Sequence record: OM135583.1
Direction: 5' to 3' (one strand)
From: Escherichia phage EP01
DNA length: 64,000 nucleotides
The notes under the pieces: model-generated
Seen by the model: the letters and a program-made list of their open reading frames with translations, nothing else
What the model was told of the DNA's origin: nothing
Database searches by the model: none
Made by a program: the position numbers and the translations under genes
In this document: in pieces, positions 1-64,000 of the stretch
Layout of the letters: each line of letters begins with the position of its first letter
How positions within the stretch are numbered: position 1 is the first letter of the stretch

Positions 1-2178
1 TTAGGCCGCAAGGGCCTTCATAGTTTTAGCGATTTGGGAAACTTCATCATCACTTAAAGAGTTGCGATAACCGATGAAATCGGAAACAATACGGAATTTC
101 TTGGTAAACTCAGCAACCATTTTATCACTGTTTTTTGAAGCATTATTTGATAATACATCAAAAAGATTAGTTACTGTCCAGATGTCATGACCGATGGTAC
201 CTTTTCCACCGTTGAAATATATACCCTGCAATGAACTAACCATATTACCAAGGCGAGTATATTCTTCGGAAACTTCATCTACACTGAAGTACTTCATCAT
301 AAAATCTAACTCAGGATACTTGATAATTTTATCAATATATCGTTTAGCTGAACTTGAATAACCTACATACTTATCATAATCTACATCATCAAAAGCATCT
401 ACATATAAATCACGCAAAGTTTCAAAAATACATTGACACTGACCGAGTTCTTTTACCTTTTTCTGTAAAAGTGGACGAATAACATAAAATTCATTAATGC
501 CAATAAGATTAGCCATACGAATCAAAATATTCGTAGATGGATGACAAAGCGATGTAGTACCATCCATAGAGAAAATATCAGAACGATGCATATATGCTAC
601 ATAACCAGTAATTTCATCTGCTTCTGATGTGAGCGTAAACAGTTCCTCTTTTTCCCAGCGCCCGTCTTTAATTTCAAACTTAAATGCAGTAGCAGCTTTA
701 GGACGAGGAGCTGTACTTTTTACTGCCTTTGGAATATAACTTTTAACTAAAGCTTCAATTTCTGACAAATAATGAATGTTAACTTCATCACTTTCAAACA
801 TTGCCATAATATCAGGGAGTAAATCAATCTGTGATTCTACTTCCGGATTAATAAACAGAAGACGCTCATTGTGATGAATATTTAAGGTGTTATTAAATTC
901 GCTATCATCTAATGCACGTGCTAATCCACGGACAATATTAACACGATTTTTAGTATTATCAATAACAATATTAATTTTTGTCGTATTAATACCAAACAGA
1001 CGATAGCTTGATGCAACGGCTGAAGTTTCATGACTTTGCTTAATGCGTTTTAGTCGAGGGTCAAGATTTACTTCATACACAACTCCTGCATTACATAACT
1101 TACTGTCAGGTTCAAACATGCTTTGCATCTTCTTATATGACAGATTTTTAGTCGTGAATTTGACCGAATTGCTAATCATATAATCTCGAGCAGAATATCC
1201 CATCTTCATCAATTCACGGTATGTATGACGAGGAGATGTAGATTCTTTAAATCGTTTTACATCTTCATTAAATGCCTTCTCACTAAGCTCTTTAACACGC
1301 TCAATAATATTTTTACGAGTACGATCATCCAATGAAAGAGCCTCACGCGATGGGGCAATATCAAGTGAACCCATTGGAAACTTAATATAATTCACTTCAT
1401 TGCGAATGCTTAACCAGTTACGCTCTCTAATAACGCCATCAATAGGATAAACAATACCACCATAGATAGCGTACAATCCACCACGATCTGGCCAGTATCT
1501 TTCTGGATTTACGCCGTAGTAGTCATCAAAATCCGGAAAATAATCAATTTCGCGGTCAAGACCATTAATGATAGCCAAATCTTTGAATGGTCGCATGATA
1601 TAAGAAACTTCATAAGCAAAGTTTCTAAAATCTTTTTCTTCAACTGGAACTACGATTTCAATACCAGTTTTATCGTTTGGACCCATTTCTTTTACGAATG
1701 TAGGTTTAATCTGTGGACCATCACCATCCATGTAAGCTACATAACCGCGAATTTCGCCTTTATGATATGAAGTAATACTAAATGTATCAGTATAACTAAA
1801 CGGAGATTTAGAACCTAAACCAAATCCACCAATGAAATCGTTAGATTCAGCCTTAGATGAACTAAAGTATGAATTATACAACCCAGGAGAATTATCATCA
1901 CCCTGAATATCAAAATCGCTCATACCCGGACCAAAATCTCGACAAACAAATCGCGGGTCTAATCGTCCGGGAACTTGAATGATAAATTTTTCAGGATTTC
2001 CATTGAGAGCATGTGCATCAATCATGTTGGTAATCAATTCACGTACTACTGCGCGAATCTTGTTTGTATACAAATCAGATGACAGAATTTTAAATACTTT
2101 AGGAGATGCTGTGATGCTAAATGCTTTTGATTTAGAACCATTACCAAGAATAGTTTCTTTTTCAGTGGTGATAATCAT
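1..2178 (-). CDS. rIIA: rIIA protein, 725 aa (N-terminal HATPase-like region)
   Basis: Full-length 725-aa ORF whose size, N-terminus and position next to gene 39 match T4 rIIA; stop codon at positions 1-3. Confidence 0.93.
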
Positions 2179-2188
2179 AATTTCCTCA

Positions 2189-2392
2189 TTAATTCATATT
2201 GCGTTTAATAACTTCAGCAACTTCTAGTAGTTCATCTTTAGTTGCGGTGTCGGATTGAATTTTATCTCTAATATTCTTAAAGCGGTTTTTAAACTCTTCG
2301 GCTTCTCCCATATCGAAAAAGCGTTGAATGATTCTATATTCTCGATGAACTGCTTTATCAAAAAGTTCTAAATTTACTTTATATGATTTCAT
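2189..2392 (-). CDS. small protein at the rIIA.1 position, 67 aa
   Basis: ORF between gene 39 promoter region and rIIA; early promoter immediately upstream. Confidence 0.6.
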
Positions 2393-2417
2393 TTCAATAT
2401 CCTCATTTGCCCAATTA

Positions 2418-2447
2418 ATTATACCACATCCTTGTGGTAAAGTAAAC
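2418..2447 (-). promoter_or_regulatory. sigma70-type early promoter (GTTTAC -35, 17-nt spacer with CCACA/TGTGG palindrome, GGTATAAT -10)
   Basis: Plus strand attatacc...gtaaac; drives rIIA.1-rIIA. Confidence 0.7.
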
Positions 2448-4267
2448 TACTGGCTCATCCATTCTTTACGAAGGTCAGCATTATCTCCCATGAGCATTTC
2501 AAAAAGCTCTTTCCAATTCTCAGGAAGTTTAACAACATCATATACTGGGTTTTGAATCATCTCACGATATTCAGATTTTTCCAAAGAGCCAAGTCCCTTA
2601 ATATAACGGATGCTATGTTTAGGTAGAGCATCTTTGGCACTCTCATATTCAGCGACTGTATAAAACCATTCTTGTTTTTTGCCGACCTGTGCGATGATTA
2701 CAGGAGTTTTGACAAAGCGAATTCTTCCTTGTTCAAACAGTTCTGGCCAATTACTAAAAAATCCGAGCAAAGAAGGATAAATGCTTCCTAGACCATCATG
2801 GTCAGCATCGGTCATAATAGCAATATTATGATAATTCAAGTTTTCGGCTTTTTCACCAAGAACTAATCCAGTGATTGCGCAAATATCAAACAGTTCTTTG
2901 TTTTTAAGCATATCAGCATATGACATACCCCAACTGTTGAGAACTTTACCACGCAATGGATAACCGCCATGAAGTTCTTTATCACGAACATCAATAAGAT
3001 ATCCGATAGCAGAATCACCCTCAGTCAAGAAAAGAGTAGTGTCAGCATCTTTACCGCAAAGATTCGCTTTAATATGTTTATGAACCTTAGCTTTAGAAGC
3101 CTTTTTAGCTGCTTTAGTTTCTGCTGCCTTTTCTGCCGCCAATTTACGAGCCAAGGCAGCTTCAATGATTGGCATTAAAATTGCTTCATTATTTAAAATA
3201 GCACGTGAAATCTTTTTGGCATCAAGCTGAATATGACTACGGATTTCACCAAATGGAGAAGTCAAACGCTCTTTAGTTTGAGAATCAAATCGCATGTTTT
3301 TCATATCACGAACAAACATAACGATAGTCAAACATTCTTTAACACGTGCTTTAGTTACATCAATTTTGAATTTACGTTTGATTTGTGGAATAAGGTCTTC
3401 ACAAATATCATCCATAACGCAGTCAATGTGATGGCCACCATTCTTAGTATGAATGTTATTGACGTACGTTAATTGACGAAAACCATCAGGTGAACGACCA
3501 ACCGCAATAGAACAGTTTTCTTGTTCTTGAACGATGGCGTGTTCATCATATTGGCGTGCATATTTCTTAAAATTACCCTGAACCTTTTTACCATTAAAGG
3601 TAAATTGAATATCAGGATAAACTACTGCAAGTGTTTGGAGACGATCTAGTGTAATGTCAAGATAAACCTGAGATAGCTCATTAGTTTCAAATGACATAAA
3701 ATCAGGAATGAAAGTAACACGAGTTCCTTTCCATTTTCCAGGAATAGTTTCCCAGGATTTATTTTCCATGCCATTTGAACAACGAACTACAATATTATTT
3801 TGACCGTCGCCAGTTTCACCGACAAACATCACAGAAAAAATGTTAGTTAAACTAGAACCAACACCGTTCATACCGCCAGTGACGCGTTCTTTATCATCGC
3901 CAAAGTTACCACCTGCTTTTGGAATAGTCCATGCAGCAACAGGACCAGGAATTTCTTCACCGGTAGGTGTTTTAACCATCGCCTGTGGAATACCACGACC
4001 GTTATCTTCAACTGTTACCTGATTATTTTTAATGGTAACATTAATTTTATTTGCGAATTTAAACTTAGTACGAATACCTTCATCTACTGAGTTATCGATA
4101 ATTTCATCAATAAGCTTAACAAGACCAGGTACATACTGAACACTTTCCCATTTACCAAACAGAAAGCGCTCATGCATTTCATTAGCAGAAGAGCCAATAT
4201 ACATGCCGCTACGCTTTTTGATATGTTCAATATCGCTCAGAATTTTAATTTCATTCTTAATCATCAC
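2447..4267 (-). CDS. 39: DNA topoisomerase II large (ATPase, GyrB-like) subunit, unsplit gene 39+60 form, 606 aa
   Basis: GyrB-like ATPase N-terminus (EDNGRGIP motif region); continuous 606-aa ORF, no bypass gap or mobA insertion. Confidence 0.9.
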   Translation of the reverse strand: MMIKNEIKILSDIEHIKKRSGMYIGSSANEMHERFLFGKWESVQYVPGLVKLIDEIIDNSVDEGIRTKFKFANKINVTIKNNQVTVEDNGRGIPQAMVKTPTGEEIPGPVAAWTIPKAGGNFGDDKERVTGGMNGVGSSLTNIFSVMFVGETGDGQNNIVVRCSNGMENKSWETIPGKWKGTRVTFIPDFMSFETNELSQVYLDITLDRLQTLAVVYPDIQFTFNGKKVQGNFKKYARQYDEHAIVQEQENCSIAVGRSPDGFRQLTYVNNIHTKNGGHHIDCVMDDICEDLIPQIKRKFKIDVTKARVKECLTIVMFVRDMKNMRFDSQTKERLTSPFGEIRSHIQLDAKKISRAILNNEAILMPIIEAALARKLAAEKAAETKAAKKASKAKVHKHIKANLCGKDADTTLFLTEGDSAIGYLIDVRDKELHGGYPLRGKVLNSWGMSYADMLKNKELFDICAITGLVLGEKAENLNYHNIAIMTDADHDGLGSIYPSLLGFFSNWPELFEQGRIRFVKTPVIIAQVGKKQEWFYTVAEYESAKDALPKHSIRYIKGLGSLEKSEYREMIQNPVYDVVKLPENWKELFEMLMGDNADLRKEWMSQ

Positions 4268-4316
4268 TTATCCTCGTTTGGTTTCGGGAATATTATACTC
4301 CGGTAATCATAAAGCT

Positions 4317-4334
4317 AAAGGCCCGAAGGCCTTT
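4317..4334 (-). terminator. stable UUCG-tetraloop hairpin
   Basis: aaaggcc-cgaa-ggccttt, 7-bp stem; at 3' end of lipoprotein gene. Confidence 0.45.
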
Positions 4335-4606
4335 TATTTAAAACGGATAGTCGAATCTTTGAAAAATAGACCAGAACATACGGTTCCTTCTACTTTCTGT
4401 CCGGTAGGTCCAATAGCACGAAATCCAGTATGCTGGAAATCATTTTCAGAGCAACCGAACCAATTGTATCCAGTGATTTCAATATTAGTAAAACCACTTG
4501 AAGACAAAACTTTGGTTGCATTATCAGCATCAGTACATCCTACTAAAGATACTGCTAATACTAATGCCGCGATAGAACGATTAACATATTTCATAATTTC
4601 ACTCAA
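4334..4606 (-). CDS. predicted lipoprotein, 90 aa
   Basis: Signal peptide with lipobox LVGC near N-terminus. Confidence 0.55.
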   Translation of the reverse strand: MSEIMKYVNRSIAALVLAVSLVGCTDADNATKVLSSSGFTNIEITGYNWFGCSENDFQHTGFRAIGPTGQKVEGTVCSGLFFKDSTIRFK

Positions 4607-4970
4607 ATTTAATGGCTTGAAGGAGACTAATAATTCTCAAGCGACTTCTTTCATCTTTAACTGTAAAAGAAAGAGGGTCACCAGATTTCATAGTGATAGT
4701 ACATTCAAAATCAAAATCTTCAGGAACTTCTTCGAAGAAGTCAAATTCTTCATCATAAATTAGAACATTACTCTGAAAACTGTGAAGAATTTTTCCATCA
4801 TTTCCAGATGCTGTACTAATCATTGTAACATTATGGCCTTTCATATCTTCAACGATAAATTCGCTTGTAGATATTACGGCATTAATAGAACCATTCCTAT
4901 AAATAGCAGACATTAGATATTTCTTTTCTTCGCCTTCGCGAATACGATACTTCTTACCGATTTTAAACAT
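4599..4970 (-). CDS. hypothetical protein, 123 aa
   Basis: ORF track; co-directional tight packing. Confidence 0.5.
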   Translation of the reverse strand: MFKIGKKYRIREGEEKKYLMSAIYRNGSINAVISTSEFIVEDMKGHNVTMISTASGNDGKILHSFQSNVLIYDEEFDFFEEVPEDFDFECTITMKSGDPLSFTVKDERSRLRIISLLQAIKFE

Positions 4971-4972
4971 AA

Positions 4973-5149
4973 TTACCCTTTAAGTAAGTCGTAAAAACCA
5001 CCATTCACATGCTTAGGAGCAGAAGGCCGACGAGTAGACAAACGATGACATTTAGGGCAAACATCATTTTCTCGTTCAGAAATCTTTTTAATTTTTTCAT
5101 ATTCATGCCCACAATCTTCGGATTGGCATTTATAATCATACATTGGCAT
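4973..5149 (-). CDS. FmdB-like zinc-ribbon protein, 58 aa (below ORF-track cutoff)
   Basis: Hand-translated: MPMYDYKCQSEDCGHEY...CPKCH, two CxxC pairs; AAGGA Shine-Dalgarno upstream of ATG. Confidence 0.5.
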   Translation of the reverse strand: MPMYDYKCQSEDCGHEYEKIKKISERENDVCPKCHRLSTRRPSAPKHVNGGFYDLLKG

Positions 5150-5151
5150 AA

Positions 5152-5571
5152 TTATTCCTTAAAGTGTGCTTTCAACATCTGATACAAGGACCATGCCTGT
5201 TCATTATTTTCAATAGTAACTTTCATGACTGGGAATTCTGTGAAATCTTCTATTTGTTCTTGCTCTTCCTGCTCTTGTTCTTCAGCTGCCTGGTATGGAT
5301 TTTCCACTTCATCAAAGAACCCAGCTTCGTTAGTAGAGAGCCAGATAAAGTTTTCGTCAAGGATATCAGCGCCGGCACAACGTCTGAGTACACCTGTGGA
5401 TGTCACAATTTTAGTAGGACGCCCAAGATAATCAGCATCTAAAATTTTAAAAGGTTCCATACCTAAACGTCGTGCATAGATTCCGTTATCAGTATGGTCT
5501 TTAATAAAATTTTCTTGAGCTTGTTTATTTTTAAATTGATACCATTTATTAACTTCAAATTTAATAGCCAT
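5152..5571 (-). CDS. hypothetical protein with acidic EQ-repeat, 139 aa (goF position)
   Basis: ORF track; [10 protein letters not shown] low-complexity stretch; synteny only. Confidence 0.5.
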
Positions 5572-5786
5572 TAATAAATTTCCTTCCAGTAAGTTGTACC
5601 GTCTTCAGTGATTTCACGGAATACACCGTAAATCGGTTGTTTATCACCGACTTTCTCATACACATAAACAGAAGTCAAGTGAGTAAACTTAATGGTGTGT
5701 TCCTTTTGAACCACTACCAAATCTGGATCGAATAATACATCTTCAAATTCGTCATTAGTGCAGTTCTGAACAATTTTACGTTTCAT
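5571..5786 (-). CDS. hypothetical protein, 71 aa
   Basis: ORF track; start overlaps upstream stop. Confidence 0.5.
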
Positions 5787-5799
5787 TATAATTTCCTCA

Positions 5800-6081
5800 T
5801 TAATTGAACAGTGGAGCGATGCGTTTCAGAAGAGTAGCAGCACCTTTGGCAAATTTTACATCATGAAAAACAGTTTCTTCTTCCGTTACAACACGAGCTT
5901 TAATGTTTTCACAATCCCAATTTTTGCGAACAATCTTCAAAAGCTGCAGTAAATCTTTACATTCAGCAATATCGATAACACATCCACGAGAATCTTCCAT
6001 TATCGCACGATAACCGTAAGCCATACCATAATCGTTGAAAGATTGTTCGATGATAATTAAGTTTTCCATTTTATTCTCCAA
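5800..6081 (-). CDS. hypothetical protein, 93 aa, MENKM-type N-terminus
   Basis: ORF directly downstream of a repeated promoter/RBS cassette. Confidence 0.5.
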   Translation of the reverse strand: MENKMENLIIIEQSFNDYGMAYGYRAIMEDSRGCVIDIAECKDLLQLLKIVRKNWDCENIKARVVTEEETVFHDVKFAKGAATLLKRIAPLFN

Positions 6082-6160
6082 GTTGTTTTCTGTATCAGTA
6101 GTTGATATTGATATAGTACCATAATCAACTACTGATGTATATAGTTTTATGAAAAAATTT
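6062..6160 (-). repeat. repeated promoter/stem-loop/RBS cassette, copy A
   Basis: Shares ttattctccaa...tgtatcagtagttgata...tatagtaccataa...gaaaaaatttt with copies B and C; 13-bp inverted repeat. Confidence 0.65.
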
Positions 6161-6166
6161 TAAACT

Positions 6167-6658
6167 TTATGCACAGCGAGCTTTGCTATAGTGTTTAATC
6201 CAACTTTCGGGAATGACTTTGTATGTTCCTAAAAATACTGCGTTGTACAACTTAACGCCATCTTCTACCCATTGATCGGTAATGTATGCACACATAGCGC
6301 GGGTACGGTGAACAACCCCTTCCTCACCTTCGGTAAATTCGAATTCACAAGGAGCAACGAACTTAATAGCCTGACCGAGTTTCCACTTAAAGTCTACACC
6401 TACATGCGAAGTATCAATTGTTTCAATTCCTTTAGCAGGAACAGCTTTCAAAAACGCAGATTCAAGAAATTTCGCACGAACATAGCCAAACTGAGGTTTA
6501 GACTTTCCATCTTTAGGAATGATACGCACTTTTACTTCAGAATCTTCATCTTTAACGCCGTGTTTAAGCTGAATGCTTACAATTTCAACCAATTTTCCTG
6601 CTGCTTTAGAACGGGATTTATCAGATACACGAGCAATTTCACCAATATTAATAATCAT
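6167..6658 (-). CDS. hypothetical protein, 163 aa (motB position)
   Basis: ORF track; early promoter upstream; synteny only. Confidence 0.5.
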   Translation of the reverse strand: MIINIGEIARVSDKSRSKAAGKLVEIVSIQLKHGVKDEDSEVKVRIIPKDGKSKPQFGYVRAKFLESAFLKAVPAKGIETIDTSHVGVDFKWKLGQAIKFVAPCEFEFTEGEEGVVHRTRAMCAYITDQWVEDGVKLYNAVFLGTYKVIPESWIKHYSKARCA

Positions 6659-6702
6659 AGTTATCTCTCACTTGTTAAAAAGATTTTATACTCCACAGGA
6701 CC

Positions 6703-6732
6703 ATTATACTCTGGTCCCAAGAGTTTGTAAAC
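6703..6732 (-). promoter_or_regulatory. early promoter upstream of the 163-aa gene
   Basis: GTTTAC-N17-GTATAAT on minus strand. Confidence 0.6.
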
Positions 6733-6802
6733 TTAATTTAATTCACTAAACGATGATTCAACACGGTAAATTTTCATTTTATTATCCTCAGTAGCTATGG
6801 TG

Positions 6803-6834
6803 TTATAATACCACAACTAACCGAGGAAGTAAAC
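6803..6834 (-). promoter_or_regulatory. early promoter
   Basis: GTTTAC-N17-GTATTAT on minus strand. Confidence 0.55.
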
Positions 6835-6840
6835 AACTTT

Positions 6841-7524
6841 TTATCGTTTTGTTGGAAGAGATAGAGGATCGCACTCTTCCTCTGACGGAGCATCTTCAAG
6901 ACCCATAGCATATCGCAAAGCATACTTCATCATCAAGATGTCTTTCGCACAGTCATGAATAGAATCATGTGCAACGAATCCATCTAAAGTTCCCTTTGGA
7001 AGAGGACACGTGGTCATATTACGAACAAGCAGAAGTGCTTCAATTCTGGTACGAATATCACGCTGATTCCAGAATTTACATGGTTCTAACTTAAATGTGT
7101 CAAGTTCATTCTCAGATACGCCATTAAGACGTTGAATATCGCGAATGAGATCGACTAAAATTGGAAAATCAAACGACATTCCACGGCACCAGCCTTGAGA
7201 TTTCCAAGGATCGATGTTATGTGCATTGATGTAATCATTAAATTTTACAATACCATCGATAGTGCTTACATCTTCATCTGATGGTGCAATATTTTTTCGA
7301 GCTTCAGGAGACTGATTTTTCCACCATTCGATAGTACTTTTAGTAAAAAGACGATGTCCTTTTTGGCTTTTTAAATCAAATTTGATTTTAATGCCGCGCG
7401 AAACTAATTCATCAAATGATTCAACTACTTCTGGATTAGGGTCAAAGGCAATAACAGCCAAATCAATAACAGCTGCCTTTTCACCGCTTCCCATTGTTTC
7501 AAAATCTATAATAAAATCAAACAT
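6841..7524 (-). CDS. dexA: exonuclease A (DEDD-type 3'-5' exonuclease), 227 aa
   Basis: DFETMG exonuclease motif near N-terminus; start trimmed to internal ATG at 7524 to give T4-like length. Confidence 0.8.
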   Translation of the reverse strand: MFDFIIDFETMGSGEKAAVIDLAVIAFDPNPEVVESFDELVSRGIKIKFDLKSQKGHRLFTKSTIEWWKNQSPEARKNIAPSDEDVSTIDGIVKFNDYINAHNIDPWKSQGWCRGMSFDFPILVDLIRDIQRLNGVSENELDTFKLEPCKFWNQRDIRTRIEALLLVRNMTTCPLPKGTLDGFVAHDSIHDCAKDILMMKYALRYAMGLEDAPSEEECDPLSLPTKR

Positions 7525-7777
7525 TAATAACCGCCTTATAAAGATGGCTAATTTCACCTAAAACGTAATCACTGATTGTAACAGTTTTCACTTCACCACA
7601 AAAGAATTCTAACGCAATCAAATCTCGTTCAATTTCTTCCAATTGAAGCATTAACTTACTAGACTCAATTTTCACAGTTTCATAATTTTTACTATAAGAT
7701 ATTTCATAAATTTCGCTTACTTTATCTTGAAGCAGATAAAACTGGTCTTTAGTTATTTCCACGAATAGCTTCCTCAA
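7517..7777 (-). CDS. hypothetical protein, 86 aa
   Basis: ORF track. Confidence 0.45.
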   Translation of the reverse strand: MRKLFVEITKDQFYLLQDKVSEIYEISYSKNYETVKIESSKLMLQLEEIERDLIALEFFCGEVKTVTISDYVLGEISHLYKAVINV

Positions 7778-7783
7778 ATTTAA

Positions 7784-9103
7784 TCATACGTAAAACACAT
7801 CATAACGACCACGTGTTACACCAACATAAAGAAGCTGCTGAGCTAGCTCAGCATCCGCATAATGAATACAAGGCGTATAGATAAAAGCACGATCTACAGA
7901 CATGCCCTGAGCTTTATGGAATGTTGATGCAGGAAGTGCTTTCACTTTACTAAACTGTGATTTAGCATCCCAAAAATCACTCCACGGAGCTTTTCCACCT
8001 TTATTCCAATTTTTGTAAGTTTCTGCAGTTTTACCTAAAAATAAGTTAAACTTATACAGCTCTTCATCAGATGAAATTATTTTAATCCTTTCACGATAAT
8101 ATTCATCATCGCCGTAAGTTTCTACTGTTAAATCCCAATGACGAATTAGATATTCTCCAGGAACACCACGAGCTTTAACAAATGTTGATGTATACTCTGC
8201 TTCTATAATACGAACTAATTGTCCGTTATTAAAAATAATTTCTGACACAGGCTTTCCATCAATTTTATATGTTTTAATTAATGGTTCCTGCATTACAATA
8301 ATTTCACCGACAATAAAATCTTTATCAGTTTCAAAAATCTTTTTACGAATAATGCTATTTAACTTGTCAACAGATTTATTCGTAAATGCCATTACGCGAT
8401 TTTCAAACAAATCATCTAGTGATTTAACGATTGAAAAATAATTTACCATAAAATCGCGTAAAGCGGTATCACCGGTAAATCCACGTACTCCATGCCCGTC
8501 AACAACTTTATCATAAATCCACTTACCGTTGCGAACATCAGTAGCTACATCAATAATAGGAGCATTACTGCGTTTAACTTCGGTGAGTTCACACTGATAA
8601 AAATCTTTGTGCGTAAAGAATGGACTGATATAAGCAGTATTTTCTCCTGGGTCAACAGGTCTAATTTGCTTATTATCACCTATTCCAATTATAGTACACC
8701 ATGGCGGGATGGTTGAAAGCAAAATTTTAAATAGCTTTCTATCATACATTGATACTTCGTCGCAGATTAATACTCTGCATTTAGCCAAATCCGGTACTTC
8801 TTTTTGCTCAAAAAGAACGTTTTCTTCGTATGTTACTGGGTTAATTTTGAGAATACTGTGAATAGTACTCGCTTCTTTCCCTGACAGTTTTGAAAGAATC
8901 TTTTTAGCTGCATGAGTAGGAGCTGCTAAAATAATTCCAGTTTCGCCTGTAGATATTAAAGCTTCAATGATGAACTTAGTAAGAGTAGTCTTACCGGTAC
9001 CAGCAGGTCCATTAATAGTTACATGATGTTTCTTTTCTTTAATAGCCCTCATAACAATGTTAAAGGCATTTTTCTGGCCTTCTGTCAAATCATCAAATGT
9101 CAT
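7784..9103 (-). CDS. dda: Dda DNA helicase (SF1B), 439 aa
   Basis: Walker A GPAGTGKT; length and synteny match T4 Dda. Confidence 0.92.
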   Translation of the reverse strand: MTFDDLTEGQKNAFNIVMRAIKEKKHHVTINGPAGTGKTTLTKFIIEALISTGETGIILAAPTHAAKKILSKLSGKEASTIHSILKINPVTYEENVLFEQKEVPDLAKCRVLICDEVSMYDRKLFKILLSTIPPWCTIIGIGDNKQIRPVDPGENTAYISPFFTHKDFYQCELTEVKRSNAPIIDVATDVRNGKWIYDKVVDGHGVRGFTGDTALRDFMVNYFSIVKSLDDLFENRVMAFTNKSVDKLNSIIRKKIFETDKDFIVGEIIVMQEPLIKTYKIDGKPVSEIIFNNGQLVRIIEAEYTSTFVKARGVPGEYLIRHWDLTVETYGDDEYYRERIKIISSDEELYKFNLFLGKTAETYKNWNKGGKAPWSDFWDAKSQFSKVKALPASTFHKAQGMSVDRAFIYTPCIHYADAELAQQLLYVGVTRGRYDVFYV

Positions 9104-9411
9104 CGTAAATTCCCTGCAATTGGTATACTAACAATACGCCCAGTATCTAAAATTCGCCGATATAATCTTTGTGTGTCTACATCAGGCTTAACATGTTTAA
9201 CTTCTATTTTATTAAACCAAAACTTGCGTGGAGTCTCAACTAATCTCGGAATTCCCATACCTAAAGCTAGTCGATACTGCTCTTTAAGAGTTGTAAAAAC
9301 TTTATCAGCAATCTCCCTTTCAAAAAATACAGCAGGACGATGTTCATCAAGAGGAACAGGCACCGCAAATCCATCTTTATCTCTATACACTATCGCATAT
9401 ACATAAAACAT
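9100..9411 (-). CDS. hypothetical protein, 103 aa
   Basis: ORF track; overlaps dda start by 4 nt. Confidence 0.5.
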   Translation of the reverse strand: MFYVYAIVYRDKDGFAVPVPLDEHRPAVFFEREIADKVFTTLKEQYRLALGMGIPRLVETPRKFWFNKIEVKHVKPDVDTQRLYRRILDTGRIVSIPIAGNLR

Positions 9412-9412
9412 A

Positions 9413-10159
9413 TTATCCTCGGATAAGTTTAAAAATTGAACAATTTAACGGATATCCTCTTTTCAGTTTAAGTTTATCAATAAAAGACAAGTTTTGATAC
9501 CGCTCTACACCTTGAATAATTTTATCACACATATCATATTGCATTTCTGCTTCTGACAACTTTTTCACAGTTTTCCAATCCGAGCCTTTAAGAAGAACGT
9601 TCAATTTAACAACTTCAGCGCCTTCTGCTATACGAGAACCATCAATACGAGCTTTAAGCGCTATAATCGTTAGCTTAATGTCAGATGTTTGTTTTGACTT
9701 AGAAAGCTGAGAAATGTGCTCAATTCGGTTTTCACGTTTTTTCTGTATAGCTTTAATTTGATTATAAGTCTTTTTGATTTTAGCCCATTTCTTTTCATCT
9801 AAATTTAGTTTATGAACTTTTTTCGCAGATGAACGACCAATTCGCAAAGCAAATAAATCACGCTTTTCAATCAACTCTTCTAAAGTATAATCAGAACGAA
9901 ATGTATTATACTTTTTCTTTACTGCAATAACATTCCCTTTAATATATCCAACGTTATTATCAAAACGTTCTAATGATAATTTCTCTCCTTCAATACGATT
10001 ATCAAAAGGTTCTCCCGAGTAAGCGCAAACTTTCTGATCTAAAATGTTCTTAATGTAATTGAAGTCTAAGTTAAAATCTTTAGAACGTCTTTTGGCAGAT
10101 GCCTGAGTATGCTCTAAACGACGTGTAATTTTACGAATTTGATTTTTAGACAGTTTCAT
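9413..10159 (-). CDS. basic hypothetical protein, 248 aa (srd position)
   Basis: Lys/Arg-rich ORF with early promoter upstream; synteny only. Confidence 0.5.
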   Translation of the reverse strand: MKLSKNQIRKITRRLEHTQASAKRRSKDFNLDFNYIKNILDQKVCAYSGEPFDNRIEGEKLSLERFDNNVGYIKGNVIAVKKKYNTFRSDYTLEELIEKRDLFALRIGRSSAKKVHKLNLDEKKWAKIKKTYNQIKAIQKKRENRIEHISQLSKSKQTSDIKLTIIALKARIDGSRIAEGAEVVKLNVLLKGSDWKTVKKLSEAEMQYDMCDKIIQGVERYQNLSFIDKLKLKRGYPLNCSIFKLIRG

Positions 10160-10186
10160 ATTTTTCTCACGGACGGGTTAACTACT

Positions 10187-10219
10187 TATACTATAACATT
10201 TTTACTTCAGCTTGTAAAC
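10187..10219 (-). promoter_or_regulatory. early promoter upstream of the 248-aa gene
   Basis: GTTTAC -35 with TATAGT -10. Confidence 0.55.
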
Positions 10220-10275
10220 AACTTTATGAAAAATGCTTTAAAACTTTCATGGTATAATGAATCTAAGTCCTTCCA

Positions 10276-10878
10276 TTATAGATTAAATCCTTCAAAATCA
10301 AGAGTATAGATAGTGTATGTTGAATACTTTTTATATTCATATCTATCCGCAATTCTAAATACACTTCCAGCTGGTATCATTACTTCTTGTTCATCTGAAA
10401 CTAATTCCATATTACGATAGCGATGGCTATCCGGAAACTTAAAACTTGGACTATATTCTTTACAACGTAGAGCTTTTATAGCATACTCCTGGAAATTAAA
10501 TACCATAGGAGCTTTGAATTCAAAAATAACTTGTGTATTGTATTCTAATCCAGAAGCAAAATGTAAAGCTATATTTTTATCATATGAAGCTGATACTACT
10601 TTATCAAATGTAATAATATCAATTCCTTGATTTAACGCCTGCTTAGTCTCAACTGGAACACCTCTCCAAAGAGGTTTATCGTTTGGAACCAAACGAGATT
10701 TGATTATTTCATTTAACCAAGAATGATCGTCTGGCTTATTAGTAATACAATGAATTAAAAGTTCAATTTCGGATAAATTAAATCCTTCAGAAAGTAATTC
10801 TTCACGAATAGAAGCACGCACCGATGCATCCATTGATTTGATTTTAAAATCTTTTAATTGCATTGCTGAATATTTCAT
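10276..10878 (-). CDS. modA: mono-ADP-ribosyltransferase, 200 aa
   Basis: R (LWRGV), S-x-S (VSASY) and E-x-E (EQEVMIP) ART motifs; size and synteny. Confidence 0.75.
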   Translation of the reverse strand: MKYSAMQLKDFKIKSMDASVRASIREELLSEGFNLSEIELLIHCITNKPDDHSWLNEIIKSRLVPNDKPLWRGVPVETKQALNQGIDIITFDKVVSASYDKNIALHFASGLEYNTQVIFEFKAPMVFNFQEYAIKALRCKEYSPSFKFPDSHRYRNMELVSDEQEVMIPAGSVFRIADRYEYKKYSTYTIYTLDFEGFNL

Positions 10879-11510
10879 TCAACTACCTCAATATCATACA
10901 CTTTAAATGTTCCAAACGAATCGTGTAATTTTTCTTTTGAAATAGAAGTTATTTTATACTTTCCAATTGGAATCATCCATTCTTGTTCACGCACAATCAT
11001 CATTAAGTTATCAGTACGTTCTGAATCTAATCCATCAGTATCTTCATATGTATACTTAAACTCAGTATTAGGAGAAGAAAGTATAATATCGCTGATATGG
11101 TCAGAGTAATTAAAAGCTTTATCAGTTTTTAAGCGAAGTACTATTTCAGTGAAATACTCAACATAAGAAAAACCGCACGCTGTGTGCAAACTAGTAGTAA
11201 ATGAATCTACCCTATTCGTTGAAAACACTTCTCCGACTTGTAAATCTTTAATGAGTTCTTTTGTCGATTTTGATATACCACGATATAGCTGATAAGGTGA
11301 TTTAGTTAAATGCTTTTTAACGATTTTATTCAACTGCCGGTGAAGAGCTTCATTCTTTTTGGCTTCCATACATTGCCAAAGAACTGACTGCTCGAAGTCA
11401 GTAAATTTTTCACAGACCTTTTTATACATATCATATTGAAAATCAACGCTTTCAGCTTTTATAGATAACTGTTCAACATCTGCAAGATTAATAATCATGA
11501 TAGCCTCCAT
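10875..11510 (-). CDS. modB: mono-ADP-ribosyltransferase, 211 aa
   Basis: R (LYRGI), STN and EQEWMIP motifs; tandem paralogue of modA. Confidence 0.72.
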   Translation of the reverse strand: MEAIMIINLADVEQLSIKAESVDFQYDMYKKVCEKFTDFEQSVLWQCMEAKKNEALHRQLNKIVKKHLTKSPYQLYRGISKSTKELIKDLQVGEVFSTNRVDSFTTSLHTACGFSYVEYFTEIVLRLKTDKAFNYSDHISDIILSSPNTEFKYTYEDTDGLDSERTDNLMMIVREQEWMIPIGKYKITSISKEKLHDSFGTFKVYDIEVVE

Positions 11511-11523
11511 ATACTTCAGAAGC

Positions 11524-11554
11524 TATCATATCATTGTTAGGAAGGAAAGTAAAC
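11524..11554 (-). promoter_or_regulatory. early promoter upstream of modB
   Basis: GTTTAC-N17-TATGAT. Confidence 0.55.
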
Positions 11555-11565
11555 AACTTTTTGAA

Positions 11566-11748
11566 TTATTTTGCCCAGGGAGCCCAGGGCGGAGGGTCAA
11601 GATGGTATGAAGCTAGTTCTTCTAGAAGAGCATCTGGGGCTTCAATTCCATAATTCTGTAATACTATACGGTATTCTTTCTTATAATCACTAGAATCATT
11701 CTGGATATTCGTAGAATGATTATCTTCTAACATCTCAAATAAATCCAT
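11566..11748 (-). CDS. hypothetical protein, 60 aa
   Basis: ORF track. Confidence 0.4.
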   Translation of the reverse strand: MDLFEMLEDNHSTNIQNDSSDYKKEYRIVLQNYGIEAPDALLEELASYHLDPPPWAPWAK

Positions 11749-11756
11749 ATTAATTC

Positions 11757-12227
11757 CTAGCGATAAAAACCAAAATAACGATTAGTTTCAATAATCTTTC
11801 TTTCTTCTTCGGATATTCTCCAGCGTAGTCCAACATCAAAATGAGCCCAGACCATCTTAACGAATGCATTTATATCTTTAATATCTTCAATAATGAATGT
11901 TTTACTTTTAGAAGGTTGACTCGCTAATTTAACTTTATCGTCTTCAAATAGGTCAAAAAGACCATATTCATGAGCTCTTTTATAGCCTTTGATAGTTAAA
12001 GCCTCAGAAGAAGAAAATGGTGAATCAGTATTCTGCAAAATATCTTCAGTATGCTTTATAATTAGAATAACATTTTCTGGATATTTTCTTTCTTTTATAT
12101 CTTTAATTAAAAGGTCCGGATTTTCTGCTAAAGGAATAATTAATGAGCAATTTTTGTCAAGCGTATTTACTGATTTACCTTCTTTAGACATAAATTCTAT
12201 TGAATAATGTTTTGCTACTTCAATCAT
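11757..12227 (-). CDS. hypothetical protein, 156 aa
   Basis: ORF track. Confidence 0.5.
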
Positions 12228-12380
12228 GCGATTTCCTCTTGCCTACTAATGGGCCGTCAGGAATTTTGTTTTCCTGGATATATTTCTCATTTTCTTCCAT
12301 CATTTTACTGCCAATTTTAAGAAGCAAATCTAGTGCTTCATTTGCTTTAGCCTTGGCCTCTTCTAACGTCATATCTCTGT

Positions 12381-12584
12381 TCACGATTTATCACCATAGA
12401 TGTCTCTCATCAATTTAAGCGCTGAGCGTTCTAATTTCTTTTCTTTCTCAGCACTAATCATTGATTTCATCCATTCTTCTGATTCATTCTGTATTTCTTT
12501 ATTTGCCTGTTCAACCCAACCATCATCAATGTACATTGAGTTTGGTCTACTGAACCATTCAAACATTTTCTTCAGAACTTTCAT
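12381..12584 (-). CDS. hypothetical protein, 67 aa
   Basis: ORF track. Confidence 0.4.
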
Positions 12585-13056
12585 TTATTTTACCTAAAAC
12601 AACAGTAGGAGCATCATCAAATTCATGAATTTTTAGCAAATTTGGATTTAAATTATTCCATAAAGAGGTAATAAAATATGATAGCGCATTTTCTTCCGTA
12701 ATTATAAATTTATTTCCCTTATCTACTTTCCAGTCATATATTGAATCATATGAATATAATGGCAACGGTTTATTGTTATAATATGCTTCAGCAACATCAA
12801 TATAGTTAGATTTAGTAAATGCTTGAATTGACATAAATGGAGAATTTCGTACAGTTTCAATAATTCCGATCTTTTTAAGTTTTATTTCAACATCTTCTGG
12901 AACTGGCATTGAAATAAAATCTTCTACTAGATACATGCTATTATCATATCTTTTATCAATCATTACTGCTACTGTAATTGGAATATCTTTAGCAAACGAC
13001 ATGCTATTACTGCTAATATACATTTCAAACAAAATCGCTTCCATAATTTTCCTCAA
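12559..13056 (-). CDS. hypothetical protein, 165 aa
   Basis: ORF track. Confidence 0.5.
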
Positions 13057-13394
13057 TCACAATATGTAGATGAACAACTAGAATCACAAGAACTTCCACA
13101 TGAATCGCCCGTCCATACATGAACAGGAACATTAGTGTCATATGAGTCAGAATTAGACTGTGTATTCTGCGTATTAGATGATGCAGTAGGTGTTGACCAG
13201 CGCCAAGGATTTTTATAATATTCCTGGGCTTCTTCATAAGTCATAGTAACCGCTTCTACTGTTCCATCTCCCATATAAACATATTCAACTACAGTTAAAG
13301 GAAGGTAGTCATTTGAAATAGGAACTACACCTTCTCCAGGAACTGTAGAGAAAAAATCTGTAAAGAAATTTTTAAACCAATTAAAGATAAACAT
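13053..13394 (-). CDS. hypothetical protein with Cys/Ser-rich C-terminal tail, 113 aa
   Basis: C-terminus ...[18 protein letters not shown]. Confidence 0.5.
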
Positions 13395-13606
13395 TACAAA
13401 AAGCCTCTTTGAAATTCGACTCTTTGAAATCCACCCCAGTCAGTGTATCGCATTTCAGCATTGAACTCGACTGAACCATCTGCATGCATCATGAATGAAT
13501 GCGTGACGATATCACAATCCCAGCTTTTCATACCCCATTTATCAGCGATAGCTTTATCAAGAACCTTCTGGAGGTCTTCATTTGGTTTAATCCAACGATT
13601 TAACAT
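13394..13606 (-). CDS. hypothetical protein, 70 aa
   Basis: ORF track; early promoter upstream. Confidence 0.45.
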   Translation of the reverse strand: MLNRWIKPNEDLQKVLDKAIADKWGMKSWDCDIVTHSFMMHADGSVEFNAEMRYTDWGGFQRVEFQRGFL

Positions 13607-13630
13607 AGTGTTCTCCTCTATAAGATAATT

Positions 13631-13662
13631 CTATTATACCACACTCATTTTGATATGTAAAC
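13631..13662 (-). promoter_or_regulatory. early promoter
   Basis: Plus strand ctattatacc...gtaaac. Confidence 0.55.
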
Positions 13663-13664
13663 TG

Positions 13665-13698
13665 CAAAAACGAAAAAAGGAACCCCGAAGGATTCCTT
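13665..13698 (-). terminator. intrinsic terminator downstream of soc
   Basis: Hairpin with UUCG loop in the minus-strand RNA followed by U6. Confidence 0.7.
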
Positions 13699-13705
13699 AA
13701 ATTAT

Positions 13706-13963
13706 TTAACCACCTACACCTGGTGTAGGTGTAACAGTCCAAAGACCTTCATTAGCAGTGATCCATTCAGTACGCTGATTTTCTTCATATACTGTAGAAT
13801 ATGCTGCTTTTTCAGAAGGGAATGTCTGATAATGAGCACCGGAAATTTTGTGAACATCAGAATAAAGAGGGAAAGCTACAGAAATTTCTTTACCCTGAAT
13901 TGTACCACCATCAACTGCTTGGTCAAATGTTTTGATATTAACATAACCGCGAGTACTAGCCAT
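13706..13963 (-). CDS. soc: small outer capsid protein, 85 aa
   Basis: MASTRGYVNIKTF...ISVAFPLYSDVHKISGAHYQTFPSEKAAYSTVYEENQRTEW matches T4 Soc as I recall it; late promoter upstream, terminator downstream. Confidence 0.9.
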   Translation of the reverse strand: MASTRGYVNIKTFDQAVDGGTIQGKEISVAFPLYSDVHKISGAHYQTFPSEKAAYSTVYEENQRTEWITANEGLWTVTPTPGVGG

Positions 13964-13979
13964 GTAATTCTCCTTTTAT

Positions 13980-14189
13980 TTAAATTACATGATTATTTAT
14001 AATAAATTCTCGCGGAACGTTAAAATACCCGATTTTAGTTAATATAACAACATCGCCGTTAATAATTACCGGAGAATAATCCTTTGGAGCATTAAATTTC
14101 CAATGGGCTCTAATATTATATCCATCAGAACCAAATGCTCGACTAGCCGGTCTCCCGGCTTTTTGCCATGCATAAAAATCAAATTTCAT
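13980..14189 (-). CDS. hypothetical protein, 69 aa
   Basis: ORF track; occupies the position where T4 has segF. Confidence 0.4.
   Translation of the reverse strand: MKFDFYAWQKAGRPASRAFGSDGYNIRAHWKFNAPKDYSPVIINGDVVILTKIGYFNVPREFIINNHVI
14004..14011 (-). promoter_or_regulatory. late promoter TATAAATA for soc
   Basis: Exact TATAAATA on minus strand ~40 nt upstream of soc ATG. Confidence 0.65.
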
Positions 14190-14380
14190 TTTGAATGCTC
14201 TATAATTAATTTTAAAGCTTCTTCACTGACAAAAATTTCGTCAGGACCTTCTATAATTTCAACCATACGAAGTTGATTAGTTAAGAGCTCACACACGAGC
14301 TCTTTGTTATAATCTTTAAATAGCTGGTCAATACGTTTCTTATGGGCTTTCTTAAGCTGACGTTTATTTAAACGAGCCAT
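14186..14380 (-). CDS. hypothetical protein, 64 aa
   Basis: ORF track. Confidence 0.4.
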   Translation of the reverse strand: MARLNKRQLKKAHKKRIDQLFKDYNKELVCELLTNQLRMVEIIEGPDEIFVSEEALKLIIEHSK

Positions 14381-14898
14381 TAATAGCCTCGGTCTTGACG
14401 AGCGAAGTTTTCGGCATTTTTCAGATAATAAAGTTTAAAGATTTCTTCAGCTGACATTCCAAGAGCAATGAATTTATTCATGAAAAAGTGAAATTGGTCA
14501 ATTAGTTCAAATTTAATTTCAAGTTGATCTTCAGGAGATAAATCTTGAATTTTCTTGGATTGCATTTCAGAATAACGTTTCTTCCAAGGTTTCCATACAG
14601 CAGAAGCTTCTTTTTCGCCATTACTCATACCGCCAAGAGAAGTATATAGCTCGCGAGTTTCGTCTGCGATATAATCGTCTTGGTTTCGCAGCCAAGCAAG
14701 AACTTCTCCTGCAGTTTCAAGCGAATCAGGATGACGATTTGTTTCTGGCTTATCATTAGCCAAACGAATCTGTAAAGACCGCTGCATATCAAGCATAACC
14801 TGCAGTGGGTCAATATTGTGCATAATATTCTCAGCATATGCACGATTTGCTTTATCAACACCTTCGATCAAATGAGCACATTCATTAAAGTGAGCCAT
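14380..14898 (-). CDS. 56: dCTP/dCDP pyrophosphatase (MazG-like), 172 aa
   Basis: MAHFNECAHLIEG N-terminus and synteny; start placed at ATG 14898 behind AAGGAAA. Confidence 0.85.
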   Translation of the reverse strand: MAHFNECAHLIEGVDKANRAYAENIMHNIDPLQVMLDMQRSLQIRLANDKPETNRHPDSLETAGEVLAWLRNQDDYIADETRELYTSLGGMSNGEKEASAVWKPWKKRYSEMQSKKIQDLSPEDQLEIKFELIDQFHFFMNKFIALGMSAEEIFKLYYLKNAENFARQDRGY

Positions 14899-14958
14899 TA
14901 GTTTTCCTTTCAATTCATTAATAAGTTAAATAATTATATCATTTGAGTATGTAAGCAA

Positions 14959-16298
<1,340 letters not shown>

Positions 16299-16321
16299 TA
16301 TATTATCCTCAGCAGTTTATT

Positions 16322-16353
16322 TTATAATACCACAGCAAGCTGAGAAAGTAAAC
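16322..16353 (-). promoter_or_regulatory. early promoter for the nuclease-like ORF and dam
   Basis: GTTTAC-N17-GGTATTATA. Confidence 0.6.
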
Positions 16354-16402
16354 AAATTTTGTAAAATTTGCGATAAATATTTAATTTAAAGGAGGACGAC
16401 GC

Positions 16403-16603
16403 ATGGTACAAAAATTAATGGCACTTGTTAATGCCATCAAAGGTAATAAAAAACGTATAGCTTTTACTATTTCTGCTATGATAGGAATTTTACTTTGGAA
16501 TTTTGTTTTATCGCCAGTTGCTATTGCTCATGGCGTTAGTATTCCAGTAATTACTCTTGATACATTCGTAGATTTAGCATTTGCTTTGGTTGGGTTAATT
16601 TAA
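16403..16603 (+). CDS. small hydrophobic membrane protein, 66 aa, opposite strand
   Basis: AAAGGAGG Shine-Dalgarno 7 nt before ATG; two hydrophobic segments; GATAAATA upstream. Confidence 0.4.
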   Translation: MVQKLMALVNAIKGNKKRIAFTISAMIGILLWNFVLSPVAIAHGVSIPVITLDTFVDLAFALVGLI

Positions 16604-17628
16604 ATCTTAGCATATTTAGATAGCCGCATTTTAGCCATCAACCCTTGGGCAATATTATTTTTCATATATTCCATAATTTGTTCAGGGGTTGCACCTTCCT
16701 TTCTAATCATATCATTGACATCTTTTGATTTCCAGGGAGATTTATCCCAAAACATAACCCTTTCTCCTGCATCAACTAATTTAGTCATTCGTTTAATAGT
16801 GTCAGGGTGACGAGGTTCATTATCTAAAACCCATACACGTCTATCTTTAAATGGAACAATTTCTAGGTCTAATTGACCACCCGTAATAGCTATACCATTT
16901 TCAATAAAAAGTGAATCTATAGGTCCTTCTAGAACATATACATCACCATCTTTAACCCGTTCGACTCCATAGATTTTTGTTGCCTCAGGATAAGCTTTGA
17001 TGGTGATATATTTTTGAGGAGCATCTTTCTTTAATGCACGTCCTTGAAAAGACTCAGCTTTTCCATTAGCATTATAAATTGGAATAACAAGACGAGGCTC
17101 GGGTATTTCCTTTTTATATGTTCCTGGTGCTATACTATTAACTAATTTAGGCCATTCGGTTGTAAACCAAAGATATTTCCATTTATCCTTTGGAATACAA
17201 CGAGCTTTTACGTATTTTATAATTGGATGGTCTTCCGTCAGTTTATCTAATCTAATGCATGACGGAAGAGATTTAATTATTTTCTTCTCGGGTTGTTTAG
17301 GAAGTTCTTTAGGTTTTTCTACTGGACGACTTTTACCTTTTTCTTTTCTTATTTCAAAGATATACTCACGATATAAATCAGGTTCAAACTCCTTTAAATA
17401 TATTCCGATTGGTGCATGATAGTTACAGTTATAGCAATGAATATTTCCTTCATTATTATCGCCATAATACCATCCACGAGCTTTATTTTGGTCGGTTTTT
17501 GAATCTCCACAAACAGGGCATCTAAACCGTAATTTAAAAGTTGAACTATTATTTACTTGTGTGAATTTAGGTAAATGAGCTAGCGCACGATATGCAAACT
17601 CATTATCAATCCAAGGTATTGATGACAT
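16600..17628 (-). CDS. 61: DNA primase, 342 aa
   Basis: Zinc-ribbon CPVCGDS...C..C N-terminus; size and synteny. Confidence 0.93.
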   Translation of the reverse strand: MSSIPWIDNEFAYRALAHLPKFTQVNNSSTFKLRFRCPVCGDSKTDQNKARGWYYGDNNEGNIHCYNCNYHAPIGIYLKEFEPDLYREYIFEIRKEKGKSRPVEKPKELPKQPEKKIIKSLPSCIRLDKLTEDHPIIKYVKARCIPKDKWKYLWFTTEWPKLVNSIAPGTYKKEIPEPRLVIPIYNANGKAESFQGRALKKDAPQKYITIKAYPEATKIYGVERVKDGDVYVLEGPIDSLFIENGIAITGGQLDLEIVPFKDRRVWVLDNEPRHPDTIKRMTKLVDAGERVMFWDKSPWKSKDVNDMIRKEGATPEQIMEYMKNNIAQGLMAKMRLSKYAKI

Positions 17629-17631
17629 TTT

Positions 17632-17796
17632 TTACTCTTCTTTTTCTTTAGATTCCTCTTTTTTCTTTTTAGGAATCTGTTCAGGACCTTTATTTACTAC
17701 AGCGCCTGACGTTGTTCCAGTAGAGATATTTTCAGGATTACCACCTGAATCTCCAGCTACCATATCTTCTTTAATAAATTCTTTAAACGTTTTCAT
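17632..17796 (-). CDS. small protein with internal-protein-like N-terminus (MKTFKEFIKE), 54 aa
   Basis: Hand-translated ORF below track cutoff. Confidence 0.45.
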   Translation of the reverse strand: MKTFKEFIKEDMVAGDSGGNPENISTGTTSGAVVNKGPEQIPKKKKEESKEKEE

Positions 17797-17808
17797 ATTA
17801 GCCTCTAA

Positions 17809-18102
17809 TTACTCACCTACCACTTCAGCGATGATATTTTTATTATTGAAGTTTTTATCACAATACAGAACGTAATTATACTGCATTACACCACCAGACT
17901 TAAGCTGTTTTTGTACTTCAGCTTTCATTTCAGGGCGATCACGCTCAACGATATTCATAATATCTGCTTCAATCTGAGTTTCAACCTCAGTCTGATCTGC
18001 AGTCATAGACCATTCGCACAAATCTTTATCATAACCCGCCATAGCAGGCTGAGCAGCACAAGAAGCCAAAGCAAAAATTGCAGCAAAAACAAATTTTTTC
18101 AT
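17809..18102 (-). CDS. sp: spackle periplasmic protein, 97 aa
   Basis: Signal peptide, 97 aa, synteny downstream of gene 61. Confidence 0.8.
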   Translation of the reverse strand: MKKFVFAAIFALASCAAQPAMAGYDKDLCEWSMTADQTEVETQIEADIMNIVERDRPEMKAEVQKQLKSGGVMQYNYVLYCDKNFNNKNIIAEVVGE

Positions 18103-18128
18103 GATAATCTCCTCAGTAGTTTATGTTT

Positions 18129-18160
18129 ATATAGTATCTCAATTTCCAACAAAAGTAAAC
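18129..18160 (-). promoter_or_regulatory. early promoter upstream of sp
   Basis: Plus strand tatatagtatc...gtaaac. Confidence 0.55.
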
Positions 18161-18414
18161 TATTTTATTTCCTCAAGTTCGTTAATCAATAAAAGTTCTC
18201 TGACGCTAAAAACAAAGAAAAATGTGTTCCCATCAACCAGAGCATGACCGCTAATAGAACACCCTCTGCGGAATTTAGAAACTTCACAATCTAGAACTGT
18301 AAAGGGTTTTAATCCTATGACTTTAGCTGTGCGTCTATTCAGTTCACAACCACTTGCGAATTTTTCCAAATCTTCTTCTGATTTAAACTGATATTCTCTA
18401 TTAACTAGCATCAT
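18160..18414 (-). CDS. hypothetical protein, 84 aa
   Basis: ORF track; early promoter upstream. Confidence 0.5.
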   Translation of the reverse strand: MMLVNREYQFKSEEDLEKFASGCELNRRTAKVIGLKPFTVLDCEVSKFRRGCSISGHALVDGNTFFFVFSVRELLLINELEEIK

Positions 18415-18498
18415 TTTCTTTTCTCCGCGATTAGCTGATAGAATTACTATAACACAACTCTATCAGCTTGTAAACTACTATTTTACTAGCATCAATAA

Positions 18499-18720
18499 CT
18501 ATTTCTCTAACTTGACGATTTTACGAAAGTATCTTTTGCATTGACGAATCTGTCGCTTCGTAGGGCGCACAGCAAACTTAATAAATTCCACTCGACCAAA
18601 TGGAGGGCTTTCTTCTGCTGGAATATCTAACACCAATTCCCACGTATCTGCAACAAGTGCTTTGAATTGAGTATTTTTCCTGACATTATATGGAGTAGGT
18701 TTAAATAAAACAATGTGCAT
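18499..18720 (-). CDS. hypothetical basic protein, 73 aa (start trimmed)
   Basis: Internal ATG with GAGGA SD immediately after the dmd stop. Confidence 0.45.
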   Translation of the reverse strand: MHIVLFKPTPYNVRKNTQFKALVADTWELVLDIPAEESPPFGRVEFIKFAVRPTKRQIRQCKRYFRKIVKLEK

Positions 18721-18721
18721 A

Positions 18722-18904
18722 TTATCCTCGGCAATCCACTTCGCATACTTTCTTGTCATCAATGAAAGCTTTAACTAGTGCTTTATTAACTTCTGCGTAT
18801 TGAGTAGTAGCCCATTGAACGTCATCTTTCATCATTGTGATTTCTTTAGTAAACATGCTTTCATTCTTAAACCACCCCATAAAAACTACCTTTACCAATT
18901 CCAT
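18722..18904 (-). CDS. dmd: Dmd antitoxin-like protein, 60 aa
   Basis: 60-aa ORF directly downstream of gene 41, as in T4. Confidence 0.65.
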   Translation of the reverse strand: MELVKVVFMGWFKNESMFTKEITMMKDDVQWATTQYAEVNKALVKAFIDDKKVCEVDCRG

Positions 18905-18933
18905 AACAATCTCCTCATTTAACCAACAAGACT

Positions 18934-18963
18934 ACTATACCATAGTCCTGTCAGCTTGTAAAC
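18934..18963 (-). promoter_or_regulatory. early promoter upstream of dmd
   Basis: GTTTAC-N-TGGTATAGT. Confidence 0.6.
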
Positions 18964-20390
18964 TAAAATTTTAATTCATTTGCCAAAGCATCTAACTGGG
19001 CTCGAGTAGATTCGTTTCTTTGATAGCGATTCTGCTCAGCCTGAATCTGCTGTGAACCTGCTACTTCGTTCACTTCAGTTGGAGTAGAATCTTGTTCAAT
19101 TTCTACCCATTTCTGATTTCCTTTTTGAACGCCCATCAAAAACTTATTCCATTTATTCTTATCACCATATCGTGATTTGATTTGCTTAATGAGTTGCTGT
19201 TCAGCCGCTGCTAACTCCTCGGTTTCAATGACCGCAAGCATAAAATCGGCTGTTGCTGGAAGACCGGCAGATTCTGCAATATCGCTCATGTTAACATCAG
19301 AAGAATCCCAAGCTTGCTTACCAACCTGTGCTGCAGTCCAAAGAACAGTTTCGGTTTCAACAGCTAGAGCACGCAATTCCTCTGCGATAGCTTTAACAGT
19401 TGTGTAACTATTTTCTGAGTAAACTCTGATGCGACAAGATTTACAAATGCCCAGATAGTCGACAATAATGATTGTTGGAACAAAATTCTTCTTGAGCTTC
19501 AATTCGTTCAAAAGAGAACGAAATGTATTAGCGTCTGCTCCACCAGTAGGATACTGTTTAACGATTAAACGGCCGAGAGTAGATTTCTCACGCCATTTTT
19601 CCATTTTTCCTTTATATTCAGCGTAAGAAATATGCCCATCATCAATGTCATCAAGAGAAACATCGAGCATATTAGCGTCAATACGCTTAGCACAGACTTC
19701 TTCTGCCATTTCCATTGAAATGTAAAGAACATTATGACCGAGCTGTAAATAATCTGCCGCCAATGAACACAGACCTAATGACTTACCAACGTTAACGCCA
19801 GCCATTAAAACGTTCAGTGTTCCAGTCTCAGCTCCGCCTTTAGTAATTTTATTTAGAATTTTGAGTTTAAATGGAACCTTACGAGCTTTATTCATATAAG
19901 ATAGCCAACGTGCTTCGTAGTCATCCATCCAATCATGACCAACGTAACTATCAAATGAAATTGACAATGCTTGGCGCATGATGTCAGGAATAGCACCTAC
20001 ATCTGGCATTTTCTTATTGCGTTTTTCCGGAGGAAGCTCAGCATTGGTTTGAATTTCAATTATTTTAGATGTGGCGTTAAACATCGCCCTTTGCTGAACA
20101 TATTTTTCTGTTTCTTTTACTAACCAGCTGTGGTCTTCCGGAGAATCGGTTAGTTTTGAAATAAGTGTTTTTACACCAGAATATTCTGTTTCAGTAAATG
20201 AACTATTTTCTAATGCAACATTTAACGCATTAATAGATGGAACGCTATGGTACTCATTAACATGAGATTTAATTAATTTGAATGTATTTTTAGCTGGACC
20301 ACTTTCAAAATATTCTGAATCCATATATGGCCAAACTTTTGAAAAATAAGCTTGATCAAATATGAGATGAGAAAGAATAATTTCTACCAC
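18963..20390 (-). CDS. 41: replicative DNA helicase (DnaB-like), 475 aa
   Basis: Walker A GVNVGKS; 475 aa. Confidence 0.95.
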   Translation of the reverse strand: MVEIILSHLIFDQAYFSKVWPYMDSEYFESGPAKNTFKLIKSHVNEYHSVPSINALNVALENSSFTETEYSGVKTLISKLTDSPEDHSWLVKETEKYVQQRAMFNATSKIIEIQTNAELPPEKRNKKMPDVGAIPDIMRQALSISFDSYVGHDWMDDYEARWLSYMNKARKVPFKLKILNKITKGGAETGTLNVLMAGVNVGKSLGLCSLAADYLQLGHNVLYISMEMAEEVCAKRIDANMLDVSLDDIDDGHISYAEYKGKMEKWREKSTLGRLIVKQYPTGGADANTFRSLLNELKLKKNFVPTIIIVDYLGICKSCRIRVYSENSYTTVKAIAEELRALAVETETVLWTAAQVGKQAWDSSDVNMSDIAESAGLPATADFMLAVIETEELAAAEQQLIKQIKSRYGDKNKWNKFLMGVQKGNQKWVEIEQDSTPTEVNEVAGSQQIQAEQNRYQRNESTRAQLDALANELKF

Positions 20391-20399
20391 ACTTACTCC

Positions 20400-20756
20400 T
20401 TAAAAGAATTTAAATTTTTTCTTTGACCTTTTATTAAATGCATCTTGTAGTTGCATTGTAATACATTTTTCTACATGAGGAGCTAACTCAGCTTTTCTTT
20501 CTTGGTCAAGAACAGCAAAGTCCATTACGACTTTTCCATCAACCCAATCTAATTTTGTCACATACACAATGTGTGTAGAACCATCTTCTAGTTTAATGAC
20601 AATCTCCTGGATAACATTTTCCATGGCAGATTTAATTATCTTAAGAGATTCATTAAAAAGACGTTCTTTTCTTTCTTCTTCCCCCTCCGAAGAGGGGGAT
20701 TCGTCGATAATTTCTAAATCTAAATCATCTTTATTCATTAAATTCTTCCATATCAC
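20400..20756 (-). CDS. gene 40-position protein, 118 aa
   Basis: Acidic ORF between uvsX and 41. Confidence 0.55.
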   Translation of the reverse strand: MIWKNLMNKDDLDLEIIDESPSSEGEEERKERLFNESLKIIKSAMENVIQEIVIKLEDGSTHIVYVTKLDWVDGKVVMDFAVLDQERKAELAPHVEKCITMQLQDAFNKRSKKKFKFF

Positions 20757-21912
20757 TTAACTGATCTAGGTCAGTTTCTAAATCAGCTGCTGATTTACTT
20801 TTACTTTCTGGAGATTTAAATTTTTCAACCTTTGAGTTAATCAATTCATCAACTTCAGCTTCAACAATTTCATTGCTATCAATAGCACCTAACTGATAAG
20901 CACGTTTAATAGCATCTCGGAATGGTTGATGCTTAAATAAAGGACCCCAGAATGTAGTGCAATTGGTATCTTTTGCACGCCAAGATTTTTCTTCGCGAAT
21001 CATCTCACCGGTTTCTTCGTCAAGAAATTCACGAGCATACCAACCGTTTTTAGGTTTTACTACAAATCCTAATTCAAGAGCCATATCTAACAATCCAGAA
21101 TAAGGATCGATACCACCGTCAAATTTAACATCAATAAAGAATTTACTTTTTTCTTTGACGGTACGAGATTTTTCTACATTTAGAACAAATTGATACCCCT
21201 GGAGATCAGAACCATCTTTAATCTGGCGCTTACCGATAATGAATACAGTATCAGCTGAATACATTACGCCTGTACCACCTGTCATCACGGTTTTACTAAA
21301 CATTTCAATTGTTTCAATTGTATGGTTAACCGCAACACATGGAATGTTTTTAATACTAAAATAAGGAGTAACAATACGGAATAATGACTTCAGTGATTTA
21401 GCACGAGTCATATCTGCCACAGATTTTTCATTCAAGGCATCTTCCGTTTCTTTCTTAGAAGCCATATTACCGATTGAGTCGATGAATACAATAACTTTTT
21501 CACCGCGCTCGATAGCTTCAAGCTGATTCACCATATCAATTTTCAGTTGTTCAACTGACTGGATTGGTGTATGAATTACTCGTTCCGGGTCAACTCCCAT
21601 GGATCGCAAATAAGCTGGAGTGATACCAAATTCGCTATCATAGAATAAACAAACCGCATCAGGATATTTGTTCAAATATGCCGCAACCATAGTCAAAGAC
21701 ATATTTGATTTAAAGTGTTTAGAAGGACCTGCAAAAATGGTTAAACCAGACTGCATACCACCGTCAATCGCACCTGAAATAGCGATATTAAGCATTGGAA
21801 TTTTTGTACGGATTACATCCTTTTCATTAAAGAATTTAGATGTAGTCAGTTCAGCAGTCATTTTAGAAGTGGAAGCTTTAATCAAACGGGATTTTAAATC
21901 TGCAATAGACAT
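20731..21912 (-). CDS. uvsX: UvsX recombinase (RecA-like), 393 aa
   Basis: Walker A GPSKHFKS and overall match to T4 UvsX. Confidence 0.95.
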   Translation of the reverse strand: MSIADLKSRLIKASTSKMTAELTTSKFFNEKDVIRTKIPMLNIAISGAIDGGMQSGLTIFAGPSKHFKSNMSLTMVAAYLNKYPDAVCLFYDSEFGITPAYLRSMGVDPERVIHTPIQSVEQLKIDMVNQLEAIERGEKVIVFIDSIGNMASKKETEDALNEKSVADMTRAKSLKSLFRIVTPYFSIKNIPCVAVNHTIETIEMFSKTVMTGGTGVMYSADTVFIIGKRQIKDGSDLQGYQFVLNVEKSRTVKEKSKFFIDVKFDGGIDPYSGLLDMALELGFVVKPKNGWYAREFLDEETGEMIREEKSWRAKDTNCTTFWGPLFKHQPFRDAIKRAYQLGAIDSNEIVEAEVDELINSKVEKFKSPESKSKSAADLETDLDQLSDMEEFNE

Positions 21913-21989
21913 TCATTTTTTCCATAGGCATCATTATATTTTCCTCACTGGTTAAAGATAGGGTAATTATAACACAATAAATTTAGGCA

Positions 21990-22832
21990 TTAATCAACTG
22001 CTATTGGATGAATAGCATTAAACTTATGAAACGCTTCTGATTTTTCTTTGCGCGAAACACACATACGAAGAACCTTTAATGGCTCGTCTTCTTCACCCAA
22101 CGATTTTCGTTTTTCAATATTCGATGTTTTCCAACGAGCTTGCTCTGGAAACTCTCTATTGATTTGCTCAAGAGCTCTATTATGTTTTGAATTACTACGA
22201 ATTGAGCTGCATCCACCGGGAGCCTGTGCTTTTCCAGATACAACTAGATATTTGAACAAGGCCAAATGCGGATAACCTTGATTAATTAAATTGAGAAATG
22301 CATACATATCTTCGCATAAATCAATTTTTCCATACCCAATTTGTTCTGTTGTAAGTTTCCCGAGGTCATACCATGTATTCGTGAATCCATATGAATTTTC
22401 ACGATAATTACCCCAAGATGAAGTAATTTTAAAAATAGGTAGACGAGCATGACCATGATAATACCCGCAATCCATAGCATCTTCAACGTATTGAATCAAT
22501 TCATAGAACTGTTCACGAGTTAATTGATTAATTTTATCTACGCAGCGACGATCATCTTTCTTTCGCATTGAACTCATACGAATAGTAGTATCATCATCAA
22601 CCATCCAGATTCGTTGACCTGCATACATATCAGTAATTGCTTTACGAGTTCCAGCAATTCCATTAACATCATCAGGAATAGTTATAATTTTAGCTCTAGA
22701 CCCGTAAGCGTCATAATAAGCTTTTTCTTCGTGTTCACGTACTACAATATGAGGTTCATAATCAGTCGGAAACATATCAAGGGCAGAAACTGCCCCTACG
22801 CGTTGATAGCTTGGAATTACGAATTGAATCAT
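21990..22832 (-). CDS. GT-A fold glycosyltransferase, 280 aa, at the beta-gt locus
   Basis: N-terminal VIPSYQR (GT2-like) and WMVDDD DxD motif; not the T4 beta-gt sequence. Confidence 0.7.
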   Translation of the reverse strand: MIQFVIPSYQRVGAVSALDMFPTDYEPHIVVREHEEKAYYDAYGSRAKIITIPDDVNGIAGTRKAITDMYAGQRIWMVDDDTTIRMSSMRKKDDRRCVDKINQLTREQFYELIQYVEDAMDCGYYHGHARLPIFKITSSWGNYRENSYGFTNTWYDLGKLTTEQIGYGKIDLCEDMYAFLNLINQGYPHLALFKYLVVSGKAQAPGGCSSIRSNSKHNRALEQINREFPEQARWKTSNIEKRKSLGEEDEPLKVLRMCVSRKEKSEAFHKFNAIHPIAVD

Positions 22833-23470
22833 TTAAGTGCCTTACATTTGTCAAAATGGTATCTTGTCATATTTGGCCCACGTCCTTTTAGTCCGCAATG
22901 CGGACATATTTTTTCTATCAAATTATGAGGTTTTCCTTTACGATTTTTAGACATCGTTTCTTTAATTATTTTAGCTTTTTCTGCGCCAAAAATTTCTTCA
23001 TAAGTTTTACCAGAATTTTCCTTTGCTCGATTTATAATTCCATATGCCTGCTCATTTTTACCATACATTGGATTACCTTCGCCTTTCATTCTTTTAGAAT
23101 GATCAGGACGCTTGATTCCACGAAAGGCATTTCCGCACTTATATCTTTCTTCTGGAGATAGTTTTTTACCGTACATTCCATTTAATTTGCCTGGAAAACT
23201 TCCTCCCCATGCTTCATTCTTTAAATTATATGAATCCGGACAATTAGCAGCATCTAAACAAGTTAAAATAATTTCTTCAACCTGTCTAAACATTGGTCCT
23301 TCATATAATATTTCTTTATTAAAGGATTTTATTCCATATTTCTTTTTAGCATGTTGCCAAACTACACCCGAACCATCATAATTCGGGTTGTGACCATCAT
23401 GACTTCCTATATACCACTTTTTAGTTTTAGGATGTTTATACTTATAAACATGTGGCACATTTACTTCCAT
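22829..23470 (-). mobile_element. GIY-YIG homing endonuclease gene (seg-like), 213 aa
   Basis: VYKYKH...WYIGS GIY-YIG module plus repeated NPMYGK motifs; inserted between glycosyltransferase and gene 42. Confidence 0.7.
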
Positions 23471-24201
23471 TTTCCAGTATAATCCTTTTTAGCAATATGA
23501 GTTTCACCAGTGTTCCACCAATGGTCAACTAAATAAAACTGATTTTCGTACACATGAAGACTTCCAACGTTCCATATAATAGAACCTGCTTTATATTGCC
23601 GCGATGGGTCGCCTGCATTCAAATCAGATACTAATTTATCTAATACGTATTTTTGCCATGCATAATCATTACGATAGCCTGCCCAGCAATCATTGCTTCT
23701 CATGTTAACCACTGCATTGACTTTCTTATCACGAATCAGGTACTGTACTGTATTCGTACACATGAAATCTGACATGCCATCTTTATTGTAGTCAAACTGC
23801 ATGGATGGACGAGTATAAATCATGATACCACGGCGAGAATCAGGATTTTGACCAAGTTCAGCTAAACACATATCATACTGAGCATAGTTATCTTCTGACC
23901 AAATAGCCCAACCATAATTCGAGTTAATTTCGCCTTTAGAAGATGCTACCTGTTGCCAAATCTTCGGTGTTTCACCTGGAATATCTTTAACAAACAGACT
24001 TTGAGACTTATACCATTCAAGTTCACGTTGAATGTATTCATCATTAAGAGCGCCAAAAATAAAAGGTTCATCTGCTACAAATGATGCACCAATAATTTCA
24101 ATAGTTTTAACACCGGTTTTATCAATTACGAAATCTTTTTCCTTTAATGCAATTCCCAAATGAAGACGGATTTCTTCAACTGTCATAGAATCATTAATCA
24201 T
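23461..24201 (-). CDS. 42: dCMP hydroxymethylase, 246 aa
   Basis: Thymidylate-synthase-like fold; near-identical to T4 gp42. Confidence 0.95.
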   Translation of the reverse strand: MINDSMTVEEIRLHLGIALKEKDFVIDKTGVKTIEIIGASFVADEPFIFGALNDEYIQRELEWYKSQSLFVKDIPGETPKIWQQVASSKGEINSNYGWAIWSEDNYAQYDMCLAELGQNPDSRRGIMIYTRPSMQFDYNKDGMSDFMCTNTVQYLIRDKKVNAVVNMRSNDCWAGYRNDYAWQKYVLDKLVSDLNAGDPSRQYKAGSIIWNVGSLHVYENQFYLVDHWWNTGETHIAKKDYTGKWK

Positions 24202-24354
24202 TTAAACCTCAATTGATACATTCATATTTAACTTGTAACAGTAATAAACTCCACCCTATAATAAGCGTTGGAATCATACAAGGAACTGCTACGCTATAGT
24301 ATATACTTATTATAATCATCAAGATTAAAAGCAATACTGCTAAAATTTTGCTTT

Positions 24355-24606
24355 TCATTCCTTCTCTCTGATGATAATTACTTGATTTGGCTGTGTTGAC
24401 TTTTTAGTTTCACCAGCAATTGACCAAATAAAAGTAATAAACCAACCAATGATTGACCAGTTAAACAGTAAAGATGTGAAAAAGATTCCTACTGTCGATT
24501 TTGACCCACGCATCAAGGCGATGAACCACGGAAGCATGTATATAATAATAGCCAACACGCCTGAAACTAAAACCATAAAAATTGAACCTGCTACTAAAGT
24601 TTCCAT
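24355..24606 (-). CDS. imm: immunity (superinfection exclusion) membrane protein, 83 aa
   Basis: Two TM segments, 83 aa, between 42 and 43. Confidence 0.7.
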   Translation of the reverse strand: METLVAGSIFMVLVSGVLAIIIYMLPWFIALMRGSKSTVGIFFTSLLFNWSIIGWFITFIWSIAGETKKSTQPNQVIIIREKE

Positions 24607-24613
24607 GTTTTCC

Positions 24614-25006
24614 TCACTTAGTCAAATTTTTTACACATGAATTATAAGAATTCACTACATACTCCATTGGAGCATTTTTACCAGTACGCCATTGATAATT
24701 ATTAGCCCAATTAGCCCAAAGTTCAGCACAGTAGCTTTCAATTTTTTCTTCACGTGTAATCACATCTGAATTACGATATGCTTGGGCAGATTCATCTGGA
24801 CGAATAGCTTCGTCAAAATTCGCCTGCATTTGTTCTACTGTCTGTTTTGGAGCCTCTTTATAACACTTAACATTAGGATTATAAAATTTGCTTGAACAGT
24901 TTACAATTTTTCCTACATCAGACTGATTTACTACTGGTCCTTGAGCTACACAACCAGTAAGACCCAATGCAATAACCAAAATAGCGATTTTCATTTCATT
25001 CTCCAA
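24614..25006 (-). CDS. predicted lipoprotein, 130 aa, MENEM N-terminus
   Basis: Signal peptide with lipobox LTGC; downstream of repeated promoter cassette. Confidence 0.55.
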   Translation of the reverse strand: MENEMKIAILVIALGLTGCVAQGPVVNQSDVGKIVNCSSKFYNPNVKCYKEAPKQTVEQMQANFDEAIRPDESAQAYRNSDVITREEKIESYCAELWANWANNYQWRTGKNAPMEYVVNSYNSCVKNLTK

Positions 25007-25085
25007 ATCCGTATCAGTTGATAGTTATATAGTACCATAAAGGAACCGGAATGTAAACCATTTTGTGAAAAAATTTTTAATAAAT
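24992..25085 (-). repeat. repeated promoter/RBS cassette, copy B
   Basis: See copy A. Confidence 0.65.
25028..25058 (-). promoter_or_regulatory. early promoter within repeated cassette copy B
   Basis: GTTTAC ... GGTACTATA. Confidence 0.55.
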
Positions 25086-25140
25086 TCAAAGGGCCCAGAA
25101 TCATCTATTTTTCCTAAGTATAGATTTATATTATTTGTAT

Positions 25141-25162
25141 GAAAAAGGGACCCGGAGGTCCC
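25141..25162 (-). terminator. intrinsic terminator downstream of gene 43
   Basis: GGGACC-UCCG-GGUCCC hairpin followed by U5. Confidence 0.65.
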
Positions 25163-25175
25163 TAGATTTATTCTA

Positions 25176-27872
25176 TCAGCCAAACAGGAAGTCTAACGAA
25201 GCTTTTTCCTCATAGTCCATACCTGCCGATTCACACATGCCCGCAAGCGGTTTAACAAACGATTTTTGGAACAAAGTTGAGTAGTCAATCCAAGACAGTA
25301 CATCAGAACGAATTTCTTTTGGAAGTTCCGTACCCGATGGCCAAGCAATGCACTTGTCACCAAATGGATTTCCTTCACGTAATGGAAGAACCATTACCTT
25401 ATTTCCATCCAAAATTGGAGCTACACCTAAACCACTAACAGCTCGACGATAAGTTAGCACACCGCGAATATGGAACGGACATTTAAATCCTGGCCAACCT
25501 TTATCGTCATATTTCGCTATATCGTTCGCAGTTTTTACTTCAGCAATAACTTTATAGTCAAGTTGACGATATTCTTTCTCAAAGTTCTTGTAGTATTCTT
25601 GGACAGACTCTTCACCTTCCTGAAGAATACGACGAATACTTTCTTCGAGAGCTTCTTGTACTGCTTTTGGTGTTGAACTCTGCTGAGTTTCCATACCCAT
25701 GATTTTTAGATGTGGTTCAGCAAATCGCTTATCTTCCATATCATAAACGTTCAGAGCATAACGTTTTTTCGCTTTCCAAAATCCACCGACACCCTTTGAA
25801 CCAAGTGGAGGGCAAGAAATAGCTTCACGGTCCATATGCATCAGATGCTCGCGGTTATTCATATAATCACATAACTCACGATATGCAACATCAATCATAG
25901 GTTCCATCTTTTTCTTACCAAACTGATTCATGAATTCAACTAAATCATTTTGTTCTTTAAAGCGGTCAAGACCTACTTTTTCAATAACTTTATCTACACA
26001 AACATATACCGAATCAGTATCACCTGCTGCGATGAAATCTTCACCATCAGTTCCACACACCTTATTCAGGTATTCATTAATTTTACGAGCAATCCACTGA
26101 ATACCGACTTGACCAAAAATTGTGATAGCAGTAGCATTTCGCAAATCATAGTAGCGGAAATGAATATTACCAAGAGCACCATAAAGACTGTTGATAAGAA
26201 TTTTACGGTTCAGCTGATTTGTGTTAGCAAGTGTAGCTGCTTTTTCACATTCTTCGATCAGACTATTAAGAACAGATTCAGTGTAATTCGATAATTCGTT
26301 TAAGAAATCATCATTGAACTTAACATATCGTTCAACTTCTGGTTTAGTTGAGCAAGACCCTGCGCCTTTCATAATAATCTTTTTAATAGCTTCGGCATTC
26401 ATTTCTTCAGCGAACATTTTCTTTTTCCAATCTTTACGCTGGAAAAATACTTTAGCGATTTCCTTTGGAATGATACCTTCTTGATGCTTATCGTACATCC
26501 ATCCATTCGGAGAACAAGAATATTCATCACTCGGTTTAGGAGCTGTTCCTGCGATATATTCATGAATTGGATGAACTTTAAACTGACCACGAATAGTTTC
26601 AGGACTAATGTTAACCTGACGAATAATACTCGGATACAGAGACGTCAAGTCAAAACTCATAATGTATCGACGAGCAATCGCTTTAGGTTCAAATACAAAT
26701 GCACCTGGAAAACTTTGTTTAACGTGCGAACCTTGTTGAGGAATAACCTTATGTTCACCTTTCAATGAGTTAAAAATAATAGCATCCCAAGTTTTAATAG
26801 GACTCATTACACCAGAAAAAGGCATTTTAGCGTAATAAGACATACTTAAAACTAGATCAATAAACCCGCGAATTTTATCAATTGCTTGAACTGATTCTAC
26901 GTCAATAATGTTATAACTAATGTATCGTTGATGATTAGTCTCACGAAGTTTATTAATAGGACCATCGTACGGCAATTTACCTTTTTTGGTTTCGTGCTGA
27001 GCAACTGATTCCAAAGAGAATGATGGCAAATTAGTAAATGCGAATTTTTTGTACAAATCTAAATAATCAAGAATAGATACGCCATCAATAGAATAAATTT
27101 CTTTGCTACCGTACATATTTTGAATTAGTTTAGATTTTACTCGACCGATTGGAGAGAAACGTTTCATACTACGTTCACCGAGAACCATTTTAACACGATT
27201 CATGATATACGGAACGTCAAATCCCTCAATATTCCAACCGGTAAAAATAGCAGGTCGTTTCTGTTCCCAGAGATTAATATATTCCATGAGCATATCACGC
27301 TCATTATCAAATGGCATATAAATTACTCGGTCAAGAATTTCCTGAGGAACTTCATCACCACCTTCACAGTCAAGCTTAGCAGCTAACTTTGCATCCCATT
27401 TTGATACTGAGCCGTACATTGAATTCAACAAATCAAAGACGTAAAAACGGTCGTCAATTGAATCATAATGAGTGATAGCATCAATTTCATATTCTGCTTT
27501 CATTGGGTCAGGAAATTTATCACCAGTAACCTCAATGTCGCAGTTAGCTACACGAACAAATTTTCGGTCATAAACAATTTCTGAACCATATGTATCACTG
27601 ATATAAGCGAGTTTAAAATCGTTCATACCGAGAGCTTCGAGACCGATGTCTTCCATTCGTTTCATCCAGTCTCGGGCATCTTTCATTGATGGAAATTTTT
27701 GAGGAGCACAATTTTTACCATAAATGTCTTTGTATTTTGACTCTTCCTTACAATGCCTAAACATAGTCGGAAGATATTCTACTTCACGAGTACGTTCCTT
27801 TCCATTTTCATCAATATAACGTTCAACAATATTATTTCCGACTGTTTCGATAGAGATATAAAATTCTTTCAT
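25176..27872 (-). CDS. 43: DNA polymerase (family B), 898 aa
   Basis: 898 aa with exonuclease and YGDTDS polymerase motifs. Confidence 0.97.
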   Translation of the reverse strand: MKEFYISIETVGNNIVERYIDENGKERTREVEYLPTMFRHCKEESKYKDIYGKNCAPQKFPSMKDARDWMKRMEDIGLEALGMNDFKLAYISDTYGSEIVYDRKFVRVANCDIEVTGDKFPDPMKAEYEIDAITHYDSIDDRFYVFDLLNSMYGSVSKWDAKLAAKLDCEGGDEVPQEILDRVIYMPFDNERDMLMEYINLWEQKRPAIFTGWNIEGFDVPYIMNRVKMVLGERSMKRFSPIGRVKSKLIQNMYGSKEIYSIDGVSILDYLDLYKKFAFTNLPSFSLESVAQHETKKGKLPYDGPINKLRETNHQRYISYNIIDVESVQAIDKIRGFIDLVLSMSYYAKMPFSGVMSPIKTWDAIIFNSLKGEHKVIPQQGSHVKQSFPGAFVFEPKAIARRYIMSFDLTSLYPSIIRQVNISPETIRGQFKVHPIHEYIAGTAPKPSDEYSCSPNGWMYDKHQEGIIPKEIAKVFFQRKDWKKKMFAEEMNAEAIKKIIMKGAGSCSTKPEVERYVKFNDDFLNELSNYTESVLNSLIEECEKAATLANTNQLNRKILINSLYGALGNIHFRYYDLRNATAITIFGQVGIQWIARKINEYLNKVCGTDGEDFIAAGDTDSVYVCVDKVIEKVGLDRFKEQNDLVEFMNQFGKKKMEPMIDVAYRELCDYMNNREHLMHMDREAISCPPLGSKGVGGFWKAKKRYALNVYDMEDKRFAEPHLKIMGMETQQSSTPKAVQEALEESIRRILQEGEESVQEYYKNFEKEYRQLDYKVIAEVKTANDIAKYDDKGWPGFKCPFHIRGVLTYRRAVSGLGVAPILDGNKVMVLPLREGNPFGDKCIAWPSGTELPKEIRSDVLSWIDYSTLFQKSFVKPLAGMCESAGMDYEEKASLDFLFG

Positions 27873-27930
27873 AGATATTCCTTAGTTTATAGCCCGAGTT
27901 ATTAGGCTCTTGATATATTATACTCCAAAT

Positions 27931-27947
27931 AAGGGGCCGAAGCCCCT
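27931..27947 (-). terminator. UUCG-tetraloop hairpin between regA and 43
   Basis: aaggggc-cgaa-gcccctt. Confidence 0.5.
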
Positions 27948-27950
27948 TGC

Positions 27951-28319
27951 TTAATTACCAATCGTATATTTAGGAACGAGTTTCCATTCGTGTTTTTGTT
28001 TAAAAGAAATAACTCGGAAGTTATTAGTTAAATCTTTCATAAAAGTTCTTTGACCTGGAGCGATTTCAATCAGTCCCCAATCTTCTAACAGCCATGCGAT
28101 TGAATCACGACGAACTTCATCTTCTTCTGTCATTTCAACCTGGCGACCATCCATACGAAGCATTTCTTTAAAATGAACGATATAGTATAGTCCTTTTTTC
28201 TGGAGAATATGACAGGATTGATACAGAACTTTATCTTTATTATTAGCAATTCCCATACGAGTCAAAGTTTCTTTAACTTTCAGAAAATCTTCAGGTTTTT
28301 TAAGAGTAATTTCAATCAT
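27951..28319 (-). CDS. regA: RegA translational repressor, 122 aa
   Basis: 122 aa; sequence and synteny. Confidence 0.92.
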   Translation of the reverse strand: MIEITLKKPEDFLKVKETLTRMGIANNKDKVLYQSCHILQKKGLYYIVHFKEMLRMDGRQVEMTEEDEVRRDSIAWLLEDWGLIEIAPGQRTFMKDLTNNFRVISFKQKHEWKLVPKYTIGN

Positions 28320-28320
28320 T

Positions 28321-28884
28321 TTACCATTCCAATGCTAGTTTTTTGAGTTGTTTCTGTTCTTTTACGTTCTTAGTCACTTCTTTCAAAAAATCATCCGTGA
28401 CTAAACCTTTTAGTTCTTTTAATACTAAAGGAAGTTTTCCATTTTTAGTAAGAATTGATTTATAGTTAATTGCATCATTTGTATTAACTTGATACCGCTT
28501 AGCAAGTAACTTAATAATCAATACTTCGGTAGAATCTTCGACCAGTTTTGCCCATTTACCATATCTTTTACCCCGAGGAACAGCAGCCATCAGATAATTA
28601 AAATGGGCTTCATCGCTTAAACCTGATCCAATTAAATTCATAGCATATACAGCTGGCATGCACTCCGGAAATTGTGATAATGCATTCTCAACCATGTATT
28701 TTGAATAATCTTTTTGAGCAATAGAGCATTTAGTTTTATTATTAATAGCTCCAATTATTTCAAAAAATTCATTTTCAGCTTTTTCTTTAAAAGAATCAGC
28801 AGCAGATTGGACAGCTGTCCAATCTTTTGAATACCAAGCAACTTGATGCTCGTTTAATTGAATATCATCTTCAAATAAGCTCAT
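28321..28884 (-). CDS. 62: clamp loader small subunit, 187 aa
   Basis: Size and synteny. Confidence 0.88.
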
Positions 28885-28885
28885 A

Positions 28886-29845
28886 TCACTTCCACTGCAT
28901 TTCGCATGCCAATTGAATGAAAAGATATGCTAAATGTAATTCAGTATTAGCCGCAATTCCATGATACTGGTTATTTTCACCAACAATTTCATACATACGA
29001 ATAATACTTTGCGGAGTTACGCGTGTATAGATTTCTTCGGCAAGTTTACCTACGAACCACGAATAATCAGCCGCATATTTTGGTGCTAAAGCTCTGAGCT
29101 GTTTAACATCTTTATTTTTGAGAGATTCAAGAACATCATCAATAGCACCACGATCGTTAGTAACCAGTGATAAAATACCAGCATCCAAAACACCTTTAGA
29201 TGAATAACTATCGAGCTCGCCGATAGTTTTACGAAAATCAGGAAAATTCTTTTTAACCAAAGCTGCTACAACTTTCATATCAGCTATAGCAATTCCTTCA
29301 TGCTTACAGATTTCAGTCAATCGACGAATCATCTGCTTCATCATTTCAATTTTATCTTCATCGGTCGGTTGACCGAACGTAATAACTCGGCAGCGTGACT
29401 GAAGCGGTTTAATAATACCATCAATATTGTTAGCAGTAATAATAATACTACAGTTTGAACTATAAGCTTCCATAAAGGAACGAAGATGCCGTTGAGACTC
29501 TGCTAACCCTGAACGGTCAAATTCATCAATAACGATTACTTTTTGACGACCATCAAATGAAGCTGCGCTAGCAAAATTAGTCAAAGGACCGCGAACGAAA
29601 TCAATTTTACAATCTGACCCATTCACAAACATCATATCAGCATTTACGTCATGACACAATGCTTTTGCTACGGTTGTTTTACCTGTTCCTGGAGAAGGAG
29701 AATGAAGAATAATATGTGGAATCTTACCTTTACTTGTAATAGATTTAAAGGTTTCTTTATCAAAGGCGGGAAGAATACATTCATCGATAGTAGATGGACG
29801 ATATTTCTGTTCAAGAATGTGTTCTTTTTCATTTACAGTAATCAT
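28886..29845 (-). CDS. 44: clamp loader ATPase subunit, 319 aa
   Basis: Walker A GTGKTT; start at MITVNEK behind GAGGAAA. Confidence 0.92.
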
Positions 29846-29877
29846 AATTTCCTCATTCAAGTTTTAGTGTAAATTAT

Positions 29878-29895
29878 AAAGGGCCGAAGCCCTTT
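29878..29895 (-). terminator. UUCG-tetraloop hairpin between 45 and 44
   Basis: aaagggc-cgaa-gcccttt. Confidence 0.5.
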
Positions 29896-29896
29896 A

Positions 29897-30583
29897 TTAA
29901 AAGTCGTGGGTAGAATCAGCTTCAAGAGCTACTACATAATTCGCGTGTTCACCTTCAAATTTAGCAGCGCCTTGTTTACCTTTTGCCCAGAGCAGAAGTT
30001 TATAATTTCCTGGTTGCATTTTCATATTTGCCATATTGATAATGAAATTAAATGTATTTTCACCATCATAATCACCAAGAGTCAAAGAATATTTAACACG
30101 GGTCAAAGCAGAATCTTCTACTTTATTAAAACCGTTAATTACGATTTTACCTTCTTTTACTGTGATAGCGATTGTATCAATCTGCAGACCACGAGATACA
30201 CGCAACAGCTGTTGAAGGTCTTCAGCTTTAATTTCAGTAACAACAGATGCTACCGGGAATGGAATTGGTTTATTAGGAGCAACTACTGTACTCGGATCGG
30301 CTGCTGGCCAAAAAATTGTTGAACGGGCATCAGCAATTTTAATATTTCCATCTTCTGACTGGGAAATTTCTGCATCGTCATTAACTAGGGACAGAATACC
30401 GAGAAAACCGTTCAAATCGTAAATTGCTACATCAAAATCAATAGTGTCAGAAATATTTGCTTCCGCATAAGTTGTACCATTAACTGCGCGAGTCATAATA
30501 AATTGACCGGATTTAAGCATAATACCAGAGTTAATAGTAGCGAAATTTTTGAGCAAAGCAGTAGTATCTTTAGACAGTTTCAT
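29897..30583 (-). CDS. 45: sliding clamp, 228 aa
   Basis: 228 aa; sequence and synteny. Confidence 0.95.
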   Translation of the reverse strand: MKLSKDTTALLKNFATINSGIMLKSGQFIMTRAVNGTTYAEANISDTIDFDVAIYDLNGFLGILSLVNDDAEISQSEDGNIKIADARSTIFWPAADPSTVVAPNKPIPFPVASVVTEIKAEDLQQLLRVSRGLQIDTIAITVKEGKIVINGFNKVEDSALTRVKYSLTLGDYDGENTFNFIINMANMKMQPGNYKLLLWAKGKQGAAKFEGEHANYVVALEADSTHDF

Positions 30584-30638
30584 GTAATTTCCTTCAATTC
30601 AAATGAGATTTAATTTTATAACTAATTTAATAAAGCAA

Positions 30639-31028
30639 TTAACGATTAAAATCAGCAGCAATTGTTTCCGCAACAATTTGAGCAGCAACAATTAGACGTT
30701 CATCTGCATTACCACAATAATCGTCTTCAAGGCGTTCACCGCATGAAGTCATAATAAATTTGGCACCAGCGTTTAGAGATTCTGTCGTATGTTTGCGCAT
30801 CAGTTCAATCCATTTATCACTCACTTCACGATCGATGGCTTCATAATACGCATGACGAGCAGGTGCAGATTTAATTTTGCTCTGAATAACTTCCATCGCG
30901 TTATCAGAAAGAGACAAAACCCATGCTCGACGAATTTTATTTTGGTTTTGTGGATTTGATTCAGAACGCACGTGTTTTGGCTGAATATCTTTTACATCAA
31001 CAGTATAATTCACAGTAATTTTAGTCAT
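30639..31028 (-). CDS. rpbA: RNA polymerase-binding protein A, 129 aa
   Basis: 129 aa between 45 and 46. Confidence 0.65.
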
Positions 31029-31037
31029 AATACACCT

Positions 31038-31226
31038 TTAGTCATAATAATCAGTAACAGTCCAAGCTTCATTCCTGTTGGACATTATTTTCGTATATTC
31101 TGATTTAAATGCATTCTTAAGCATAGATTCAGTAACTATATGCTCTTCATTAGAAAAATTATTTCTCAGAATATATCGTTTTATTTCAGGAATAGTTAAT
31201 AGATGCTGTCCAGTTGAATATTCCAT
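31038..31226 (-). CDS. hypothetical protein, 62 aa
   Basis: ORF track. Confidence 0.4.
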   Translation of the reverse strand: MEYSTGQHLLTIPEIKRYILRNNFSNEEHIVTESMLKNAFKSEYTKIMSNRNEAWTVTDYYD

Positions 31227-31281
31227 GTTTTTCCTCCATAGAGATTATACTCTAATAAATTAAAGCATAATCTCTTATAAA

Positions 31282-32964
31282 TTAAACCATTACAGTAAAC
31301 CGACCAACTTTCTTCATTTGAAGATGCTGACCATATTCTTGCGGGTCATGGTCTTTATGCGAAATTATAAAAACATTAGTATTTTTCATTGAATTTATAA
31401 TATTAGCTACGCCTTTAATACCTTCGGCATCAAATGACCCATCAAACACTTCATCGAGTATTAATGTACTAATACTAACACCAGATACAATAGAAGCAAT
31501 ATCACGCCAAGTAAATAAAAGAGCAATATCAATTCGTGCTTTTTCACCTTCACTAAATGAAGCATAACTAAAATCTTCACGACCACGGGATTTAATTGTC
31601 TCATTAAATTCTTCATCTAATGTAAACACATAATCCGCTTCCATTATTTTAAGATAATGGTTAATCTGCTTATTAAATAATGGAATGTACTTTTTAATAA
31701 TAGCACCTTTAATACCAGAATCTTTGAGCATATCAGTCAAAATTCCTCTGTGGTATTTTTCCATTACTAAATTAGTTTTTGTCTTAACAATTTTATCAAG
31801 TTCTTCTTGAAGCAGTGCTATTTCATCAGCATGGTCAATAAACTCAGATGATGCTTTTTCTATAGCCGCTTTAACTTTTTTAGCTTTATCTACCGTCGTG
31901 ATTAGAGATTGCTTTTTATTGCGAATATCATTTGCCAACGTCTGCTGGGTTTTAATATTATCTCGGTATTCGTCAACAAGAACTTTTAAATTATCACGAT
32001 GCGTTGAAAGCTGTTCAAATGAATGCGTACATTCAGAAACTTTATCTTTAATTTTAGAAACAACTTTATCACCAGAACTTAATTGTGACAAACAGGTTGG
32101 ACATAATCCACCTTCGTGATACATATTAATGACTTTATTATACGAGTCAATTTTTGATTTAATTAAAAATGCTTCTTGACCGATTTTATTAAATGCATCA
32201 GTCGGGTCTTCATCCAAAACAATATTAACTAATCTTTCATTAGCTTCTTCTATTTCCGATTTTAGCGTTCTAGCTTCTTTTGCCAAATCATCATACATAT
32301 TCTGCAGACGAGTAAGGTTATCACCAGTTAATTTTTTCTGGCGTTCAACGTTATCATTATATATTTTAATTTGTTGGATAATACTATCTTTTTTAACATC
32401 AAGCACTTGGTTTTGTGAATTTAATTCACGTATTAGTGCTTTATTAAGCTTATCCATTTCAGCTAATGTTCCTACCTCAAGCAGGTCTTCCACAAGCTTT
32501 CTTCGCGCAGGGGTCGACAAACCCATGAAAGGGGTATACCCTGCTGTACCAAGGACAACAATCTGCTTGAAACTGGCATATGACATTCCGATAAGCTGTT
32601 CAAATTCTGCTTGGAAATCTTTACTGCTGGCAGATTCATTAAGACGTGTACCGTTAACGGTGATTTCGAAAACGTTTGGTTTTTGTCCTCTTTTGATATA
32701 GTACTTTTTCTCATCATATTCCATCCACAGTTCAACTAAAAGTTCTTTCTTATTTGTGCTGTTTATTAATTGACCTTTCTTTACATCACGGAATGGCTTG
32801 CCAAAAAGCCCAAATGTGATGGCTTCTAACATAGTAGACTTACCACCGCCATTTCGTCCAGTAATAAGAGTTTTTTGAACCTTATCTAATTGAATGTCAA
32901 CTCCATTTTGACCAACTGACATTATATTTTTATATTTTACTCTATTAAGTTTAAATGATTTCAT
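31282..32964 (-). CDS. 46: recombination nuclease ATPase subunit (Rad50/SbcC-like), 560 aa
   Basis: Walker A GRNGGGKST, coiled-coil middle, CPTC zinc hook. Confidence 0.92.
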   Translation of the reverse strand: MKSFKLNRVKYKNIMSVGQNGVDIQLDKVQKTLITGRNGGGKSTMLEAITFGLFGKPFRDVKKGQLINSTNKKELLVELWMEYDEKKYYIKRGQKPNVFEITVNGTRLNESASSKDFQAEFEQLIGMSYASFKQIVVLGTAGYTPFMGLSTPARRKLVEDLLEVGTLAEMDKLNKALIRELNSQNQVLDVKKDSIIQQIKIYNDNVERQKKLTGDNLTRLQNMYDDLAKEARTLKSEIEEANERLVNIVLDEDPTDAFNKIGQEAFLIKSKIDSYNKVINMYHEGGLCPTCLSQLSSGDKVVSKIKDKVSECTHSFEQLSTHRDNLKVLVDEYRDNIKTQQTLANDIRNKKQSLITTVDKAKKVKAAIEKASSEFIDHADEIALLQEELDKIVKTKTNLVMEKYHRGILTDMLKDSGIKGAIIKKYIPLFNKQINHYLKIMEADYVFTLDEEFNETIKSRGREDFSYASFSEGEKARIDIALLFTWRDIASIVSGVSISTLILDEVFDGSFDAEGIKGVANIINSMKNTNVFIISHKDHDPQEYGQHLQMKKVGRFTVMV

Positions 32965-32979
32965 TTTGTATCCAATTGT

Positions 32980-33834
32980 TCACAATGAAGAAAATTCTTT
33001 AACTAAAGCCTGTAATGAAGCCTCTATTGGATATCCATTCTTAACTAACATTTTCCTAAACATCACATGTTTAGGACGATTATATGATATCCACAATTCA
33101 TACAATTTATCTTTATTATCCCAATGATAGCCTTTTCGTCTAGATGCTATATGAGCTTTTCTAATCTCCGGATTTTTCCAACTAGCAGCTACTGAATTTG
33201 ATATAGCTATTTTATATTCAGGTTTTGATAAAGCAGCACGAACAGCCTTTTGGTGTTTAATTTTATTTTCTTCGTTATTAAACCATTCCCTTGAAGCCAT
33301 TGAAATTTTTTGTTTTGTTTTAAAATTATTTAATCTTTCTTTGTTATCTTTCCTATTTTTTGCTACTGAAAAATATTTTAATGCCCTTTCTCTAGCAGCA
33401 TTTCTATTTTGCGGATTTGAATAATACTGTTGAAGCCTTTTTGATATTGTGTCACTTACATCTTGTTTTATAAAACTATATTCAGCAGCTATTAAATCAA
33501 CTTCGGCTAAAGATAAATTTTTATATGTTTTTCCTGACATCATTCTATTTAAAGCATTTAGCATTTTTCCATTTTTACCTTTTGCTAATAAGAAGTGTGC
33601 TTTAAAATGATTAAAATGACTTAAATTAACTAAATTCCATGTAGATTTTAAATATTCAGGAAATATTGATTTAGGAAGCACGTGGTGTGCTTCCGTTTTA
33701 CCTGGAGTTTTAACAGTTGAATTCATAGAAATAAAATTAATGTAAGACTTGGCGTCTTCTTCACTCAACGCTAATTTTTCAACTAATTCCTTTATTAAAA
33801 ATTCATCATTAATGTCAAGTTTAAAATTCTTCAC
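32980..33834 (-). mobile_element. HNH-type homing endonuclease gene, 284 aa, GTG start
   Basis: AHHVLPKS...NLVNLSHFNHFKAH motif and repeated basic DNA-binding modules; inserted between 46 and 47. Confidence 0.65.
33798..33834 (-). repeat. ~36-bp direct repeat copy 1, at HNH endonuclease start
   Basis: gtgaag...ttgacattaatgatgaatt on minus strand. Confidence 0.55.
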
Positions 33835-34046
33835 AAAAGATTCCTTTTAATGTATCTTTTAGACCATTCTATCATATCATCATAATCTAAAAAGTATTCA
33901 TCAAATTCAGCCATGCAAACAACACCTTGTGCTGCTTTTGATGTGATATAAATTATTCCAACATATCTAGAATCTTCTTCGGTGTAATCAATATTTGCTA
34001 TGAATTCATCGTTAATGTCAAATGTCGAAAACTTCACAGTATGCAT
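33831..34046 (-). CDS. hypothetical protein, 71 aa (start trimmed to MHTVKF)
   Basis: Stop overlaps HEG GTG start; N-terminus FSTFDINDEF mirrors the HEG N-terminus. Confidence 0.4.
   Translation of the reverse strand: MHTVKFSTFDINDEFIANIDYTEEDSRYVGIIYITSKAAQGVVCMAEFDEYFLDYDDMIEWSKRYIKRNLL
34002..34037 (-). repeat. ~36-bp direct repeat copy 2, at start of 71-aa ORF
   Basis: gtgaag...tttgacattaacgatgaattc on minus strand; roughly three quarters identical to copy 1 by eye. Confidence 0.55.
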
Positions 34047-34281
34047 CCTTAATACAAGATACAGCCATATCTTGTAATGATTTAGGTGTGTCATTATCTA
34101 AAATGTTGAAGTTAAAAGATACAGCCCAGTCAGTGCAGACCGTGACCTTTTTAATACAATTATCTTCAACCTCTAACGGTTCAAACCAATATTCAATAAT
34201 TTCTTTATGCCCAATATCATCTTTTACTTCACATTCAAAATGCTGACTCATCATAACATTTTTAAATTCATCAAAAGTCAT
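34018..34281 (-). CDS. hypothetical protein, 87 aa
   Basis: ORF track; overlaps gene 47 start. Confidence 0.5.
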   Translation of the reverse strand: MTFDEFKNVMMSQHFECEVKDDIGHKEIIEYWFEPLEVEDNCIKKVTVCTDWAVSFNFNILDNDTPKSLQDMAVSCIKDAYCEVFDI

Positions 34282-35297
34282 TGTGTTGCCTCTACATATA
34301 ACTGATTTGCATATTGAATAAGTGCTTCGCGATCAGAATCAGTGATGTCTGGAATTGCATTAATGTATTCTTCCATCAACGTCTGAAGAGATTGAACTTC
34401 AACTTCTTCGCTATCATCTGACTCGACAGAGTTATCAATCTTTGACACAACTCGTAATGAATGCACAACTTTTTCTAGTTCAGATTCGAACTTCGTCAGA
34501 TTTTTGTCTACCTCAGTTACTATAACACGTACTGATAGATTTGTAAAATCTTTATAGTCAATTTTTCCCTTAAATGGATATTGAATTCGACGATGCCAGG
34601 TAGTGTTGTTTGGAATAAATTCCATTCGTTCTGTTTCTGTATCAAACATCCAGAACCCGCGAGGGTCATTCTCGTCACCTGCAGTTAATGTCCATGGTGT
34701 CCCAATATATCTGACGTTAGCAGCCTCAGAGATAGTATGGAAGTGACCAGACCACACTTCTTTGTAAGTCTTAAGGAAATCAGGTTCAAGACCATGAGAT
34801 TTCATTCCTTTATAAAAATAGAATCCATTCAGTTCCCAGTGACCGACACAAAAAGAAGCAGATGAAGTTTTGATGTGTTCAAGAATTTCGCCAGTATTTT
34901 CTTCACACATCCAAGGAATTAAATCAATCAAACATCCGTCAAAATCTACTGTAGTAGGCTTATCATATACTTTAACATTAGGATATTTAGCCAAAAGCTC
35001 AGTAGAAGCATTTGGATGCATTACATTTTTATAGTGGAGATCGTGATTTCCTACAATAGTATGTAATGTGATTCCAGCGTCATCAAGCATTTGAACTATT
35101 TCACGTGCAAACTCCATAGTTTTATGCGTAATCGCTTTTCGCACATCAAAAATATCACCGTATTGAATCCATGTAGTAATTCCGTTTTTCTTAGAATATT
35201 CTATCGCTTGCTTAATTCCGTCAAGTTGAATACCGCGAATCCATTCATCGTCAGCTTTAACGCCTAAATGCCAATCACCTAAATTTAAAATTTTCAT
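34278..35297 (-). CDS. 47: recombination nuclease (Mre11/SbcD-like), 339 aa
   Basis: Phosphoesterase motifs DWHLG, GDIFD, GNHD. Confidence 0.93.
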   Translation of the reverse strand: MKILNLGDWHLGVKADDEWIRGIQLDGIKQAIEYSKKNGITTWIQYGDIFDVRKAITHKTMEFAREIVQMLDDAGITLHTIVGNHDLHYKNVMHPNASTELLAKYPNVKVYDKPTTVDFDGCLIDLIPWMCEENTGEILEHIKTSSASFCVGHWELNGFYFYKGMKSHGLEPDFLKTYKEVWSGHFHTISEAANVRYIGTPWTLTAGDENDPRGFWMFDTETERMEFIPNNTTWHRRIQYPFKGKIDYKDFTNLSVRVIVTEVDKNLTKFESELEKVVHSLRVVSKIDNSVESDDSEEVEVQSLQTLMEEYINAIPDITDSDREALIQYANQLYVEATQ

Positions 35298-35457
35298 ATA
35301 TCAAGAACCGTCATTGAAATGCAAAATAAAATTATTGAAATAAATCCATCTGGAGTACTAAAGAACCCAATCCAACATGCTCTAGTGAATAGATAAAATG
35401 CAAGAAAAAGTATCACATATCCAAGAAATATCATTATATCAAACTCCGTATAAAGCT

Positions 35458-35475
35458 AAAGGGCCGAAGCCCTTT
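35458..35475 (-). terminator. UUCG-tetraloop hairpin at 3' end of alpha-gt
   Basis: Same aaagggccgaagcccttt sequence as at 29878. Confidence 0.5.
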
Positions 35476-36676
35476 ATTTTGTAATAATGTCAAACTGTTC
35501 TTTAAAGCAGAAGCTTGAATCTTGATGCTGATACAGAAATTCATAAGCTTTTTCACGTTCACGGTCATAAAGAGCTCGATCAGATGACAGTTCTTTAATA
35601 CGTTCAAATGTTGATTCCATGTCATTTTCATCAAACCAAACGATACCGCTATCATGAGAAATTAACGGAGTATTATCAACACGGAATTTTAAATTTTCAC
35701 CAGTAGATTTCCAAAATACTGGAATTGTTCCGCATGCACCAAGCTCGAGATGAGTGTATTCTAAAGAACGTTGTAGATATTTTTTATCTAATTTACTCAG
35801 CTGATAACCAAATCCGGATTTACTCATACGTTCAAGCATTTCGCTATTTACATAACGATCGAGAATTTGCGTTGGCAAATTAGGAGCAATTTTAATTTGG
35901 TCTACTTGATGAAGACGATAATACTCATATGGAATTCCTTTTTCTTTAATAGGAATGAATGCTGGAGAACGTTCCAGACCTTCCATAATAGTACTTAGTC
36001 CTGCAGGTTTAAGATGTTTTTCGTGAAAATCAAACATCTGGTAAAAACCTTTCCATGTAGTCGTACGACCAATCCAACGGTTGATATTCATGTTAATTTC
36101 AGAAACATCTTTCCAGTAGGTTGATCGAACCTTCGCAATATCCATAGGAGGCTGAAAGTTATATACGGTCGGTGCTTCTTCAATATCATCAAACAAAGAA
36201 ACAGTTTCCGGATACCATTCTTTCATTAAAACTTTATTAAAATCGCCATTATCAGAATGACTAAAAATAACATCAGCTCGACGAACAGTTTCTTCTAATC
36301 CCAAATTTCGGCGTAAAGAAAGAGAAGAATGGTCATGCTGATAAACTACAACACGAACCGAAGGTTTAATATTATCAATAATTTTTTTATAGTTATTAAT
36401 TGTGTCTTCTTCGACTGAAGTAGCAGGAACTGAATTGATAATTAGAATATCACAATCATTTACCAGCTTAAGTGTTTTATCGTATTCTTTTGCCAATAAA
36501 ACCGGAATTGAAAATGATTTATAATCATGCGCGCAATTACGAGTAAATGATTTATCTTTAGCATAAACCAAAGTTACTTCATGACCATTTTTAATAAACC
36601 AATCACGTTGCTCAAGAGAAAATTTAGTTACACCGCAACCTTCAAGACCTCGAGCCATAAAAATACATACTTTCAT
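35474..36676 (-). CDS. a-gt: DNA alpha-glucosyltransferase, 400 aa
   Basis: 400 aa, near-identical to T4 alpha-gt as I recall it. Confidence 0.93.
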   Translation of the reverse strand: MKVCIFMARGLEGCGVTKFSLEQRDWFIKNGHEVTLVYAKDKSFTRNCAHDYKSFSIPVLLAKEYDKTLKLVNDCDILIINSVPATSVEEDTINNYKKIIDNIKPSVRVVVYQHDHSSLSLRRNLGLEETVRRADVIFSHSDNGDFNKVLMKEWYPETVSLFDDIEEAPTVYNFQPPMDIAKVRSTYWKDVSEINMNINRWIGRTTTWKGFYQMFDFHEKHLKPAGLSTIMEGLERSPAFIPIKEKGIPYEYYRLHQVDQIKIAPNLPTQILDRYVNSEMLERMSKSGFGYQLSKLDKKYLQRSLEYTHLELGACGTIPVFWKSTGENLKFRVDNTPLISHDSGIVWFDENDMESTFERIKELSSDRALYDREREKAYEFLYQHQDSSFCFKEQFDIITK

Positions 36677-36726
36677 TTAATATCCTCATTGTTTTGGTTT
36701 ATTTTACCAAAAATTTATAAAGCAAT

Positions 36727-36746
36727 ATAGGAGCCGAGGCTCCTAT
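36727..36746 (-). terminator. hairpin upstream of alpha-gt
   Basis: ataggagc-cgag-gctcctat. Confidence 0.4.
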
Positions 36747-36919
36747 CCACATAATACACCATACAGAGGCTCATTAGAGCTTCTAAATTTTATGCGCTTA
36801 TACGTTATAGTTCCTTCTGCTTTAGCTTTATCGTGAGCCTCTTTAAAGCGCCTCATCATTTCTACTTTAGAGGAACGAATTTTATTATAATCTATTTCAG
36901 AAGTCTGGGTGTTCATCTT

Positions 36920-37126
36920 TCACAGTTGCCACCATTTTTTGACTTGATAGGAATCAACCCACACTTTCATATTAGGGTCTGCTCTTACAATAGGAGGATT
37001 AACTTCTTTAATTGAACTATCATGGTATTCTTTTTCAGAAATTTTCACACAAAGATGGCCGTTCAAAGATTCAGTAAATCCTGCATTAATTTTAAGACGC
37101 TTGAATTTTACGTGTGTAAGCATCAA
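36920..37126 (-). CDS. hypothetical protein, 68 aa
   Basis: ORF track; overlaps neighbour. Confidence 0.35.
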   Translation of the reverse strand: MMLTHVKFKRLKINAGFTESLNGHLCVKISEKEYHDSSIKEVNPPIVRADPNMKVWVDSYQVKKWWQL

Positions 37127-37409
37127 TCATATCCTCAATCTGTGATCTAGTAGTCTTCCAAAGAATACTAATGAGTTCATCGTTATATGGCTGTTTTAGA
37201 ATATCCCGACTTTTCTTGATAGCATATTCGTATTGAGCAAAATTATTGTTTTCAGCTGCAATTTGAGCGTGTTTATAAAGACGGTTCAGTTCGCGTTTAT
37301 TTTTAGACAATAACTTATTTGCTTTTCTTTCTGCTTCAAGACGGTTCTTTTCTTCAATAGAAGAAATAAGCTTTTCCACTTCATCATTAATTTCGGGTTT
37401 ATCAGTCAT
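37092..37409 (-). CDS. hypothetical coiled-coil protein, 105 aa
   Basis: ORF track. Confidence 0.5.
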   Translation of the reverse strand: MTDKPEINDEVEKLISSIEEKNRLEAERKANKLLSKNKRELNRLYKHAQIAAENNNFAQYEYAIKKSRDILKQPYNDELISILWKTTRSQIEDMIDAYTRKIQAS

Positions 37410-37410
37410 A

Positions 37411-37629
37411 TTATTTCTCTAATATAAAATAAAAATCATCATCTGTTAAATGATACCGATAGTTTAATTCTACACCATTAGATTTAAAAGCGGTATCATA
37501 CGGATTTTCTGGATCAATATCAATGTCAAGAGCTAAAACTTCCCTGAGATACATTTTAAGTAAATAGGGAATAGCTTCAACTTCAGGTATTTCTTCCAAG
37601 AATCCGGAGAGGTTAATCGTTAGCCTCAT
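37411..37629 (-). CDS. hypothetical protein, 72 aa
   Basis: ORF track. Confidence 0.45.
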
Positions 37630-38170
37630 ATAAAAAATCCAAACTAGGAGAATCGTCTACAACACTTTTCTTTTCAGCCCCTGGTGTTCTATAGGTTGAT
37701 TCTTCGTAATGCGTCATTTTATCGTAGATGTCTTGAATAAAAGTTTCATCTACTAACGCAACCATATCGTCGTCACGACTGTCATAGACATTGTGAACGA
37801 AGTAACTATATTTCTTTGCAACTTCCTTACGTTCTTTTTTAATACGTTGGACGAATGCATTAAAACAAGCTTGAGTTATATATGCATGTGGGTTTTTATA
37901 TTTCGTTTCATCAAAATTATGAAGCCCCTTAATAGAAGCTTCTATACCATCTGCAATCATTTCTTGTTTCCAGGATTGGGTGTATCCTGAAAAGTTGAAA
38001 CGTTTAGATAAGCCTTCTGCAATAAGCATAATGGCTAATCCGATAGTATCATTCTGACGAACTACTTTATTTGGGTCTTTATTATTTGCTAATTCTGTTT
38101 TCCAATCAATAATAGCTTGTAAAAGCTCTTTATTGTTTACGTAATTATATTTAGGCTTAGTTTCTGACAT
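37613..38170 (-). CDS. 55: late-transcription sigma factor gp55, 185 aa
   Basis: [21 protein letters not shown]-terminus; start at ATG 38170. Confidence 0.92.
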
Positions 38171-38252
38171 TTTCACCTCTTAGCTCAATTCATAGATCTA
38201 TTATATCATAATATTTGAAGATCTATCTTAAAGCATAGAGGATGAATCAATT

Positions 38253-38474
38253 TCACGCATTCATTAAGTTAGCCGCTTCAAGAGCTGCATCTAGTGAATC
38301 AAATTGGTCAACGTATTCAATCAATTCGCCGTAATTAGCATATAACCACCATTGGCTAAATTCATACTCAAGGATAAATCCGTTTCCTTCAATTTGAGTT
38401 AAACCAATGCCATTTGTATTTACTTCATATCCGGCAAGACGCAAATCGTTAATAAGAGCTTCATTCATATTCAT
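38253..38474 (-). CDS. hypothetical acidic protein, 73 aa
   Basis: ORF track. Confidence 0.45.
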   Translation of the reverse strand: MNMNEALINDLRLAGYEVNTNGIGLTQIEGNGFILEYEFSQWWLYANYGELIEYVDQFDSLDAALEAANLMNA

Positions 38475-38797
38475 ACCTTAGTAATTTTCAGATCAGCAAA
38501 TTTTTTCTTGCGTTGATTTTTCATACGACGAATAGTTTTATCGGAAATTTCATGTTTTTGATAAGCTTTAGATTCTACACCAAAAGCTTTAACATCAAAT
38601 TCTGACAGGATATATTGAACCAACAATTCACGGACAGTATTTCGTCCAATCTTCTGATCATTCTGTTTCATCGTCTGATGAAGCTCTTTTTCCCATTTAT
38701 CCAAAATTTGAGGAGTTACAATATCGCCTTTTTCTAGCAGAGAAACTACTTTATCATATGCATAAGAATTGATGGCGTTTTTAATTTGAATAGTCAT
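38471..38797 (-). CDS. hypothetical protein, 108 aa
   Basis: ORF track. Confidence 0.5.
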   Translation of the reverse strand: MTIQIKNAINSYAYDKVVSLLEKGDIVTPQILDKWEKELHQTMKQNDQKIGRNTVRELLVQYILSEFDVKAFGVESKAYQKHEISDKTIRRMKNQRKKKFADLKITKV

Positions 38798-38835
38798 ACA
38801 TTATCCTCAATTGCGTTAAAATTTTATTATCCAAA

Positions 38836-38851
38836 AAGGGCCGAAGCCCTT
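38836..38851 (-). terminator. UUCG-tetraloop hairpin
   Basis: aagggc-cgaa-gccctt. Confidence 0.45.
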
Positions 38852-39050
38852 AGCTAAACTGTTTGGCACCTTTCCAGCCTTCATACATCATTGCAGCTGA
38901 TATTAATATTGCTCCTGAGCAACTTGAATATTTGTGATTCCAAAACCAGTTTAGAAAAACTTCGTCATCAATACCCTGGGCTATCATATTTTCAAAGAAC
39001 TGACGACGAGCTTCGGCAATTCGTTGCGATAATTTAGATTCAGGATTCAT
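38850..39050 (-). CDS. hypothetical protein, 66 aa (start trimmed)
   Basis: Internal ATG with GAGGA SD; avoids overlap with upstream ORF. Confidence 0.45.
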   Translation of the reverse strand: MNPESKLSQRIAEARRQFFENMIAQGIDDEVFLNWFWNHKYSSCSGAILISAAMMYEGWKGAKQFS

Positions 39051-39057
39051 ATTTTCC

Positions 39058-39351
39058 TCAGCTATAACGATAGCACTCGTTTGATTTGCGCTTAGCAACT
39101 CGTTGAGAAGTATTGTAATCAAAATCGTCATCAATGTAAACTGATTTTTTCAACTTTCTTACTTCACTACGCAATTGACGATTTAGCTCATCTTTAACTT
39201 CTGAATCAATGCCTTTCATTCTACGCCATTTATCAGAGCGAAAAATGTTTTCAACCATATCTTTATGACTTACACCATCAGGAGCTTTACGCTTTCCGAA
39301 ATAGTCATAATCACGTACTTTTAAATCTTTACGACGATACGTTTTACCCAT
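39058..39351 (-). CDS. hypothetical basic protein, 97 aa (start trimmed)
   Basis: Internal ATG preceded by AAGGA. Confidence 0.45.
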   Translation of the reverse strand: MGKTYRRKDLKVRDYDYFGKRKAPDGVSHKDMVENIFRSDKWRRMKGIDSEVKDELNRQLRSEVRKLKKSVYIDDDFDYNTSQRVAKRKSNECYRYS

Positions 39352-39548
39352 GGAGTTTAATTTCCTTAGCAACTGAACTAAATACAGCACGGTCACAAAT
39401 CATGTGTTTGTTCCATTTAAGTACAGTATAATGAACATCTAGATCATCTACTGCTGTAACAATAACAATATGTCCGTTAACACGATAATACTGGTCCCTT
39501 TTAATCTCTTTATCAACCATATCAAATCCTCAAAGGCAATTCATATGT

Positions 39549-39580
39549 TAATAATACCACAGTTTGAACTTCTTGTAAAC
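39549..39580 (-). promoter_or_regulatory. early promoter
   Basis: Plus strand taataatacc...gtaaac. Confidence 0.55.
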
Positions 39581-39660
39581 AACTTTGTGAAAATTATTTT
39601 AGGGAATGATAAGAAGTGAATGATAGTTAGAATGGTAATATACAGAATGTGAGAAAGAAA

Positions 39661-39673
39661 GGCCCAGAGGGCC
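39661..39673 (-). terminator. short GC hairpin downstream of glutaredoxin-like gene
   Basis: ggccc-aga-gggcc. Confidence 0.35.
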
Positions 39674-39677
39674 CGTC

Positions 39678-40001
39678 TTAGTCTTCTATGATATCTCTAT
39701 CATATCCAAGTGAAATGAGAGTTTCTTTGAAGTGTTTAATGTTCTTTTGTCTAGAATCATTGATGAAAATGACTGGATAACGAATGTTAAGAGATGTGAA
39801 TCCAGCGCGTTTAGCAAGAGATACAATCAGTGGACGATCATACTCAATCTTACCATTATTTGTAAGAACTTTATAGAAAGTAAAAGGAGCATTGAGCTCC
39901 TTTAGAAGTTTTGTAACTGATTGACATCCAGGACAACGACCTACTTCATCTGGAATTCCATAGACTTCAATCTTATTCTTTAAGTTCGAGTTTTGTTCCA
40001 C
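39678..40001 (-). CDS. glutaredoxin-like protein (CPGC active site), ~107 aa
   Basis: CPGCQS redox motif; no in-frame ATG outside the upstream ORF, so GTG at 40001 behind AAGGAA is proposed. Confidence 0.55.
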   Translation of the reverse strand: MEQNSNLKNKIEVYGIPDEVGRCPGCQSVTKLLKELNAPFTFYKVLTNNGKIEYDRPLIVSLAKRAGFTSLNIRYPVIFINDSRQKNIKHFKETLISLGYDRDIIED

Positions 40002-40284
40002 GAGAAATAATTCCTTGATAAGCCCAGTATGGCGGGTTAACAGAATCATCGCCAGAATTTTCTTCAGGAAAATAAACCTGGATAACAAATCCAGATGCAT
40101 CAAAGGTAAAATAAACCGTAGGTAATTCACCTAACAATTCAGCGCGGTTATTAATTTCTTCAAGTTCTCGTTCTCGTCCAGCCCAAAAACTAGGATTTAG
40201 ACTACATTCATAGAAATAATAGTCATTACCGAACATATCAAAACCCTTCCAACTCTCTACCACATACCGCTCAAAACTAATCAT
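39973..40284 (-). CDS. hypothetical protein, 103 aa
   Basis: ORF track. Confidence 0.5.
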   Translation of the reverse strand: MISFERYVVESWKGFDMFGNDYYFYECSLNPSFWAGRERELEEINNRAELLGELPTVYFTFDASGFVIQVYFPEENSGDDSVNPPYWAYQGIISRGTKLELKE

Positions 40285-40286
40285 AA

Positions 40287-40526
40287 TTAAGCCTTTTTAT
40301 CAAGAACAGCATTCAGTTTGTTAGTAATTTTATCCAGACGCTCATTGAACTCGCTAGAAGATAGTCCTTTTTCTGGAGAAATTAAGCTAATCACGAAAAA
40401 TATAGCAATAAAAGGAATAAGAAAAATAGCACCAACTGCCATAAACAAAAAGAACGTTACAGTTGTAAGAAAATCAGCTAAACCTTTACGAAATTTATAC
40501 ATATTTACCCTTAATTGATTAACCAA
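40287..40526 (-). CDS. small membrane protein, 79 aa
   Basis: Hydrophobic TM segment. Confidence 0.5.
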   Translation of the reverse strand: MVNQLRVNMYKFRKGLADFLTTVTFFLFMAVGAIFLIPFIAIFFVISLISPEKGLSSSEFNERLDKITNKLNAVLDKKA

Positions 40527-40616
40527 GCATTGATAAGTACTAAACTATACTGCGAATAAAATTCTGGACCAAAATGAAAAATCATATCATTTATAGTATC
40601 AATAATATAATTCAGT

Positions 40617-41087
40617 TTAATCATGTTTCCACACCCCATCGGTATTTGACCAAAGTCGCTGATTATCTGAACCTCGCCACAGCTTTTTGGTCGGAAGATT
40701 TTTCTCATACTTCCCATCAATAATAACATCAACATATTTAAGCATTTCTAGTTGTTTAATATCTTCAAATTTATATCCTGTCCACAACCAAATGCTTTTA
40801 TTTGGATAAAGATTTTTTACCGTTTGAACAATGCAATGAACAGCATCTCGGTTATCAGGATAAAGAGGGTCACCTCCAGTTATAGTTAATCCTTCTATAT
40901 AATCATTATTCAAACATTCAATTAATTGTTCTAGTGTTTCACCAGTGAATGGAACGCCATTTCTAGCATTCCATGTTGATTTATTATAACACCCTTCACA
41001 TTTATGCAAACACCCCGTAACGAAAAGAACGACCCTGCATCCAGGGCCATTCACAAAATCGCAGGGATAAAATCTATCGTAATTCAT
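40617..41087 (-). CDS. nrdG: anaerobic ribonucleotide reductase activase (radical SAM), 156 aa
   Basis: CLHKCEGC radical-SAM cluster motif. Confidence 0.92.
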   Translation of the reverse strand: MNYDRFYPCDFVNGPGCRVVLFVTGCLHKCEGCYNKSTWNARNGVPFTGETLEQLIECLNNDYIEGLTITGGDPLYPDNRDAVHCIVQTVKNLYPNKSIWLWTGYKFEDIKQLEMLKYVDVIIDGKYEKNLPTKKLWRGSDNQRLWSNTDGVWKHD

Positions 41088-42901
41088 TGGTGTTTAATCC
41101 TATGCATGATTTCTTTATTTTTGCCAAGATTAAATCCGCGCTCGTTCGGATTTCCCAAATAGCCACATGTTCTTCTTATTGTGTTCATCTTTTTAGGATC
41201 AGTTTCTCCACAAATAGAACAAACAAATCCGTTTTCAGTAGGAGTCATTTCATGGGTACTTCCACATGTAAAACATTTATCTACTGGCATATTAACACCA
41301 AAATAATCTAAATGTTGTGCAGCATAATCCCATACAGCCTCAAGACCTTTTAGGTTATTTTTCATATCAGGAAGTTCAACATAAGAAATGTGACCACCTG
41401 TCGCAATGAAATGATATGGTGCTTCACGAGAAATCTTTTCAAATGGAGTAATATTTTCTTCTACCGAAACGTGGAAACTGTTAGTGTACCAGCCTTTATC
41501 GGTAACATCTTTTACACTTCCATATTTTTCGGTATCAAGTTTACAGAAGCGGTAGCACAGGTTTTCAGCAGGTGTAGAATACAAACTAAAAGCAAAACCG
41601 GTTCTTTCGGTCCACTGCTTAAGACGAGCATTCATTTTAGTTAAAATTTCTTGTCCAATATCACGACCGACAAGAATATTCAATTCGTGAATACCAATGT
41701 ATCCTAGGGACACTGAACTTCTACCGTTTTTAAATAACTCAATTATGTCATCGTCAGGTTTAAGACGAACCCCGAATGCACCTTCTTGATAAAGAATAGG
41801 AGCAACAGTCGCTTTAACTCCTTTTAAGGAACTGATTCTACACATCAAAGCTTCAAAACATAAATCCATTCGTTCATTGAACAATTCGGCAAATTTCTGT
41901 TCATTGAACTGTGTTCCAATATAAGAATCTAACGCAATTCGAGGAAGATTCAGTGTTACAACACCAAGATTATTACGTCCATCAAGAATTTCATTACCAG
42001 TCGAATCTTTCCATACGCCCAAGAAACTACGGCAACCCATTGGAGAAACAGGAATAGATGAACCAGTGATAGCTTTATTGTTCTTAGCCGAAATGATGTC
42101 AGGATACATTCTTTTGCTTGCACACTCTAGAGCAAGCTGCTTAATATCATAGTTCGGATCGTCTTTATAAAGATTAACACCTTCTTCAACGAACATAACA
42201 AGTTTAGGGAAAATAGGAGTTATCCCGTCACGACCAAGACCTTTAATACGATTTTTCAGAATTGCTTTCTGAATCATTCGTTCAGTCCAGTCAGTTCCCG
42301 TACCAAATGTAATTGTTACAAAAGGCGTTTGTCCGTTTGAGCTAAAGAGAGTATTTACTTCGTATTCATAAGCTTGGAATGCATCGTATACGTCTTTTTC
42401 TGTTTTAGATTGGGCATAATTCAATGCATCAGCGATTTGCCATTTTTCTGCGTCCTCAATATGTTTTGCGTAGGTGCGTTTAACATAAGGAGAAAGGACT
42501 TTATCTACATTCGCAAAAGTCGTTCCGCCATATTGATGGGAAGCAACCTGCGCAGTAATTTGTGCCATAATTGCAGTAGCAACGCCGATTGATTTAGGAG
42601 TTTCAATCTGCGCATTACCGAGCTTAAATCCGTTCTCAAGCATTCCTTTTAAATCTACTAAACAGCAATTAGTAAATGGAAGAGCGGGGGAATAATCAAT
42701 ATCATGGAAATGGATAATTCCGCTTTCATGCGCTTTCATAATAAAAGACGGGACCATATTTTTGGCAATGTGTTTAGACACAATACCAGCCATAAGGTCC
42801 CGTTGAGTTGGAAAAACACGAGAATCTTTATTAGCATTCTCGTTTAAAAGGTCTTTATTAGTTTTATGAATTAATCCTTCAATTTCTTTTTCAATTGTCA
42901 T
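41084..42901 (-). CDS. nrdD: anaerobic ribonucleoside-triphosphate reductase, 605 aa, intronless
   Basis: C-terminal glycyl-radical region and CxxC zinc site; single continuous ORF. Confidence 0.95.
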   Translation of the reverse strand: MTIEKEIEGLIHKTNKDLLNENANKDSRVFPTQRDLMAGIVSKHIAKNMVPSFIMKAHESGIIHFHDIDYSPALPFTNCCLVDLKGMLENGFKLGNAQIETPKSIGVATAIMAQITAQVASHQYGGTTFANVDKVLSPYVKRTYAKHIEDAEKWQIADALNYAQSKTEKDVYDAFQAYEYEVNTLFSSNGQTPFVTITFGTGTDWTERMIQKAILKNRIKGLGRDGITPIFPKLVMFVEEGVNLYKDDPNYDIKQLALECASKRMYPDIISAKNNKAITGSSIPVSPMGCRSFLGVWKDSTGNEILDGRNNLGVVTLNLPRIALDSYIGTQFNEQKFAELFNERMDLCFEALMCRISSLKGVKATVAPILYQEGAFGVRLKPDDDIIELFKNGRSSVSLGYIGIHELNILVGRDIGQEILTKMNARLKQWTERTGFAFSLYSTPAENLCYRFCKLDTEKYGSVKDVTDKGWYTNSFHVSVEENITPFEKISREAPYHFIATGGHISYVELPDMKNNLKGLEAVWDYAAQHLDYFGVNMPVDKCFTCGSTHEMTPTENGFVCSICGETDPKKMNTIRRTCGYLGNPNERGFNLGKNKEIMHRIKHQ

Positions 42902-43371
42902 TTTAAACTCTTTCTAAGCTGCTTCTTAAATGAAGCTATTAATTGTGTTTTAGTGTCAGATTCATTATATTCAAATCCTCTTTGAAGCATCTCAGCCATC
43001 ATTTCCTCTTTTCCTAAACGAGAAAATTCCTTTGATTTATCTCCAACAAAGTTAGGGTGAATATTGTTTTGGGTGTAATCGGATTTTAAATAAGTAAGTA
43101 AATTTTCTAACCATTCAAGATAATCAACACCTTGTCCCTTTAAGCCAGAACGATTAAATTTATGCTTCATTTGACCTTCTGCAGCATTACAGAGATTACA
43201 CAGCAACCCACGTACCTTTCCTGCTTTTGGTCCATTTAATTCATGGTCATGGTCAAGGTGATTAGCTTGAACATCAGGATTTAGTTCTCGTTGGCAAATT
43301 AAGCATTTACCGTTTTGTGCATTATAAAATTTTTGTTTTTCTTCTTTGTACAATTTGCCAGTCAATAACAT
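42898..43371 (-). CDS. 49: endonuclease VII (Holliday junction resolvase), 157 aa
   Basis: CLICQ...HLDHDH...C..C motifs; 157 aa. Confidence 0.93.
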   Translation of the reverse strand: MLLTGKLYKEEKQKFYNAQNGKCLICQRELNPDVQANHLDHDHELNGPKAGKVRGLLCNLCNAAEGQMKHKFNRSGLKGQGVDYLEWLENLLTYLKSDYTQNNIHPNFVGDKSKEFSRLGKEEMMAEMLQRGFEYNESDTKTQLIASFKKQLRKSLK

Positions 43372-43413
43372 AATAAAACCCTTACCTTGAATAGATAAGG
43401 GTATTTATTATTT

Positions 43414-43590
43414 TCAAGTATTGTAAAACATTCGATGCAATCGCTTATATTGTCGAATCATCTTTTTAGTAGGACGAGAATAAGTTCCTATACAAGTGGT
43501 CATATTAGGGTCAGTAGGACTTCCTTTAATAAAAAGTTTCCAAACCTTACCACCATTTAACTTTTCAGTATAAACCAATTCAGTTTTCAT
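43414..43590 (-). CDS. hypothetical protein, 58 aa (below track cutoff)
   Basis: Hand-translated; ATG overlaps upstream stop (TAATG). Confidence 0.35.
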   Translation of the reverse strand: MKTELVYTEKLNGGKVWKLFIKGSPTDPNMTTCIGTYSRPTKKMIRQYKRLHRMFYNT

Positions 43591-44054
43591 TAAAATGCTC
43601 GGTCAGAAAAAGAAATTTGAGTTTCAAGCCATTCAATATATTCTGCCGCAGCTTGCATCAAATTTCCTTCATAGCCATCGTTGTTTTCTTGCGCAGCTAA
43701 TTTAGCTAATGCATATGAAATGCGTTCACCTTGAAAAGCGGCTTTAGGTTTATGAATAGCTTGATCAACTCGTTCTACAACTTCTTCAATCTCGCCATTT
43801 TCTACTGATTCAGTGTTCCATAGGCACCAATATGTAATTGGCTTATCATAGATGTTAATAACCTTTCCGTCAGAAAGTTCAATTTCAATAATTCCAGTAT
43901 CAGGTTCTATATCATCTTCACATTCTTTTGCAAGTTCACGAACTTTAAAGACAGTACCTGCACTAAGTTCCGGCCAGTAATTACACAGACCTTTATCAGC
44001 ATGATTAATTCTAAACCACTTATCTACTGTAATCATGTCCCATCTCCATATCAA
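43590..44054 (-). CDS. hypothetical protein, 154 aa (pin position)
   Basis: ORF track; synteny only. Confidence 0.5.
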   Translation of the reverse strand: MIWRWDMITVDKWFRINHADKGLCNYWPELSAGTVFKVRELAKECEDDIEPDTGIIEIELSDGKVINIYDKPITYWCLWNTESVENGEIEEVVERVDQAIHKPKAAFQGERISYALAKLAAQENNDGYEGNLMQAAAEYIEWLETQISFSDRAF

Positions 44055-44159
44055 TTAAGTCATTTATCGTAGGTTCATTATATACTGTTTCTTCATCAGT
44101 GTAAACCGGTTCTTCCGGCTCTGGCTCTACAGTTTCCCATCTAGCCGCCCACCAAGGTT

Positions 44160-44480
44160 TTATAGCGTAATCCATTCTCGTATTGTCTGAGTTACTACAC
44201 GTTCACGGGGCTCGACTAGTTCAACAGTCGGAACTGCATAATACCAGTCAGAATAGTAAGAACCTGAGCGAGATTCATTTACAGACACATGAACGTTATG
44301 TTTTGGACTAAAATAAACGCACTGCCGATATTGGCATTTGCCATCTTGTACCCAATCTTCTATTTCGACAGGTTTAAGATAATCCGAAAAATCGAAATCA
44401 TAATTTTCTGAAAATGCATCATGGTCTTCGATGATTTCACTCAGAACTGCATCAACATCTAATTTATTTTCAATAGTCAT
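44160..44480 (-). CDS. hypothetical protein, 106 aa
   Basis: ORF track. Confidence 0.5.
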   Translation of the reverse strand: MTIENKLDVDAVLSEIIEDHDAFSENYDFDFSDYLKPVEIEDWVQDGKCQYRQCVYFSPKHNVHVSVNESRSGSYYSDWYYAVPTVELVEPRERVVTQTIREWITL

Positions 44481-44490
44481 TTGTCACCAA

Positions 44491-44700
44491 TTAATTTCGC
44501 AATTTATTAAGTTCTTCATAATCAATCCAGGATTCTAATCCTGATGGCAAATCAGATTCAATTTCCCAAAGAAGCTCTTCAATTTTCTGAAGACGATCTA
44601 ATTCTTCAGCTGGAATAGTAACCATTGACGGAGTTCTTGATACACTAATATCGTAAATCATATTTACCCCAGTTTGACCATGCAATCGCCATATTTCCAT
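44491..44700 (-). CDS. hypothetical protein, 69 aa
   Basis: ORF track. Confidence 0.4.
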   Translation of the reverse strand: MEIWRLHGQTGVNMIYDISVSRTPSMVTIPAEELDRLQKIEELLWEIESDLPSGLESWIDYEELNKLRN

Positions 44701-44879
44701 TTAGAAATAGACTTTTCACCGTTAGAATAATAAACTTCGAGTTTAGCACGATTATTTTTAATTTGAATAACCTTTGCTGTCATCAAAGTTCCATACCCGT
44801 AATAAACTGCAACCTCATCACCTACATATACCGCGCTTCCGCGGTAGTCATGGATATAATCAGTTCCTTCGAGCATCAT
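44664..44879 (-). CDS. hypothetical protein, 71 aa
   Basis: ORF track. Confidence 0.4.
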   Translation of the reverse strand: MMLEGTDYIHDYRGSAVYVGDEVAVYYGYGTLMTAKVIQIKNNRAKLEVYYSNGEKSISKWKYGDCMVKLG

Positions 44880-45139
44880 TTAAAGTATTCCCGCAATTGG
44901 TCAAATCCACCAATATGACTTCCATCAGGAGCAAATACTTGTGGCATCGTCAGTCCAATTTGAGTATCACGACCCAGTTTAGTTAGAAGCTCAGCGATTT
45001 TCTCATCATCAAAAACACCTTTTTCCGGCATAATGTTGATAAATTCAAACGGCTGTTTCTTCACAGTCAAGAGACGTTTTGCATTATCGCAATACACACA
45101 TTTATGGATGTTGCTATCATAACCATATACTTTAAACAT
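44876..45139 (-). CDS. nrdC: thioredoxin/glutaredoxin, 87 aa
   Basis: MFKVYGYDSNIHKCVYCDNAKRLL with CVYC active site. Confidence 0.9.
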   Translation of the reverse strand: MFKVYGYDSNIHKCVYCDNAKRLLTVKKQPFEFINIMPEKGVFDDEKIAELLTKLGRDTQIGLTMPQVFAPDGSHIGGFDQLREYFK

Positions 45140-45140
45140 A

Positions 45141-45383
45141 TTATTCCTTAATTCCTAGTACTTGTTTAAAAGTCTCGTCGTAATCAAGACTTTGACCTGT
45201 TTGTTCTTTATGTTTGTATATAATATCACTTACTTCTGATAGCATATTTTTATATGAACGAGTTAAAGCAGATTTAAGCACGCTGTATCTATCAGGAAAT
45301 TTACCATGTTCATTATAATAAGCTATTGCTAATTCACGGACTGCTTTTTCAGCAATCTCCATATATTCTTTACGCTTTGTCAT
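45141..45383 (-). CDS. hypothetical protein, 80 aa
   Basis: ORF track. Confidence 0.45.
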
Positions 45384-45687
45384 TTTCTTCTCGGTTAAAT
45401 CGGTGTTTGCAATGACGACATTTATAACAAAGATTACTAGTCTGCCAATGAACTAATTGTACCTGTTCGGTACCACATTTTGGGCAGTTCGGAACATTCT
45501 TAGAAGCCCTTTCGCGGCGTTCAACCATAACCATAATGGCATCCCAAGCAGGAGGTTTAAAATCTAAATCGTCACAACCATGAATCTTTCCACGCATTTC
45601 CAGATCGTCTTCTTCACCAGCCATAATAATTTTAATTAGACTGGAATTACTTGAAGCTGCAATATCTTCTAATAAGCGCTTTTTCAT
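45370..45687 (-). CDS. zinc-finger protein, 105 aa
   Basis: CPKCG...CYKCRHC four-Cys motif. Confidence 0.5.
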
Positions 45688-46613
45688 TTCAATACCTCAA
45701 TAGCATTACGTAAACCATTTGCTTTGGCGGTTAAAGCCTTAAAAACTTTAGTATGCTCTTCAATCTGTTTTTCAACTTCAATTAAGCGTGTATTAAGATA
45801 TTCACGTTCTTCACTCAGGTTATCAACCTTTTCTACTTTAGGTTCTTTTACAACTGGCTTATATGTATTAGGGTTCTTCAGTTTAATTAGAATGCGTGAA
45901 CTGTACAGCATTGAACCATTATCTTCGGTTTCGTCATACATTTCCACTACGTCCATCATCTCCACCATCGTGCAGAGTTTATAAGACAACGAACGAATAG
46001 TTTTGTTATGCTTATTAATTTCTCTAGCTGTCATGGTGCCGAGATTACGTGAGTAATAATAAGGAACCTGGATATTAATTAATACTGATGAACCACCTGG
46101 CTTGTGTGTTACTTCATCAGCAATAACCCAGTCCTTAACATGAACTGTATTTGTACGGTCATCGCCCGCGGTAAATAGTTTACGAGCATGCTTAAAAAGC
46201 ATATTCACTTGGTCATTGAATTGACAAGCGAATTTATCAGCAAATTTAGTTTCAGGAATGGTAGATAACCAATCAGCCAAATGGGTCTTTTTAACATCGT
46301 TAACAATGGTAAATTCAACCAAATCGGTTATAGATGTCGCAGATTTAATGAAGCTCGGCTTCATAAAGTTTTTAATGTTATCACTAGCTACAGTAGAAGA
46401 TAACAGACGAGAACGTTTAAACCATTGAAGCAAATTGCCTAACGAATGAGAATAAGCGTTTTGAGTATCTTTACAGATATGATTTTCCTGCCCAACATAT
46501 TGAAGGAAATCACGAAGAATATTATTGATTACTGTTCTGTGTCCGATCTGATAATTACGGTGTTTAGTAATAAGACTGTCAAAATAATCAATATAATGTT
46601 TACGAGTTTTCAT
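45684..46613 (-). CDS. hypothetical protein with C-terminal coiled coil, 309 aa
   Basis: ORF track; heptad-like C-terminus. Confidence 0.55.
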   Translation of the reverse strand: MKTRKHYIDYFDSLITKHRNYQIGHRTVINNILRDFLQYVGQENHICKDTQNAYSHSLGNLLQWFKRSRLLSSTVASDNIKNFMKPSFIKSATSITDLVEFTIVNDVKKTHLADWLSTIPETKFADKFACQFNDQVNMLFKHARKLFTAGDDRTNTVHVKDWVIADEVTHKPGGSSVLINIQVPYYYSRNLGTMTAREINKHNKTIRSLSYKLCTMVEMMDVVEMYDETEDNGSMLYSSRILIKLKNPNTYKPVVKEPKVEKVDNLSEEREYLNTRLIEVEKQIEEHTKVFKALTAKANGLRNAIEVLK

Positions 46614-46665
46614 GTTCTTCTCACTTGGTTAATGATTTATGCTCCGAGCCATCCTTGGCTTTAAA

Positions 46666-47667
46666 TTACTTAATTAGCTGTAAAGCTTGTTCCAAACGAT
46701 CAAGGCGATTAACAGATTCTTCCCAAATCATTTTAGCCTGCTCATATTCTTTCTGCGCTTTATTAGAAATTTCTAGAGCATCTTTATAAGCTTTTTCTAG
46801 TGCAATAACTTCTGGACGAATTTCTATCGGTTCAGGTGAATCATCAAGATTATCCATTAGTTCCTCAAGGGTAGTTTCTTCTTTAGGAGTATTCACAATT
46901 TCATCACATTTTTGTTGGTAAATTTCTTTATCAGTCGGTGAATAAGCGCATTTCACTTCACGAAGGCTAATTATAATTTTATATCCTTCCCAACCACACA
47001 TATTCTTAAAAGGATAAGTATGAATATTTTCTACCGTTTCCATACAAAGTAATGCGGTTTCTAATTGACGAGTTATAGTGCTAGCAATTGAGAAAAATTT
47101 ATTAATATTCTTTTGGTTAGTTTCTGGTGTAAAAAATCCATAATTCACAAAAATAGATACTTTATTTTTATCAAGTTCATATTCTTTTATGATAATCATA
47201 TCAGAAGCCAAAGGATGAATTTGACGATAATCGCCATAACATAATTTAGAAGCTGATTTTAGAATCTGTCCTTTGAAAAGTCTGAAATTACTAATCCAAC
47301 GACGAGTAAAAATATTCTCAGGGTCTTCTTTATTATTAAGATGATAAGAATTAACATCACCGAACCAATTATATCCTACTACATCTTTGGTTCGTTTAAT
47401 TTCTTTCCCAAAATTACCAAGAATATCCCGATTAACCAAATATGAAAGAAGACGAGACTCTTTAAAGGTTTTCTTGATAACATCTTTATCTACACGGCTA
47501 GAAATTTTACGAATTTCATGAATAAATTTAGCAGAAGAAACAATACTCGCGTCAACGCTATTGAGCCATTGATTGATAATAGAAATAACGCTATTTTGAC
47601 CAAACACCGGTATAGCTTTATCATCAATAACACTATTGAATGATTTGATATATTCGTTACGAGTCAT
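46666..47667 (-). CDS. hypothetical protein with C-terminal coiled coil, 333 aa (start trimmed)
   Basis: Track ORF ran into the upstream promoter; ATG at 47667 behind GAGGAG. Confidence 0.55.
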   Translation of the reverse strand: MTRNEYIKSFNSVIDDKAIPVFGQNSVISIINQWLNSVDASIVSSAKFIHEIRKISSRVDKDVIKKTFKESRLLSYLVNRDILGNFGKEIKRTKDVVGYNWFGDVNSYHLNNKEDPENIFTRRWISNFRLFKGQILKSASKLCYGDYRQIHPLASDMIIIKEYELDKNKVSIFVNYGFFTPETNQKNINKFFSIASTITRQLETALLCMETVENIHTYPFKNMCGWEGYKIIISLREVKCAYSPTDKEIYQQKCDEIVNTPKEETTLEELMDNLDDSPEPIEIRPEVIALEKAYKDALEISNKAQKEYEQAKMIWEESVNRLDRLEQALQLIK

Positions 47668-47695
47668 ATTAATCTCCTCAGTAGAAAGTAAGAAC

Positions 47696-47725
47696 ATTAT
47701 ACCACATCCTTGTGGCAAAGTAAAC
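47696..47725 (-). promoter_or_regulatory. early promoter, near-identical to the one at 2418-2447
   Basis: ataccacatccttgtggcaaagtaaac; about 28 of 30 nt shared with the 2421-2450 copy. Confidence 0.7.
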
Positions 47726-48753
47726 TAGTTCAGTGCATTTAGTGCATTGTTCAGTTTAGAACGTTGCTTCGTAAGATTTTTGACTTTTTCTTGAGCTTTT
47801 TCTAGCATCTTTTCAGCTTCTAACACTTCATTAGTTGCTTTAACTAGTTCATCATCTACTGCTTTAAGAGAATTCTCAATCGCATCTGCATGCCATTTTT
47901 CAACAGGTTTAAGACTCGGATTTTCAACAGGAAGAAAACTCACTTTATTAAGTTTACATGCATCTATATTGCTTGAGCTATACATCCAAAATTTAGGATC
48001 GTTTGATGAGTAATTGGATAAATTTAAATTTAAGTTATCTTGCACTTCCTGCTTTTTCTCTTGCGGGACTTCGTCCTTTCTCAAAAAATCGTATTTAAAT
48101 GAAACGATCATATCAAGTTCATATGTTGTTGTGTCTAATTTAAATCGCTCAAAACGAGGTAAAATCTTAGACTGAACATCGGCAACAACATCCATATACT
48201 TAAATGCTTCTGTCAACTGCGATTTAAGGCATTCGCAAATTGAAAGAGAATTTTTTGTATTAGGTTTAAAGCTAATTCGTGCAGTTCTATTATTTTCTTT
48301 TAATGGTCTTACTTCCATCTGAAGAGTATAACCATCAAATTTCAGATTCTTTAAGTTAATATCAGAACCTTTTAATCGACTCGCAGTTGATAAAATTTGC
48401 TTTAATTGTCTACGGAACAGAGCAATAAATCTCCATTCAATACGATAATGATTTGGATTGAAAAATCCAGATGATAAATCGACCTTACTTTGACCAACGC
48501 CTTGAACAAATAGAGGATTTTTATAATCAATAGTTTTACAGAAATCGGTGAGCTGCTCACGAGCAGTCATTTGCGTAATATACCCTGCTTTACTAAAATT
48601 ACGCACCCATTCACTGCTATTCGTATACTTAAAGTGATGAATAACACGATTAACTTTATCAGGGTCTAAATTATTTTCACACAAAAATGTCATAACATCA
48701 CGAGTATAACTGGCATTACGAACCTTATCTTCAATTTGAGAACGAGTTTTCAT
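47725..48753 (-). CDS. hypothetical protein with C-terminal coiled coil, 342 aa
   Basis: ORF track. Confidence 0.55.
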   Translation of the reverse strand: MKTRSQIEDKVRNASYTRDVMTFLCENNLDPDKVNRVIHHFKYTNSSEWVRNFSKAGYITQMTAREQLTDFCKTIDYKNPLFVQGVGQSKVDLSSGFFNPNHYRIEWRFIALFRRQLKQILSTASRLKGSDINLKNLKFDGYTLQMEVRPLKENNRTARISFKPNTKNSLSICECLKSQLTEAFKYMDVVADVQSKILPRFERFKLDTTTYELDMIVSFKYDFLRKDEVPQEKKQEVQDNLNLNLSNYSSNDPKFWMYSSSNIDACKLNKVSFLPVENPSLKPVEKWHADAIENSLKAVDDELVKATNEVLEAEKMLEKAQEKVKNLTKQRSKLNNALNALN

Positions 48754-48761
48754 AGTGTTCC

Positions 48762-49667
48762 TTAAGATTTAAGTAAATCAACAATTTTAATTAATTTTTC
48801 ACGCTCAGATTTAGCTTTATTACTCAATCCAGATAGTCTGAAAATTTCATCGTCATACTGTTGAATAGAAATATTCAGCTCTTCAATTTGCTTATTAAAA
48901 TAATCAATTTGTTCAGAATGTTTTTCATTACTACGAACTGGTACAGGTTTCGTAAGCAATTTAGTTGAACTGGATTCATCCGGGCGATAAATCAAAATAC
49001 AATTTGAACCAATCGGGCATTTTGTACCAGATGAATATTCTAATGTTCCAGCTTCTTTTAAAACTTCAAAAGCTAAACAGAGATGATGCCCCATATTAAC
49101 ATAATCTGTAGAGTGAGCTCTGATGTAATAATCATCTCCACGAATACTAAATTTAAAGCATTTAAGGTCTTCTGTATTATTGGTCTTAAAAATCATTTGT
49201 TTATCTAGACCTTTAGCTAATCGAGCGCCCAATGCTAATAATCGTCGTTGATTTTCCCACAAATCCGCAATCATTTGATCGAATGATAATTTCGGCATTA
49301 GTCGACCATAAAGGTCATATCCTTTATTATAATTACGAAGGATTTCACTCGCATTAATACGAGACAATGCTCCAATTTTATTAAGGGCTTTCATAATGCG
49401 ATTAGATAAACTCATTCCAGATCCGCTTGTTCGCTGTAAATGTTTTTCTAATCCAAAGCCAATATCAACTTTAAACTTATCTAAAATTTCGGCATGAACA
49501 TCTCTGTCAATAACATTCAAATCCAAAGTTGGGTTAAATCTATGAAAAAATTTATCTGGCTCTCCACGACGAAATACAGTCCATTCATTCATCATTTTTT
49601 TATTAACTAAAGATTTAATTACTGCATTGACATTATTAATTACTACTGACATATTTTCCTCACTCAA
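48762..49667 (-). CDS. hypothetical protein with C-terminal coiled coil, 301 aa
   Basis: ORF track. Confidence 0.55.
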   Translation of the reverse strand: MSEENMSVVINNVNAVIKSLVNKKMMNEWTVFRRGEPDKFFHRFNPTLDLNVIDRDVHAEILDKFKVDIGFGLEKHLQRTSGSGMSLSNRIMKALNKIGALSRINASEILRNYNKGYDLYGRLMPKLSFDQMIADLWENQRRLLALGARLAKGLDKQMIFKTNNTEDLKCFKFSIRGDDYYIRAHSTDYVNMGHHLCLAFEVLKEAGTLEYSSGTKCPIGSNCILIYRPDESSSTKLLTKPVPVRSNEKHSEQIDYFNKQIEELNISIQQYDDEIFRLSGLSNKAKSEREKLIKIVDLLKS

Positions 49668-50061
49668 TTTTACTAATTACGTGGAATAAGATTGAACAGA
49701 CTATATAAGTACCACATATAGATTGAACTAATGCCATTCCAAAGAACCAAACAATATTATCAAACAGTGTCTGTTTTACGTCGAAAGGACGTAAACTTAC
49801 AGTAATATTATCACCTTTTTCTATTGAAGAATACATCTCTGGGGAAATATATTCACTAAATCTATAACCGTCTTTAAGTTCATATACAGCAATAAACGAT
49901 AAACTAGACCCCTTTCCTTGTGTTCCTGTAATGGTATTAACTACAGTAACATCATAATCTTTATAGTGCATATAATCATTAATTGCGTAATAACCATATG
50001 CAACTACTACACATAAACAACATATCAATAAATTCAATCTTTTAATTATCAACTGTTTCAT
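49660..50061 (-). CDS. membrane protein (N- and C-terminal TM), 133 aa
   Basis: Hydrophobic segments at both ends. Confidence 0.5.
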   Translation of the reverse strand: MKQLIIKRLNLLICCLCVVVAYGYYAINDYMHYKDYDVTVVNTITGTQGKGSSLSFIAVYELKDGYRFSEYISPEMYSSIEKGDNITVSLRPFDVKQTLFDNIVWFFGMALVQSICGTYIVCSILFHVISKIE

Positions 50062-50116
50062 AATAATCTCAATTAAAAGTGCTTAGAACCATTATACCAT
50101 CCTTGGTATAAAGCGG

Positions 50117-50644
50117 TTATGCGAGTACCGTCTTTAACCGTTCTTCAAACTTCCGAAGAGTATTTTGGCGTTCAGCTCTTTGCTTTTTGTAAGTTTCAAT
50201 ACGCTCTGAAATGAGAGAGTATCGTTCATTTACTGATTCTTTCATAAAATCAGGAATTTTACGAGAAGCTTTAATCTCATCAAATTTATCAATAACAGCT
50301 TGCTCTTCAGCAATTAAGTTATCATACATTAAAATATCTTTCTTGATGAACTCAATATCTTCTTGAGTTACACGAGATAATTTAGATGCTTTATCCTTTT
50401 TGTACTGTTCGTTAGTATCACGAGACCAGTGTAATGTACGATTTTTATTCGTATTTTTGTAAATTTCGACAATACCAATCTCATCAATAATAACGATCCA
50501 ATTCCAACGGGATTTGTAAATTTGTCCTCCATCAACAGTGATTTCACCTCCGATTGAGATGTCGTTAAAGAACTTGCTTTGTGCTTCAGATTTAAATTTA
50601 CCATCATTGTAATTTACCAAGTTGAAAATATCTTTAGCGTTCAT
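50117..50644 (-). CDS. hypothetical protein, 175 aa
   Basis: ORF track; early promoter upstream. Confidence 0.5.
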   Translation of the reverse strand: MNAKDIFNLVNYNDGKFKSEAQSKFFNDISIGGEITVDGGQIYKSRWNWIVIIDEIGIVEIYKNTNKNRTLHWSRDTNEQYKKDKASKLSRVTQEDIEFIKKDILMYDNLIAEEQAVIDKFDEIKASRKIPDFMKESVNERYSLISERIETYKKQRAERQNTLRKFEERLKTVLA

Positions 50645-50670
50645 TTTCTGTTCCTCCGTAGTTGATAGTT

Positions 50671-50701
50671 GTATAGTACCACAGAGGAACAGTCTTGTAA
50701 A
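50671..50701 (-). promoter_or_regulatory. early promoter
   Basis: Plus strand tatagtacca...gtaaac. Confidence 0.55.
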
Positions 50702-50704
50702 CCA

Positions 50705-51019
50705 CTAAAAGAAACTTCTTTCACAATTTTTTCCACTGAACCATGCGCTCACTGCTTTCTTAGTCTCAGGAGCAGTGTTATCCATAAACCATTCAAAGGC
50801 AGCCTTTTTATGATTCTGGAGGGCTTCTCGGGCTTTAATCTGCTCACGGTCTATTAACACTAACATATGAGCCTTTCTTGTCACCATGGGCTTCTTATGA
50901 TTTTTTGAATACTCCCAGTCATTTGTCCATCGCATTGTCGTTGCGAATTGAAATACAGCTTCTTTAATCTTAGTTTCGTAAATTTCACGAGCCTTTGAGT
51001 ATAACATCACTACCTCCAT
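50705..51019 (-). CDS. hypothetical protein, 104 aa
   Basis: ORF track. Confidence 0.45.
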   Translation of the reverse strand: MEVVMLYSKAREIYETKIKEAVFQFATTMRWTNDWEYSKNHKKPMVTRKAHMLVLIDREQIKAREALQNHKKAAFEWFMDNTAPETKKAVSAWFSGKNCERSFF

Positions 51020-51108
51020 TCACCTGTTTAATTCTAGTCATCTTTTTAATGGCAGTCCATATAATCTATTTCTGAACTGCCTTTTTGTCATAGAAGTCCT
51101 CTTATGAA

Positions 51109-52089
51109 TTATTTCAGAAGAGTAACCTCAGCAATTTCTTCCCAACCGTTTTTGTCGGTCATAATAAAGTCAGCAAGATAAAGAGCAGTACGCAGTGAAA
51201 CATTTCGTAAACGATTAACATTAACTTTCATCCATGATAATGCTTTATAAGTTTCTTCATCAGAAAGACCGCGCTTTTGCATCATGTCAGTTGAAAGAAT
51301 AACATCTTCAACCCTGACCATAATTTCTTCATTAGTGTGAACACCCAAATCCAAATAAACTGAGCGGGACACTAATGCTTGTAAGTGTGGAGCAAGTTTA
51401 GTACCACGGTCTAATTCGCGGTCAATGTCAACGTTTGTGATAAAAACAATCGTTCCTTTAAATTCAAACTCACGGTCAATGCCTTTTTCTTCTAAGTAAG
51501 AAGATGCAGTGCTCCAGCAGACTTTACGGGTCTCTCCAGTGTCCAGAGCAGCTTTTAGAAGATTAAGAATGTCCATATCAGAGAAAACATCCACATCATC
51601 AATCAAAAGGACAGAATTCTCTTCACGATTATTCCAAAGCTGTTCATAAAGACCAATACCAGAGATTTTACCATTAATGCTTTTATATTCAATGTATCCA
51701 TTATCATTTGCTTTATTTAAAGCTTTATCTAAAGAATACGTTTTACCAATACCTGCTGCGCCAGAGATAATTAATGAACGAATATTTCCATTAATAATAC
51801 CATTCGTCATCATTCCCATAACATTAAATCTTTTATTAATGCGGGTTTTCATATCTTCATATGATTCTTTAACTTCTTCAACTTTTACACCATCATATGA
51901 AATATCTGATTTGTAAACCCAAACACCGCGACGTTTACCGTCAATTTCAACAAAAACTTTACCATCTCCTTGTGCATCTACCGGAGCATTATCTGGGAAC
52001 CATTCGCCTAAAAGCTCAAAAGTTCCAGAGATTTCTTTACCGAAGTAGATACCCTTATTGATAGTTACAGTTTTCATTTTATTCTCCAA
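51109..52089 (-). CDS. P-loop ATPase (Walker A GAAGIGKT, Walker B LLIDDVD), 326 aa
   Basis: Walker motifs; MENKM N-terminus downstream of repeated promoter cassette. Confidence 0.6.
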   Translation of the reverse strand: MENKMKTVTINKGIYFGKEISGTFELLGEWFPDNAPVDAQGDGKVFVEIDGKRRGVWVYKSDISYDGVKVEEVKESYEDMKTRINKRFNVMGMMTNGIINGNIRSLIISGAAGIGKTYSLDKALNKANDNGYIEYKSINGKISGIGLYEQLWNNREENSVLLIDDVDVFSDMDILNLLKAALDTGETRKVCWSTASSYLEEKGIDREFEFKGTIVFITNVDIDRELDRGTKLAPHLQALVSRSVYLDLGVHTNEEIMVRVEDVILSTDMMQKRGLSDEETYKALSWMKVNVNRLRNVSLRTALYLADFIMTDKNGWEEIAEVTLLK

Positions 52090-52170
52090 ATCTGTATCAG
52101 TAGTTGATAGTTGTATAGTACCATAAAGCTTTATGCTTGTAAACCGTTTTGTGAAAAAATTTTAAAATAA
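52076..52170 (-). repeat. repeated promoter/RBS cassette, copy C
   Basis: See copy A. Confidence 0.65.
52115..52144 (-). promoter_or_regulatory. early promoter within repeated cassette copy C
   Basis: GTTTAC-N17-GTACTAT. Confidence 0.55.
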
Positions 52171-52205
52171 AAAAGGGGACCTCTAGGGCCCCCCTTTGTG
52201 TTGAT

Positions 52206-52691
52206 TTATTCCATTTCTACTATATGCATGTTCTTTTTGCTATCAAAATATATGTTTTTAACTATTAACTCAGAATTAATTGGCAGTAAAAACTCTCTTT
52301 CATAATCTACCATACAAAGATTATCATAAAGCTTGTTAAGCTTATCATCGTCAGTTTGGCCAGATTCTTCAATTGCGATTAAATTTTCTAAAATGTCAAT
52401 CATAGCAGTCGAATAGTCAAAAACGTTTGCATTTTTTAACACTACTAAAACATTAGTCATATAGCGTTCTGCAGCAAACGTTTCAGCTATATGAGACTCA
52501 CTGCTAAAGGAAGTTATTCTTTTAAATTTGATTCTCCTATTAACTTCAAACTTATAAGATAGCACTTCCTCTATTGTAAGTCCTCTAAAAAGTATGTCTT
52601 TAATCTCAAGTTTGTCTTTAATGTAATCATTAACACGCTTATGATTAAAATCATTAATTTTGTTGCCAAGGCATTGCATTAAAATATGCAT
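52206..52691 (-). CDS. hypothetical protein, 161 aa
   Basis: ORF track; promoter upstream, hairpin downstream. Confidence 0.5.
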   Translation of the reverse strand: MHILMQCLGNKINDFNHKRVNDYIKDKLEIKDILFRGLTIEEVLSYKFEVNRRIKFKRITSFSSESHIAETFAAERYMTNVLVVLKNANVFDYSTAMIDILENLIAIEESGQTDDDKLNKLYDNLCMVDYEREFLLPINSELIVKNIYFDSKKNMHIVEME

Positions 52692-52735
52692 TGTATTCTC
52701 CTCAATTTTTAAAGAGCAATTAATTAACTACACAT

Positions 52736-52767
52736 ATATTATAATATGCTTTGCGACAGAAGTAAAC
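52736..52767 (-). promoter_or_regulatory. early promoter
   Basis: GTTTAC-N17-TATAAT. Confidence 0.55.
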
Positions 52768-52797
52768 AACTTTGTGACGTCATTTTAAACAAAAAAG

Positions 52798-52815
52798 GGA
52801 GCCCGAAGGCTCCCT
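52798..52815 (-). terminator. UUCG-tetraloop hairpin directly after the nucleotidyltransferase-like gene
   Basis: gggagcc-cgaa-ggctccc, flanked by A/T runs. Confidence 0.5.
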
Positions 52816-52816
52816 A

Positions 52817-53830
52817 TCATTTATAATAACTTCGATGGTTTTCAAGATACACCCTCTCAAGGAAGTCATCCCAGAAACCCATGTCTACTTTTTGCTGCAT
52901 ACCGTTCTTAGAAGCTTCAATTGATGCTGCTTCTACTTGATCGACCACATCTTCCAAAAACTCTTGAACCGTTTTAAATGGATGTTTACCCAACTTCACG
53001 TCGAGAATAAATGGAGCATCTTGGAGTGGATAGACTAAGTCACCAGTTTTGTAAATTTCCAATAGTTGGAGTCCACCGCGGCAAGCATGACTCAGTGCTT
53101 TCCAGTCAATGCCCTCATTCGCTTCAGCTTTACGAGCACGTTCGCCGTATTCAGCATCAAGTTTATTCAAAGACTGCTTAAGCTCAATAAGAGAAAGAGT
53201 TGTCTGATATTTACGACCCAACACAGTATAGAACATTTGTGGGCCTGTTTTCTCATGATTATGGAACACCCATTCACAGAATTCGTTTTCTGGAAGACGA
53301 TGTTTAATATCTTCTACACGAGTACGACGTTGCTTAGTCGAACCATCTTCTCGGTAATCAACCCACTGATCGGGGATTTGATTAACTACTTTCAATACAT
53401 CACGTAATGCAGCCAAACGAGAACCCTTAACACCATATTTAGAAGCTTGCTTGCGGACATATCCTAAATAGGATTTCATGTTAGTCGTATAAAAACGAGA
53501 ACGATTGTCTTGAATAAACTTCCATACATCAGGCAAATCAGATTTAACCACTAGCTCAGGTGGAGTGTGAAGCATATCCAATGCTACAGTTTCACCATCT
53601 GCTGCTAATTTAAAGAAATACTTAAGACTGTATAGTTCATGGTCAATATCATCTTTAGTGTTTTTAGATGATGTGTTGTTAGTGTTTTTACTCATATGCT
53701 CTTTAACATTTCCGATAAGAATATCACGAGCAGGAGGAACAAAGATTTCTTTAAAATCTACATCAGATTCTGGAGTAGAAGTTCCATAAAGATGACTACC
53801 AAAATAGCTTTTCATTACTGTTTTCATCAT
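52817..53830 (-). CDS. Pol-beta superfamily nucleotidyltransferase-like protein, 337 aa
   Basis: N-terminal GSHLYGTSTPESDVDF (GS-x10-DxD) then DIDHE acidic cluster; helical C-terminal half. Confidence 0.6.
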   Translation of the reverse strand: MMKTVMKSYFGSHLYGTSTPESDVDFKEIFVPPARDILIGNVKEHMSKNTNNTSSKNTKDDIDHELYSLKYFFKLAADGETVALDMLHTPPELVVKSDLPDVWKFIQDNRSRFYTTNMKSYLGYVRKQASKYGVKGSRLAALRDVLKVVNQIPDQWVDYREDGSTKQRRTRVEDIKHRLPENEFCEWVFHNHEKTGPQMFYTVLGRKYQTTLSLIELKQSLNKLDAEYGERARKAEANEGIDWKALSHACRGGLQLLEIYKTGDLVYPLQDAPFILDVKLGKHPFKTVQEFLEDVVDQVEAASIEASKNGMQQKVDMGFWDDFLERVYLENHRSYYK

Positions 53831-54288
53831 TCAGCCTTATATTCAATAACAGGACATACTTTAGCTTTACGAGCTTTTAAAAATTCGACGATAATAGATT
53901 TCTTGGGTTTAATAGGAGGTAAACCTTTATACGCCCTATCAATATTTTCTACATGTAAAGCATAATCCTTTTTCCATTTATAATCTTTATATTTTTCATG
54001 TAGTTGTGCAGGAATAACAAATGAACCAATAATAAGTAAAACAAGCAAAATGGCAAGTATAAATGCTGATGGAATAAGAGTCCATAAACTACCAAAAATA
54101 AGCCATTTCTGCATGATTTCTGCGCAGATGATAGTTAGACCTGCGAGTATAGTACATCCGAAAAAAGAAACGAAAAATGTAGGAATAACAATAGACCAAA
54201 AATATGCACACAGTGTCTTAGGTCGTTTCCATTCATCATTAAACATTTTGAATAATTTATAGTGCCAAGAGCTTTCATTAATAATCAT
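53827..54288 (-). CDS. small 2-TM membrane protein with basic cytoplasmic tail, 153 aa
   Basis: Two long hydrophobic segments; stop overlaps nucleotidyltransferase start (ATGA). Confidence 0.55.
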   Translation of the reverse strand: MIINESSWHYKLFKMFNDEWKRPKTLCAYFWSIVIPTFFVSFFGCTILAGLTIICAEIMQKWLIFGSLWTLIPSAFILAILLVLLIIGSFVIPAQLHEKYKDYKWKKDYALHVENIDRAYKGLPPIKPKKSIIVEFLKARKAKVCPVIEYKAE

Positions 54289-54290
54289 AA

Positions 54291-54812
54291 TTATCCTTTC
54301 ATTGAAGGTGTAACAGTTGTTAAATACTTAATCATAGCTTCAGCTTCTGATTTTGATAATGAAATTTCTCCATTGTTTTGACGAATAGAAATAAAATCCG
54401 GATGACGGTCACCACCAGCTTTTAAAACACACATATAAGTATCAGTTTCATCTTCAATATCTGAAATGATTGAAGCAGTTCCGCATGAATGTGGTTTTTG
54501 ATAAATCAATACAGCTTTTCTTCCGCCATTTGACTGTTCATAAACTTTTAACACATCAAACAAATCACTTCTTTTATCAATAGCTAAAATGTTATTTTCA
54601 TCTTCAATGTTAAATCCTTCGGATACTTCATAAAGTGTCACCCATAAATCACCGATGTCAATAACAGCATTTACTTTTCCATGACTTTCAAGAGCACGGC
54701 AAATTTTCTTGATTTCGTCATAACTCATTTTAATAATATCATCTCCTTGAATAAGGAAGATGTCATTTTTAAATTCAACACGAATTAAACCGCTTTCACT
54801 TGAAATAAACAT
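54291..54812 (-). CDS. hypothetical protein, 173 aa, paralogue of the next gene
   Basis: Shares GFNIE(D/S)E core and C-terminal (S/T)K(S/D)EA.A.K.YL..V.P(S/T)M with the 185-aa neighbour. Confidence 0.55.
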   Translation of the reverse strand: MFISSESGLIRVEFKNDIFLIQGDDIIKMSYDEIKKICRALESHGKVNAVIDIGDLWVTLYEVSEGFNIEDENNILAIDKRSDLFDVLKVYEQSNGGRKAVLIYQKPHSCGTASIISDIEDETDTYMCVLKAGGDRHPDFISIRQNNGEISLSKSEAEAMIKYLTTVTPSMKG

Positions 54813-54818
54813 ATTTCC

Positions 54819-55376
54819 TCACTTTGAAATCATAGTTGGAATGACAGAATCAAGATAAGTCTTTAGCGCAATAGCTTCGTCTTTGGTAAATGTGACAATA
54901 TGTGATCGAAAATCGTCAATTTGACGAATAGTTAAGACATCTCCTTCTTCATAACATTTTGATACATTTAAAACAGTTTCATCATTCTGATTGCAAGCGT
55001 TAGTAATAATAGCATTGCAATTTTTGAGCCATTTTAAACTATGTTTTCTTTCATTAGAATAATAAAAATATTTAATCTTATCTATAAAACTATCCCAATG
55101 GATAACTGATAAGCATATTGACTCGCTTTCAATATTAAATCCTGGGCATGAAGAATAAAAATGAATTTTATGCTCATCATTAATGCTTACAATTTTATCA
55201 GTATAAGGATTTTCAATTTGGGTTAAATGAATGATTTCACTAGGCGTAAAATATAGCATATCGTCTTCTTGCGTCAAACGATACATATTATTTACTTTTT
55301 CTATAGCCAATTCACCAAAAAGTGAACTAACTTCTAATACTAATCGTTTCATATTGATTCTCTTCGACTCACTCAC
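54819..55376 (-). CDS. hypothetical protein, 185 aa, paralogue of the previous gene
   Basis: See paralogue; first gene after the early promoter at 55511-55541. Confidence 0.55.
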   Translation of the reverse strand: MSESKRINMKRLVLEVSSLFGELAIEKVNNMYRLTQEDDMLYFTPSEIIHLTQIENPYTDKIVSINDEHKIHFYSSCPGFNIESESICLSVIHWDSFIDKIKYFYYSNERKHSLKWLKNCNAIITNACNQNDETVLNVSKCYEEGDVLTIRQIDDFRSHIVTFTKDEAIALKTYLDSVIPTMISK

Positions 55377-55510
55377 AATTACATACTCCTTTGAATAATA
55401 TCAATAATGTTGTTCACCAGATTATAAGTAAACATTGGGTAATTATATTGAATCATCACATACACAACAAACAAAACTTTCATTCTCTTCTCCTTGGCAG
55501 TTGACAAGAT

Positions 55511-55541
55511 TACTATATCATAACCTTGCCAACTTGTAAAC
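55511..55541 (-). promoter_or_regulatory. early promoter heading the four-gene cassette
   Basis: GTTTAC-N17-TATAGT; ~130 nt upstream of the 185-aa gene. Confidence 0.55.
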
Positions 55542-55543
55542 CA

Positions 55544-55717
55544 TTAAATGACGTTTTCAATAAAATTCTGAAGCTTTGTGTGAGCATCAATCATGATTTT
55601 CATTTCTTCCTTTGCGAAAGCTGTACCTCTTTCACGAGAAGAATACTCATAATCAGAAACTGCATTAGCATATTCTTCAATTAGCTTCATTAAAAACATC
55701 TGCTTTTCAGTTTTCAT
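55544..55717 (-). CDS. hypothetical protein, 57 aa (below track cutoff)
   Basis: Hand-translated; AGGTGG SD; start overlaps upstream stop. Confidence 0.35.
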   Translation of the reverse strand: MKTEKQMFLMKLIEEYANAVSDYEYSSRERGTAFAKEEMKIMIDAHTKLQNFIENVI

Positions 55718-55901
55718 TATTCCACCTAATCATTTCAAGATATTGAACTAACTTAGCTTTGGATTTATCCAAATCCTTTTTAGCCGCTTCTATACCATCG
55801 TATGAATATCCTTCACAATGCTCAACTGCCAATTGGTATGAATCTATTTCAATATCACGTGCTAATTTAATGATTTTTTCAAACTGTTCACGTGTTAGCA
55901 T
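55707..55901 (-). CDS. hypothetical protein, 64 aa
   Basis: ORF track. Confidence 0.4.
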   Translation of the reverse strand: MLTREQFEKIIKLARDIEIDSYQLAVEHCEGYSYDGIEAAKKDLDKSKAKLVQYLEMIRWNNEN

Positions 55902-55903
55902 AC

Positions 55904-56143
55904 TTAAACTCTCGTATTGTGATCGATAATTTCATCAAGAAACATATCTAAAGCTTCTACAGCATTATCAACTTTAGCTTCAAGTTCTTCAGCGCCTTTA
56001 TTTGCAATGCCTGCCGAAAACCAAGCAAAGTCACTAAGTTCCTCGTCTGCTTTGCGAATTAAAGCTACCAATTCTTTAATTTTATCTGCTTGTTCTATAC
56101 TAAGCATTATTCCACCACATATGAAAGAGAGAACATTGCACAC
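55904..56143 (-). CDS. hypothetical protein, 79 aa
   Basis: ORF track. Confidence 0.4.
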
Positions 56144-56295
56144 GCCATATGAGTTGCAGCTTCATCACACATATCATAACGTTTCTTAAGAAGTTCTACA
56201 AGCTCTTCACTGGTAACTTCATCCATGTCGACGAAAAAATCACCATTAATGATGACGTAGATATTTCCTTCTTGATTAAGTGCTTCAATTTTCAT
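56107..56295 (-). CDS. hypothetical acidic protein, 62 aa (start trimmed)
   Basis: Track ORF ran into promoter; ATG at 56295 behind GAGGAG. Confidence 0.4.
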
Positions 56296-56322
56296 GATGT
56301 TCTCCTCTTTATCCGATGGTTG

Positions 56323-56353
56323 TATAGTATCACAGCTCAAATGGAAAGTAAAC
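56323..56353 (-). promoter_or_regulatory. early promoter
   Basis: Plus strand tatagtatc...gtaaac. Confidence 0.55.
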
Positions 56354-56369
56354 CGGTAAAATGAAAAAA

Positions 56370-56385
56370 GTCTCCCGAAGGAGAC
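56370..56385 (-). terminator. UUCG-tetraloop hairpin
   Basis: gtctcc-cgaa-ggagac. Confidence 0.45.
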
Positions 56386-56390
56386 TAATG

Positions 56391-56777
56391 TTATTCGAGG
56401 GAAAGAAGATACTTACTTTGATAAAACATTCCAGTAATATCATCTATCGTGCTTTGAATGGCTGGAGGCATTTCTTTGTAAATGCTGTTAGATTGGTCTA
56501 GTATACGATCAATCATTTTAATTGTGTCGGTAGGAAGTTTACTAGCATCTGGAATTGAAGGTGTGTATTTTCTACCAGAATACCCCAAATATTGCTCACC
56601 AAATTTATCAATCAAATCTGGCAACTCGGAGAAAATAAAATCGTATGCTTTGTGTCTAGCATAACTTTTAGTTTCAAAATGTGCAGAATGAAAATAAGCT
56701 TGTGCAGCCATTAATAAACCTAAGTATTCATCTGCCTTTGAAGGTTTTCCACTTTGTGAAAAGTCGCTGAATTTCAT
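56391..56777 (-). CDS. hypothetical protein, 128 aa
   Basis: ORF track; overlaps rI stop. Confidence 0.5.
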
Positions 56778-57067
56778 TCAGTCTCCAATTTAATGTTCAT
56801 AATTCTAGCGTATGATTGTGCCATCTCCGCGCCTCGCTCTATACATTCAAAATCGGAAGAGCACGGGTCATTTTTATAGGTCGTTCGCATAAAACTATAG
56901 AACTGTTCAGATGATTCTACGCTTTTATTTTCAAAAAGCATATAAACGTGTCTAATACCAGATTCCATAAATTTATCAAAATGAGGATCGACATTCGCTT
57001 CAATCGATGGAGATAAAACAAATGACAATCCTAGCATGGCAAAAAGTGCCGTTGCTTTTAAGGCCAT
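56774..57067 (-). CDS. rI: lysis inhibition regulator rI, 97 aa
   Basis: MALKATALFAMLGLSFVLSPSIEA signal anchor; 97 aa; matches T4 RI. Confidence 0.9.
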   Translation of the reverse strand: MALKATALFAMLGLSFVLSPSIEANVDPHFDKFMESGIRHVYMLFENKSVESSEQFYSFMRTTYKNDPCSSDFECIERGAEMAQSYARIMNIKLETE

Positions 57068-57079
57068 AAAGGCCTCCTA

Positions 57080-57292
57080 TCATTTTTGTCCTGTATTTAC
57101 TTTGTGCCGGTGCACGGCCTTAACTTTATCAAGGTATTTTTCAAAATTTCGCAATCTAGTATAGTCTGCCGGAGATTGGTTGAGCGATACTTCTCGACGC
57201 AAAGCTGAAATGATATTTCCAACTTCCCTACGAATTTCATCTAATTGAAGCACAGTAAGATTGCGAAGTTGCTTTTCAGTTAATTGTAGCAT
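57080..57292 (-). CDS. hypothetical protein, 70 aa
   Basis: ORF track. Confidence 0.45.
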
Positions 57293-57334
57293 ATATACCC
57301 CTTTAGTTAGATAAACCTATTTATAACTTTTGTA

Positions 57335-57916
57335 CTAACCAAGCTTTTTAGTTAATTCATTCCAATGTTTTCTACACAAAGAAACATAAATTTCATCACC
57401 AATACAGATTTGATCACCTTCTTTAACTGGTGTTCCATCTTCCATTAATCGAGCTGTCATAATCGCTTTTTTACCGCAATGACAAACTGCCTTCAGTTCA
57501 ATAAGTTTATCTGCAATCGCCAAAAGTTCTTTAGAACCTTCAAATAATTTTCCGGCGAAATCAGTCCTTAGACCATAAGCCATAACAGGAACATTATATG
57601 TATCGACAATTCGGCTTAATTGATGCACCTGTTCAGTTTTTAAAAACTGTGCTTCATCTACAAATACACAATGAATATCTTTTTGTGCTTCAGCCCATTT
57701 ATAGAACTCAAAAATATCCATATCATCTGTAATAATATTCGCTTCCTGTTTAATTCCAATGCGAGAAACGACTTCACAGACAGAATCGCGAGTATCAATA
57801 GCAGGCTTAAGAACTAATACACTCATTCCACGTTCTTTATAATTATGCGCAGCAGTCAAAAGAGAAGCAGATTTTCCAGCATTCATTGCTGCATAAGTAA
57901 AAATTAAACTCGCCAT
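57335..57916 (-). CDS. tk: thymidine kinase, 193 aa
   Basis: P-loop AAMNAGKS and C-terminal zinc-ribbon cysteines; 193 aa. Confidence 0.95.
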   Translation of the reverse strand: MASLIFTYAAMNAGKSASLLTAAHNYKERGMSVLVLKPAIDTRDSVCEVVSRIGIKQEANIITDDMDIFEFYKWAEAQKDIHCVFVDEAQFLKTEQVHQLSRIVDTYNVPVMAYGLRTDFAGKLFEGSKELLAIADKLIELKAVCHCGKKAIMTARLMEDGTPVKEGDQICIGDEIYVSLCRKHWNELTKKLG

Positions 57917-57917
57917 C

Positions 57918-58106
57918 TTAGTCCTTAGTTAAATTTTCTAAATATGTTTCTAAATCATTTTCAGCTTTATCGATAGATTTTACTAATTCGTAGTATGTTT
58001 CAGCATCTCCATAATCCGAAGCCAATTCAAAAGATAAATCTCGTTCTAAACTAATAATTTCGCTGATTAAAAATCGTATTTCATTCTTTTGTTCGCGAGT
58101 AATCAT
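57918..58106 (-). CDS. hypothetical acidic protein, 62 aa
   Basis: ORF track. Confidence 0.4.
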   Translation of the reverse strand: MITREQKNEIRFLISEIISLERDLSFELASDYGDAETYYELVKSIDKAENDLETYLENLTKD

Positions 58107-58309
58107 AAGGAATTTATATAATCAATAAGTTCTTGTTCTTTATCGTCGAAATCTTTACACAGTTCTTCGTATTCGTCGGTATTAAAAGGACCGCATTCAT
58201 CGCAAACTTTTTCCAATTCACTATTTTTATCAATAACTTCGTGAATAAGAGAAAACAGTCTGTCTTTTTGTTCTTTACTTAAACTCATAACCATGTAACC
58301 TTTAAGCAA
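58103..58309 (-). CDS. hypothetical acidic protein, 68 aa
   Basis: ORF track. Confidence 0.4.
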   Translation of the reverse strand: MLKGYMVMSLSKEQKDRLFSLIHEVIDKNSELEKVCDECGPFNTDEYEELCKDFDDKEQELIDYINSL

Positions 58310-58497
58310 TATTCTTCTACATGTTGTTTACGACCTTTCCTATCAATAAAGGTATATTCAACGAATGTTCCAATATAGTCTTTATCTACATCATGTGGAC
58401 TATTAATTGGGCATTTAGTACGGCAAATGCGTTCCCATTGACGAATAATTTCCGCTTTATTTTTAGGGTCAAACGGATGCGGGTAATGTGCTTTCAT
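58285..58497 (-). CDS. hypothetical protein, 70 aa
   Basis: ORF track. Confidence 0.4.
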   Translation of the reverse strand: MKAHYPHPFDPKNKAEIIRQWERICRTKCPINSPHDVDKDYIGTFVEYTFIDRKGRKQHVEEYCLKVTWL

Positions 58498-58948
58498 AAT
58501 CCACCACTATTAAATCAATATCAGGAGTAAACATGTCGATTAATTTAGAAACCTTATCCCAATCGCCTCCAGCAATACCGCAACCTATGCGTGGAATGTA
58601 AATTACTGGTTTAAACAAAAGGGTTTCTGCCTGTAAATTTAATTCTATCATGCAATTTACTAAAGCACCATAATCAAGATTAGGACCCGGTTCGTATTGC
58701 GTATACAGATTATAGCATATACCAAATCCCGTAGGACTATGCTTAAAAACAATAGACATATCGCCTAATTTATCACGAGAACCGTATTCGGTAGTGGTTT
58801 TATCTATTTCTAAAATTTTGGGATAGGCTCTTGCTAATTGACCCGCTACGCCAGAGCCCATTGTGTGGAAGCAGTTGCACCCATGCGCAATAATATTACC
58901 TTGAAGAAATAGGGCGACAATATCGCCCTTGATATATTTTACAATCAT
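58469..58948 (-). CDS. macro-domain (ADP-ribose binding/processing) protein, 159 aa
   Basis: HGCNCFHTMGSGVAGQLA and IGCGIAGGDW glycine-rich macro-domain signatures. Confidence 0.6.
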   Translation of the reverse strand: MIVKYIKGDIVALFLQGNIIAHGCNCFHTMGSGVAGQLARAYPKILEIDKTTTEYGSRDKLGDMSIVFKHSPTGFGICYNLYTQYEPGPNLDYGALVNCMIELNLQAETLLFKPVIYIPRIGCGIAGGDWDKVSKLIDMFTPDIDLIVVDYESTLPASV

Positions 58949-59286
58949 CTAGTACTCAATCCTCGATTATAAGAATCTACCAAACGGTCAACCATTGAAT
59001 GACAAGCGGCTTTATCTTTCTCCTCCGCAACTGAACATTCTAAGGTATTCCACTTTTTAGCATATCGTTTTAATAAAGTATCATTTTTGTATCTGCTTGA
59101 TTTATCTCTTTCTCCGTCTTTATATGCATATATTAATTTCTGCGCAAATTCAGCTTGGCATGCTTTATTTTTCCCGCAATAATCCGCGGCAGTACGGTTT
59201 ACATACTCTCTAACTTCAGAATATGATATATCTGCTAACGCAGAAAATGAAATTAATCCTACACATAAAACCAAAATTTTAGTCAT
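58945..59286 (-). CDS. secreted protein with signal peptide, 113 aa
   Basis: Hydrophobic N-terminus ending ALA; four Cys. Confidence 0.5.
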   Translation of the reverse strand: MTKILVLCVGLISFSALADISYSEVREYVNRTAADYCGKNKACQAEFAQKLIYAYKDGERDKSSRYKNDTLLKRYAKKWNTLECSVAEEKDKAACHSMVDRLVDSYNRGLSTR

Positions 59287-59824
59287 TTACTATTTCCAGT
59301 AGTTTATTATTTTTAAGGTAGTTAGCCTTTTCTAGGACTTCAGAAGCATATTTAGAACCTGCTTTAACATTCCATCCCGAATTATAAGAGGATATTGCCT
59401 TTCTTATATCGCCCTTATGTATATTTAACCAATAAGAAAGTTCAATGTACGCCCAGGAAGCTGAATTGGACCGTTTATTCAACATTCTTTTTATTTCGGC
59501 ATCGGTCATATTATAACCAAGTTCCTTAACTCTTGCTCGCATAGTCGGCAAATAATTTTGGAACATTCCATAGGCATGATGCTTTGGTTTAGATTTTAAA
59601 TTAACTCCGGCAGAGCTTTCTTGCCATAAAATAGCAGCCATTATATGACCTAATCCGCTCTTGTGGATATTTTTGTGTGTTTTATATTTTCCATCCTTAG
59701 AAAATTGTTCCCCGAATTGATACGCGTAACGCATGTTATCGAGTTGGACATTACTGAAAGTATGCTCGGAGCTATGTGCCATCATAGAAATGGCCAATAG
59801 ACCAGCGAGTAGTGCTTTTCTCAT
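59279..59824 (-). CDS. lytic transglycosylase (SLT-domain)-like periplasmic protein, 181 aa
   Basis: Signal peptide; AILWQESS and YGMFQ motifs resembling SLT catalytic E-S and YGLMQ. Confidence 0.6.
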   Translation of the reverse strand: MRKALLAGLLAISMMAHSSEHTFSNVQLDNMRYAYQFGEQFSKDGKYKTHKNIHKSGLGHIMAAILWQESSAGVNLKSKPKHHAYGMFQNYLPTMRARVKELGYNMTDAEIKRMLNKRSNSASWAYIELSYWLNIHKGDIRKAISSYNSGWNVKAGSKYASEVLEKANYLKNNKLLEIVND

Positions 59825-59831
59825 GCTTACC

Positions 59832-60293
59832 TCATTGAGTTTTAATTACTGCTTTAGAAGCCTTTCCTGGTAAACGACGACTGTTGATAATTGCCATCCT
59901 GCACTGAAGTGACGGGTCTTTGAACTTCGCATTAGGTTTACAAACTGTAAATCCAAGCCAAAGATTTCCATCTGTGATTTCTAAACGTCCAGGACGATAT
60001 TCAACCCCATCAATAAAATCCTCATCAATGTCAGGACGTGGAGGCATACTCAGGAATTCATTAACTTCTAAAACGTGGTCTTTTATTTTATGGAATAATT
60101 CAAAAACATATGTCTCATCAATCTCCCGTTGAATTGCACGATCAAGAAGATGCTGAGAATATTTTAGATGAAACGATGAGACCCCTGCTGCTTTTGATGC
60201 CTCACGAATCTCATTGTTAATTTGACGAAACTCCGACTCAAAGTGACGACGGAGCTTATTTCGACGGATAAAAACTTCTGTGTTGATAGTCAT
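59832..60293 (-). CDS. regB: RegB endoribonuclease, 153 aa
   Basis: 153 aa; near-identical to T4 RegB as I recall it. Confidence 0.92.
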   Translation of the reverse strand: MTINTEVFIRRNKLRRHFESEFRQINNEIREASKAAGVSSFHLKYSQHLLDRAIQREIDETYVFELFHKIKDHVLEVNEFLSMPPRPDIDEDFIDGVEYRPGRLEITDGNLWLGFTVCKPNAKFKDPSLQCRMAIINSRRLPGKASKAVIKTQ

Positions 60294-60319
60294 GTTATTC
60301 TCCTCTTAACTGATAGAAA

Positions 60320-60349
60320 AATTATACCACAGTCAAGAGGAAAAGTAAA
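60320..60349 (-). promoter_or_regulatory. early promoter upstream of regB
   Basis: GTTTAC-N-TGGTATAAT. Confidence 0.65.
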
Positions 60350-60352
60350 CAG

Positions 60353-60630
60353 TTATTCTTTAAATCTAATCAATTTATTCATAGACTTTGAAACTTCTGC
60401 ACGAACCTCATGTAAGTTTTTAAGCTGTTCAAGACGCTGCTCATAGTAAGCAATTTCATCTTCTTCGAGACAGTCCTGTGAATCTTCTTTAAGATAACGC
60501 GCATAGTCCTGGAAAGCGTTACGAATTACTTCCTGGAAATCATCAAGACTTTGAATTTTCTTAGGAGCAACAGATACACGACGAGGGGCAGTATAATACT
60601 CATAACCAAGCCCTGCGCTTAATTGAGCCA
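60353..60630 (-). CDS. hypothetical protein, 92 aa (start trimmed)
   Basis: ATG overlaps stop of upstream ORF (TAATG). Confidence 0.45.
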
Positions 60631-60897
60631 TTAATATTTTTCCTCTGGTTGGAACACAGCACGACAAGCCCACATACTGGCTTCTTTGAGTTTAGTTTTA
60701 GCAATAGTTAACTGATCAAGGCTTTCAGCATAATTCTTCGCGAATTCACAGTCTTCACAATTATCTAGTGCTTCCCAGAATTCATCATATAAAGCATCAA
60801 AGATAAGTCCTAAACGAACTTCAGCATCTTTGATAGCATTCACTTTACCGATTTTCTCTTCAGTATGTGGCTTATAACCCTTAATATCTTCAATCAT
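60631..60897 (-). CDS. hypothetical acidic protein, 88 aa
   Basis: ORF track. Confidence 0.45.
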
Positions 60898-61111
60898 ATT
60901 TTACTTCCTCACCAGTACCCAAATCATATTCAACTAAACGAATAGGTTCATGAATGCCATATCCCTGAACAGAAATTTCTGTCGTAGGATAAATTCCACT
61001 AATATCACCCATGTTCCACGCTTCATTAAATTGCTGTTCGCCTGAATTACTAAACCACTCGGCGAAAGCATTTAGCACATCTTCAGAACCTTCAATAATT
61101 ATCTTTGCCAT
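60890..61111 (-). CDS. hypothetical protein, 73 aa
   Basis: ORF track. Confidence 0.4.
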   Translation of the reverse strand: MAKIIIEGSEDVLNAFAEWFSNSGEQQFNEAWNMGDISGIYPTTEISVQGYGIHEPIRLVEYDLGTGEEVKYD

Positions 61112-61485
61112 TACAAACTCTCAGTAAAGGTACGAGCGATAACGTCGCGCTGCTGTTCCGGAGTCAGAGAGTTAAAGCGAACTGCATAACCGGATACACG
61201 GATGGTCAGCTGCGGATATTTTTCCGGATGCTTAACTGCATCTTCCAGAGTTTCGCGACGCAGAACGTTAACGTTCAGGTGTTGACCACCTTCAATTTTA
61301 ACTGTAGGTTGTGTTTCAATTTCAATTTCACGGGCATGCAAACCATAGAAAATTTCTGGGTCTACAAAAGAGTCCTCTTTAAAAGTTTTAGAGACAATAA
61401 TTCGTGCTTGAATACCATCTTCAAAATAAATAGTACCTTTATGCGTGCCTTCAAGAATTTGATATGCTTTCATATAACCTCTCAA
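61111..61485 (-). CDS. autonomous glycyl-radical cofactor (GrcA/YfiD-like), 124 aa
   Basis: C-terminal [13 protein letters not shown] glycyl-radical motif; 3' half visibly more GC-rich than flanks. Confidence 0.8.
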
Positions 61486-61862
61486 TTAGAAAATAAATTT
61501 ATCCAAGATTGCTCTTTAATTAAAAATGGCTCAGAATCATATGCCATTAAACTTTGGGTGATTAGTCCTTTAAAAGGTCCATCAATAAATTCCATGGCAA
61601 AATATGGAATTTTATTCATTAATCTTGCATTAGGAGCAGTGCACAAAACTCTACATCCTTTGAATACGCCTTTTTGTAATTTGTATTGCTTAGGATAAAA
61701 TTCGCTCAAGACATTGTTATTTGCCAAAATTTCAAAATGATTCACCAATTTATTTTTAATAGTTTTTGGCGAAAAATAAAGATATTCGAAAAGCTGAGTG
61801 TCTGTCATCATTGCATTCCAATTACGAAAAACTGTGGACGAGTAATACCACCAATGCAGCAT
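61482..61862 (-). CDS. hypothetical protein, 126 aa
   Basis: ORF track. Confidence 0.45.
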
Positions 61863-62395
61863 TTACTATTGCAACAGTGGTGCACAGTTTCAATATGAAT
61901 ATCGTAAATTTTATCCATATCAGGAGATTTAACAGGCTCATCGATTATATACAAAATCCGCGAAAGCGATAAACCTCTGAACTTGCTTCCTTTATTACCG
62001 ATAAAGCTACGGACAGAATCAGTAAATAAGCGGAATCGAATATCATCGCTAGAATAACGAGAAAATTCTTTTTTAATGTGGCCCGCAGAAATTTTAGCGT
62101 AAGCTGAAGTATTAGAAAGAACAATAACTGTTCCACCATCATACAGCCAATTAGCAGCAAAGTTAGTCACAGCAGTTGATTTACCAGATTGTCTGCCACC
62201 ATCTAAACGAAGTGTGCAATACTGTTTGAGTAAGTCTTCAAATGGTGGGATATAATCGTTTTTACAAATTTCTTCTACTCTAGCATCAGAATGGTGTGTA
62301 AAAGCATTCATCAGGGATAGATAAGGACCAGTTAAAAATGTTCTCATTTTGTTATCTCTAAATTTGGGCCATTCCGTGGCGCATGAATTGTCCAT
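61808..62395 (-). CDS. P-loop NTPase-like protein, 195 aa (start uncertain, 62395 or 62347)
   Basis: Walker A GRQSGKST and Walker B-like ILYIIDEP. Confidence 0.5.
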   Translation of the reverse strand: MDNSCATEWPKFRDNKMRTFLTGPYLSLMNAFTHHSDARVEEICKNDYIPPFEDLLKQYCTLRLDGGRQSGKSTAVTNFAANWLYDGGTVIVLSNTSAYAKISAGHIKKEFSRYSSDDIRFRLFTDSVRSFIGNKGSKFRGLSLSRILYIIDEPVKSPDMDKIYDIHIETVHHCCNSKCCIGGITRPQFFVIGMQ

Positions 62396-62524
62396 TTCTG
62401 TATTTACCCATTACCGCACTTGGGCTCGACCTTATTACAGGTTGGCGGGAATCCCTCACAGAATTATGAGGTCCAGCTTGTTCCCATGTTATTTGAATGT
62501 AAATAGGCCTAAGTATAGGCCTTA

Positions 62525-63103
62525 TTAATTACCACGGGCTGCATTAGCAACGGCATAAGCGTACTGAACATTAGCGTCCTTAAACGTACCTTTAGAGGTA
62601 TCTATTTCTGCCTTAAAGCCGCCTTTAGCCATAACATCGGCAAATTCTTTACGGAAAGCCATTGCATCAAGACCTTTCCATGATGATTTGTGCTTGGCGA
62701 ATTCAAGACCAGCGTAGTTGACAGCCTTAGCTAATTTATTATCAATGACCCATTTACCGGCTTTAGGCACAAACTTCGGACCTTTTTGTTTAGAGAACAG
62801 TTTTAAATTCCAGCGACGAAGATCACTGTCGGCTTTAACAAAAGCTGCGTCTAAGTTACTAGCAACAACATCTTCAATATGAGCAAATTTAAGTCCGTCA
62901 ACTTCAATATTTAGATCGTTACGCCAGCGAAGTCCTTCCCAAGCGAAAGCTTTAAAGTCAGAAGCTTTTGTGGCTAGATATCGTTCAAGTGGAGCAGTTT
63001 TAGGGTCAAAGCCGTTTCCGCCACGATAAGTCCACTCATCTTTATTAATGCCTTTGGCCTTTACTACAGAAGCTTCAGCAATAAATTCTTGATACGTTTT
63101 CAT
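62525..63103 (-). CDS. ipIII: internal protein III-like, 192 aa, with capsid targeting sequence
   Basis: N-terminal MKTYQEFIAE targeting/protease-site motif; basic protein. Confidence 0.75.
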   Translation of the reverse strand: MKTYQEFIAEASVVKAKGINKDEWTYRGGNGFDPKTAPLERYLATKASDFKAFAWEGLRWRNDLNIEVDGLKFAHIEDVVASNLDAAFVKADSDLRRWNLKLFSKQKGPKFVPKAGKWVIDNKLAKAVNYAGLEFAKHKSSWKGLDAMAFRKEFADVMAKGGFKAEIDTSKGTFKDANVQYAYAVANAARGN

Positions 63104-63129
63104 TTTTGTTCCTATTGTTTTAATTCATG

Positions 63130-63447
63130 TTATTCTTTAGGGAAGTTTTTAGAGTATGCGTCATAAAGTTTATTACCGATGCGTCGGAAAACTCTAGCTG
63201 CAAAACGGTTTTCAGGGTTTTTAATCATGATTTGCATCATGTAAGTTCCTGCATCCGAAAGAGCTTCTTCATAGTACCCATTAATTTCTTTAAGAGTCCT
63301 ACGTTTACCACCAGGACCATCAACAGTAATTTTCCATTTACCTGTAGAAGTGCGACTTGGCGGCTCAACTTGTTCAATCCAGATATAACCGCCTTCTACA
63401 CGTTGTCCTTGGGCAGATTCTGCAATAAATTCTTTAAACGTTTTCAT
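63130..63447 (-). CDS. ipII: internal protein II-like, 105 aa, with capsid targeting sequence
   Basis: N-terminal MKTFKEFIAE; basic; adjacent to ipIII and e. Confidence 0.7.
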   Translation of the reverse strand: MKTFKEFIAESAQGQRVEGGYIWIEQVEPPSRTSTGKWKITVDGPGGKRRTLKEINGYYEEALSDAGTYMMQIMIKNPENRFAARVFRRIGNKLYDAYSKNFPKE

Positions 63448-63483
63448 ATGGTTCCTTTAAATATTTTAATTAGTAACTATGAA

Positions 63484-63514
63484 TATACTATCACAGTTCT
63501 AGGAGAAAGTAAAC
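63484..63514 (-). promoter_or_regulatory. early promoter upstream of ipII
   Basis: GTTTAC ... TAGTAT. Confidence 0.55.
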
Positions 63515-63518
63515 AACT

Positions 63519-64000
<482 letters not shown>

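What the first reader, a model, noticed from the sequence alone, without database searches (positions are those of the whole stretch)
6062..52170. Repeated promoter/stem-loop/RBS cassettes that also fix the first codons (MENKM) of unrelated genes
Three ~90-bp near-identical elements (6062-6160, 24992-25085, 52076-52170) each contain an early promoter, a stem-loop and the ribosome-binding site. The three downstream genes, a 93-aa protein, a lipoprotein and a P-loop ATPase, all start MENKM or MENEM. Shorter relatives of the cassette occur at 50671-50701, 56323-56353, 2418-2447 and 47696-47725. These resemble the mobile promoter-early-stem-loop cassettes described for T4-type phages and mark recombination-prone module boundaries.
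Basis: partly seen in the sequence, partly recalled or inferred. Interest (0 to 1): 0.45.

Follow-up and report, generated by a model that had tools for sequence, protein, structure and literature searches.

The report
Repeated T4-type early promoter/RBS cassettes
Three roughly 100-bp look-alike stretches in this T2/T4-like phage are copies of a known reusable "early promoter + leader + ribosome-binding site" cassette. They sit where small genes come and go between related phages, and the supposed shared protein start (MENKM) is just the ribosome-binding site misread as codons.

Summary
The window is the rIIA-to-ipIII early region of a Tequatrovirus (T2/T4-like phage), with genes on the minus strand.

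**What is real.** The three elements form a sub-family beyond the generic early-promoter consensus. In leave-one-out profile searches the omitted copy scores 49-68 bits, against 21 bits or less for ordinary early promoters. T4 carries seven copies, three of them at the same loci (motB/cef, imm.1, nrdC.10).

**Anatomy.** Each copy has an A/T-rich UP element, a -35 (TTTACA; degraded to TATACA at 6062), a hypervariable 17-nt spacer, TGG-TACTAT, an unstructured leader, then GGAGAAT(A/G)AAATG.

**What is wrong.**
- "MENKM/MENEM" is TTG-GAG-AAT-A/GAA-ATG, which is the Shine-Dalgarno sequence plus spacer. The true starts are the ATGs (MENLII, MKIAIL, MKTVTI).
- GGAGAATAAAA is the published optimal RegB/S1 cleavage site.
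- There is no common internal stem-loop; the stem-loops differ from copy to copy.
- 2418-2447 and 47696-47725 are a separate promoter pair.

**Module boundaries.** All three loci show gain or loss of a neighbouring small ORF with the junction at a cassette edge. One ORF module is 93% identical in a Salmonella Gelderlandvirus whose flanks are only 68-76% identical.

**Verdict.** These are PeSL-type cassettes, already described for T4-like phages. Interest is low to moderate.

The parts
6067..6165 (-). Cassette copy 1, between motB and orf89. UP element about 6142-6165; degraded -35 TATACA 6136-6141; TGG + -10 TACTAT 6113-6118; 13-bp inverted repeat 6094-6106 / 6124-6136 bracketing the -10; leader with a 6-nt AAAACA insertion; RegB/SD site GGAGAATAAAA 6069-6079; ATG 6067-6069.
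   Evidence: Sequence; alignments; fold -23.6 kcal/mol, z -4.7; exact GGAGRAYARAA match; fails the simple sigma-70 scan because of its weak -35.
5800..6069 (-). orf89, an 89-aa ORF of unknown function starting MENLIIIEQ. It is driven by copy 1. In T4 it is reduced to an 11-codon remnant.
   Evidence: Translation and window/T4 alignment; no Pfam hit.
24992..25085 (-). Cassette copy 2, upstream of imm.1. UP element about 25058-25085; -35 TTTACA 25052-25057; TGG + -10 TACTAT 25029-25034; leader lacking one ACT; SD GGAGAATGAAA 24994-25004 (one mismatch to the RegB consensus); ATG 24992-24994.
   Evidence: (TTTACA-17-TACTAT with TG).
25146..25163 (-). Gene 43 terminator hairpin, about 55 nt upstream of copy 2. 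The intervening stretch (about 25086-25145) includes GGGCCC at 25092-25097, in the segment the alignment places opposite the terminator of copy 3. This is possibly a decayed terminator.
   Evidence: alignment columns (the decayed-terminator reading is inference).
24614..24994 (-). imm.1 (126 aa, DUF5481; MKIAILVIALGLTGC lipoprotein-type signal).
   Evidence: Pfam PF17578, E 2.4e-71; T4 annotation.
52075..52170 (-). Cassette copy 3, upstream of nrdC.10. T-run/UP about 52144-52170; -35 TTTACA 52138-52143; spacer AGCATAAAGCTTTATGG (contains the small palindrome AAGCATAAAGCTT); -10 TACTAT 52115-52120; RegB/SD site GGAGAATAAAA 52077-52087; ATG 52075-52077.
   Evidence: 96% identical to the T4 nrdC.10 copy.
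52171..52197 (-). Terminator hairpin of ORF161 (GGGGGGCCCTAGAGGTCCCC + T-run), abutting copy 3. Together with the promoter it is a near copy of the T4 gene-32 terminator/frd.3 promoter composite.
   Evidence: 11-pair stem; 97.8% over 89 nt to T4 146837-146925.
51109..52077 (-). nrdC.10 (322 aa, weak P-loop/STAND NTPase hits), starting MKTVTINKG.
52191..52776 (-). Inserted 'promoter + ORF161 + terminator' module, absent from T4. ORF161 is at 52206-52691 and has its own early promoter TTTACT-17-TATAAT at 52738-52766. The nrdC.11 terminator at 52796-52815 lies outside this span. In the window the module is flanked by a 39-nt direct repeat of T-run/UP/-35 sequence.
   Evidence: T4 overlap -39; ORF161 is annotated as a Mod-like ADP-ribosyltransferase in other records; the same 587 nt are 93% identical in STML-198.
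50644..50714 (-). Partial cassette, the nrdC.8 promoter. It shares -35 to about +20 with the family, then goes straight into the SD GGAGG. A 15-bp hairpin (arms 50678-50692 / 50648-50662) brackets the -10, and its 3' arm contains the SD.
   Evidence: nhmmer 28-36 bits; fold -25.4 kcal/mol, z -5.5.
56286..56370 (-). Marginal relative: the early promoter upstream of a mobD.5-like ORF, sharing ATACTATACAAC-ATC.
   Evidence: 11-21 bits; alignment.
2418..2449 (-). Not a family member. This rIIA.1 early promoter is the twin of 47696-47727 (31/32 identical), with a CCACA-AGGA-TGTGG hairpin in the spacer.
   Evidence: family D4; absent from the nhmmer hit lists.
47696..47727 (-). Not a family member. 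This nrdC.4 early promoter is the twin of 2418-2449.

Best explanation
The three elements are paralogous copies of a composite T-even early-expression cassette, a sub-family of the PeSL-type terminator/promoter/RBS units. Each copy is modular:
1. Often a terminator or its relic.
2. An A/T-rich UP element plus -35 (TTTACA).
3. A freely varying 17-nt spacer.
4. An extended -10 (TGG-TACTAT).
5. A conserved, unstructured, G-poor initial transcribed sequence and leader (ACAACTATCAAC(TAC)TGATACRG).
6. GGAGAAT(A/G)AAATG.

How it most likely works. Host sigma-70 RNA polymerase fires from the promoter immediately after infection. The open leader and the strong SD give efficient translation of whatever ORF follows. 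The SD module is the optimal 11-nt RegB/S1 target (GG^AGAAUAAAA), so the phage's own RegB nuclease, which is encoded in this window, then cuts the SD and shuts the message off. The result is a burst followed by inactivation.

Evolutionary role. The 40-100 bp of shared sequence, together with the terminator T-runs and the ATGAAAA-type gene starts, act as homology patches. Small accessory ORFs are inserted, deleted or swapped through them without disturbing neighbouring expression.

Shown here: the anatomy, the family membership, the exact match to the RegB consensus, the indel junctions at cassette edges, and the transfer of cassette-bounded modules between genera. Inferred: promoter activity, the position of the transcription start, RegB cleavage at these particular sites, and recombination through the cassettes as the actual mechanism.
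For: - **Family is real.**
- **Promoter calls.** TTTACA-17-TACTAT with TG for two copies.
- **T4 census.** Seven strong copies at motB/cef, imm.1, nrdC.10, e.8, frd.3, motA and denB/ndd.6, plus weaker ones at trna.4 and nrdC.8. The same seven loci are occupied in ECO07P1.
- **Distribution.** 550 phage records carry a match, with 6-9 places in most of the listed complete Tequatrovirus genomes.
- **RegB site.**
   - GGAGRAYARAA has only two exact matches in 64 kb and both are cassette SDs.
   - Durand et al. give GGAGAAUAAAA as the efficient T4 RegB/S1 site (PMC1702504; PMC3014915).
   - T4 has 8 exact sites, 5 of them in this family.
   - The leaders are unstructured, as RegB requires.
   - regB lies in the window at 59832-60293.
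- **Boundaries.**
   - T4's orf89 deletion starts at ATGGAAAA.
   - The 78-85-aa ORF indel is bounded by ATGAAAAT.
   - The ORF161 module is flanked by a 39-nt repeat.
   - The ORF161 terminator/promoter junction is 97.8% identical to T4's gene-32 terminator/frd.3 promoter.
   - The ORF161 module is 93% identical in a Gelderlandvirus with 68-76% flanks and a truncated cassette at the junction.
   - The e.8 cassette plus gene is 92% identical between RB69 and T4 over 533 nt.
   - Different genes follow the denB-proximal cassette in T4 and in ECO07P1.
- **Fit to the literature.** The PeSL definition and its application to the T4/PST pair (PMC2839356; PMC4122927).
Against: - No transcript, cleavage or recombination data exist for this phage.
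- e6062 has a poor -35 (TATACA) and fails the simple promoter scan.
- e24992 deviates by one base from the RegB consensus.
- Two of the three indels are explained by 8-nt microhomology at the gene start, not by cassette-to-cassette exchange.
- In the window-versus-T4 comparison, promoter-bearing gene boundaries are only marginally enriched for indel junctions: 8 of 19 against 21 of 98, Fisher p = 0.057.
- The conserved blocks coincide largely with functional modules, so part of the similarity could be constraint instead of shared descent.
- I could not see which T4 sites are listed in Durand's Figure 3A.
Confidence: 0.8

Rival explanations
1. Constraint only. The copies look alike because each was independently selected toward the same optimum (strongest UP/-35/TGn/-10 promoter, best RegB/S1 site). 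Under this view they are neither related by duplication nor involved in recombination.
For: - The conserved blocks map onto known functional modules, while the functionally neutral spacer differs completely between most copies.
- Exact GGAGAATAAAA also occurs at three T4 early genes outside the family.
- Enrichment of indel junctions at promoters is only borderline.
Against: - About 25 nt of leader with no known function (ACAACTATCAACTACTGATACRG) is conserved as well as the hexamers are.
- The nrdC.10 and frd.3 copies share the identical 'neutral' spacer, and in this window also the terminator (97.8% over 89 nt).
- The ORF161 insertion is flanked by a 39-nt repeat of cassette sequence.
- A truncated cassette sits at a transfer breakpoint between genera.
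- Orthologous copies switch spacer type between phages: the imm.1 spacer is e.8-like in L012 and nrdC.8-like in T4.
Confidence: 0.12
2. First reader's coding reading. The cassette supplies a common N-terminal peptide (MENKM/MENEM), translated from the TTG, to unrelated proteins.
For: An ORF finder that takes the first ATG/GTG/TTG after a stop codon extends all three ORFs to that TTG.
Against: - The TTG overlaps the GGAG Shine-Dalgarno sequence and has no SD of its own.
- The ATG lies 6 nt after GGAG.
- T2 and T4 annotations start at the ATG.
- The TTG is TTC in STML-198 and ACG in the motA copy, while GGAG...ATG is kept.
- The 11 nt are the published RegB/S1 RNA target.
Confidence: 0.01
3. The conserved leader is a structured cis-regulatory RNA (riboswitch-like or protein-binding hairpin) shared by a regulon.
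For: The leader is conserved among 7 loci and across genera. A weak 4-5-bp palindrome UAUCA-ACUAC-UGAUA exists.
Against: - Own-promoter leaders fold no better than shuffled sequences (z +0.83, -0.01, -0.45).
- There are no Rfam hits in the whole window.
- The ACT indel changes the putative loop and stem freely between orthologues.
Confidence: 0.05

Closest known systems
PeSL (promoter-early stem-loop) cassettes of T4-like phages (Arbiol et al. 2010, PMC2839356; Comeau et al. 2014, PMC4122927)
   Same: - A composite of an A/T-rich region, a sigma-70-type early promoter, an associated stem-loop, and SD plus ATG at the 3' end.
- Repeated many times per genome and concentrated in the hyperplastic early regions.
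- Adjacent to ORF insertions, deletions and replacements.
- The T-even promoter variant TTTACW-N17-TAYWAT is exactly what is seen here.
- Degraded 'half' copies occur.
   Different: - The three copies are a tighter sub-family in which the initial transcribed region, the leader and the SD are also conserved.
- Stem-loop position is not uniform: around the -10, abutting upstream, or 55 nt away.
- Mini-circle formation and terminator/promoter activity were shown for RB49/phi1, not for these copies.
Phage T4 early promoters (the 'UP/-35/TGn/-10' class; Hinton 2010, PMC2988021)
   Same: UP element, GTTTAC-type -35, 17-nt spacer, TGn-extended -10. Three of T4's seven family members lie at the same loci as the window's copies.
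   Different: Only about 7 of T4's early promoters share the extra ~45 nt downstream of the -10. e6062 has lost the canonical -35.
RegB/S1 endoribonuclease target sites of T4 (Durand et al. 2006, PMC1702504)
   Same: The cassette SD module GGAGAATAAAA is identical to the stated T4 optimum and matches the consensus GGAGRAYARAA. It is intergenic, on early transcripts, and in unstructured RNA.
   Different: Cleavage at these particular sites in this phage is inferred, not shown. The imm.1 copy has G at position 8.
Internal-protein (IP) locus repeats of T-even phages (Repoila et al. 1994, as cited in PMC2839356)
   Same: Repeated early promoter/RBS units flank variable small genes. In the IP case the repeat really does extend into the first ~10 codons (the MKT(Y/F)(Q/K)EFI capsid-targeting sequence), as seen in this window at 62525-63447.
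   Different: In the IP genes the shared codons are functional and translated. In the three cassettes the 'shared codons' lie upstream of the true start.
Morons / integron cassettes
   Same: A single ORF that travels with its own promoter and terminator (the ORF161 module).
   Different: No integrase and no attC-like site. Exchange appears to rely on the phage's general recombination through short homologies.

Membership tests
PeSL (T-even type) | [quoted passage not shown] | tested here: met
   AAAATTTTTTCA(C/T)AAAA is present in all three copies.
PeSL (T-even type) | Early promoter TTTACW-N17-TAYWAT | tested here: met
   TTTACA-17-TACTAT with TG in e24992 and e52076. e6062 has TATACA-17-TACTAT, a degraded -35.
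PeSL (T-even type) | Associated stem-loop (terminator-like; just upstream of the promoter in PST/T4, or between or overlapping the boxes in RB49/phi1) | tested here: inconclusive
   - e52076: an 11-pair terminator abuts the UP element.
- e6062: a 13-bp hairpin overlaps the -10.
- e24992: the only stem-loop is the gene 43 terminator 55 nt upstream, plus a possible relic.
PeSL (T-even type) | SD and start codon of the downstream gene at the 3' end | tested here: met
   GGAG-N6-ATG in all three copies.
PeSL (T-even type) | Repeated in the genome, in hyperplastic regions, next to ORFs that differ between close relatives | tested here: met
   Seven copies in T4 and in ECO07P1. Neighbouring ORF indels at all three loci. 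Statistical enrichment over other gene boundaries is only borderline.
PeSL (T-even type) | Promoter and terminator activity; formation of mini-circles by PeSL-PeSL recombination | not testable with these tools
   Needs reporter assays and PCR across predicted circle junctions.
RegB/S1 strong cleavage site | 11-nt GGAGRAYARAA (T4 optimum GGAGAAUAAAA) | tested here: met
   Exact in e6062 and e52076, which are the only two exact matches in the window. e24992 has one mismatch.
RegB/S1 strong cleavage site | Site is single-stranded and in an intergenic early transcript | tested here: met
   Leader folds are indistinguishable from shuffled sequences. The position is between an early promoter and the ATG.
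RegB/S1 strong cleavage site | RegB-dependent cut between G and A in vivo | not testable with these tools
   Requires primer extension in regB+ and regB- infections.
Known structured RNA families (Rfam) | Covariance-model match at gathering score | tested here: not met
   0 matches in the 64-kb window.

The most novel reading that the evidence does not exclude
Two readings are not excluded.

1. The conserved leader plus GGAGAAUAAAA may be more than a shared promoter relic. It could be a dedicated portable 'burst-then-kill' timer that puts about seven otherwise unrelated immediate-early genes, including the middle-mode activator motA, under one RegB-controlled shut-off. In that case the published T4 RegB 'consensus' would partly reflect paralogy of this cassette.

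2. Separately, the hairpins that bracket the -10 in about 40% of the window's early promoters, several of them sequestering the SD, could form a general insulation device. Read-through transcripts from upstream would be translationally silent, and only transcripts started at the gene's own promoter would be translated.
Probability: 0.25. Interest if true: 0.45.

Novelty: already known. Interest (0 to 1): 0.25.

Why it matters
The result mainly tidies up a misreading. The apparent shared N-terminus is the ribosome-binding/RegB site, and annotation pipelines that accept TTG starts will mis-call these genes by four codons.

It also gives clean, sequence-level examples of how T-even phages gain and lose small accessory genes at terminator/promoter/RBS junctions. 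One example is a Mod-like ADP-ribosyltransferase module shared at 93% identity between Tequatrovirus and a Salmonella Gelderlandvirus.

Finally, it links the PeSL concept to RegB-mediated early mRNA shut-off. That link could be tested easily in T4 itself.

Tried and rejected
- **TTG start / shared peptide.** Rejected (see rival explanations).
- **Structured leader RNA.** Folds of the own-promoter leaders are no better than shuffled sequences, and Rfam gives nothing.
Rejected by the leave-one-out profile searches and the pairwise identities.
- **A common stem-loop.** Not found; its position and sequence differ per copy.
- **IMG/VR pattern scan.** Only 16 loci from 6 contigs. They were useful for the imm.1 and cef loci but too few for a population test.
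- **Literature.**
   - A search for the T4 gene names together with 'early promoter' found nothing.
   - The MMBR T4 genome review is not held.
   - No supplements are held for the 2014 PeSL paper.
   - So I could not check whether exactly these copies are listed in PST Figure 3 or in Durand's Figure 3A.
- **Indel junctions versus promoter-bearing boundaries** (window against T4). Odds ratio 2.7, p = 0.057. This is suggestive only.
- **Label correction.** Some of my script and notebook labels were wrong and are corrected here. The partial copy at 50644-50714 precedes nrdC.8, not nrdC.9. The weak T4 copy at 73505-73611 precedes trna.4, not ipI.

Full report
**Context**

A 4-kb probe from the window matches 764 phage records, nearly all Escherichia, Shigella or Yersinia Tequatrovirus, with the best hit at 98%. 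Comparison with the annotated T2 and T4 genomes shows that the window is the early region from rIIA to the internal-protein genes. Essentially all genes are on the minus strand. The three elements are therefore read on the minus strand. They lie upstream of:
- an 89-aa ORF between motB and cef (5800-6069);
- imm.1, just downstream of DNA polymerase gene 43 (24614-24994);
- nrdC.10 (51109-52077).

Pfam confirms that the three products are unrelated: no hit for the 89-aa ORF, DUF5481 with a lipoprotein-type signal for imm.1, and weak P-loop NTPase hits for nrdC.10.

Yes for the repeat. The three stretches align from an A/T-rich block to the start codon. Global identity over that span is 77%, 77% and 66%. 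For the other 207 pairs among 21 early-promoter regions in the window it is 57 ± 4.5%, with a maximum of 73%.

A profile built from all three would be circular, so I ran leave-one-out searches. The omitted copy is always the top non-training hit (48.7, 62.9 and 67.6 bits; E 4e-14 to 6e-20). A partial relative at 50644-50714 scores 28-36 bits, and every other early promoter scores 21 bits or less.

'Near-identical' is too strong, though. The ~15 nt between -35 and -10 are unrelated in each copy. e6062 carries a 6-nt leader insertion, and its -35 is TATACA, not TTTACA, so it fails a simple sigma-70 scan. The other two copies are called as TTTACA-17-TACTAT with an upstream TG.

**The MENKM claim**

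The 3' end of the cassette reads TTGGAGAATAAAATG (TTGGAGAATGAAATG at imm.1). An ORF finder that accepts TTG extends each gene to that TTG, which yields (M)ENKM or (M)ENEM. Several points show this is wrong:
- GGAG is a Shine-Dalgarno sequence placed 6 nt before the ATG.
- The TTG has no SD of its own.
- The T2 and T4 annotations start imm.1 and nrdC.10 at the ATG.
- In other family members and in Salmonella phage STML-198 the triplet is ACG or TTC, while GGAG…ATG is retained.

The true N-termini are MENLIIIEQ, MKIAILVIAL and MKTVTINKG.

[quoted passage not shown] In the 64-kb window the consensus has only two exact matches, and both are cassette SDs. The imm.1 copy has one mismatch. In T4 there are eight exact sites, all just before early-gene ATGs, and five belong to this family.

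**Stem-loops**

RNA starting at the predicted transcription start folds no better than shuffled sequence for all three copies (z +0.83, -0.01, -0.45). Across the whole element the picture differs by copy:
- e6062 has a strong hairpin, with 13-bp arms at 6094-6106 and 6124-6136 bracketing the -10 (-23.6 kcal/mol, z -4.7).
- e24992 has nothing significant (z +0.84). The gene 43 terminator lies 55 nt upstream.

So a stem-loop is associated with each cassette, but it is not a shared internal feature.

**The shorter relatives**

- 50671-50701 is part of the nrdC.8 promoter and is a true partial copy. It is identical from the -35 to about +20 and then runs straight into its SD.
- 56323-56353 is marginal.
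- 2418-2447 (rIIA.1 promoter) and 47696-47725 (nrdC.4 promoter) match each other at 31 of 32 positions. They share only the generic boxes with the cassette and never appear in the profile searches.

**The family elsewhere**

The same profile finds seven strong copies in the complete T4 genome:

| T4 locus | Note |
|---|---|
| motB/cef | same locus as window copy 1 |
| imm.1 | same locus as window copy 2 |
| nrdC.10 | same locus as window copy 3 |
| e.8 | full copy |
| frd.3 | 5' half only, fused to the gene-32 terminator |
| motA | full copy |
| denB/ndd.6 | full copy |
| trna.4, nrdC.8 | weaker copies |

The same seven loci are occupied in ECO07P1, a close relative of the window phage. A blastn of one copy hits 550 phage records, with 6-9 places in most of the listed complete Tequatrovirus genomes and single copies in RB69 and a few others.

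The alignment shows a modular, mosaic structure. The UP/-35 block, the TGG-TACTATACAACTATCAAC(TAC)TGATAC(A/G)G block and the GGAGAATAAAATG block are conserved, while the spacers are scrambled. Three observations argue for exchange between copies and not just common constraint:
- The nrdC.10 and frd.3 copies share the same spacer.
- Orthologous imm.1 copies carry e.8-like or nrdC.8-like spacers in different phages.
- The window's nrdC.10 leader differs from its T2 and T4 orthologues at two linked positions that match the e.8/motA type.

**Module boundaries**

1. *motB-cef.* T4 keeps the cassette but has lost 208 nt of orf89. This leaves an 11-codon frameshifted remnant, and the junction lies in an ATGNAAAA microrepeat right at the cassette's ATG. 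Other contigs show either the same deletion or the intact ORF.

2. *gene 43-imm.1.* Four IMG/VR contigs carry an extra 78-85-aa ORF (MKIVMGCLAV…) between the cassette and imm.1. Homology to the window breaks and resumes at ATGAAAAT(C/T)G(C/T)TAT, which is the shared first codons of both genes.

3. *nrdC.11-nrdC.10.*
   - The window and T2 carry a complete 'promoter + ORF161 + terminator' module that T4 lacks. In the window it is flanked by a 39-nt direct repeat of T-run/UP/-35 sequence.
   - Its terminator plus the following promoter are 97.8% identical over 89 nt to T4's gene-32 terminator/frd.3 promoter.
   - ORF161 is a Mod-like ADP-ribosyltransferase paralogue found at 90% identity or more in only 43 records.
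   - In Salmonella phage STML-198 (Gelderlandvirus) the same 587 nt, from the -35 of its promoter to the start of its terminator, are 93% identical to the window. The flanking nrdC.11 and nrdC.10 are only 68% and 76% identical, and a truncated cassette (-10 to SD) sits at the right-hand junction.

4. *RB69 e.8.* The RB69 e.8 cassette plus gene is 92% identical to T4 over 533 nt, bounded by a terminator on one side and the next promoter on the other.

As a caution, I also compared all 22 window/T4 indels with gene boundaries. Promoter-bearing boundaries have a junction within 40 nt in 8 of 19 cases, against 21 of 98 for the rest (odds ratio 2.7, one-sided p = 0.057). This is a trend, not proof. 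Two of the three local indels also need only 8-nt microhomology.

**Mechanism**

The best-supported reading is a portable immediate-early expression cassette with three working parts:
- a very strong UP/-35/TGn/-10 promoter of the T4 early class (PMC2988021);
- an open leader and a strong SD;
- an SD that doubles as the optimal RegB/S1 target, so the message is inactivated once RegB accumulates.

regB is present in the window at 59832-60293, and its own SD GGAGAATAACA turns up as a one-mismatch hit.

The repeated sequence, the terminator T-runs and the ATGAAAA-type gene starts supply the short homologies through which T-even recombination adds or removes small ORFs. This is the PeSL model of Arbiol et al. 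and Comeau et al., who explicitly extended it to the T4/PST pair.

Promoter use, the exact transcription start, RegB cleavage and the recombination pathway are inferences.

**Novelty and score**

The kind of element, its presence in T4-type genomes and its proposed evolutionary role are all published. The copies are orthologous to T4 promoters, and the SD motif is the published RegB site.

What this analysis adds is modest:
- correction of the coding artefact;
- recognition of a tight seven-member sub-family whose 3' module equals the RegB optimum;
- clear junction-level examples, including a transfer between genera.

I rate it already known, with interest 0.25.

Noticed in passing
window minus strand, e.g. 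60293-60352, 55478-55541, 50648-50692, 18904-18962, 18414-18475, 11510-11553, 6770-6833, 6670-6731, 6094-6136: Ten of 24 early-promoter-like sites have a significant hairpin (z < -2) whose arms bracket the -10 hexamer, against 10.5% of random 65-nt controls (Mann-Whitney p = 0.011). In several of them (the regB promoter, nrdC.8 promoter, 6833, 11553; also 16352, whose hairpin at z -1.5 is not among the ten) the 3' arm contains the SD. Read-through transcripts would therefore hide the SD, while transcripts started at the gene's own promoter would not. This corresponds to the 'stem-loop overlapping the -10' PeSL class of RB49/phi1 and follows the same logic as the known T4 e/49/soc hairpins.
   Followed up: partly
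window 5800-6069 (-) vs T4 6483-6557: The window keeps an intact 89-aa ORF between motB and cef. T4 and several other phages have a 208-nt internal deletion that leaves frameshifted mini-ORFs (MENSLKVLILF*, MEIR*, MENLLKVLLLF*) still preceded by the full cassette.
   Followed up: yes
window 52206-52691 (-); L022 (STML-198) 2416-3001: ORF161 is a third, short Mod-like ADP-ribosyltransferase paralogue, 26-33% identical to the homologues annotated as ADP-ribosylases in Klebsiella, Enterobacter and other Escherichia phages. It is present at >=90% identity in only 43 phage records. With its promoter it is shared at 93% nucleotide identity with a Salmonella Gelderlandvirus whose flanking genes are 68-76% identical, which points to a recent transfer between genera.
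   Followed up: partly
L011 636-872, L012, L014, L017 (IMG/VR contigs), locus equivalent to window 24994: Some T-even phages carry an extra 78-85-aa predicted membrane/secreted ORF (MKIVMGCLAVCLVALAA…) between the cassette and imm.1. It is absent from the window and from T4. In L017 it contains an internal 7-codon duplication.
   Followed up: partly
window 17632-17796, 62525-63103, 63130-63447 (-): Three genes start with the internal-protein capsid-targeting-type sequence MKT(F/Y)(K/Q)EFI: a gp61.1 homologue, IPIII and another IP. Here a repeated 5' unit really does extend into the first ~10 codons. The window/T4 indel in the IP locus is flanked by a 57-nt overlap. The CTS-like start on gp61.1 was not pursued.
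   Followed up: no
window 2418-2449 and 47696-47727 (-): These twin early promoters (31/32 identical) precede rIIA.1 and nrdC.4, with a CCACA-AGGA-TGTGG hairpin inside the spacer. The T4 denB/ndd.6 cassette carries a similar spacer (ACCACAAGGACCGTGGT), which suggests that spacers are exchanged between promoter sub-families.
   Followed up: partly
T4 (L002, L003, L020, L021): 6567, 55330, 70633, 73524, 129863, 130263, 146014, 167029: T4 has only eight exact GGAGAATAAAA sites. All lie just before early-gene ATGs, and five are in this paralogous cassette family. The published 'T4 consensus' for RegB/S1 sites may therefore partly reflect shared ancestry of these leaders.
   Followed up: partly
L025 (RB69 72886-73585) vs T4 70200-71000: The e.8 cassette plus the e.8 gene is 92% identical between RB69 (Mosigvirus) and T4 over 533 nt. 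The left edge is at a terminator T-run and the right edge at the next hairpin-bracketed promoter. I did not measure RB69-T4 identity elsewhere, so whether this is unusually high is untested.
   Followed up: partly
L023 (ECO07P1) 30194-30273 vs window 50644-50714: The nrdC.8-type promoter/hairpin (identical spacer and SD arm, CTGTTCCTCTGTGG…CTACGGAGGAACAG) is itself repeated upstream of an unrelated small ORF in the ndd region of ECO07P1. It behaves as a second reusable cassette type.
   Followed up: no

Follow-up and report, generated by a model that had tools for sequence, protein, structure and literature searches.

Gene 61.1 of T4-like phages: a small predicted protein with an internal-protein-type leader and a gp23-like core

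The DNA analysed here (the window) is a 64,000-nucleotide stretch of Escherichia phage EP01 (accession OM135583.1). It is T4-like (Tequatrovirus), and its closest relatives are 99% identical to it across the region of interest. As the initial annotation had noted, a small open reading frame (ORF) lies between gene 61 and sp; it has an ATG start, 54 codons and a TAA stop, and its product is MKTFKEFIKEDMVAGDSGGNPENISTGTTSGAVVNKGPEQIPKKKKEESKEKEE. The features of this locus, together with the two internal protein (IP) genes to which it is compared below, are as follows:

16600..17628, minus strand: gene 61 (DNA primase), the downstream neighbour, whose ATG lies 3 nt past the 61.1 stop
17632..17796, minus strand: gene 61.1, the T4 61.1 ortholog (ORF list, PHROG 1823 match, T4 annotation, core dN/dS)
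17635..17682, minus strand: 61.1 tail, codons 39-54, EQIPKKKKEESKEKEE, variable, Lys-rich and charged (alignments)
17683..17766, minus strand: 61.1 core, codons 11-38, DMVAGDSGGNPENISTGTTSGAVVNKGP, paralogue of the gp23* N-terminus, residues 66-93 with the 25-residue N-fist (BLASTP, shuffles, PDB profile, hhalign)
17767..17796, minus strand: 61.1 leader, codons 1-10, MKTFKEFIKE, like a capsid targeting sequence (CTS) (ipII-like match, CTS positions, invariant E10)
17802..17805, minus strand: Shine-Dalgarno sequence GAGG, 5 nt 5' of the 61.1 ATG (read from the sequence)
17809..18102, minus strand: sp (spackle), the upstream neighbour, whose stop lies 12 nt before the 61.1 ATG
18446..18474, minus strand: sigma-70/T4-early-like promoter, TTTACA-17-TATAGT with TG (consensus match only)
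62525..63103, minus strand: ipIII-like internal protein gene (192 aa), leader MKTYQEFIAE, the canonical CTS
63130..63447, minus strand: ipII-like internal protein gene (105 aa), leader MKTFKEFIAE, the closest leader paralogue

The small ORF had been taken to be unannotated, but it is T4 gene 61.1 (NC_000866 18966..19130; NP_049649.1; UniProt P39228, "Uncharacterized 5.9 kDa protein"), which is annotated in most of the close relatives. One residue separates its product here from T4 gp61.1, and the phrog_1823 profile covers the protein fully (residues 1-54 on profile positions 1-54 of 54, E 6.8e-34). A literature search on gp61.1 returned table entries only and no paper dedicated to the gene. 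Gene 61.1 is a real, strongly conserved small-protein gene of the T4-like phages that is catalogued but uncharacterised.

Gene 61.1 lies directly upstream of the primase gene and on the same strand, and the order 61.1-61 recurs in T4, W143, P8, JS98, SEA1, AM101, the KVP40-like phages and one further genome (L018); in Lw1 a small ORF separates the two genes. The adjacency of 61.1 and the primase gene holds across the Straboviridae. Comparison of the 61-sp interval with T4 and its relatives, proposed earlier as a check, finds 61.1 conserved there; the junction of sp and 61.1 here (17797-17808) lacks adfA (61.2), a gene that T4 and many relatives carry at this place. adfA (anti-DarT factor A) is 627 bp long, and in the relatives that carry it the match to this region breaks into two pieces, with a span of about 1,315 bp versus 701 bp. 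T4 61.1 is surrounded not by head genes but by genes of early replication and of anti-defence (dmd, tifA, adfA); a published proposal has it that the dmd-tifA-adfA region is an anti-toxin island, and its authors regard the other genes of the region as attractive candidates.

Several other small ORFs lie near these genes. A 186-aa ORF (15738-16298, minus strand) stops at the very position at which the dam methylase gene (14959..15738) starts. Its Pfam match to the DpnII restriction endonuclease (PF04556, E 0.005) is weak and falls short of the threshold, with 16.6 bits where 23 are required; since DpnII and Dam both act on GATC, the ORF may encode a degenerate or divergent partner of Dam. In T4 no gene is annotated in the matching dam-61 gap. 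A hydrophobic 66-aa ORF (16403-16603, plus strand), whose 3' end overlaps the gene 61 stop, is on the strand opposite to all of its neighbours; it is called hypothetical in phages W143 and P8, has no Pfam match, and probably encodes a membrane protein. Upstream of sp lies an 84-aa ORF (18160-18414, minus strand) that has no Pfam match and that some related records name goF or "mRNA metabolism modulator", and an 87-aa ORF (18499-18762, minus strand) matches DUF7279 (E 4e-20); the W143 counterpart of the latter is annotated as the T4 10.2-kDa sp-gp41 intergenic protein (61.4/tifA). An early-type promoter match, TTTACA-17-TATAGT, precedes each of these two ORFs.

The initial annotation drew attention to the near-match between the first ten residues of the 61.1 product and the N-termini of the IP-like proteins, and this likeness is well borne out. 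When the first ten residues of the 209 window ORFs of at least 45 aa were compared all-against-all, the best three of the 21,736 pairs (9, 8 and 7 of 10 residues identical) were those among 61.1, the ipII-like gene and the ipIII-like gene, and all other pairs had 6 or fewer. The 61.1 leader is identical to that of the ipII-like protein at 9/10 residues and to that of the ipIII-like protein at 7/10, and the first 30 coding nucleotides are 28/30 and 25/30 identical, respectively; with the ipII-like gene (63424-63447) there are 24 consecutive identical nucleotides from the ATG (17773-17796 in 61.1), ATGAAAACGTTTAAAGAATTTATT. On the other hand, the 30 nt before the ATG are just 7-11/30 identical between 61.1 and the IP-like genes, so the likeness is confined to codons 1-10. 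Because it starts at the ATG and not upstream, a shared ribosome binding site or translation-initiation cassette, which had been offered as the alternative explanation, is ruled out. The ipII-like leader has F4-K5, as does 61.1, and not the Y4-Q5 of the ipIII-like leader, which hints at recombination between the 61.1 and ipII-like leaders. There is also a weak match between the 61.1 leader and PHROG 5341, "internal virion protein".

In T4 the mutagenesis of Mullaney and Black, as reviewed by Kuhn and Thomas, indicates that residues 4 and 7 are the main determinants of targeting by the CTS and residues 8 and 10 those of processing, and the protease gp21 is known to cleave after Glu in I/LxE motifs. 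By this measure the 61.1 leader qualifies as a CTS, since it has appropriate residues at all four positions (F4, F7, I8 and E10). Its targeting pair F4/F7 is also that of the ipII-like protein of the window, where IPIII has Y4/F7, and residues 8 and 10 give it a predicted gp21 site, I8-K9-E10, with the scissile bond between codon 10 (17767..17769) and codon 11. This IKE|D is the sole I/LxE motif in the protein. The leaders of the short form of 61.1 (see below) in several genera, MKT[FY]KEFIKE, MKTFKDFINE, MKSFKEVMNE, MKTYKEFVKLNE, MLTYNEFIRLKE and MKSFKDFIKE, all keep an aromatic residue at position 4, an acidic one at 6, hydrophobic ones at 7 and 8, I, L or M at P3 and Glu at P1. The JS98 leader, MKSFKEVMNE, has V7 and M8, unlike the three IP-like genes of the same phage (MKTY.EFI.E), and the fit of the 61.1 leaders to the CTS pattern is looser than that of the true IPs. 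The earlier suggestion that the leader is a capsid targeting sequence therefore stands in part: the four residues, and the homology of the sequence that follows the putative site (below), agree with it, and the departure of JS98 at positions 7 and 8 does not.

What is new here, and more informative than the resemblance to the IP leaders, is that the core of gp61.1 is like gp23, with the cleavage sites in register. Residues 2-38 of 61.1 align without gaps with residues 57-93 of T4 gp23 (46% identity over 37 aa, BLASTP E 4e-9), and E10|D11 of 61.1 falls exactly on E65|A66 of gp23, the known gp21 bond; the 61.1 core and gp23 have in common the motif GD.G.N..NI..G.TSGAV...GP. In 2,000 shuffles of 61.1 the maximum score was 56, against 83 observed (z = 11.8). 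A profile of the 61.1 family, run against 177,635 distinct PDB sequences, matched gp23 chains only (E 6e-5), hhalign gave probabilities of 92% and 96% for 61.1 versus gp23, and among the products of the head module (gp20, 67, 68, 21, 22, 23, 24 and Inh) gp23 was the sole match. Kinship with gp67, gp68, gp22, gp21, gp24 and Inh was considered and dropped, as no significant similarity to 61.1 was found in any of them. The core is the most conserved part of the 61.1 family; the tail has a KK(R)K patch that is conserved in the alignments, beyond which the sequence varies, and the net charge is not kept across genera. By these comparisons gp61.1 is made up of an IP-type leader, a 28-residue gp23-paralogous core and a Lys-rich tail.

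The homology covers the maturation junction of gp23 and its N-fist, and it ends there: gp61.1 has 54 residues, no Pfam match even at E 10, and no likeness to gp23 outside residues 57-93, and AlphaFold gives the short-form protein no stable fold (pTM 0.20). Having no HK97-fold body, it is not a capsid protein. The similarity explains why some records and UniRef label it "major capsid domain-containing protein", a label that overstates the relationship. In T4, JS98, SEA1, AM101 and Lw1 we checked whether 61.1 co-varies with the gp23 of the same phage or undergoes gene conversion with it and saw neither, though this comparison has little power because the gp23 segment is nearly invariant (29-30/31 identical in four of the five genera, with Lw1, a Pseudotevenvirus, at 22-23/31 to the others). 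Among themselves the 61.1 cores are identical at 20-27/31 residues and to any gp23 at 12-18/31, a pattern which indicates that the paralogy is ancient and that gene conversion is not going on.

The part of gp23 that has been copied is of some structural consequence. In the unexpanded head, residues 66-105 of gp23* are disordered, lie inside the shell and probably contact the scaffolding core; upon head expansion this region becomes the N-arm and the N-fist. The N-fist, 25 residues long and a feature of T4-type capsids, touches four subunits and has a part in forming the Soc sites. It is therefore conceivable that gp61.1 is an accessory of head assembly, whose N-fist-like peptide itself helps in capsid assembly or stabilisation, either by filling N-fist contact sites that have no donor beside the gp24 pentamers or the portal, or by competing with gp23 N-termini for the scaffold and so tuning assembly or the timing of maturation. 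The element copied, with its four-subunit contacts and its part in the Soc sites, and the conservation of the core at the family level are in keeping with such a role, as are reports that the gp23 mutations A66D, A94V and G97S in this region alter head length, that there are unassigned densities under gp24*, and the location of another head-assembly gene, 40, inside the replication cluster. However, capsid maps at 3.3-3.4 Å assign no such peptide; the reported gp24* density is helical, and the N-fist is not described as helical; its expression is early and low; and there is no co-variation with the resident gp23, an observation of little weight given the near-invariance of gp23. On balance we think such an accessory role improbable.

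By tblastn, 61.1 is present in 1,438 phage records, with hosts that include Escherichia, Klebsiella, Acinetobacter, Aeromonas, Vibrio and others. Among short-form homologs of several genera a 33-codon core has dN/dS of 0.02-0.2 with saturated synonymous sites, and so is under strong purifying selection. The family occurs in two forms. The short form is found in Tequatrovirus, Dhakavirus (JS98) and a few other lineages. The long form (PHROG 2086) is about 155 aa long, its C-terminal 45 or so residues correspond to the core, and it is carried by RB69-like phages (Mosigvirus), Gelderlandvirus, KP15-like phages, Pseudotevenvirus, Acinetobacter phages and KVP40-like phages. It too adjoins the primase gene, directly upstream in most cases, and several authors already call it 61.1. 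The junction Glu is invariant in both, as E10 in our short-form alignment (A1) and as E109 in a 46-sequence alignment of long forms (A2); the context in both is [L/I/M]xE|xMVAGD, with P3 always L, I or M. The long-form orthologs have no N-terminal CTS, although at least one phage of this kind, SEA1, carries IP genes whose leaders read MKTYE[ED]FINE. Residues 100-117 of the SEA1 long form (L040:1280-1744) show a weak, non-significant likeness to residues 15-32 of JS98 gp21 (50% over 18 aa, E 0.08). We regard the identity of the gene, its coding constraint, the leader match, the in-register paralogy with gp23 and the invariance of the junction as firmly established.

The N-terminal domain of the long form (about 105 residues) is predicted by AlphaFold to be helical, with moderate confidence, and the gp23-like part to be disordered. 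Neither short-form nor long-form 61.1 has any match in Pfam (E up to 10) or NCBIfam; with Foldseek the long-form model has no PDB match below E 6, and its BFVD matches are limited to members of the family and to larger phage proteins that are uncharacterised. When 1.8 billion representatives were searched with a profile, 1,834 cluster representatives proved to be related, most of which share the N-domain only and have other C-terminal parts. This N-domain family spans the T4 superfamily and includes the pelagiphage HTVC008M and Sinorhizobium phage phiM12; in HTVC008M, which infects Pelagibacter, the N-domain gene is about 3 kb from the primase gene. In three metagenomic contexts of N-domain relatives, all on short contigs, a DUF7207 gene lies immediately upstream.

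In the window, neither tblastn nor a six-frame HMM search found the long-form N-domain elsewhere, and the idea that the long form has been split into 61.2 (adfA) and 61.1 is ruled out by the lack of similarity between AdfA and the long form. As the N-domain is missing from the window and is not AdfA, the T-even 61.1 looks like a truncated derivative in which the N-domain has been replaced by a compact IP-type leader. This history has a plainer version, in which an IP gene merely gave a start codon to a truncated long-form gene, so that the leader would be a relic of recombination with no targeting role and the core would have a function outside the head. The short form is indeed the derived one, most genera having the form of about 155 aa at the same position; the 24-nt identity with the ipII-like gene is a tract of the type that supports T4 recombination; leader residues 7 and 8 drift in JS98; and the N-domain family is far wider than 61.1, with members that have unrelated C-terminal parts. 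Yet the leader pattern (aromatic 4, hydrophobic 7/8, Glu 10) is kept across the short-form genera despite saturated synonymous divergence, the junction Glu and the aliphatic P3 are invariant in the long forms as well, where there has been no IP recombination, and the homology of the core to gp23 ties it to the head regardless. A mere relic is in our opinion a doubtful explanation, and quite unlikely to be the right one.

The joining of an IP-type leader to a copy of the gp23 cleavage site suggests that gp61.1 is probably cut by the head protease. Our preferred, if tentative, reading is that gp61.1 is a gp21 substrate which in the T-even phages is targeted to the prohead and trimmed there to a 44-residue peptide. 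Gp61.1 would be made from the early sp-61.1-61 transcript and would persist until proheads are assembled; the leader, and perhaps the gp23-like core as well, would bring it into the scaffolding core, where gp21 would cut it after Glu10 as it cuts gp23 after Glu65. The predicted product begins at Asp11 (DMVAGDSGGNPENIS[T/I]GTTSGAVVNK) and would have 44 residues, a mass of 4.6 kDa and a pI of 5.0, in good agreement with the earlier estimate of a peptide of about 44 residues. The freed peptide, intrinsically disordered, could stay in the head and be injected, or it could occupy contact sites of the N-fist type. Cleavage, packaging and the role of the peptide are what we infer from the arrangement of the protein; this reading and the three other explanations considered here (head-assembly accessory, recombination relic and, below, cytoplasmic decoy) are not mutually exclusive.

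The expression of 61.1 bears on this reading. In a time-resolved T4 dataset its transcript belongs to the early class and the protein was not detected; in the same dataset the ipII and ipIII transcripts are also early and their proteins late, so early transcription alone does not exclude incorporation into heads. Early-type sigma-70 promoters precede dmd and the 84-aa ORF located before sp, and the second of them (18446..18474) could, judging by its match to the consensus, drive the 84-aa ORF, sp, 61.1 and 61. On the coding strand upstream of 61.1 there is, within the window, no late promoter (TATAAATA) nearer than about 40 kb, and no middle promoter was found in front of the gene. Gp61.1 is absent from the lists of T4 prohead core components in recent reviews, it is unmentioned in the main text and supplements of a paper on T4 head-protein mass spectrometry, and in the literature we found no report that places it in proheads or virions or describes its ejection with the DNA.

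Early expression and the location of the gene also fit a rather different function, in which early, disordered gp61.1 acts as a cytoplasmic decoy by mimicking the maturation junction and N-terminus of gp23. It might mop up stray activity of gp21, or engage a host factor that detects this part of gp23, and in so doing weaken a defence of the abortive-infection or protease-sensing kind; in that case the leader would count only as a part of the mimicked junction. CBASS CD-NTases are reported to sense gp21 activity through loops that contain I/LxE, and gp23 is reported to trigger Lit. The gene lies within the proposed anti-toxin island, where its neighbours are dmd, tifA (61.4) and adfA (61.2), its transcript is of the early class with an early-type promoter close by, and the statistics behind its mimicry of an established gp21 substrate are solid. 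But accessory anti-defence genes are usually patchy in distribution and fast-evolving, and the 61.1 core is near-universal in the Straboviridae and evolves under strong purifying selection; it has no homology to a known anti-defence protein (the comparison with AdfA was negative, and there is no Pfam or NCBIfam match); and a protein that goes undetected in infected cells is a poor fit with a stoichiometric decoy. The Gol element of gp23, the activator of Lit, presumably lies just downstream of the segment that 61.1 mimics, which speaks against Gol mimicry, and a Gol/Lit mimic is therefore kept only as a variant within this explanation. All told we consider a decoy unlikely, if worth bearing in mind.

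A bolder proposal, which we think very improbable, is that the whole 61.1 family is a copied capsid maturation junction that acts as a protease-coupled device, cut by gp21 simultaneously with gp23. Were this so, the long forms would release their conserved N-domain from the gp23-like tail and the T-even forms would release an N-fist-like peptide, and the device could buffer the gp21 activity that is sensed by host tripwires, CBASS CdnG among them, or deliver a capsid-derived peptide to the next host. A structural element of the capsid would then have been duplicated and re-used across the T4 superfamily as a soluble signalling or decoy module.

The T4 head is among the best-inventoried of virus particles, and its CTS is in use for engineered protein delivery. 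If gp61.1 is packaged as in our preferred reading, it adds a natural CTS-bearing component whose cargo copies the N-terminus of the capsid protein itself, and a near-universal, unstudied gene gains a testable role; if it is never packaged or cut, 61.1 stays an ordinary conserved hypothetical gene. The in-register junction offers a minimal natural gp21 substrate of about 40-54 residues for studies of specificity, which are timely in that gp21 activity has been reported as a CBASS trigger. As a natural experiment, the long and short forms bear on whether the 105-residue N-domain and the 10-residue leader can replace each other.

Gene 61.1 may be compared with several known systems. With the anti-defence genes dmd, tifA and adfA it shares a neighbouring position, small size and early expression, but it has no homology to them (AdfA was the one compared) and its conservation is both wider and tighter than is typical of counter-defence genes; in the comparisons with AdfA, Pfam and NCBIfam only its location fits such a function. 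The small products of the prohead core (gp67, gp68 and the internal peptides II and VII) and the long propeptides of the head proteins of SPN3US and phiKZ arise, as that of gp61.1 is predicted to, through a gp21-type protease that cuts after Glu; unlike them, gp61.1 has a cleavage that is predicted only, and its sequence is unrelated to those of gp67, gp68, gp22, gp21, gp24 and Inh. To gp23 itself it aligns over 37 residues free of gaps with the scissile bonds in register, but it lacks the HK97-fold body, and the two lineages, although each is conserved, are no more than 12-18/31 identical in any one phage. The long-form gp61.1 (PHROG 2086) has the same place beside the primase gene, the same core at its C-terminus and the same [L/I/M]xE|xMVAGD junction, and differs in its helical N-domain of about 105 aa, which is absent from this window. 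Compared with T4 IPI, IPII and IPIII, gp61.1 differs in several respects: the IPs are packaged, processed by gp21 and injected, and gp61.1 is likened to them by sequence only; their cargo is a folded basic protein, and that of gp61.1 a disordered 44-residue fragment related to gp23; their loci are next to gene e and not by the primase gene; and the 61.1 orthologs of most genera have the N-domain of about 105 aa in place of an N-terminal leader. On the other hand, 61.1 resembles the IP genes in its near-identical decapeptide, with the same positions 4, 7, 8 and 10 and a single I-x-E ending at residue 10, and in its overall plan, in which such a leader is followed by a cargo that is unrelated to the cargo of the other IPs.

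Follow-up and report, generated by a model that had tools for sequence, protein, structure and literature searches.

Which glycosyltransferase does this phage encode between uvsX and gene 42, and which modification of its DNA would follow? In T4, the equivalent slot (between uvsX/segA and gene 42) is occupied by beta-gt, a GT-B enzyme (PF09198). The original prediction, which was made from the DNA alone, was that the gene in this phage encodes a GT-A enzyme and that, together with an alpha-gt, it would lead to the T2/T6 pattern of hmC glycosylation rather than the T4 pattern. We consider it very nearly certain that the gene is the ba-gt of a T4-like (Tequatrovirus) phage that makes gentiobiosyl-hmC by the pathway described below. 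The level to which this modification is made is a separate matter, and our statements about it are more tentative.

Identity and setting of the gene

The window, i.e., the whole stretch of DNA that was analyzed, spans 64 kb; the entire genome would be about 167 kb. Among the open reading frames (ORFs) listed for 19500..25500 is one of 280 aa with an ATG start at 21990..22832 on the minus strand, whose translation begins MIQFVIPSYQRVGAV. It matches 478 phage records at 90-98% nucleotide identity by megablast, and its nearest protein cluster has E = 5.6e-189; we therefore take it to be a real gene and not a chance ORF. Nearly all of these records are from Tequatrovirus, and the majority are annotated as beta-glucosyl-HMC-alpha-glucosyltransferase (ba-gt). 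This assignment is shared by PHROG 842 (phrog_842, ‘beta-glucosyl-HMC-alpha-glucosyltransferase’), to which the protein scores 296.9 bits, and the protein also matches Pfam PF20691 (TAGT, TET-associated glycosyltransferase) over profile positions 2-205 of 205, scoring 37.3 bits where the cut-off is 27.5. There is no NCBIfam model for it. The kinship with the T2 and T6 enzymes that the original prediction supposed is borne out by alignment with the genes from their records: amino acid identity is 98% to T2 (AP018813) and to T6 (MH550421, NC_054907), and the length of 280 aa is the same. Identity rises to 99% for the proteins of phages EH2, AdolfPortmann and ZJUN4, and to 99.6% for the best database proteins, which are one residue (I78V) away.

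The gene order is 41-40-uvsX-ba-gt-[Seg-like ORF]-42-imm-43, which is that of T2 and T6 except for the inserted ORF, and a 9-kb region around ba-gt is colinear and 96-98% identical with many Tequatrovirus genomes. All of these genes lie on the minus strand: the gene 41 helicase (18963..20390), gene 40 (20400..20756), uvsX (20731..21912, downstream of ba-gt), gene 42 (23461..24201, upstream of ba-gt), imm (24355..24606) and the gene 43 DNA polymerase (25176..27872). Gene 42 encodes the dCMP hydroxymethylase that makes the hmC precursor; its product is 93% identical to T4 gp42 and matches the thymidylate synthase family (PF00303, 54.9 bits). The predicted location of a 280-aa gene between uvsX and gene 42 is thus correct as to the gene and its order, but the gene does not abut gene 42, because the inserted ORF intervenes.

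This inserted ORF (213 aa, 22829..23470, minus strand) encodes a Seg-like homing endonuclease of the GIY-YIG/NUMOD3 type. It matches PHROG 314 (‘homing endonuclease’, E = 1.8e-31), has a weak match to NUMOD3 and is 37% identical to T4 SegA over 111 aa; one record names it SegD. Its overlap with gene 42 is 10 nucleotides, and at its other end the TGA stop shares bases with the ATG of ba-gt (ATGA). T2, T6 and EH2 lack it, and their ba-gt overlaps gene 42 directly. At ≥95% identity the ORF is found in 77 phage records, and in 71 of these the identity is ≥99%, whereas the adjacent ba-gt reaches only 90-98% identity among records. Because its identity across records exceeds that of its neighbor, the pattern suggests a mobile gene that has been spreading recently. 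With the insertion, the bases immediately before the ba-gt start differ from those in T2, T6 and EH2, and this altered context could change the translation of ba-gt.

Elsewhere in the window, a 284-aa ORF at 32980..33834 (minus strand), just upstream of gene 46, has weak similarity to T4 MobB, an HNH-type homing endonuclease (32% over 98 aa). It fills a stretch of about 860 bp (32955..33818) that is absent from the closest relative, PP216085, and is probably, judging from its sequence, another mobile endonuclease insertion.

On its other side, ba-gt is separated from uvsX by a spacer of 77 bp (window 21913..21989), which reads TGCCTAAATTTATTGTGTTATAAT on the coding (minus) strand; T4 has segA between uvsX and beta-gt. 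Lying upstream of uvsX, the spacer appears to resemble a T4 middle promoter in its elements, i.e., a MotA-box-like TGCCTA, 12 nucleotides and TATAAT. A scan of 20500..25200 found no excess over shuffled sequence of either promoter-like (18 versus 19.1) or terminator-like (4 versus 2.1) matches.

Conserved residues and predicted fold

A HMMER scan of 1.84 billion representative proteins yielded 330 homologs at E ≤ 0.001, and we aligned 102 full-length sequences, with identities down to approximately 20%. Three residues are invariant in this alignment (D80, D175 and G207), and a further nine are at least 90% conserved: I6, P7, R11, R63, D79, D81, G186, G206 and R212. The two motifs named in the original prediction are both present in the translation. 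The first, VIPSYQR (residues 5-11, 22800..22820, minus strand), is the motif of the first beta-strand (E3-7 in the model) and ends in R11; with the preceding residue it reads FVIPSYQR in the ORF translation (residues 4-11, 22800..22823, minus strand). Its I6 and P7 are found in 95 and 93 of the 102 sequences, and R11 in all 101 that have no gap at this position. The second is a DXD-type motif, DDD (residues 79-81, 22590..22598, minus strand; coding strand GATGATGAT), located in the model at the end of strand E74-78, within WMVDDDTT (residues 76-83). D79, D80 and D81 are conserved in 101, 102 and 99 of the 102 sequences, respectively. By analogy with the GT-A family, DDD would bind a metal and the UDP-sugar.

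The alignment further reveals a conserved acidic pair, E174-D175 (22308..22313, minus strand; 85 and 102 of 102), as a candidate catalytic base region, for which we infer a catalytic role in this enzyme, and a family motif, GGCS (residues 206-209, 22206..22217, minus strand), with G206, G207 and C208 in 101, 102 and 87 sequences. The window protein has R11, D79-D80-D81, D175, G206-G207 and R212, each of which is kept in 99-102 of the 102 aligned homologs.

These data bear on the possibility that the gene is an inactive remnant. Such a proposal can draw on T6, since both public T6 records carry lesions in ba-gt, and the locus can thus be defective, whether in the laboratory stocks themselves or only in the records sequenced from them. 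However, the window ORF is full length, has no frameshift or stop and retains all invariant residues, and we regard this proposal as the least probable of those we considered. The T6 lesions themselves differ. In MH550421, codon 10 is TAG in place of CAG, and the protein is annotated as 261 aa from M20. In AP018814/NC_054907, Q10 is kept, but one Asp codon is lost, such that DD replaces the conserved DDD and the protein has 279 aa; the protein of the NC_054907 record, YP_010067197.1, was the TAGT query in published work (PMC13216743). The lesions could be either stock mutations or sequencing errors. A start at M20, as annotated in MH550421, was considered for the window gene and rejected: the annotation is due to the TAG at codon 10 in that record, and residues 3-11 are family-conserved.

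Searching the PDB by sequence revealed no solved relative (best E = 0.69, spurious), and the fold was therefore predicted rather than read from a relative. The AlphaFold2 (AF2) model built from the family alignment has a mean pLDDT of 94.9 and a pTM of 0.92. It forms a single GT-A-type domain, and does not have the two-domain fold of GT-B enzymes. Foldseek against the PDB returns WrtF, AvpGT, K4CP, TarS and TarP (E ~1e-6, TM ~0.5), all of them GT-A, and the structural neighbors listed are GT-A enzymes or related nucleotidyltransferases. Since DDD lies after strand E74-78, the place of the DXD motif in GT-A enzymes, its position together with the structural matches supports the assignment of the modeled protein to the GT-A fold. 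The expectation of a GT-A enzyme therefore agrees with the model, which resembles only GT-A enzymes among its top structural matches. The T6 TAGT has been reported to have a GT-A fold and to be a sister group of GT2 (PMC13216743).

Despite this fold, the enzyme is distant from cellular GT2-like GT-A enzymes (TarS, TarP, K4CP, SpsA, GalNAc-T1), with which it shares only 8-16% sequence identity and whose acceptors are polysaccharide, teichoic acid or protein, whereas the acceptor of ba-gt would be a sugar on DNA. It was also correctly predicted not to be the GT-B beta-gt of T4: there is no sequence similarity between the two (best BLASTP E = 3.4), and their folds differ, a contrast that has also been drawn previously (PMC13216743). 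T4 beta-gt likewise uses UDP-glucose and forms a beta linkage (PMC13390438), as the window enzyme would by homology. However, the acceptor of T4 beta-gt is bare hmC, whereas that of ba-gt would be alpha-glucosyl-hmC.

The predicted modification and its extent

The genes that would supply this acceptor, i.e., alpha-gt, gene 42 and a homolog of gene 56, are all found in the window. An alpha-gt at 35474..36676 was part of the original prediction, and that ORF (400 aa, minus strand) indeed encodes a DNA alpha-glucosyltransferase, the enzyme that makes alpha-glucosyl-hmC: its PF11440 score is 783.9 bits, and it shares 91% identity with T4 alpha-gt across 400 aa. The gene 56 homolog (dCTPase/dUTPase of the hmC pathway; ORF at 14380..14898, minus strand) maps to a ZJUN4 CDS annotated as dCTP pyrophosphatase, and its match to Pfam dUTPase_2 is just under the cut-off (21.9 versus 22.9 bits). 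A tblastn search with T4 beta-gt found nothing at E ≤ 1 in the 64-kb window, and nothing at this threshold in the complete 167-kb genome of PP216085, which does carry alpha-gt and ba-gt. For the part of the genome beyond the window, the absence of beta-gt rests on this closest relative, which is 97-98% identical.

The donor, acceptor, linkage and extent of the reaction are inferred from earlier studies of T2, T6 and their relatives. In the pathway we propose, gp42 would hydroxymethylate dCMP, and the phage polymerase would put the resulting hmdC into DNA. The alpha-gt would then attach glucose to hmC by an alpha linkage, with UDP-glucose as the donor. Finally, ba-gt would add a second glucose from UDP-glucose, with inversion, to the 6-OH of the glucose of alpha-glucosyl-hmC, and the product would be beta-1,6-glucosyl-alpha-glucosyl (gentiobiosyl) hmC. 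By homology, the window enzyme is expected to perform this beta-1,6 transfer, and the inverting reaction fits a GT2-like GT-A enzyme. Because no beta-gt was found, no beta-glucosyl-hmC is expected, and approximately a quarter to a third of hmC would remain without glucose, as it does in T2, T6 and those relatives that have been measured.

Published experiments are consistent with this scheme. T6 without ba-gt loses gentiobiosyl-hmC and has only alpha-glucosyl-hmC (PMC11078745; bioRxiv 10.64898/2026.02.25.707755). In ten Tequatrovirus phages with alpha-GT and TAGT, and without beta-GT, nucleoside HPLC/MS detected hmdC together with alpha-glucosyl-mdC and alpha-gentiobiosyl-mdC, but nothing in the beta-glucosyl form (PMC13390438). 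The homology, the presence of alpha-gt and gene 42 and the lack of a detected beta-gt thus give good support to the prediction of a T2/T6-type pattern, with gentiobiosyl-hmC, over the T4 pattern.

It might be proposed that this TAGT-family transferase has a different activity, using another sugar donor or glycosylating hmC directly. TAGT proteins are diverse, and many phages have TAGT homologs alone or paired with beta-GT, with substrates that are unknown (PMC13216743). However, a shift in specificity is hardly to be expected at identities of 98-99% to the enzymes of T6 and EH2, in which gentiobiosyl-hmC has been measured, and no arabinose-type sugar-nucleotide genes were seen in the neighborhood. 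We therefore regard a different activity as highly improbable, and retain the transfer of glucose to alpha-glucosyl-hmC as the expected reaction.

The extent of this transfer cannot be read from sequence with certainty, as it differs between phages that share this gene pair. Gentiobiosyl-hmC accounts for about 5% in T2 and about 72% in T6 (PMC13390438, bioRxiv 10.64898/2026.02.25.707755, PMC6024577). Phages of the Durham Collection with this pair fall into two classes, in which the ratio of hmdC to alpha-glucosyl-mdC to alpha-gentiobiosyl-mdC is 1:2:2 or approximately 1:0:2 (PMC13390438). EH2, whose ba-gt is 99% identical to the window protein, is one of the phages measured in that study and falls in the class where about two-thirds is gentiobiosyl. 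A Dam-type adenine methyltransferase ORF (259 aa, 14959..15738, minus strand) adjoins the gene 56 homolog in the window. The Dam-like gene of this region is common to T4 and, among the Durham phages, is present only in those with the 1:2:2 ratio (PMC13390438); the ORF could be a possible marker of the extent of gentiobiosylation.

T2 ba-gt differs from that of EH2 at only two positions, R11H and P251S. Position 251 is variable or gapped across the family, whereas R11 is invariant, and R11H is thus a candidate cause of the low level in T2. The H11 codon is present in all eight T2/SV76 records, which are 100% identical over a 136-nucleotide query; of eleven records at 99.3% over the same query, the two that were sampled (EH2 and AdolfPortmann) have R11. 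In a scan of IMG/VR, the H11 codon variant occurred in 0 contigs and R11 in 5; from such small numbers one can conclude only that H11 is not common. Like T6 and EH2, the window protein has R11, and it also has P251 and an intact DDD. Because it keeps R11 and all family-invariant residues, we expect, judging by sequence, high gentiobiosylation like that of T6 and EH2 rather than the low level of T2. The fuller explanation, in which H11 makes the T2 allele hypomorphic and the window phage, with R11 and an intact DDD, would be correspondingly T6-like, is one to which we give a little less than even chances. We did not find this explanation of the low level in T2 in a non-exhaustive search of the literature.

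A competing possibility is that the enzyme is active only at a T2-like level, such that a few percent of hmC would be gentiobiosylated and virion DNA would be mostly alpha-monoglucosylated. T2, after all, reaches its low level with the same gene pair, and the Seg-like ORF replaces the upstream context found in T2, T6 and EH2. Moreover, the only private change of the window protein, I78V, lies next to DDD and was not seen in the best 33 records. However, the stop of the upstream ORF still overlaps the ba-gt start (ATGA), family members have L, I, F, M or V at position 78 (we judged I78V to be neutral, and rejected it as a functionally important change), and the window protein has the residues of the highly gentiobiosylated EH2 at both positions where T2 departs from it, of which R11 is universal in the family. 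We consider a T2-like level rather unlikely, although it is a more serious contender than a remnant or a different activity, and our expectation remains a high level.

Relation to known T-even phages

The locus is in most respects that of T2 and T6, where ba-gt (also called g-gt or ggt; PF20691; PHROG 842) has the same motifs, the same alpha-gt partner and the same slot, with gene 42 on its upstream side and uvsX on its downstream side; the differences are the Seg-like ORF, I78V and, with respect to T2, R11. Of the phage genomes that encode GTs, the vast majority combine a TAGT with either alpha-GT or beta-GT (PMC13216743), and twelve RB phages have a T4-type a-gt with a T2-type ba-gt (PMC6024577). 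The combination of alpha-gt and TAGT is the norm in Tequatrovirus and T4 is the exception, so the window shows the common state. The GT-A assignment, the slot shared with T4 beta-gt, the T6 deletion phenotype and the nucleoside measurements were already published, from 2018 to 2026. The gene is a standard, well-characterized one in its usual place, and adds no new biology.

Its value lies in what the genotype implies for the phage. The host defenses that a T-even phage evades are determined by how its hmC is glycosylated. Both the Brig1 glycosylase and the BapA glucosidase attack alpha-glucosyl-hmC, but gentiobiosyl-hmC is resistant to them (bioRxiv 10.64898/2026.02.25.707755; PMC11078745). 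GmrSD-type enzymes still cut gentiobiosyl-hmC DNA (PMC13216743). The presence of alpha-gt with ba-gt thus helps to predict host range, resistance to defenses and the behavior of the DNA with restriction enzymes.

Follow-up and report, generated by a model that had tools for sequence, protein, structure and literature searches.

A predicted Mob-type homing endonuclease gene lodged in the 5' end of gene 46 of Escherichia phage EP01

Gene order between genes 47 and 46

The window analysed here is a 64,000-nucleotide stretch of the Escherichia phage EP01 genome (OM135583.1), and the locus of interest is a run of genes in the order 47-46.2-46.1-(HEG)-46, all on the minus strand, in which the ORF calls and the sequence place a homing endonuclease gene (HEG) between 46.1 and 46. 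Gene 47 (34278..35297), for the SbcD/Mre11-like subunit, is a 339-aa ORF recognized from the gene 47 annotation of T4 and RB68 and its homologous position. It is followed by gene 46.2 (34018..34281), a T4_Y03C family member (Pfam PF25721, E 1e-43) whose TGA stop (34020-34018) lies within the upstream copy of a repeat described below. Gene 46.1 (33831..34037), annotated as such in T4, belongs to DUF5487 (PF17589, E 1.1e-48) and its score of 163.6 bits is above the gathering score of 27 bits used as the cut-off for that family. Read from the GTG at 34037, the start used in the T4 annotation, 46.1 has 68 aa; the 71 aa assigned to this neighbouring ORF in the first-pass annotation are obtained from the ATG at 34046. 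The same annotation had reported a 284-aa, GTG-started ORF in the 46-47 interval, and this is found as the HEG at 32980..33834, with its GTG at 33834 overlapping the 46.1 stop (TGA, 33833-33831) by four nucleotides, GTGA. Gene 46 (31282..32964), an essential recombination gene for the SbcC/Rad50-like subunit, has 560 aa as in T4.

Comparison with T4, which lacks the HEG, changes how this order is read. Across the relevant point T4 reads ...AAGGAATCTTTTGTGAAGAATTTTAAACTT|AATAGAG, where the GTG is the annotated start of gene 46. The window follows T4 up to CTT, then has 870 extra bp (32947..33816, a gap in the pairwise alignment), and rejoins T4 at AATAGAG. These 870 bp consist of the remaining HEG, followed by a 15-nt spacer and then by a substitute for the 5' end of gene 46. 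The HEG sits inside gene 46, after codon 6, and not between genes.

The HEG is free-standing: its ORF is distinct from that of gene 46, for which a separate start exists, and lies outside any intron or intein; no Rfam family, group I introns included, reached threshold in 32700-34400. Because a promoter scan of the HEG interval found the late promoter (TATAAATA) absent and sigma-70-like matches at chance level, the HEG is likely to be co-transcribed with the 47-46 genes.

The predicted endonuclease and its relatives

The HEG product is predicted to be a Mob-type HNH enzyme, and the earlier assignment to the HNH endonucleases holds on sequence grounds alone. The protein matches T4 MobD at ~30% identity over residues 47-281 (tblastn, E 2e-11), PHROG 655 'homing endonuclease' (E 7.8e-45) and PHROG 12434 'HNH endonuclease' (E 4e-15), and residues T47, H50, H51, P54, N67, H76 and H80 are invariant when it is aligned with T4 MobD, MobB and four paralogues. 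These residues define an HNH catalytic core at residues 47-80 (TEAHHVLPKS...WNLVNLS..NH..AH; 33595..33696, minus strand), for which AlphaFold predicts a strand-strand-helix arrangement, with block-mean pLDDT of ~69-91 in the full-length model. RefSeq annotates the gene as 'homing endonuclease' in T2, T6, RB68 and PP01. Searches of Pfam, NCBIfam and PDB sequences returned no HNH match to the protein, and a word-indexed protein search returned only 6 relatives. No description of the HEG or its junction was found in the literature, and we regard the product as a predicted enzyme that is a new member of the known Mob (HNH) kind.

At the His-His codons the mRNA-sense strand contains a perfect 8-bp hairpin, GGAAGCAC-ACCAC-GTGCTTCC (33674..33694, minus strand; dG -14 kcal/mol, z -3.8), which is kept in the ESh25 paralogue only. 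RNA folds at both start regions were no stabler than those of shuffled sequences, and no hairpin that would hide the ribosome binding site (RBS), as in mobE, was seen there.

Paralogues with 42-44% identity across almost the entire protein lie directly upstream of gene 46 in the phages F2, pEK20 and AV113 and in Salmonella phage SEA1. In F2, pEK20 and AV113 the paralogue follows 46.2, replaces 46.1 and uses the 46.1 ATG inside the end of 46.2, and in SEA1 it follows gene 47 with an ATGA overlap and 46.1 is absent. F2, a Mosigvirus, and SEA1 are like the window in having a HEG next to the 5' end of gene 46 with a borrowed, overlapping start. They differ from it in that their ORF runs 14 nt into a gene 46 that retains its original start, with 46.1 either replaced or missing. 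The window instead has an intact 46.1 and two copies of the gene 46 start, and its ORF ends 15 nt short of the new ATG. In a rare 290-aa variant of the HEG (P0055) the TGA overlaps this new gene 46 ATG.

Start regions of the HEG, gene 46 and gene 46.1

The first six HEG codons (GTGAAGAATTTTAAACTT, MKNFKL; 33817..33834, minus strand) are the displaced native codons of gene 46, identical at 18/18 positions to T4 gene 46 nt 1-18, and the alignment of the HEG with the T4 gene 46 start breaks directly after nt 18. The identity continues upstream, as the 50 nt 5' of the GTG are the same in the window, T4, wV7 and ESh28. They include a captured translation-initiation region (33835..33846, minus strand), consisting of the Shine-Dalgarno sequence AAGGA (33846-33842) and a 7-nt spacer, which is found unchanged before T4 gene 46. 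The GTG, the AAGGA, the overlap with the 46.1 stop and MKNFKL are thus all those of the native T4 gene 46 start. Because the ORF begins with the gene 46 RBS, GTG and six codons, translation of the HEG is predicted to depend on the signals that gene 46 itself uses in phages free of the element. The first-pass annotation had taken the HEG start for an insertion footprint with a borrowed translation start, which agrees with these observations, but it had named 46.1 as the donor, and the alignment with T4 points to gene 46 instead.

That reading also left out the second half of the footprint, at the 3' end of the insert, where the start of gene 46 is re-created. Here the layout GGA-N6-ATGAAATCATTTAAACTT provides a spacer (ACAATTGGATACAAA; 32965..32979, minus strand) with a new, weaker Shine-Dalgarno sequence (GGA, 6 nt before the ATG), followed by re-created gene 46 codons 1-6 (ATGAAATCATTTAAACTT, MKSFKL; 32947..32964, minus strand), which form a 14/18 direct repeat with 33817-33834 that includes 9 exact bp, TTTAAACTT. 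Because the insert closes with a replacement RBS and an ATG-started near-copy of the six codons, gp46 keeps its 560 aa, with one change relative to T4, N3S, in the duplicated part. Carriers have an allele that is split, with recoding at gene 46 codons 1-3. The right-hand copy of the gene 46 start resembles Mosigvirus sequence and is not a fresh duplicate: ATGAAATCATTTAAA matches the start of gene 46 in the HEG-less Mosigvirus 308Ecol101PP at every position, and the spacer has homologues in the HEG/gene 46 junction of SEA1 (GGATATTAAATG) and in the 46.1/46 junction of Mosigvirus (GAATACATATG). The idea of a transposon that duplicated its target site was also considered and rejected, as terminal inverted repeats were not found, a transposase is absent and the sole ORF encodes the HNH protein.

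A repeat of ~36 bp had been reported ~200 bp upstream of the HEG start, at the start of the neighbouring ORF, and this repeat is real. HEG nt 1-36 (33834-33799) and 46.1 nt 1-36 (codons 1-12, MKFSTFDINDEF; 34002..34037, minus strand) agree at 28/36 positions, with their GTG codons in register and 203 bp apart. The 46.1 start is the best non-self match to the HEG 36-mer anywhere in the window (128,000 positions, both strands; runner-up 24/36), and the pair is the top-scoring direct repeat of the 1.4-kb region, its score of 16 being reached by 0/300 dinucleotide-preserving shuffles of that region (mean 11.7, sd 1.1, max 15). In relatives without the HEG the second copy of the repeat is missing from the alignments.

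The identity within the repeat is uneven, being concentrated in GTGAAG and a core, TTGACATTAAYGATGAATT, while the intervening 10 nt match at only 4/10. The core, TTGACATTAACGATGAATT in the upstream copy (34021-34003, minus strand) and TTGACATTAATGATGAATT in HEG codons 6/7-12 (DINDEF; 33800..33818, minus strand), which is a copy of 46.1 codons 6/7-12, matches at 18/19 positions within the window and at 19/19 against the T4 allele of 46.1. The motif F-[DNS]-[IL]-[NG]-D-[EG]-[FY] is native to the DUF5487 family and conserved there, and the paralogues of 44% identity at this locus lack DINDEF in an alignment. It appears from these comparisons that only HEG codons 7-12 (DINDEF, the 19-nt core) were copied from 46.1. 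The earlier claim that the start was copied from the adjacent gene is retained for these codons, and fails for codons 1-6, the GTG, the Shine-Dalgarno sequence and the stop overlap. As for 46.1 being a degenerate endonuclease remnant, this idea was rejected, since BLASTP gives only a short match between 46.1 and the HEG N-terminus (E 0.002) and the matched residues are native to DUF5487.

Distribution, origin and homing

The HEG is found in 70 of ~518 related GenBank phage records, including T2, T6 and RB51, and these copies are 98.4-100% identical, with the same flanks, identical junctions and one arrangement. The ~450 other Tequatrovirus records are without it and align only from TTTAAACTT onward, and among near-identical phages the gene is present or absent at exactly one site. 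Frameshifted or decayed copies occur in T2, RB51/RB68, MLP2 and G2133. Because HEG-less phages of divergent lineages, T4, wV7 and ESh28, share a GTG start overlapping 46.1, the insertion is evidently the derived state.

One metagenomic contig, L008, from run ERR10686928, carries a segment of this locus (corresponding to 32894..33927, minus strand; 99.3% identity) transplanted into a Mosigvirus background. The patch is 1,034 bp long with 7 mismatches to the window, and it runs from ~97 nt before the end of 46.1 through the HEG and the spacer to nt 71 of gene 46, with the T4-type GTGAAGAAT stretch carried along. The flanks on both sides are 94-100% Mosigvirus per 50-nt window, mostly 98-100%, compared with only ~50-90% identity to our window, and the two switch points have only ~10 and 8 nt in common. 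On this single metagenomic contig the patch looks like a co-conversion tract left by homing. An assembly chimera at k=31 was considered and appears unlikely, because the sequence shared at the switch points is far below the assembler's k-mer.

The reading that we think probable is that of a free-standing, Mob-kind HEG which lodged in the 5' end of gene 46 with a borrowed start and a spare 5' end, which spreads by homing, and whose own start arose in two steps. During mixed infection the enzyme would cut HEG-free genomes in or near the 46.1/46 junction, recombinational repair of the cut would copy the cassette into the HEG-free genome, and carriers would be immune, their target site being split and recoded. 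DINDEF would be a relic of an earlier HEG fused to the 46.1 start, as the F2 paralogue still is, and one unequal, in-register exchange between two similar starts, that of 46.1 (GTGAAGTTTTCGACATTT) and that of gene 46 (GTGAAGAATTTTAAACTT), could then have given rise to the composite start seen now and made 46.1 whole again. The F2 parallel for such a fused start is suggestive rather than strong; in F2 the stretch in common with 46.1 extends only 8 nt past the 46.2 stop. The expected intermediate is 46.2-[46.1 codons 1-12::HEG] with the junction TCGACATTTGACATTAAYGATGAATTTTTAATAAAGG, and the two-step history is one that we infer, because this intermediate was not found among GenBank phages, in IMG/VR or in the JGI metagenomes. 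All members of the 90% cluster of the HEG begin MKNFKLDINDEF, a 32-nt stretch of the HEG 5' end had 0 exact matches in IMG/VR, and protein-guided scans of IMG/VR and the JGI metagenomes found no relatives.

Other explanations of the start concern the origin of its codons. That the whole 12-codon start was copied or captured from the adjacent 46.1 at insertion draws on the 28/36 in-register identity, including GTGAAG and the 18/19 core, but we consider it very improbable: over HEG nt 1-18 and the 50 nt preceding them the identity with the T4 gene 46 start region is 100%, HEG nt 7-16 are mostly unlike 46.1 (the 4/10 stretch), GTGAAG is common to all three starts and does not discriminate, and no account is given of the further gene 46 start with which the insert closes. 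It seems just as doubtful that DINDEF is the native N-terminus of the endonuclease lineage and resembles 46.1 by chance or convergence. The Kha5h paralogue does start MDIN..., so that D-I-N has a small chance of being native to the endonuclease family, the BLASTP E-value between 46.1 and the HEG N-terminus is modest, and the stretch is AT-rich and coding. Against this, a 19/19-nt match to the T4 allele lies only 203 bp off, is the best in the 128,000 positions and is not equalled in the 300 shuffles, the residues at this place are unrelated in the closest paralogues, those of F2 and SEA1, and the motif is conserved within DUF5487.

The direction of change and the upkeep of the gene can be questioned as well. 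If the HEG arrangement were ancestral and T4-type phages had lost the gene through recombination between the TTTAAACTT repeats, nothing would have been captured; a deletion between these 9-bp (14/18) direct repeats would restore the exact T4 sequence, and the frameshifted copies speak of gene decay in some lineages. We nevertheless judge this the most improbable of the explanations, since T4, wV7 and ESh28, whose gene 46 differs by ~15%, share the GTG start and the 46.1 overlap, since 70 copies at >=98.4% identity with one flank type indicate recent spread, and since the cassette entered the Mosigvirus background with T4-type GTGAAGAAT; individual losses by repeat recombination are possible. 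A domesticated or competitive nuclease that has ceased to home or never did so, one for example that excludes co-infecting phages and is kept by its embedding in the 47-46 operon, would fit the fact that most copies are intact and that three diverged paralogue lineages hold the same place beside gene 46. The presence/absence polymorphism, the short L008 flanks and the frameshifts are, however, the classical signature of selfish homing, with which such a role is compatible and not exclusive, and we think domestication improbable. A more specific proposal, which we find doubtful, makes the lineage a specialist of the gene 47/46 (Mre11/Rad50-like) operon: the captured RBS and, in F2, SEA1 and the 290-aa variant, the overlap of the endonuclease stop with the gene 46 start would tie its translation to that of the nuclease complex that resects the breaks it makes, the composite start would keep the founding break point, CTT^AAT, and the cassette would home across genera on 8-10 nt of microhomology.

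The preferred reading, a Mob-kind HEG lodged in gene 46, has close parallels in known systems. Like MobD, MobB and MobE of T4, the HEG encodes a homologous protein with an HH..N..H..H core (MobD at ~30%), is free-standing and patchy among close relatives, lies beside or in a conserved DNA-metabolism gene and has a start that overlaps the upstream ORF. Unlike the T4 Mob proteins its product is extended at the N-terminus by ~28 aa, as are the paralogues at the gene 46 locus, and unlike the T4 mob genes it interrupts the coding sequence of a host gene, takes its RBS and six codons from that gene and supplies a replacement 5' end. T4 gene 39/60 is split with mobA. Overlaps with upstream ORFs, and a GTG start for mobA, have been described for the T4 Mob genes (PMC2988022), and nrdA of Aeromonas phage Aeh1 is split by mobE (PMC3045599). 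As in Aeh1 nrdA/mobE and T4 39/60, a Mob-type gene here lies inside an essential coding sequence whose function is kept by a compensating arrangement; in those two cases the host protein consists of two reassembling polypeptides, whereas gp46 stays in a single piece, with only six gene 46 codons cut off, fused to the endonuclease and duplicated. Homing has been demonstrated for MobE (PMC2790892), and the references given in PMC2993671 report intronless homing, localized marker exclusion and co-conversion of flanks for SegF and SegG. SegF and SegG share with the HEG the mode of spread predicted for it, and the L008 mosaic, with its short co-transferred flanks, looks like a co-conversion tract, but SegF and SegG belong to the GIY-YIG enzymes, and their cleavage sites have been mapped and their exclusion measured, whereas the HEG product, a predicted HNH enzyme, is known here, also in comparison with MobE, from its sequence.

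The general picture of homing endonucleases is unchanged by this locus, which is a neat but ordinary case of harmless invasion. At the level of sequence it shows cleanly how an essential coding region can be entered harmlessly by a selfish endonuclease gene, which takes over the start signals of the host gene and brings a spare 5' end for it. As the classical phages T2 and T6 carry the HEG and T4 does not, it could add a locus to the T-even marker exclusion map. The Mosigvirus mosaic suggests, furthermore, that cassettes of this kind cross genera on very short homology, which is relevant to the mosaicism of T4-like genomes.

Capture of the gene 46 start

The window belongs to a T4-like phage of the genus Tequatrovirus, and its 32700-34400 interval is 98.6-99.5% identical to 40 records among the matches listed, including LYE-01, RB51, RB68, PP01 and EC121; T6 has the same endonuclease gene. 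The minus strand carries, in order, gene 47 (34278-35297), 46.2 (34018-34281; Pfam T4_Y03C), 46.1 (33831-34037, counted from the GTG of the T4 annotation; DUF5487), a 284-aa ORF that starts with GTG as the first-pass annotation had described (32980-33834), and gene 46 (31282-32964; 560 aa, ATG start). Two candidate starts of 46.1 (34037-34046) lie within the 3' end of 46.2, the ATG at 34046 giving the 71 aa of many automated predictions and the GTG at 34037 the 68 aa of the T4 annotation. Inside 46.2, upstream of 46.1 and the endonuclease gene, the coding strand has a terminator-like hairpin with a T-rich tail (34121-34143, minus strand; ACGGTCTGCACTGACTGGGCTGT ATCTTTTAAC), which is a consensus match only. 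Immediately downstream of gene 46, RB68 has a second annotated homing endonuclease gene in the opposite orientation (record 31961-32674, plus strand; L002, 1-80); the window lacks it and keeps the plain T4 order 46, 45.2, rpbA, 45.

In T4, 46.1 and 46 adjoin with no gene between them, and at their junction (...AAAAGGAATCTTTTGTGAAGAATTTTAAACTT AATAGAGTAAAATAT...) the GTG annotated as the gene 46 start (MKNFKLNRVKY) overlaps the 46.1 stop as GTGA. The window matches T4 through ...GTGAAGAATTTTAAACTT, then has 870 additional bases (33816-32947) before T4 identity resumes at AATAGAG. Because the window is identical to T4 up to the insert, gene 46 is the source of the ORF's start: read from this alignment, the GTG and its Shine-Dalgarno (AAGGA, 7 nt upstream), the residues MKNFKL and the way the GTG overlaps the 46.1 stop all belong to the native gene 46 start. 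At its end the insert reads ...TGA ACAATTGGATACAAA ATGAAATCATTTAAACTT, and gene 46 thereby gains an ATG, a new ribosome-binding site that is weaker than the original, and six codons that nearly reproduce its own first six (MKSFKL); gp46 is still 560 aa, N3S being the sole change. The two gene 46 starts flank the insert as a 14/18 direct repeat with 9 bp exact (TTTAAACTT). No Rfam family, group I introns included, was found in the interval, and no terminal inverted repeats around the element.

The first-pass annotation had also reported that the start region is repeated upstream, and read this as a likely footprint of insertion by copying or capture of the translation start of the neighboring gene. 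The repeat stands: nucleotides 1-36 of the endonuclease gene and of 46.1 agree at 28 of 36 positions, in register and 203 bp apart. It is real and non-random, since the 46.1 start is the top non-self match to this 36-mer on both strands of the 64-kb window (runner-up 24/36), and since, as the top-scoring direct repeat of the 1.4-kb region, it scores 16, which none of 300 dinucleotide-preserving shuffles reaches (mean 11.7, sd 1.1, maximum 15). Identity is uneven, concentrated in GTGAAG and a core, TTGACATTAAYGATGAATT, that matches the window's 46.1 at 18 of 19 positions and the T4 allele at all 19. The reading of a borrowed start holds with a different donor: the Shine-Dalgarno, GTG, stop overlap and codons 1-6 come from gene 46, and only codons 7-12 (DINDEF) correspond to 46.1.

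A probable Mob-type HNH protein

The protein matches PHROG 655 'homing endonuclease' (E 8e-45) and PHROG 12434 'HNH endonuclease' (E 4e-15), and in tblastn its residues 47-281 are 30% identical to T4 MobD (E 2e-11). T47, H50, H51, P54, N67, H76 and H80 are invariant when the protein is aligned with MobD and MobB of T4 and with four paralogues. Searches of Pfam, NCBIfam and PDB sequences gave no HNH match. AlphaFold predicts a strand-strand-helix unit at the HNH motif, in weak models (mean pLDDT 59 and 68) with which fold searches returned only noise. The PHROG and MobD matches and the invariant residues support placing the protein in the Mob/HNH group.

A perfect 8-bp hairpin, GGAAGCAC-ACCAC-GTGCTTCC (33674-33694, minus strand, which is the mRNA sense), lies exactly over the catalytic His-His codons (dG -14 kcal/mol, z -3.8 versus shuffles). 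The paralogue at the nrdD/nrdG locus of Shigella phage ESh25 (L005), only 35% identical as a protein, shares this nucleotide patch and its hairpin; the hairpin is absent from F2, SEA1, Kha5h and T4 mobD. Either a regulatory structure or a patch of gene conversion between paralogues could account for it.

Relatives at the locus and origin of the composite start

Two other arrangements place an endonuclease 42-44% identical to that of the window directly in front of gene 46. Tequatrovirus F2 and Mosigvirus pEK20/AV113 have the order 47, 46.2, endonuclease, 46, with 46.1 replaced; Salmonella phage SEA1 has 47, endonuclease, 46. The F2 gene starts at the ATG that Mosigviruses without the endonuclease use for 46.1, with the first 22 nt in common (MTKTDYE) before divergence, the SEA1 gene starts where its ATG overlaps the stop of gene 47 (ATGA), and both ORFs extend 14 nt into gene 46. 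Judging from these junctions, each is on a borrowed, overlapping start. The window's right-hand junction, GGATACAAAATGAAATCATTTAAA, resembles that of SEA1, GGATATTAAATGAAAACCTTTAAA, as well as the one between 46.1 and 46 in Mosigvirus, GAATACATATGAAATCATTTAAA, which argues that the replacement gene 46 start is old baggage of the cassette rather than a fresh duplication.

Two alleles of the gene 46 5' end deserve mention. The endonuclease-free Mosigvirus vB_EcoM_G2285 (L014, 701-745; compared with L007, L009 and L015) carries ATGAAAACA...TATAAAAATATAATG, which is elsewhere linked to the F2-type endonuclease and is unlike the allele of 308Ecol101PP, which also lacks the gene; this could reflect either loss of an endonuclease or a remnant co-conversion tract. 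In SEA1, a Gelderlandvirus, the gene 46 5' end from codon 4 (TTTAAACTTAATAGAGTAAAATAT; L004, 2327-2350) is identical to T4-type sequence over 24 nt despite the different genus, and may be a flank carried with the endonuclease lineage.

The motif F-[DNS]-[IL]-[NG]-D-[EG]-[FY] is kept even in divergent DUF5487 members, and the F2 and SEA1 endonucleases have unrelated residues at the DINDEF position; 46.1 was therefore the source of the copy and the endonuclease its recipient. In F2 as in the window, the native sequence of the endonuclease begins 17-18 residues ahead of a conserved Y(L/I)NFI. An ancestral endonuclease gene in a T4-type genome may have been fused to codons 1-12 of 46.1, much as the F2-type gene is fused to the 46.1 start today. 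One unequal, in-register exchange between this 46.1 start, GTGAAGTTTTCGACATTT, and the gene 46 start, GTGAAGAATTTTAAACTT, of an endonuclease-free genome (12 of 18 positions identical, TGTGAAG in common, both ending in TT) would then leave an intact 46.1, a chimera of gene 46 codons 1-6, 46.1 codons 7-12 and the endonuclease, and gene 46. The exchange would account for the in-register chimera and the 203-bp spacing. We give it about an even chance, since the predicted intermediate, 46.1 codons 1-12 joined to the endonuclease, was not found among 70 GenBank copies, IMG/VR, JGI metagenomes and 90% cluster members.

Distribution, mobility and proposed working

The gene is present in 70 GenBank phage records, T2, T6, RB51, RB68 and PP01 among them, at 98.4-100% identity and in a constant arrangement. 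It is missing from about 450 further Tequatrovirus records with matches, in which the alignment of gene 46 starts only at TTTAAACTT. T4, wV7 and ESh28, all without the endonuclease and with gene 46 about 15% diverged, share the GTG start overlapping 46.1, which indicates that the endonuclease-free state is ancestral in the group. Broken copies complete the usual picture of invasion and decay: RB51 and RB68 have a 1-nt deletion at nt 524, annotated in RefSeq as two fragments (RB68, L002, 1781-2634), and T2 (853 nt), MLP2 (854 nt) and G2133 (862 nt) are frame-disrupted relative to the intact 855 nt. In a rare 290-aa variant (P0055, Logan contigs; equivalent to 32962-32995) a T-run is one base shorter, and the ORF extends to ...EFLHCEQLDTK*, its TGA overlapping the new gene 46 ATG (ATGA), a coupled layout shared with F2 and SEA1; the common 284-aa form may accordingly be derived and slightly truncated.

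A 45-kb Logan contig (L008) carries the cassette in another background. On one side gene 47, 46.2 and the 5' half of 46.1, and on the other gene 46 past nt ~71, are 94-100% (mostly 98-100%) identical to the endonuclease-free Mosigvirus 308Ecol101PP and only ~50-90% identical to the window. The intervening 1,034-bp patch corresponds to window 32894-33927 with 7 differences and spans the endonuclease gene and the spacer, together with ~97 nt from the 3' end of 46.1 and 71 nt from the 5' end of gene 46. The parental sequences share only ~10 and ~8 nt at the switch points, far below an assembler k-mer, which makes a chimeric assembly unlikely. Homing into a divergent genome, with co-conversion limited to short tracts, would be expected to leave such a patch, and the cut site would in that case lie within the replaced stretch. 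With the patch, T4-type GTGAAGAATTTTAAACTT has entered a genome in which gene 46 natively begins ATGAAATCA, so the composite start travels with the cassette.

For its working we draw on what is established for T-even homing endonucleases (PMC2988022, PMC2790892). The gene would be co-transcribed with genes 47-46; no late promoter was found in the interval, and sigma-70-like matches are at chance level. Translation would begin in the initiation region taken from gene 46 and may be coupled to termination of 46.1; unusual RNA structure is absent at both start regions. During mixed infection the enzyme would cut or nick genomes without the endonuclease, within or close to the 46.1/46 junction; the cassette would be copied by recombination-dependent repair, and carriers would be immune, since their site is split and codons 1-3 are recoded.

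RefSeq already labels the gene 'homing endonuclease', and no description of it or its junction was found in the literature; it is a probable new member of the Mob group. What is unusual is an element placed inside the first codons of its host gene that has captured the start and bears the replacement itself. As T4 endonuclease genes have overlapping starts and mobE splits host genes (PMC3045599), this is a small variation on known themes, which specialists would probably regard as neat more than surprising.
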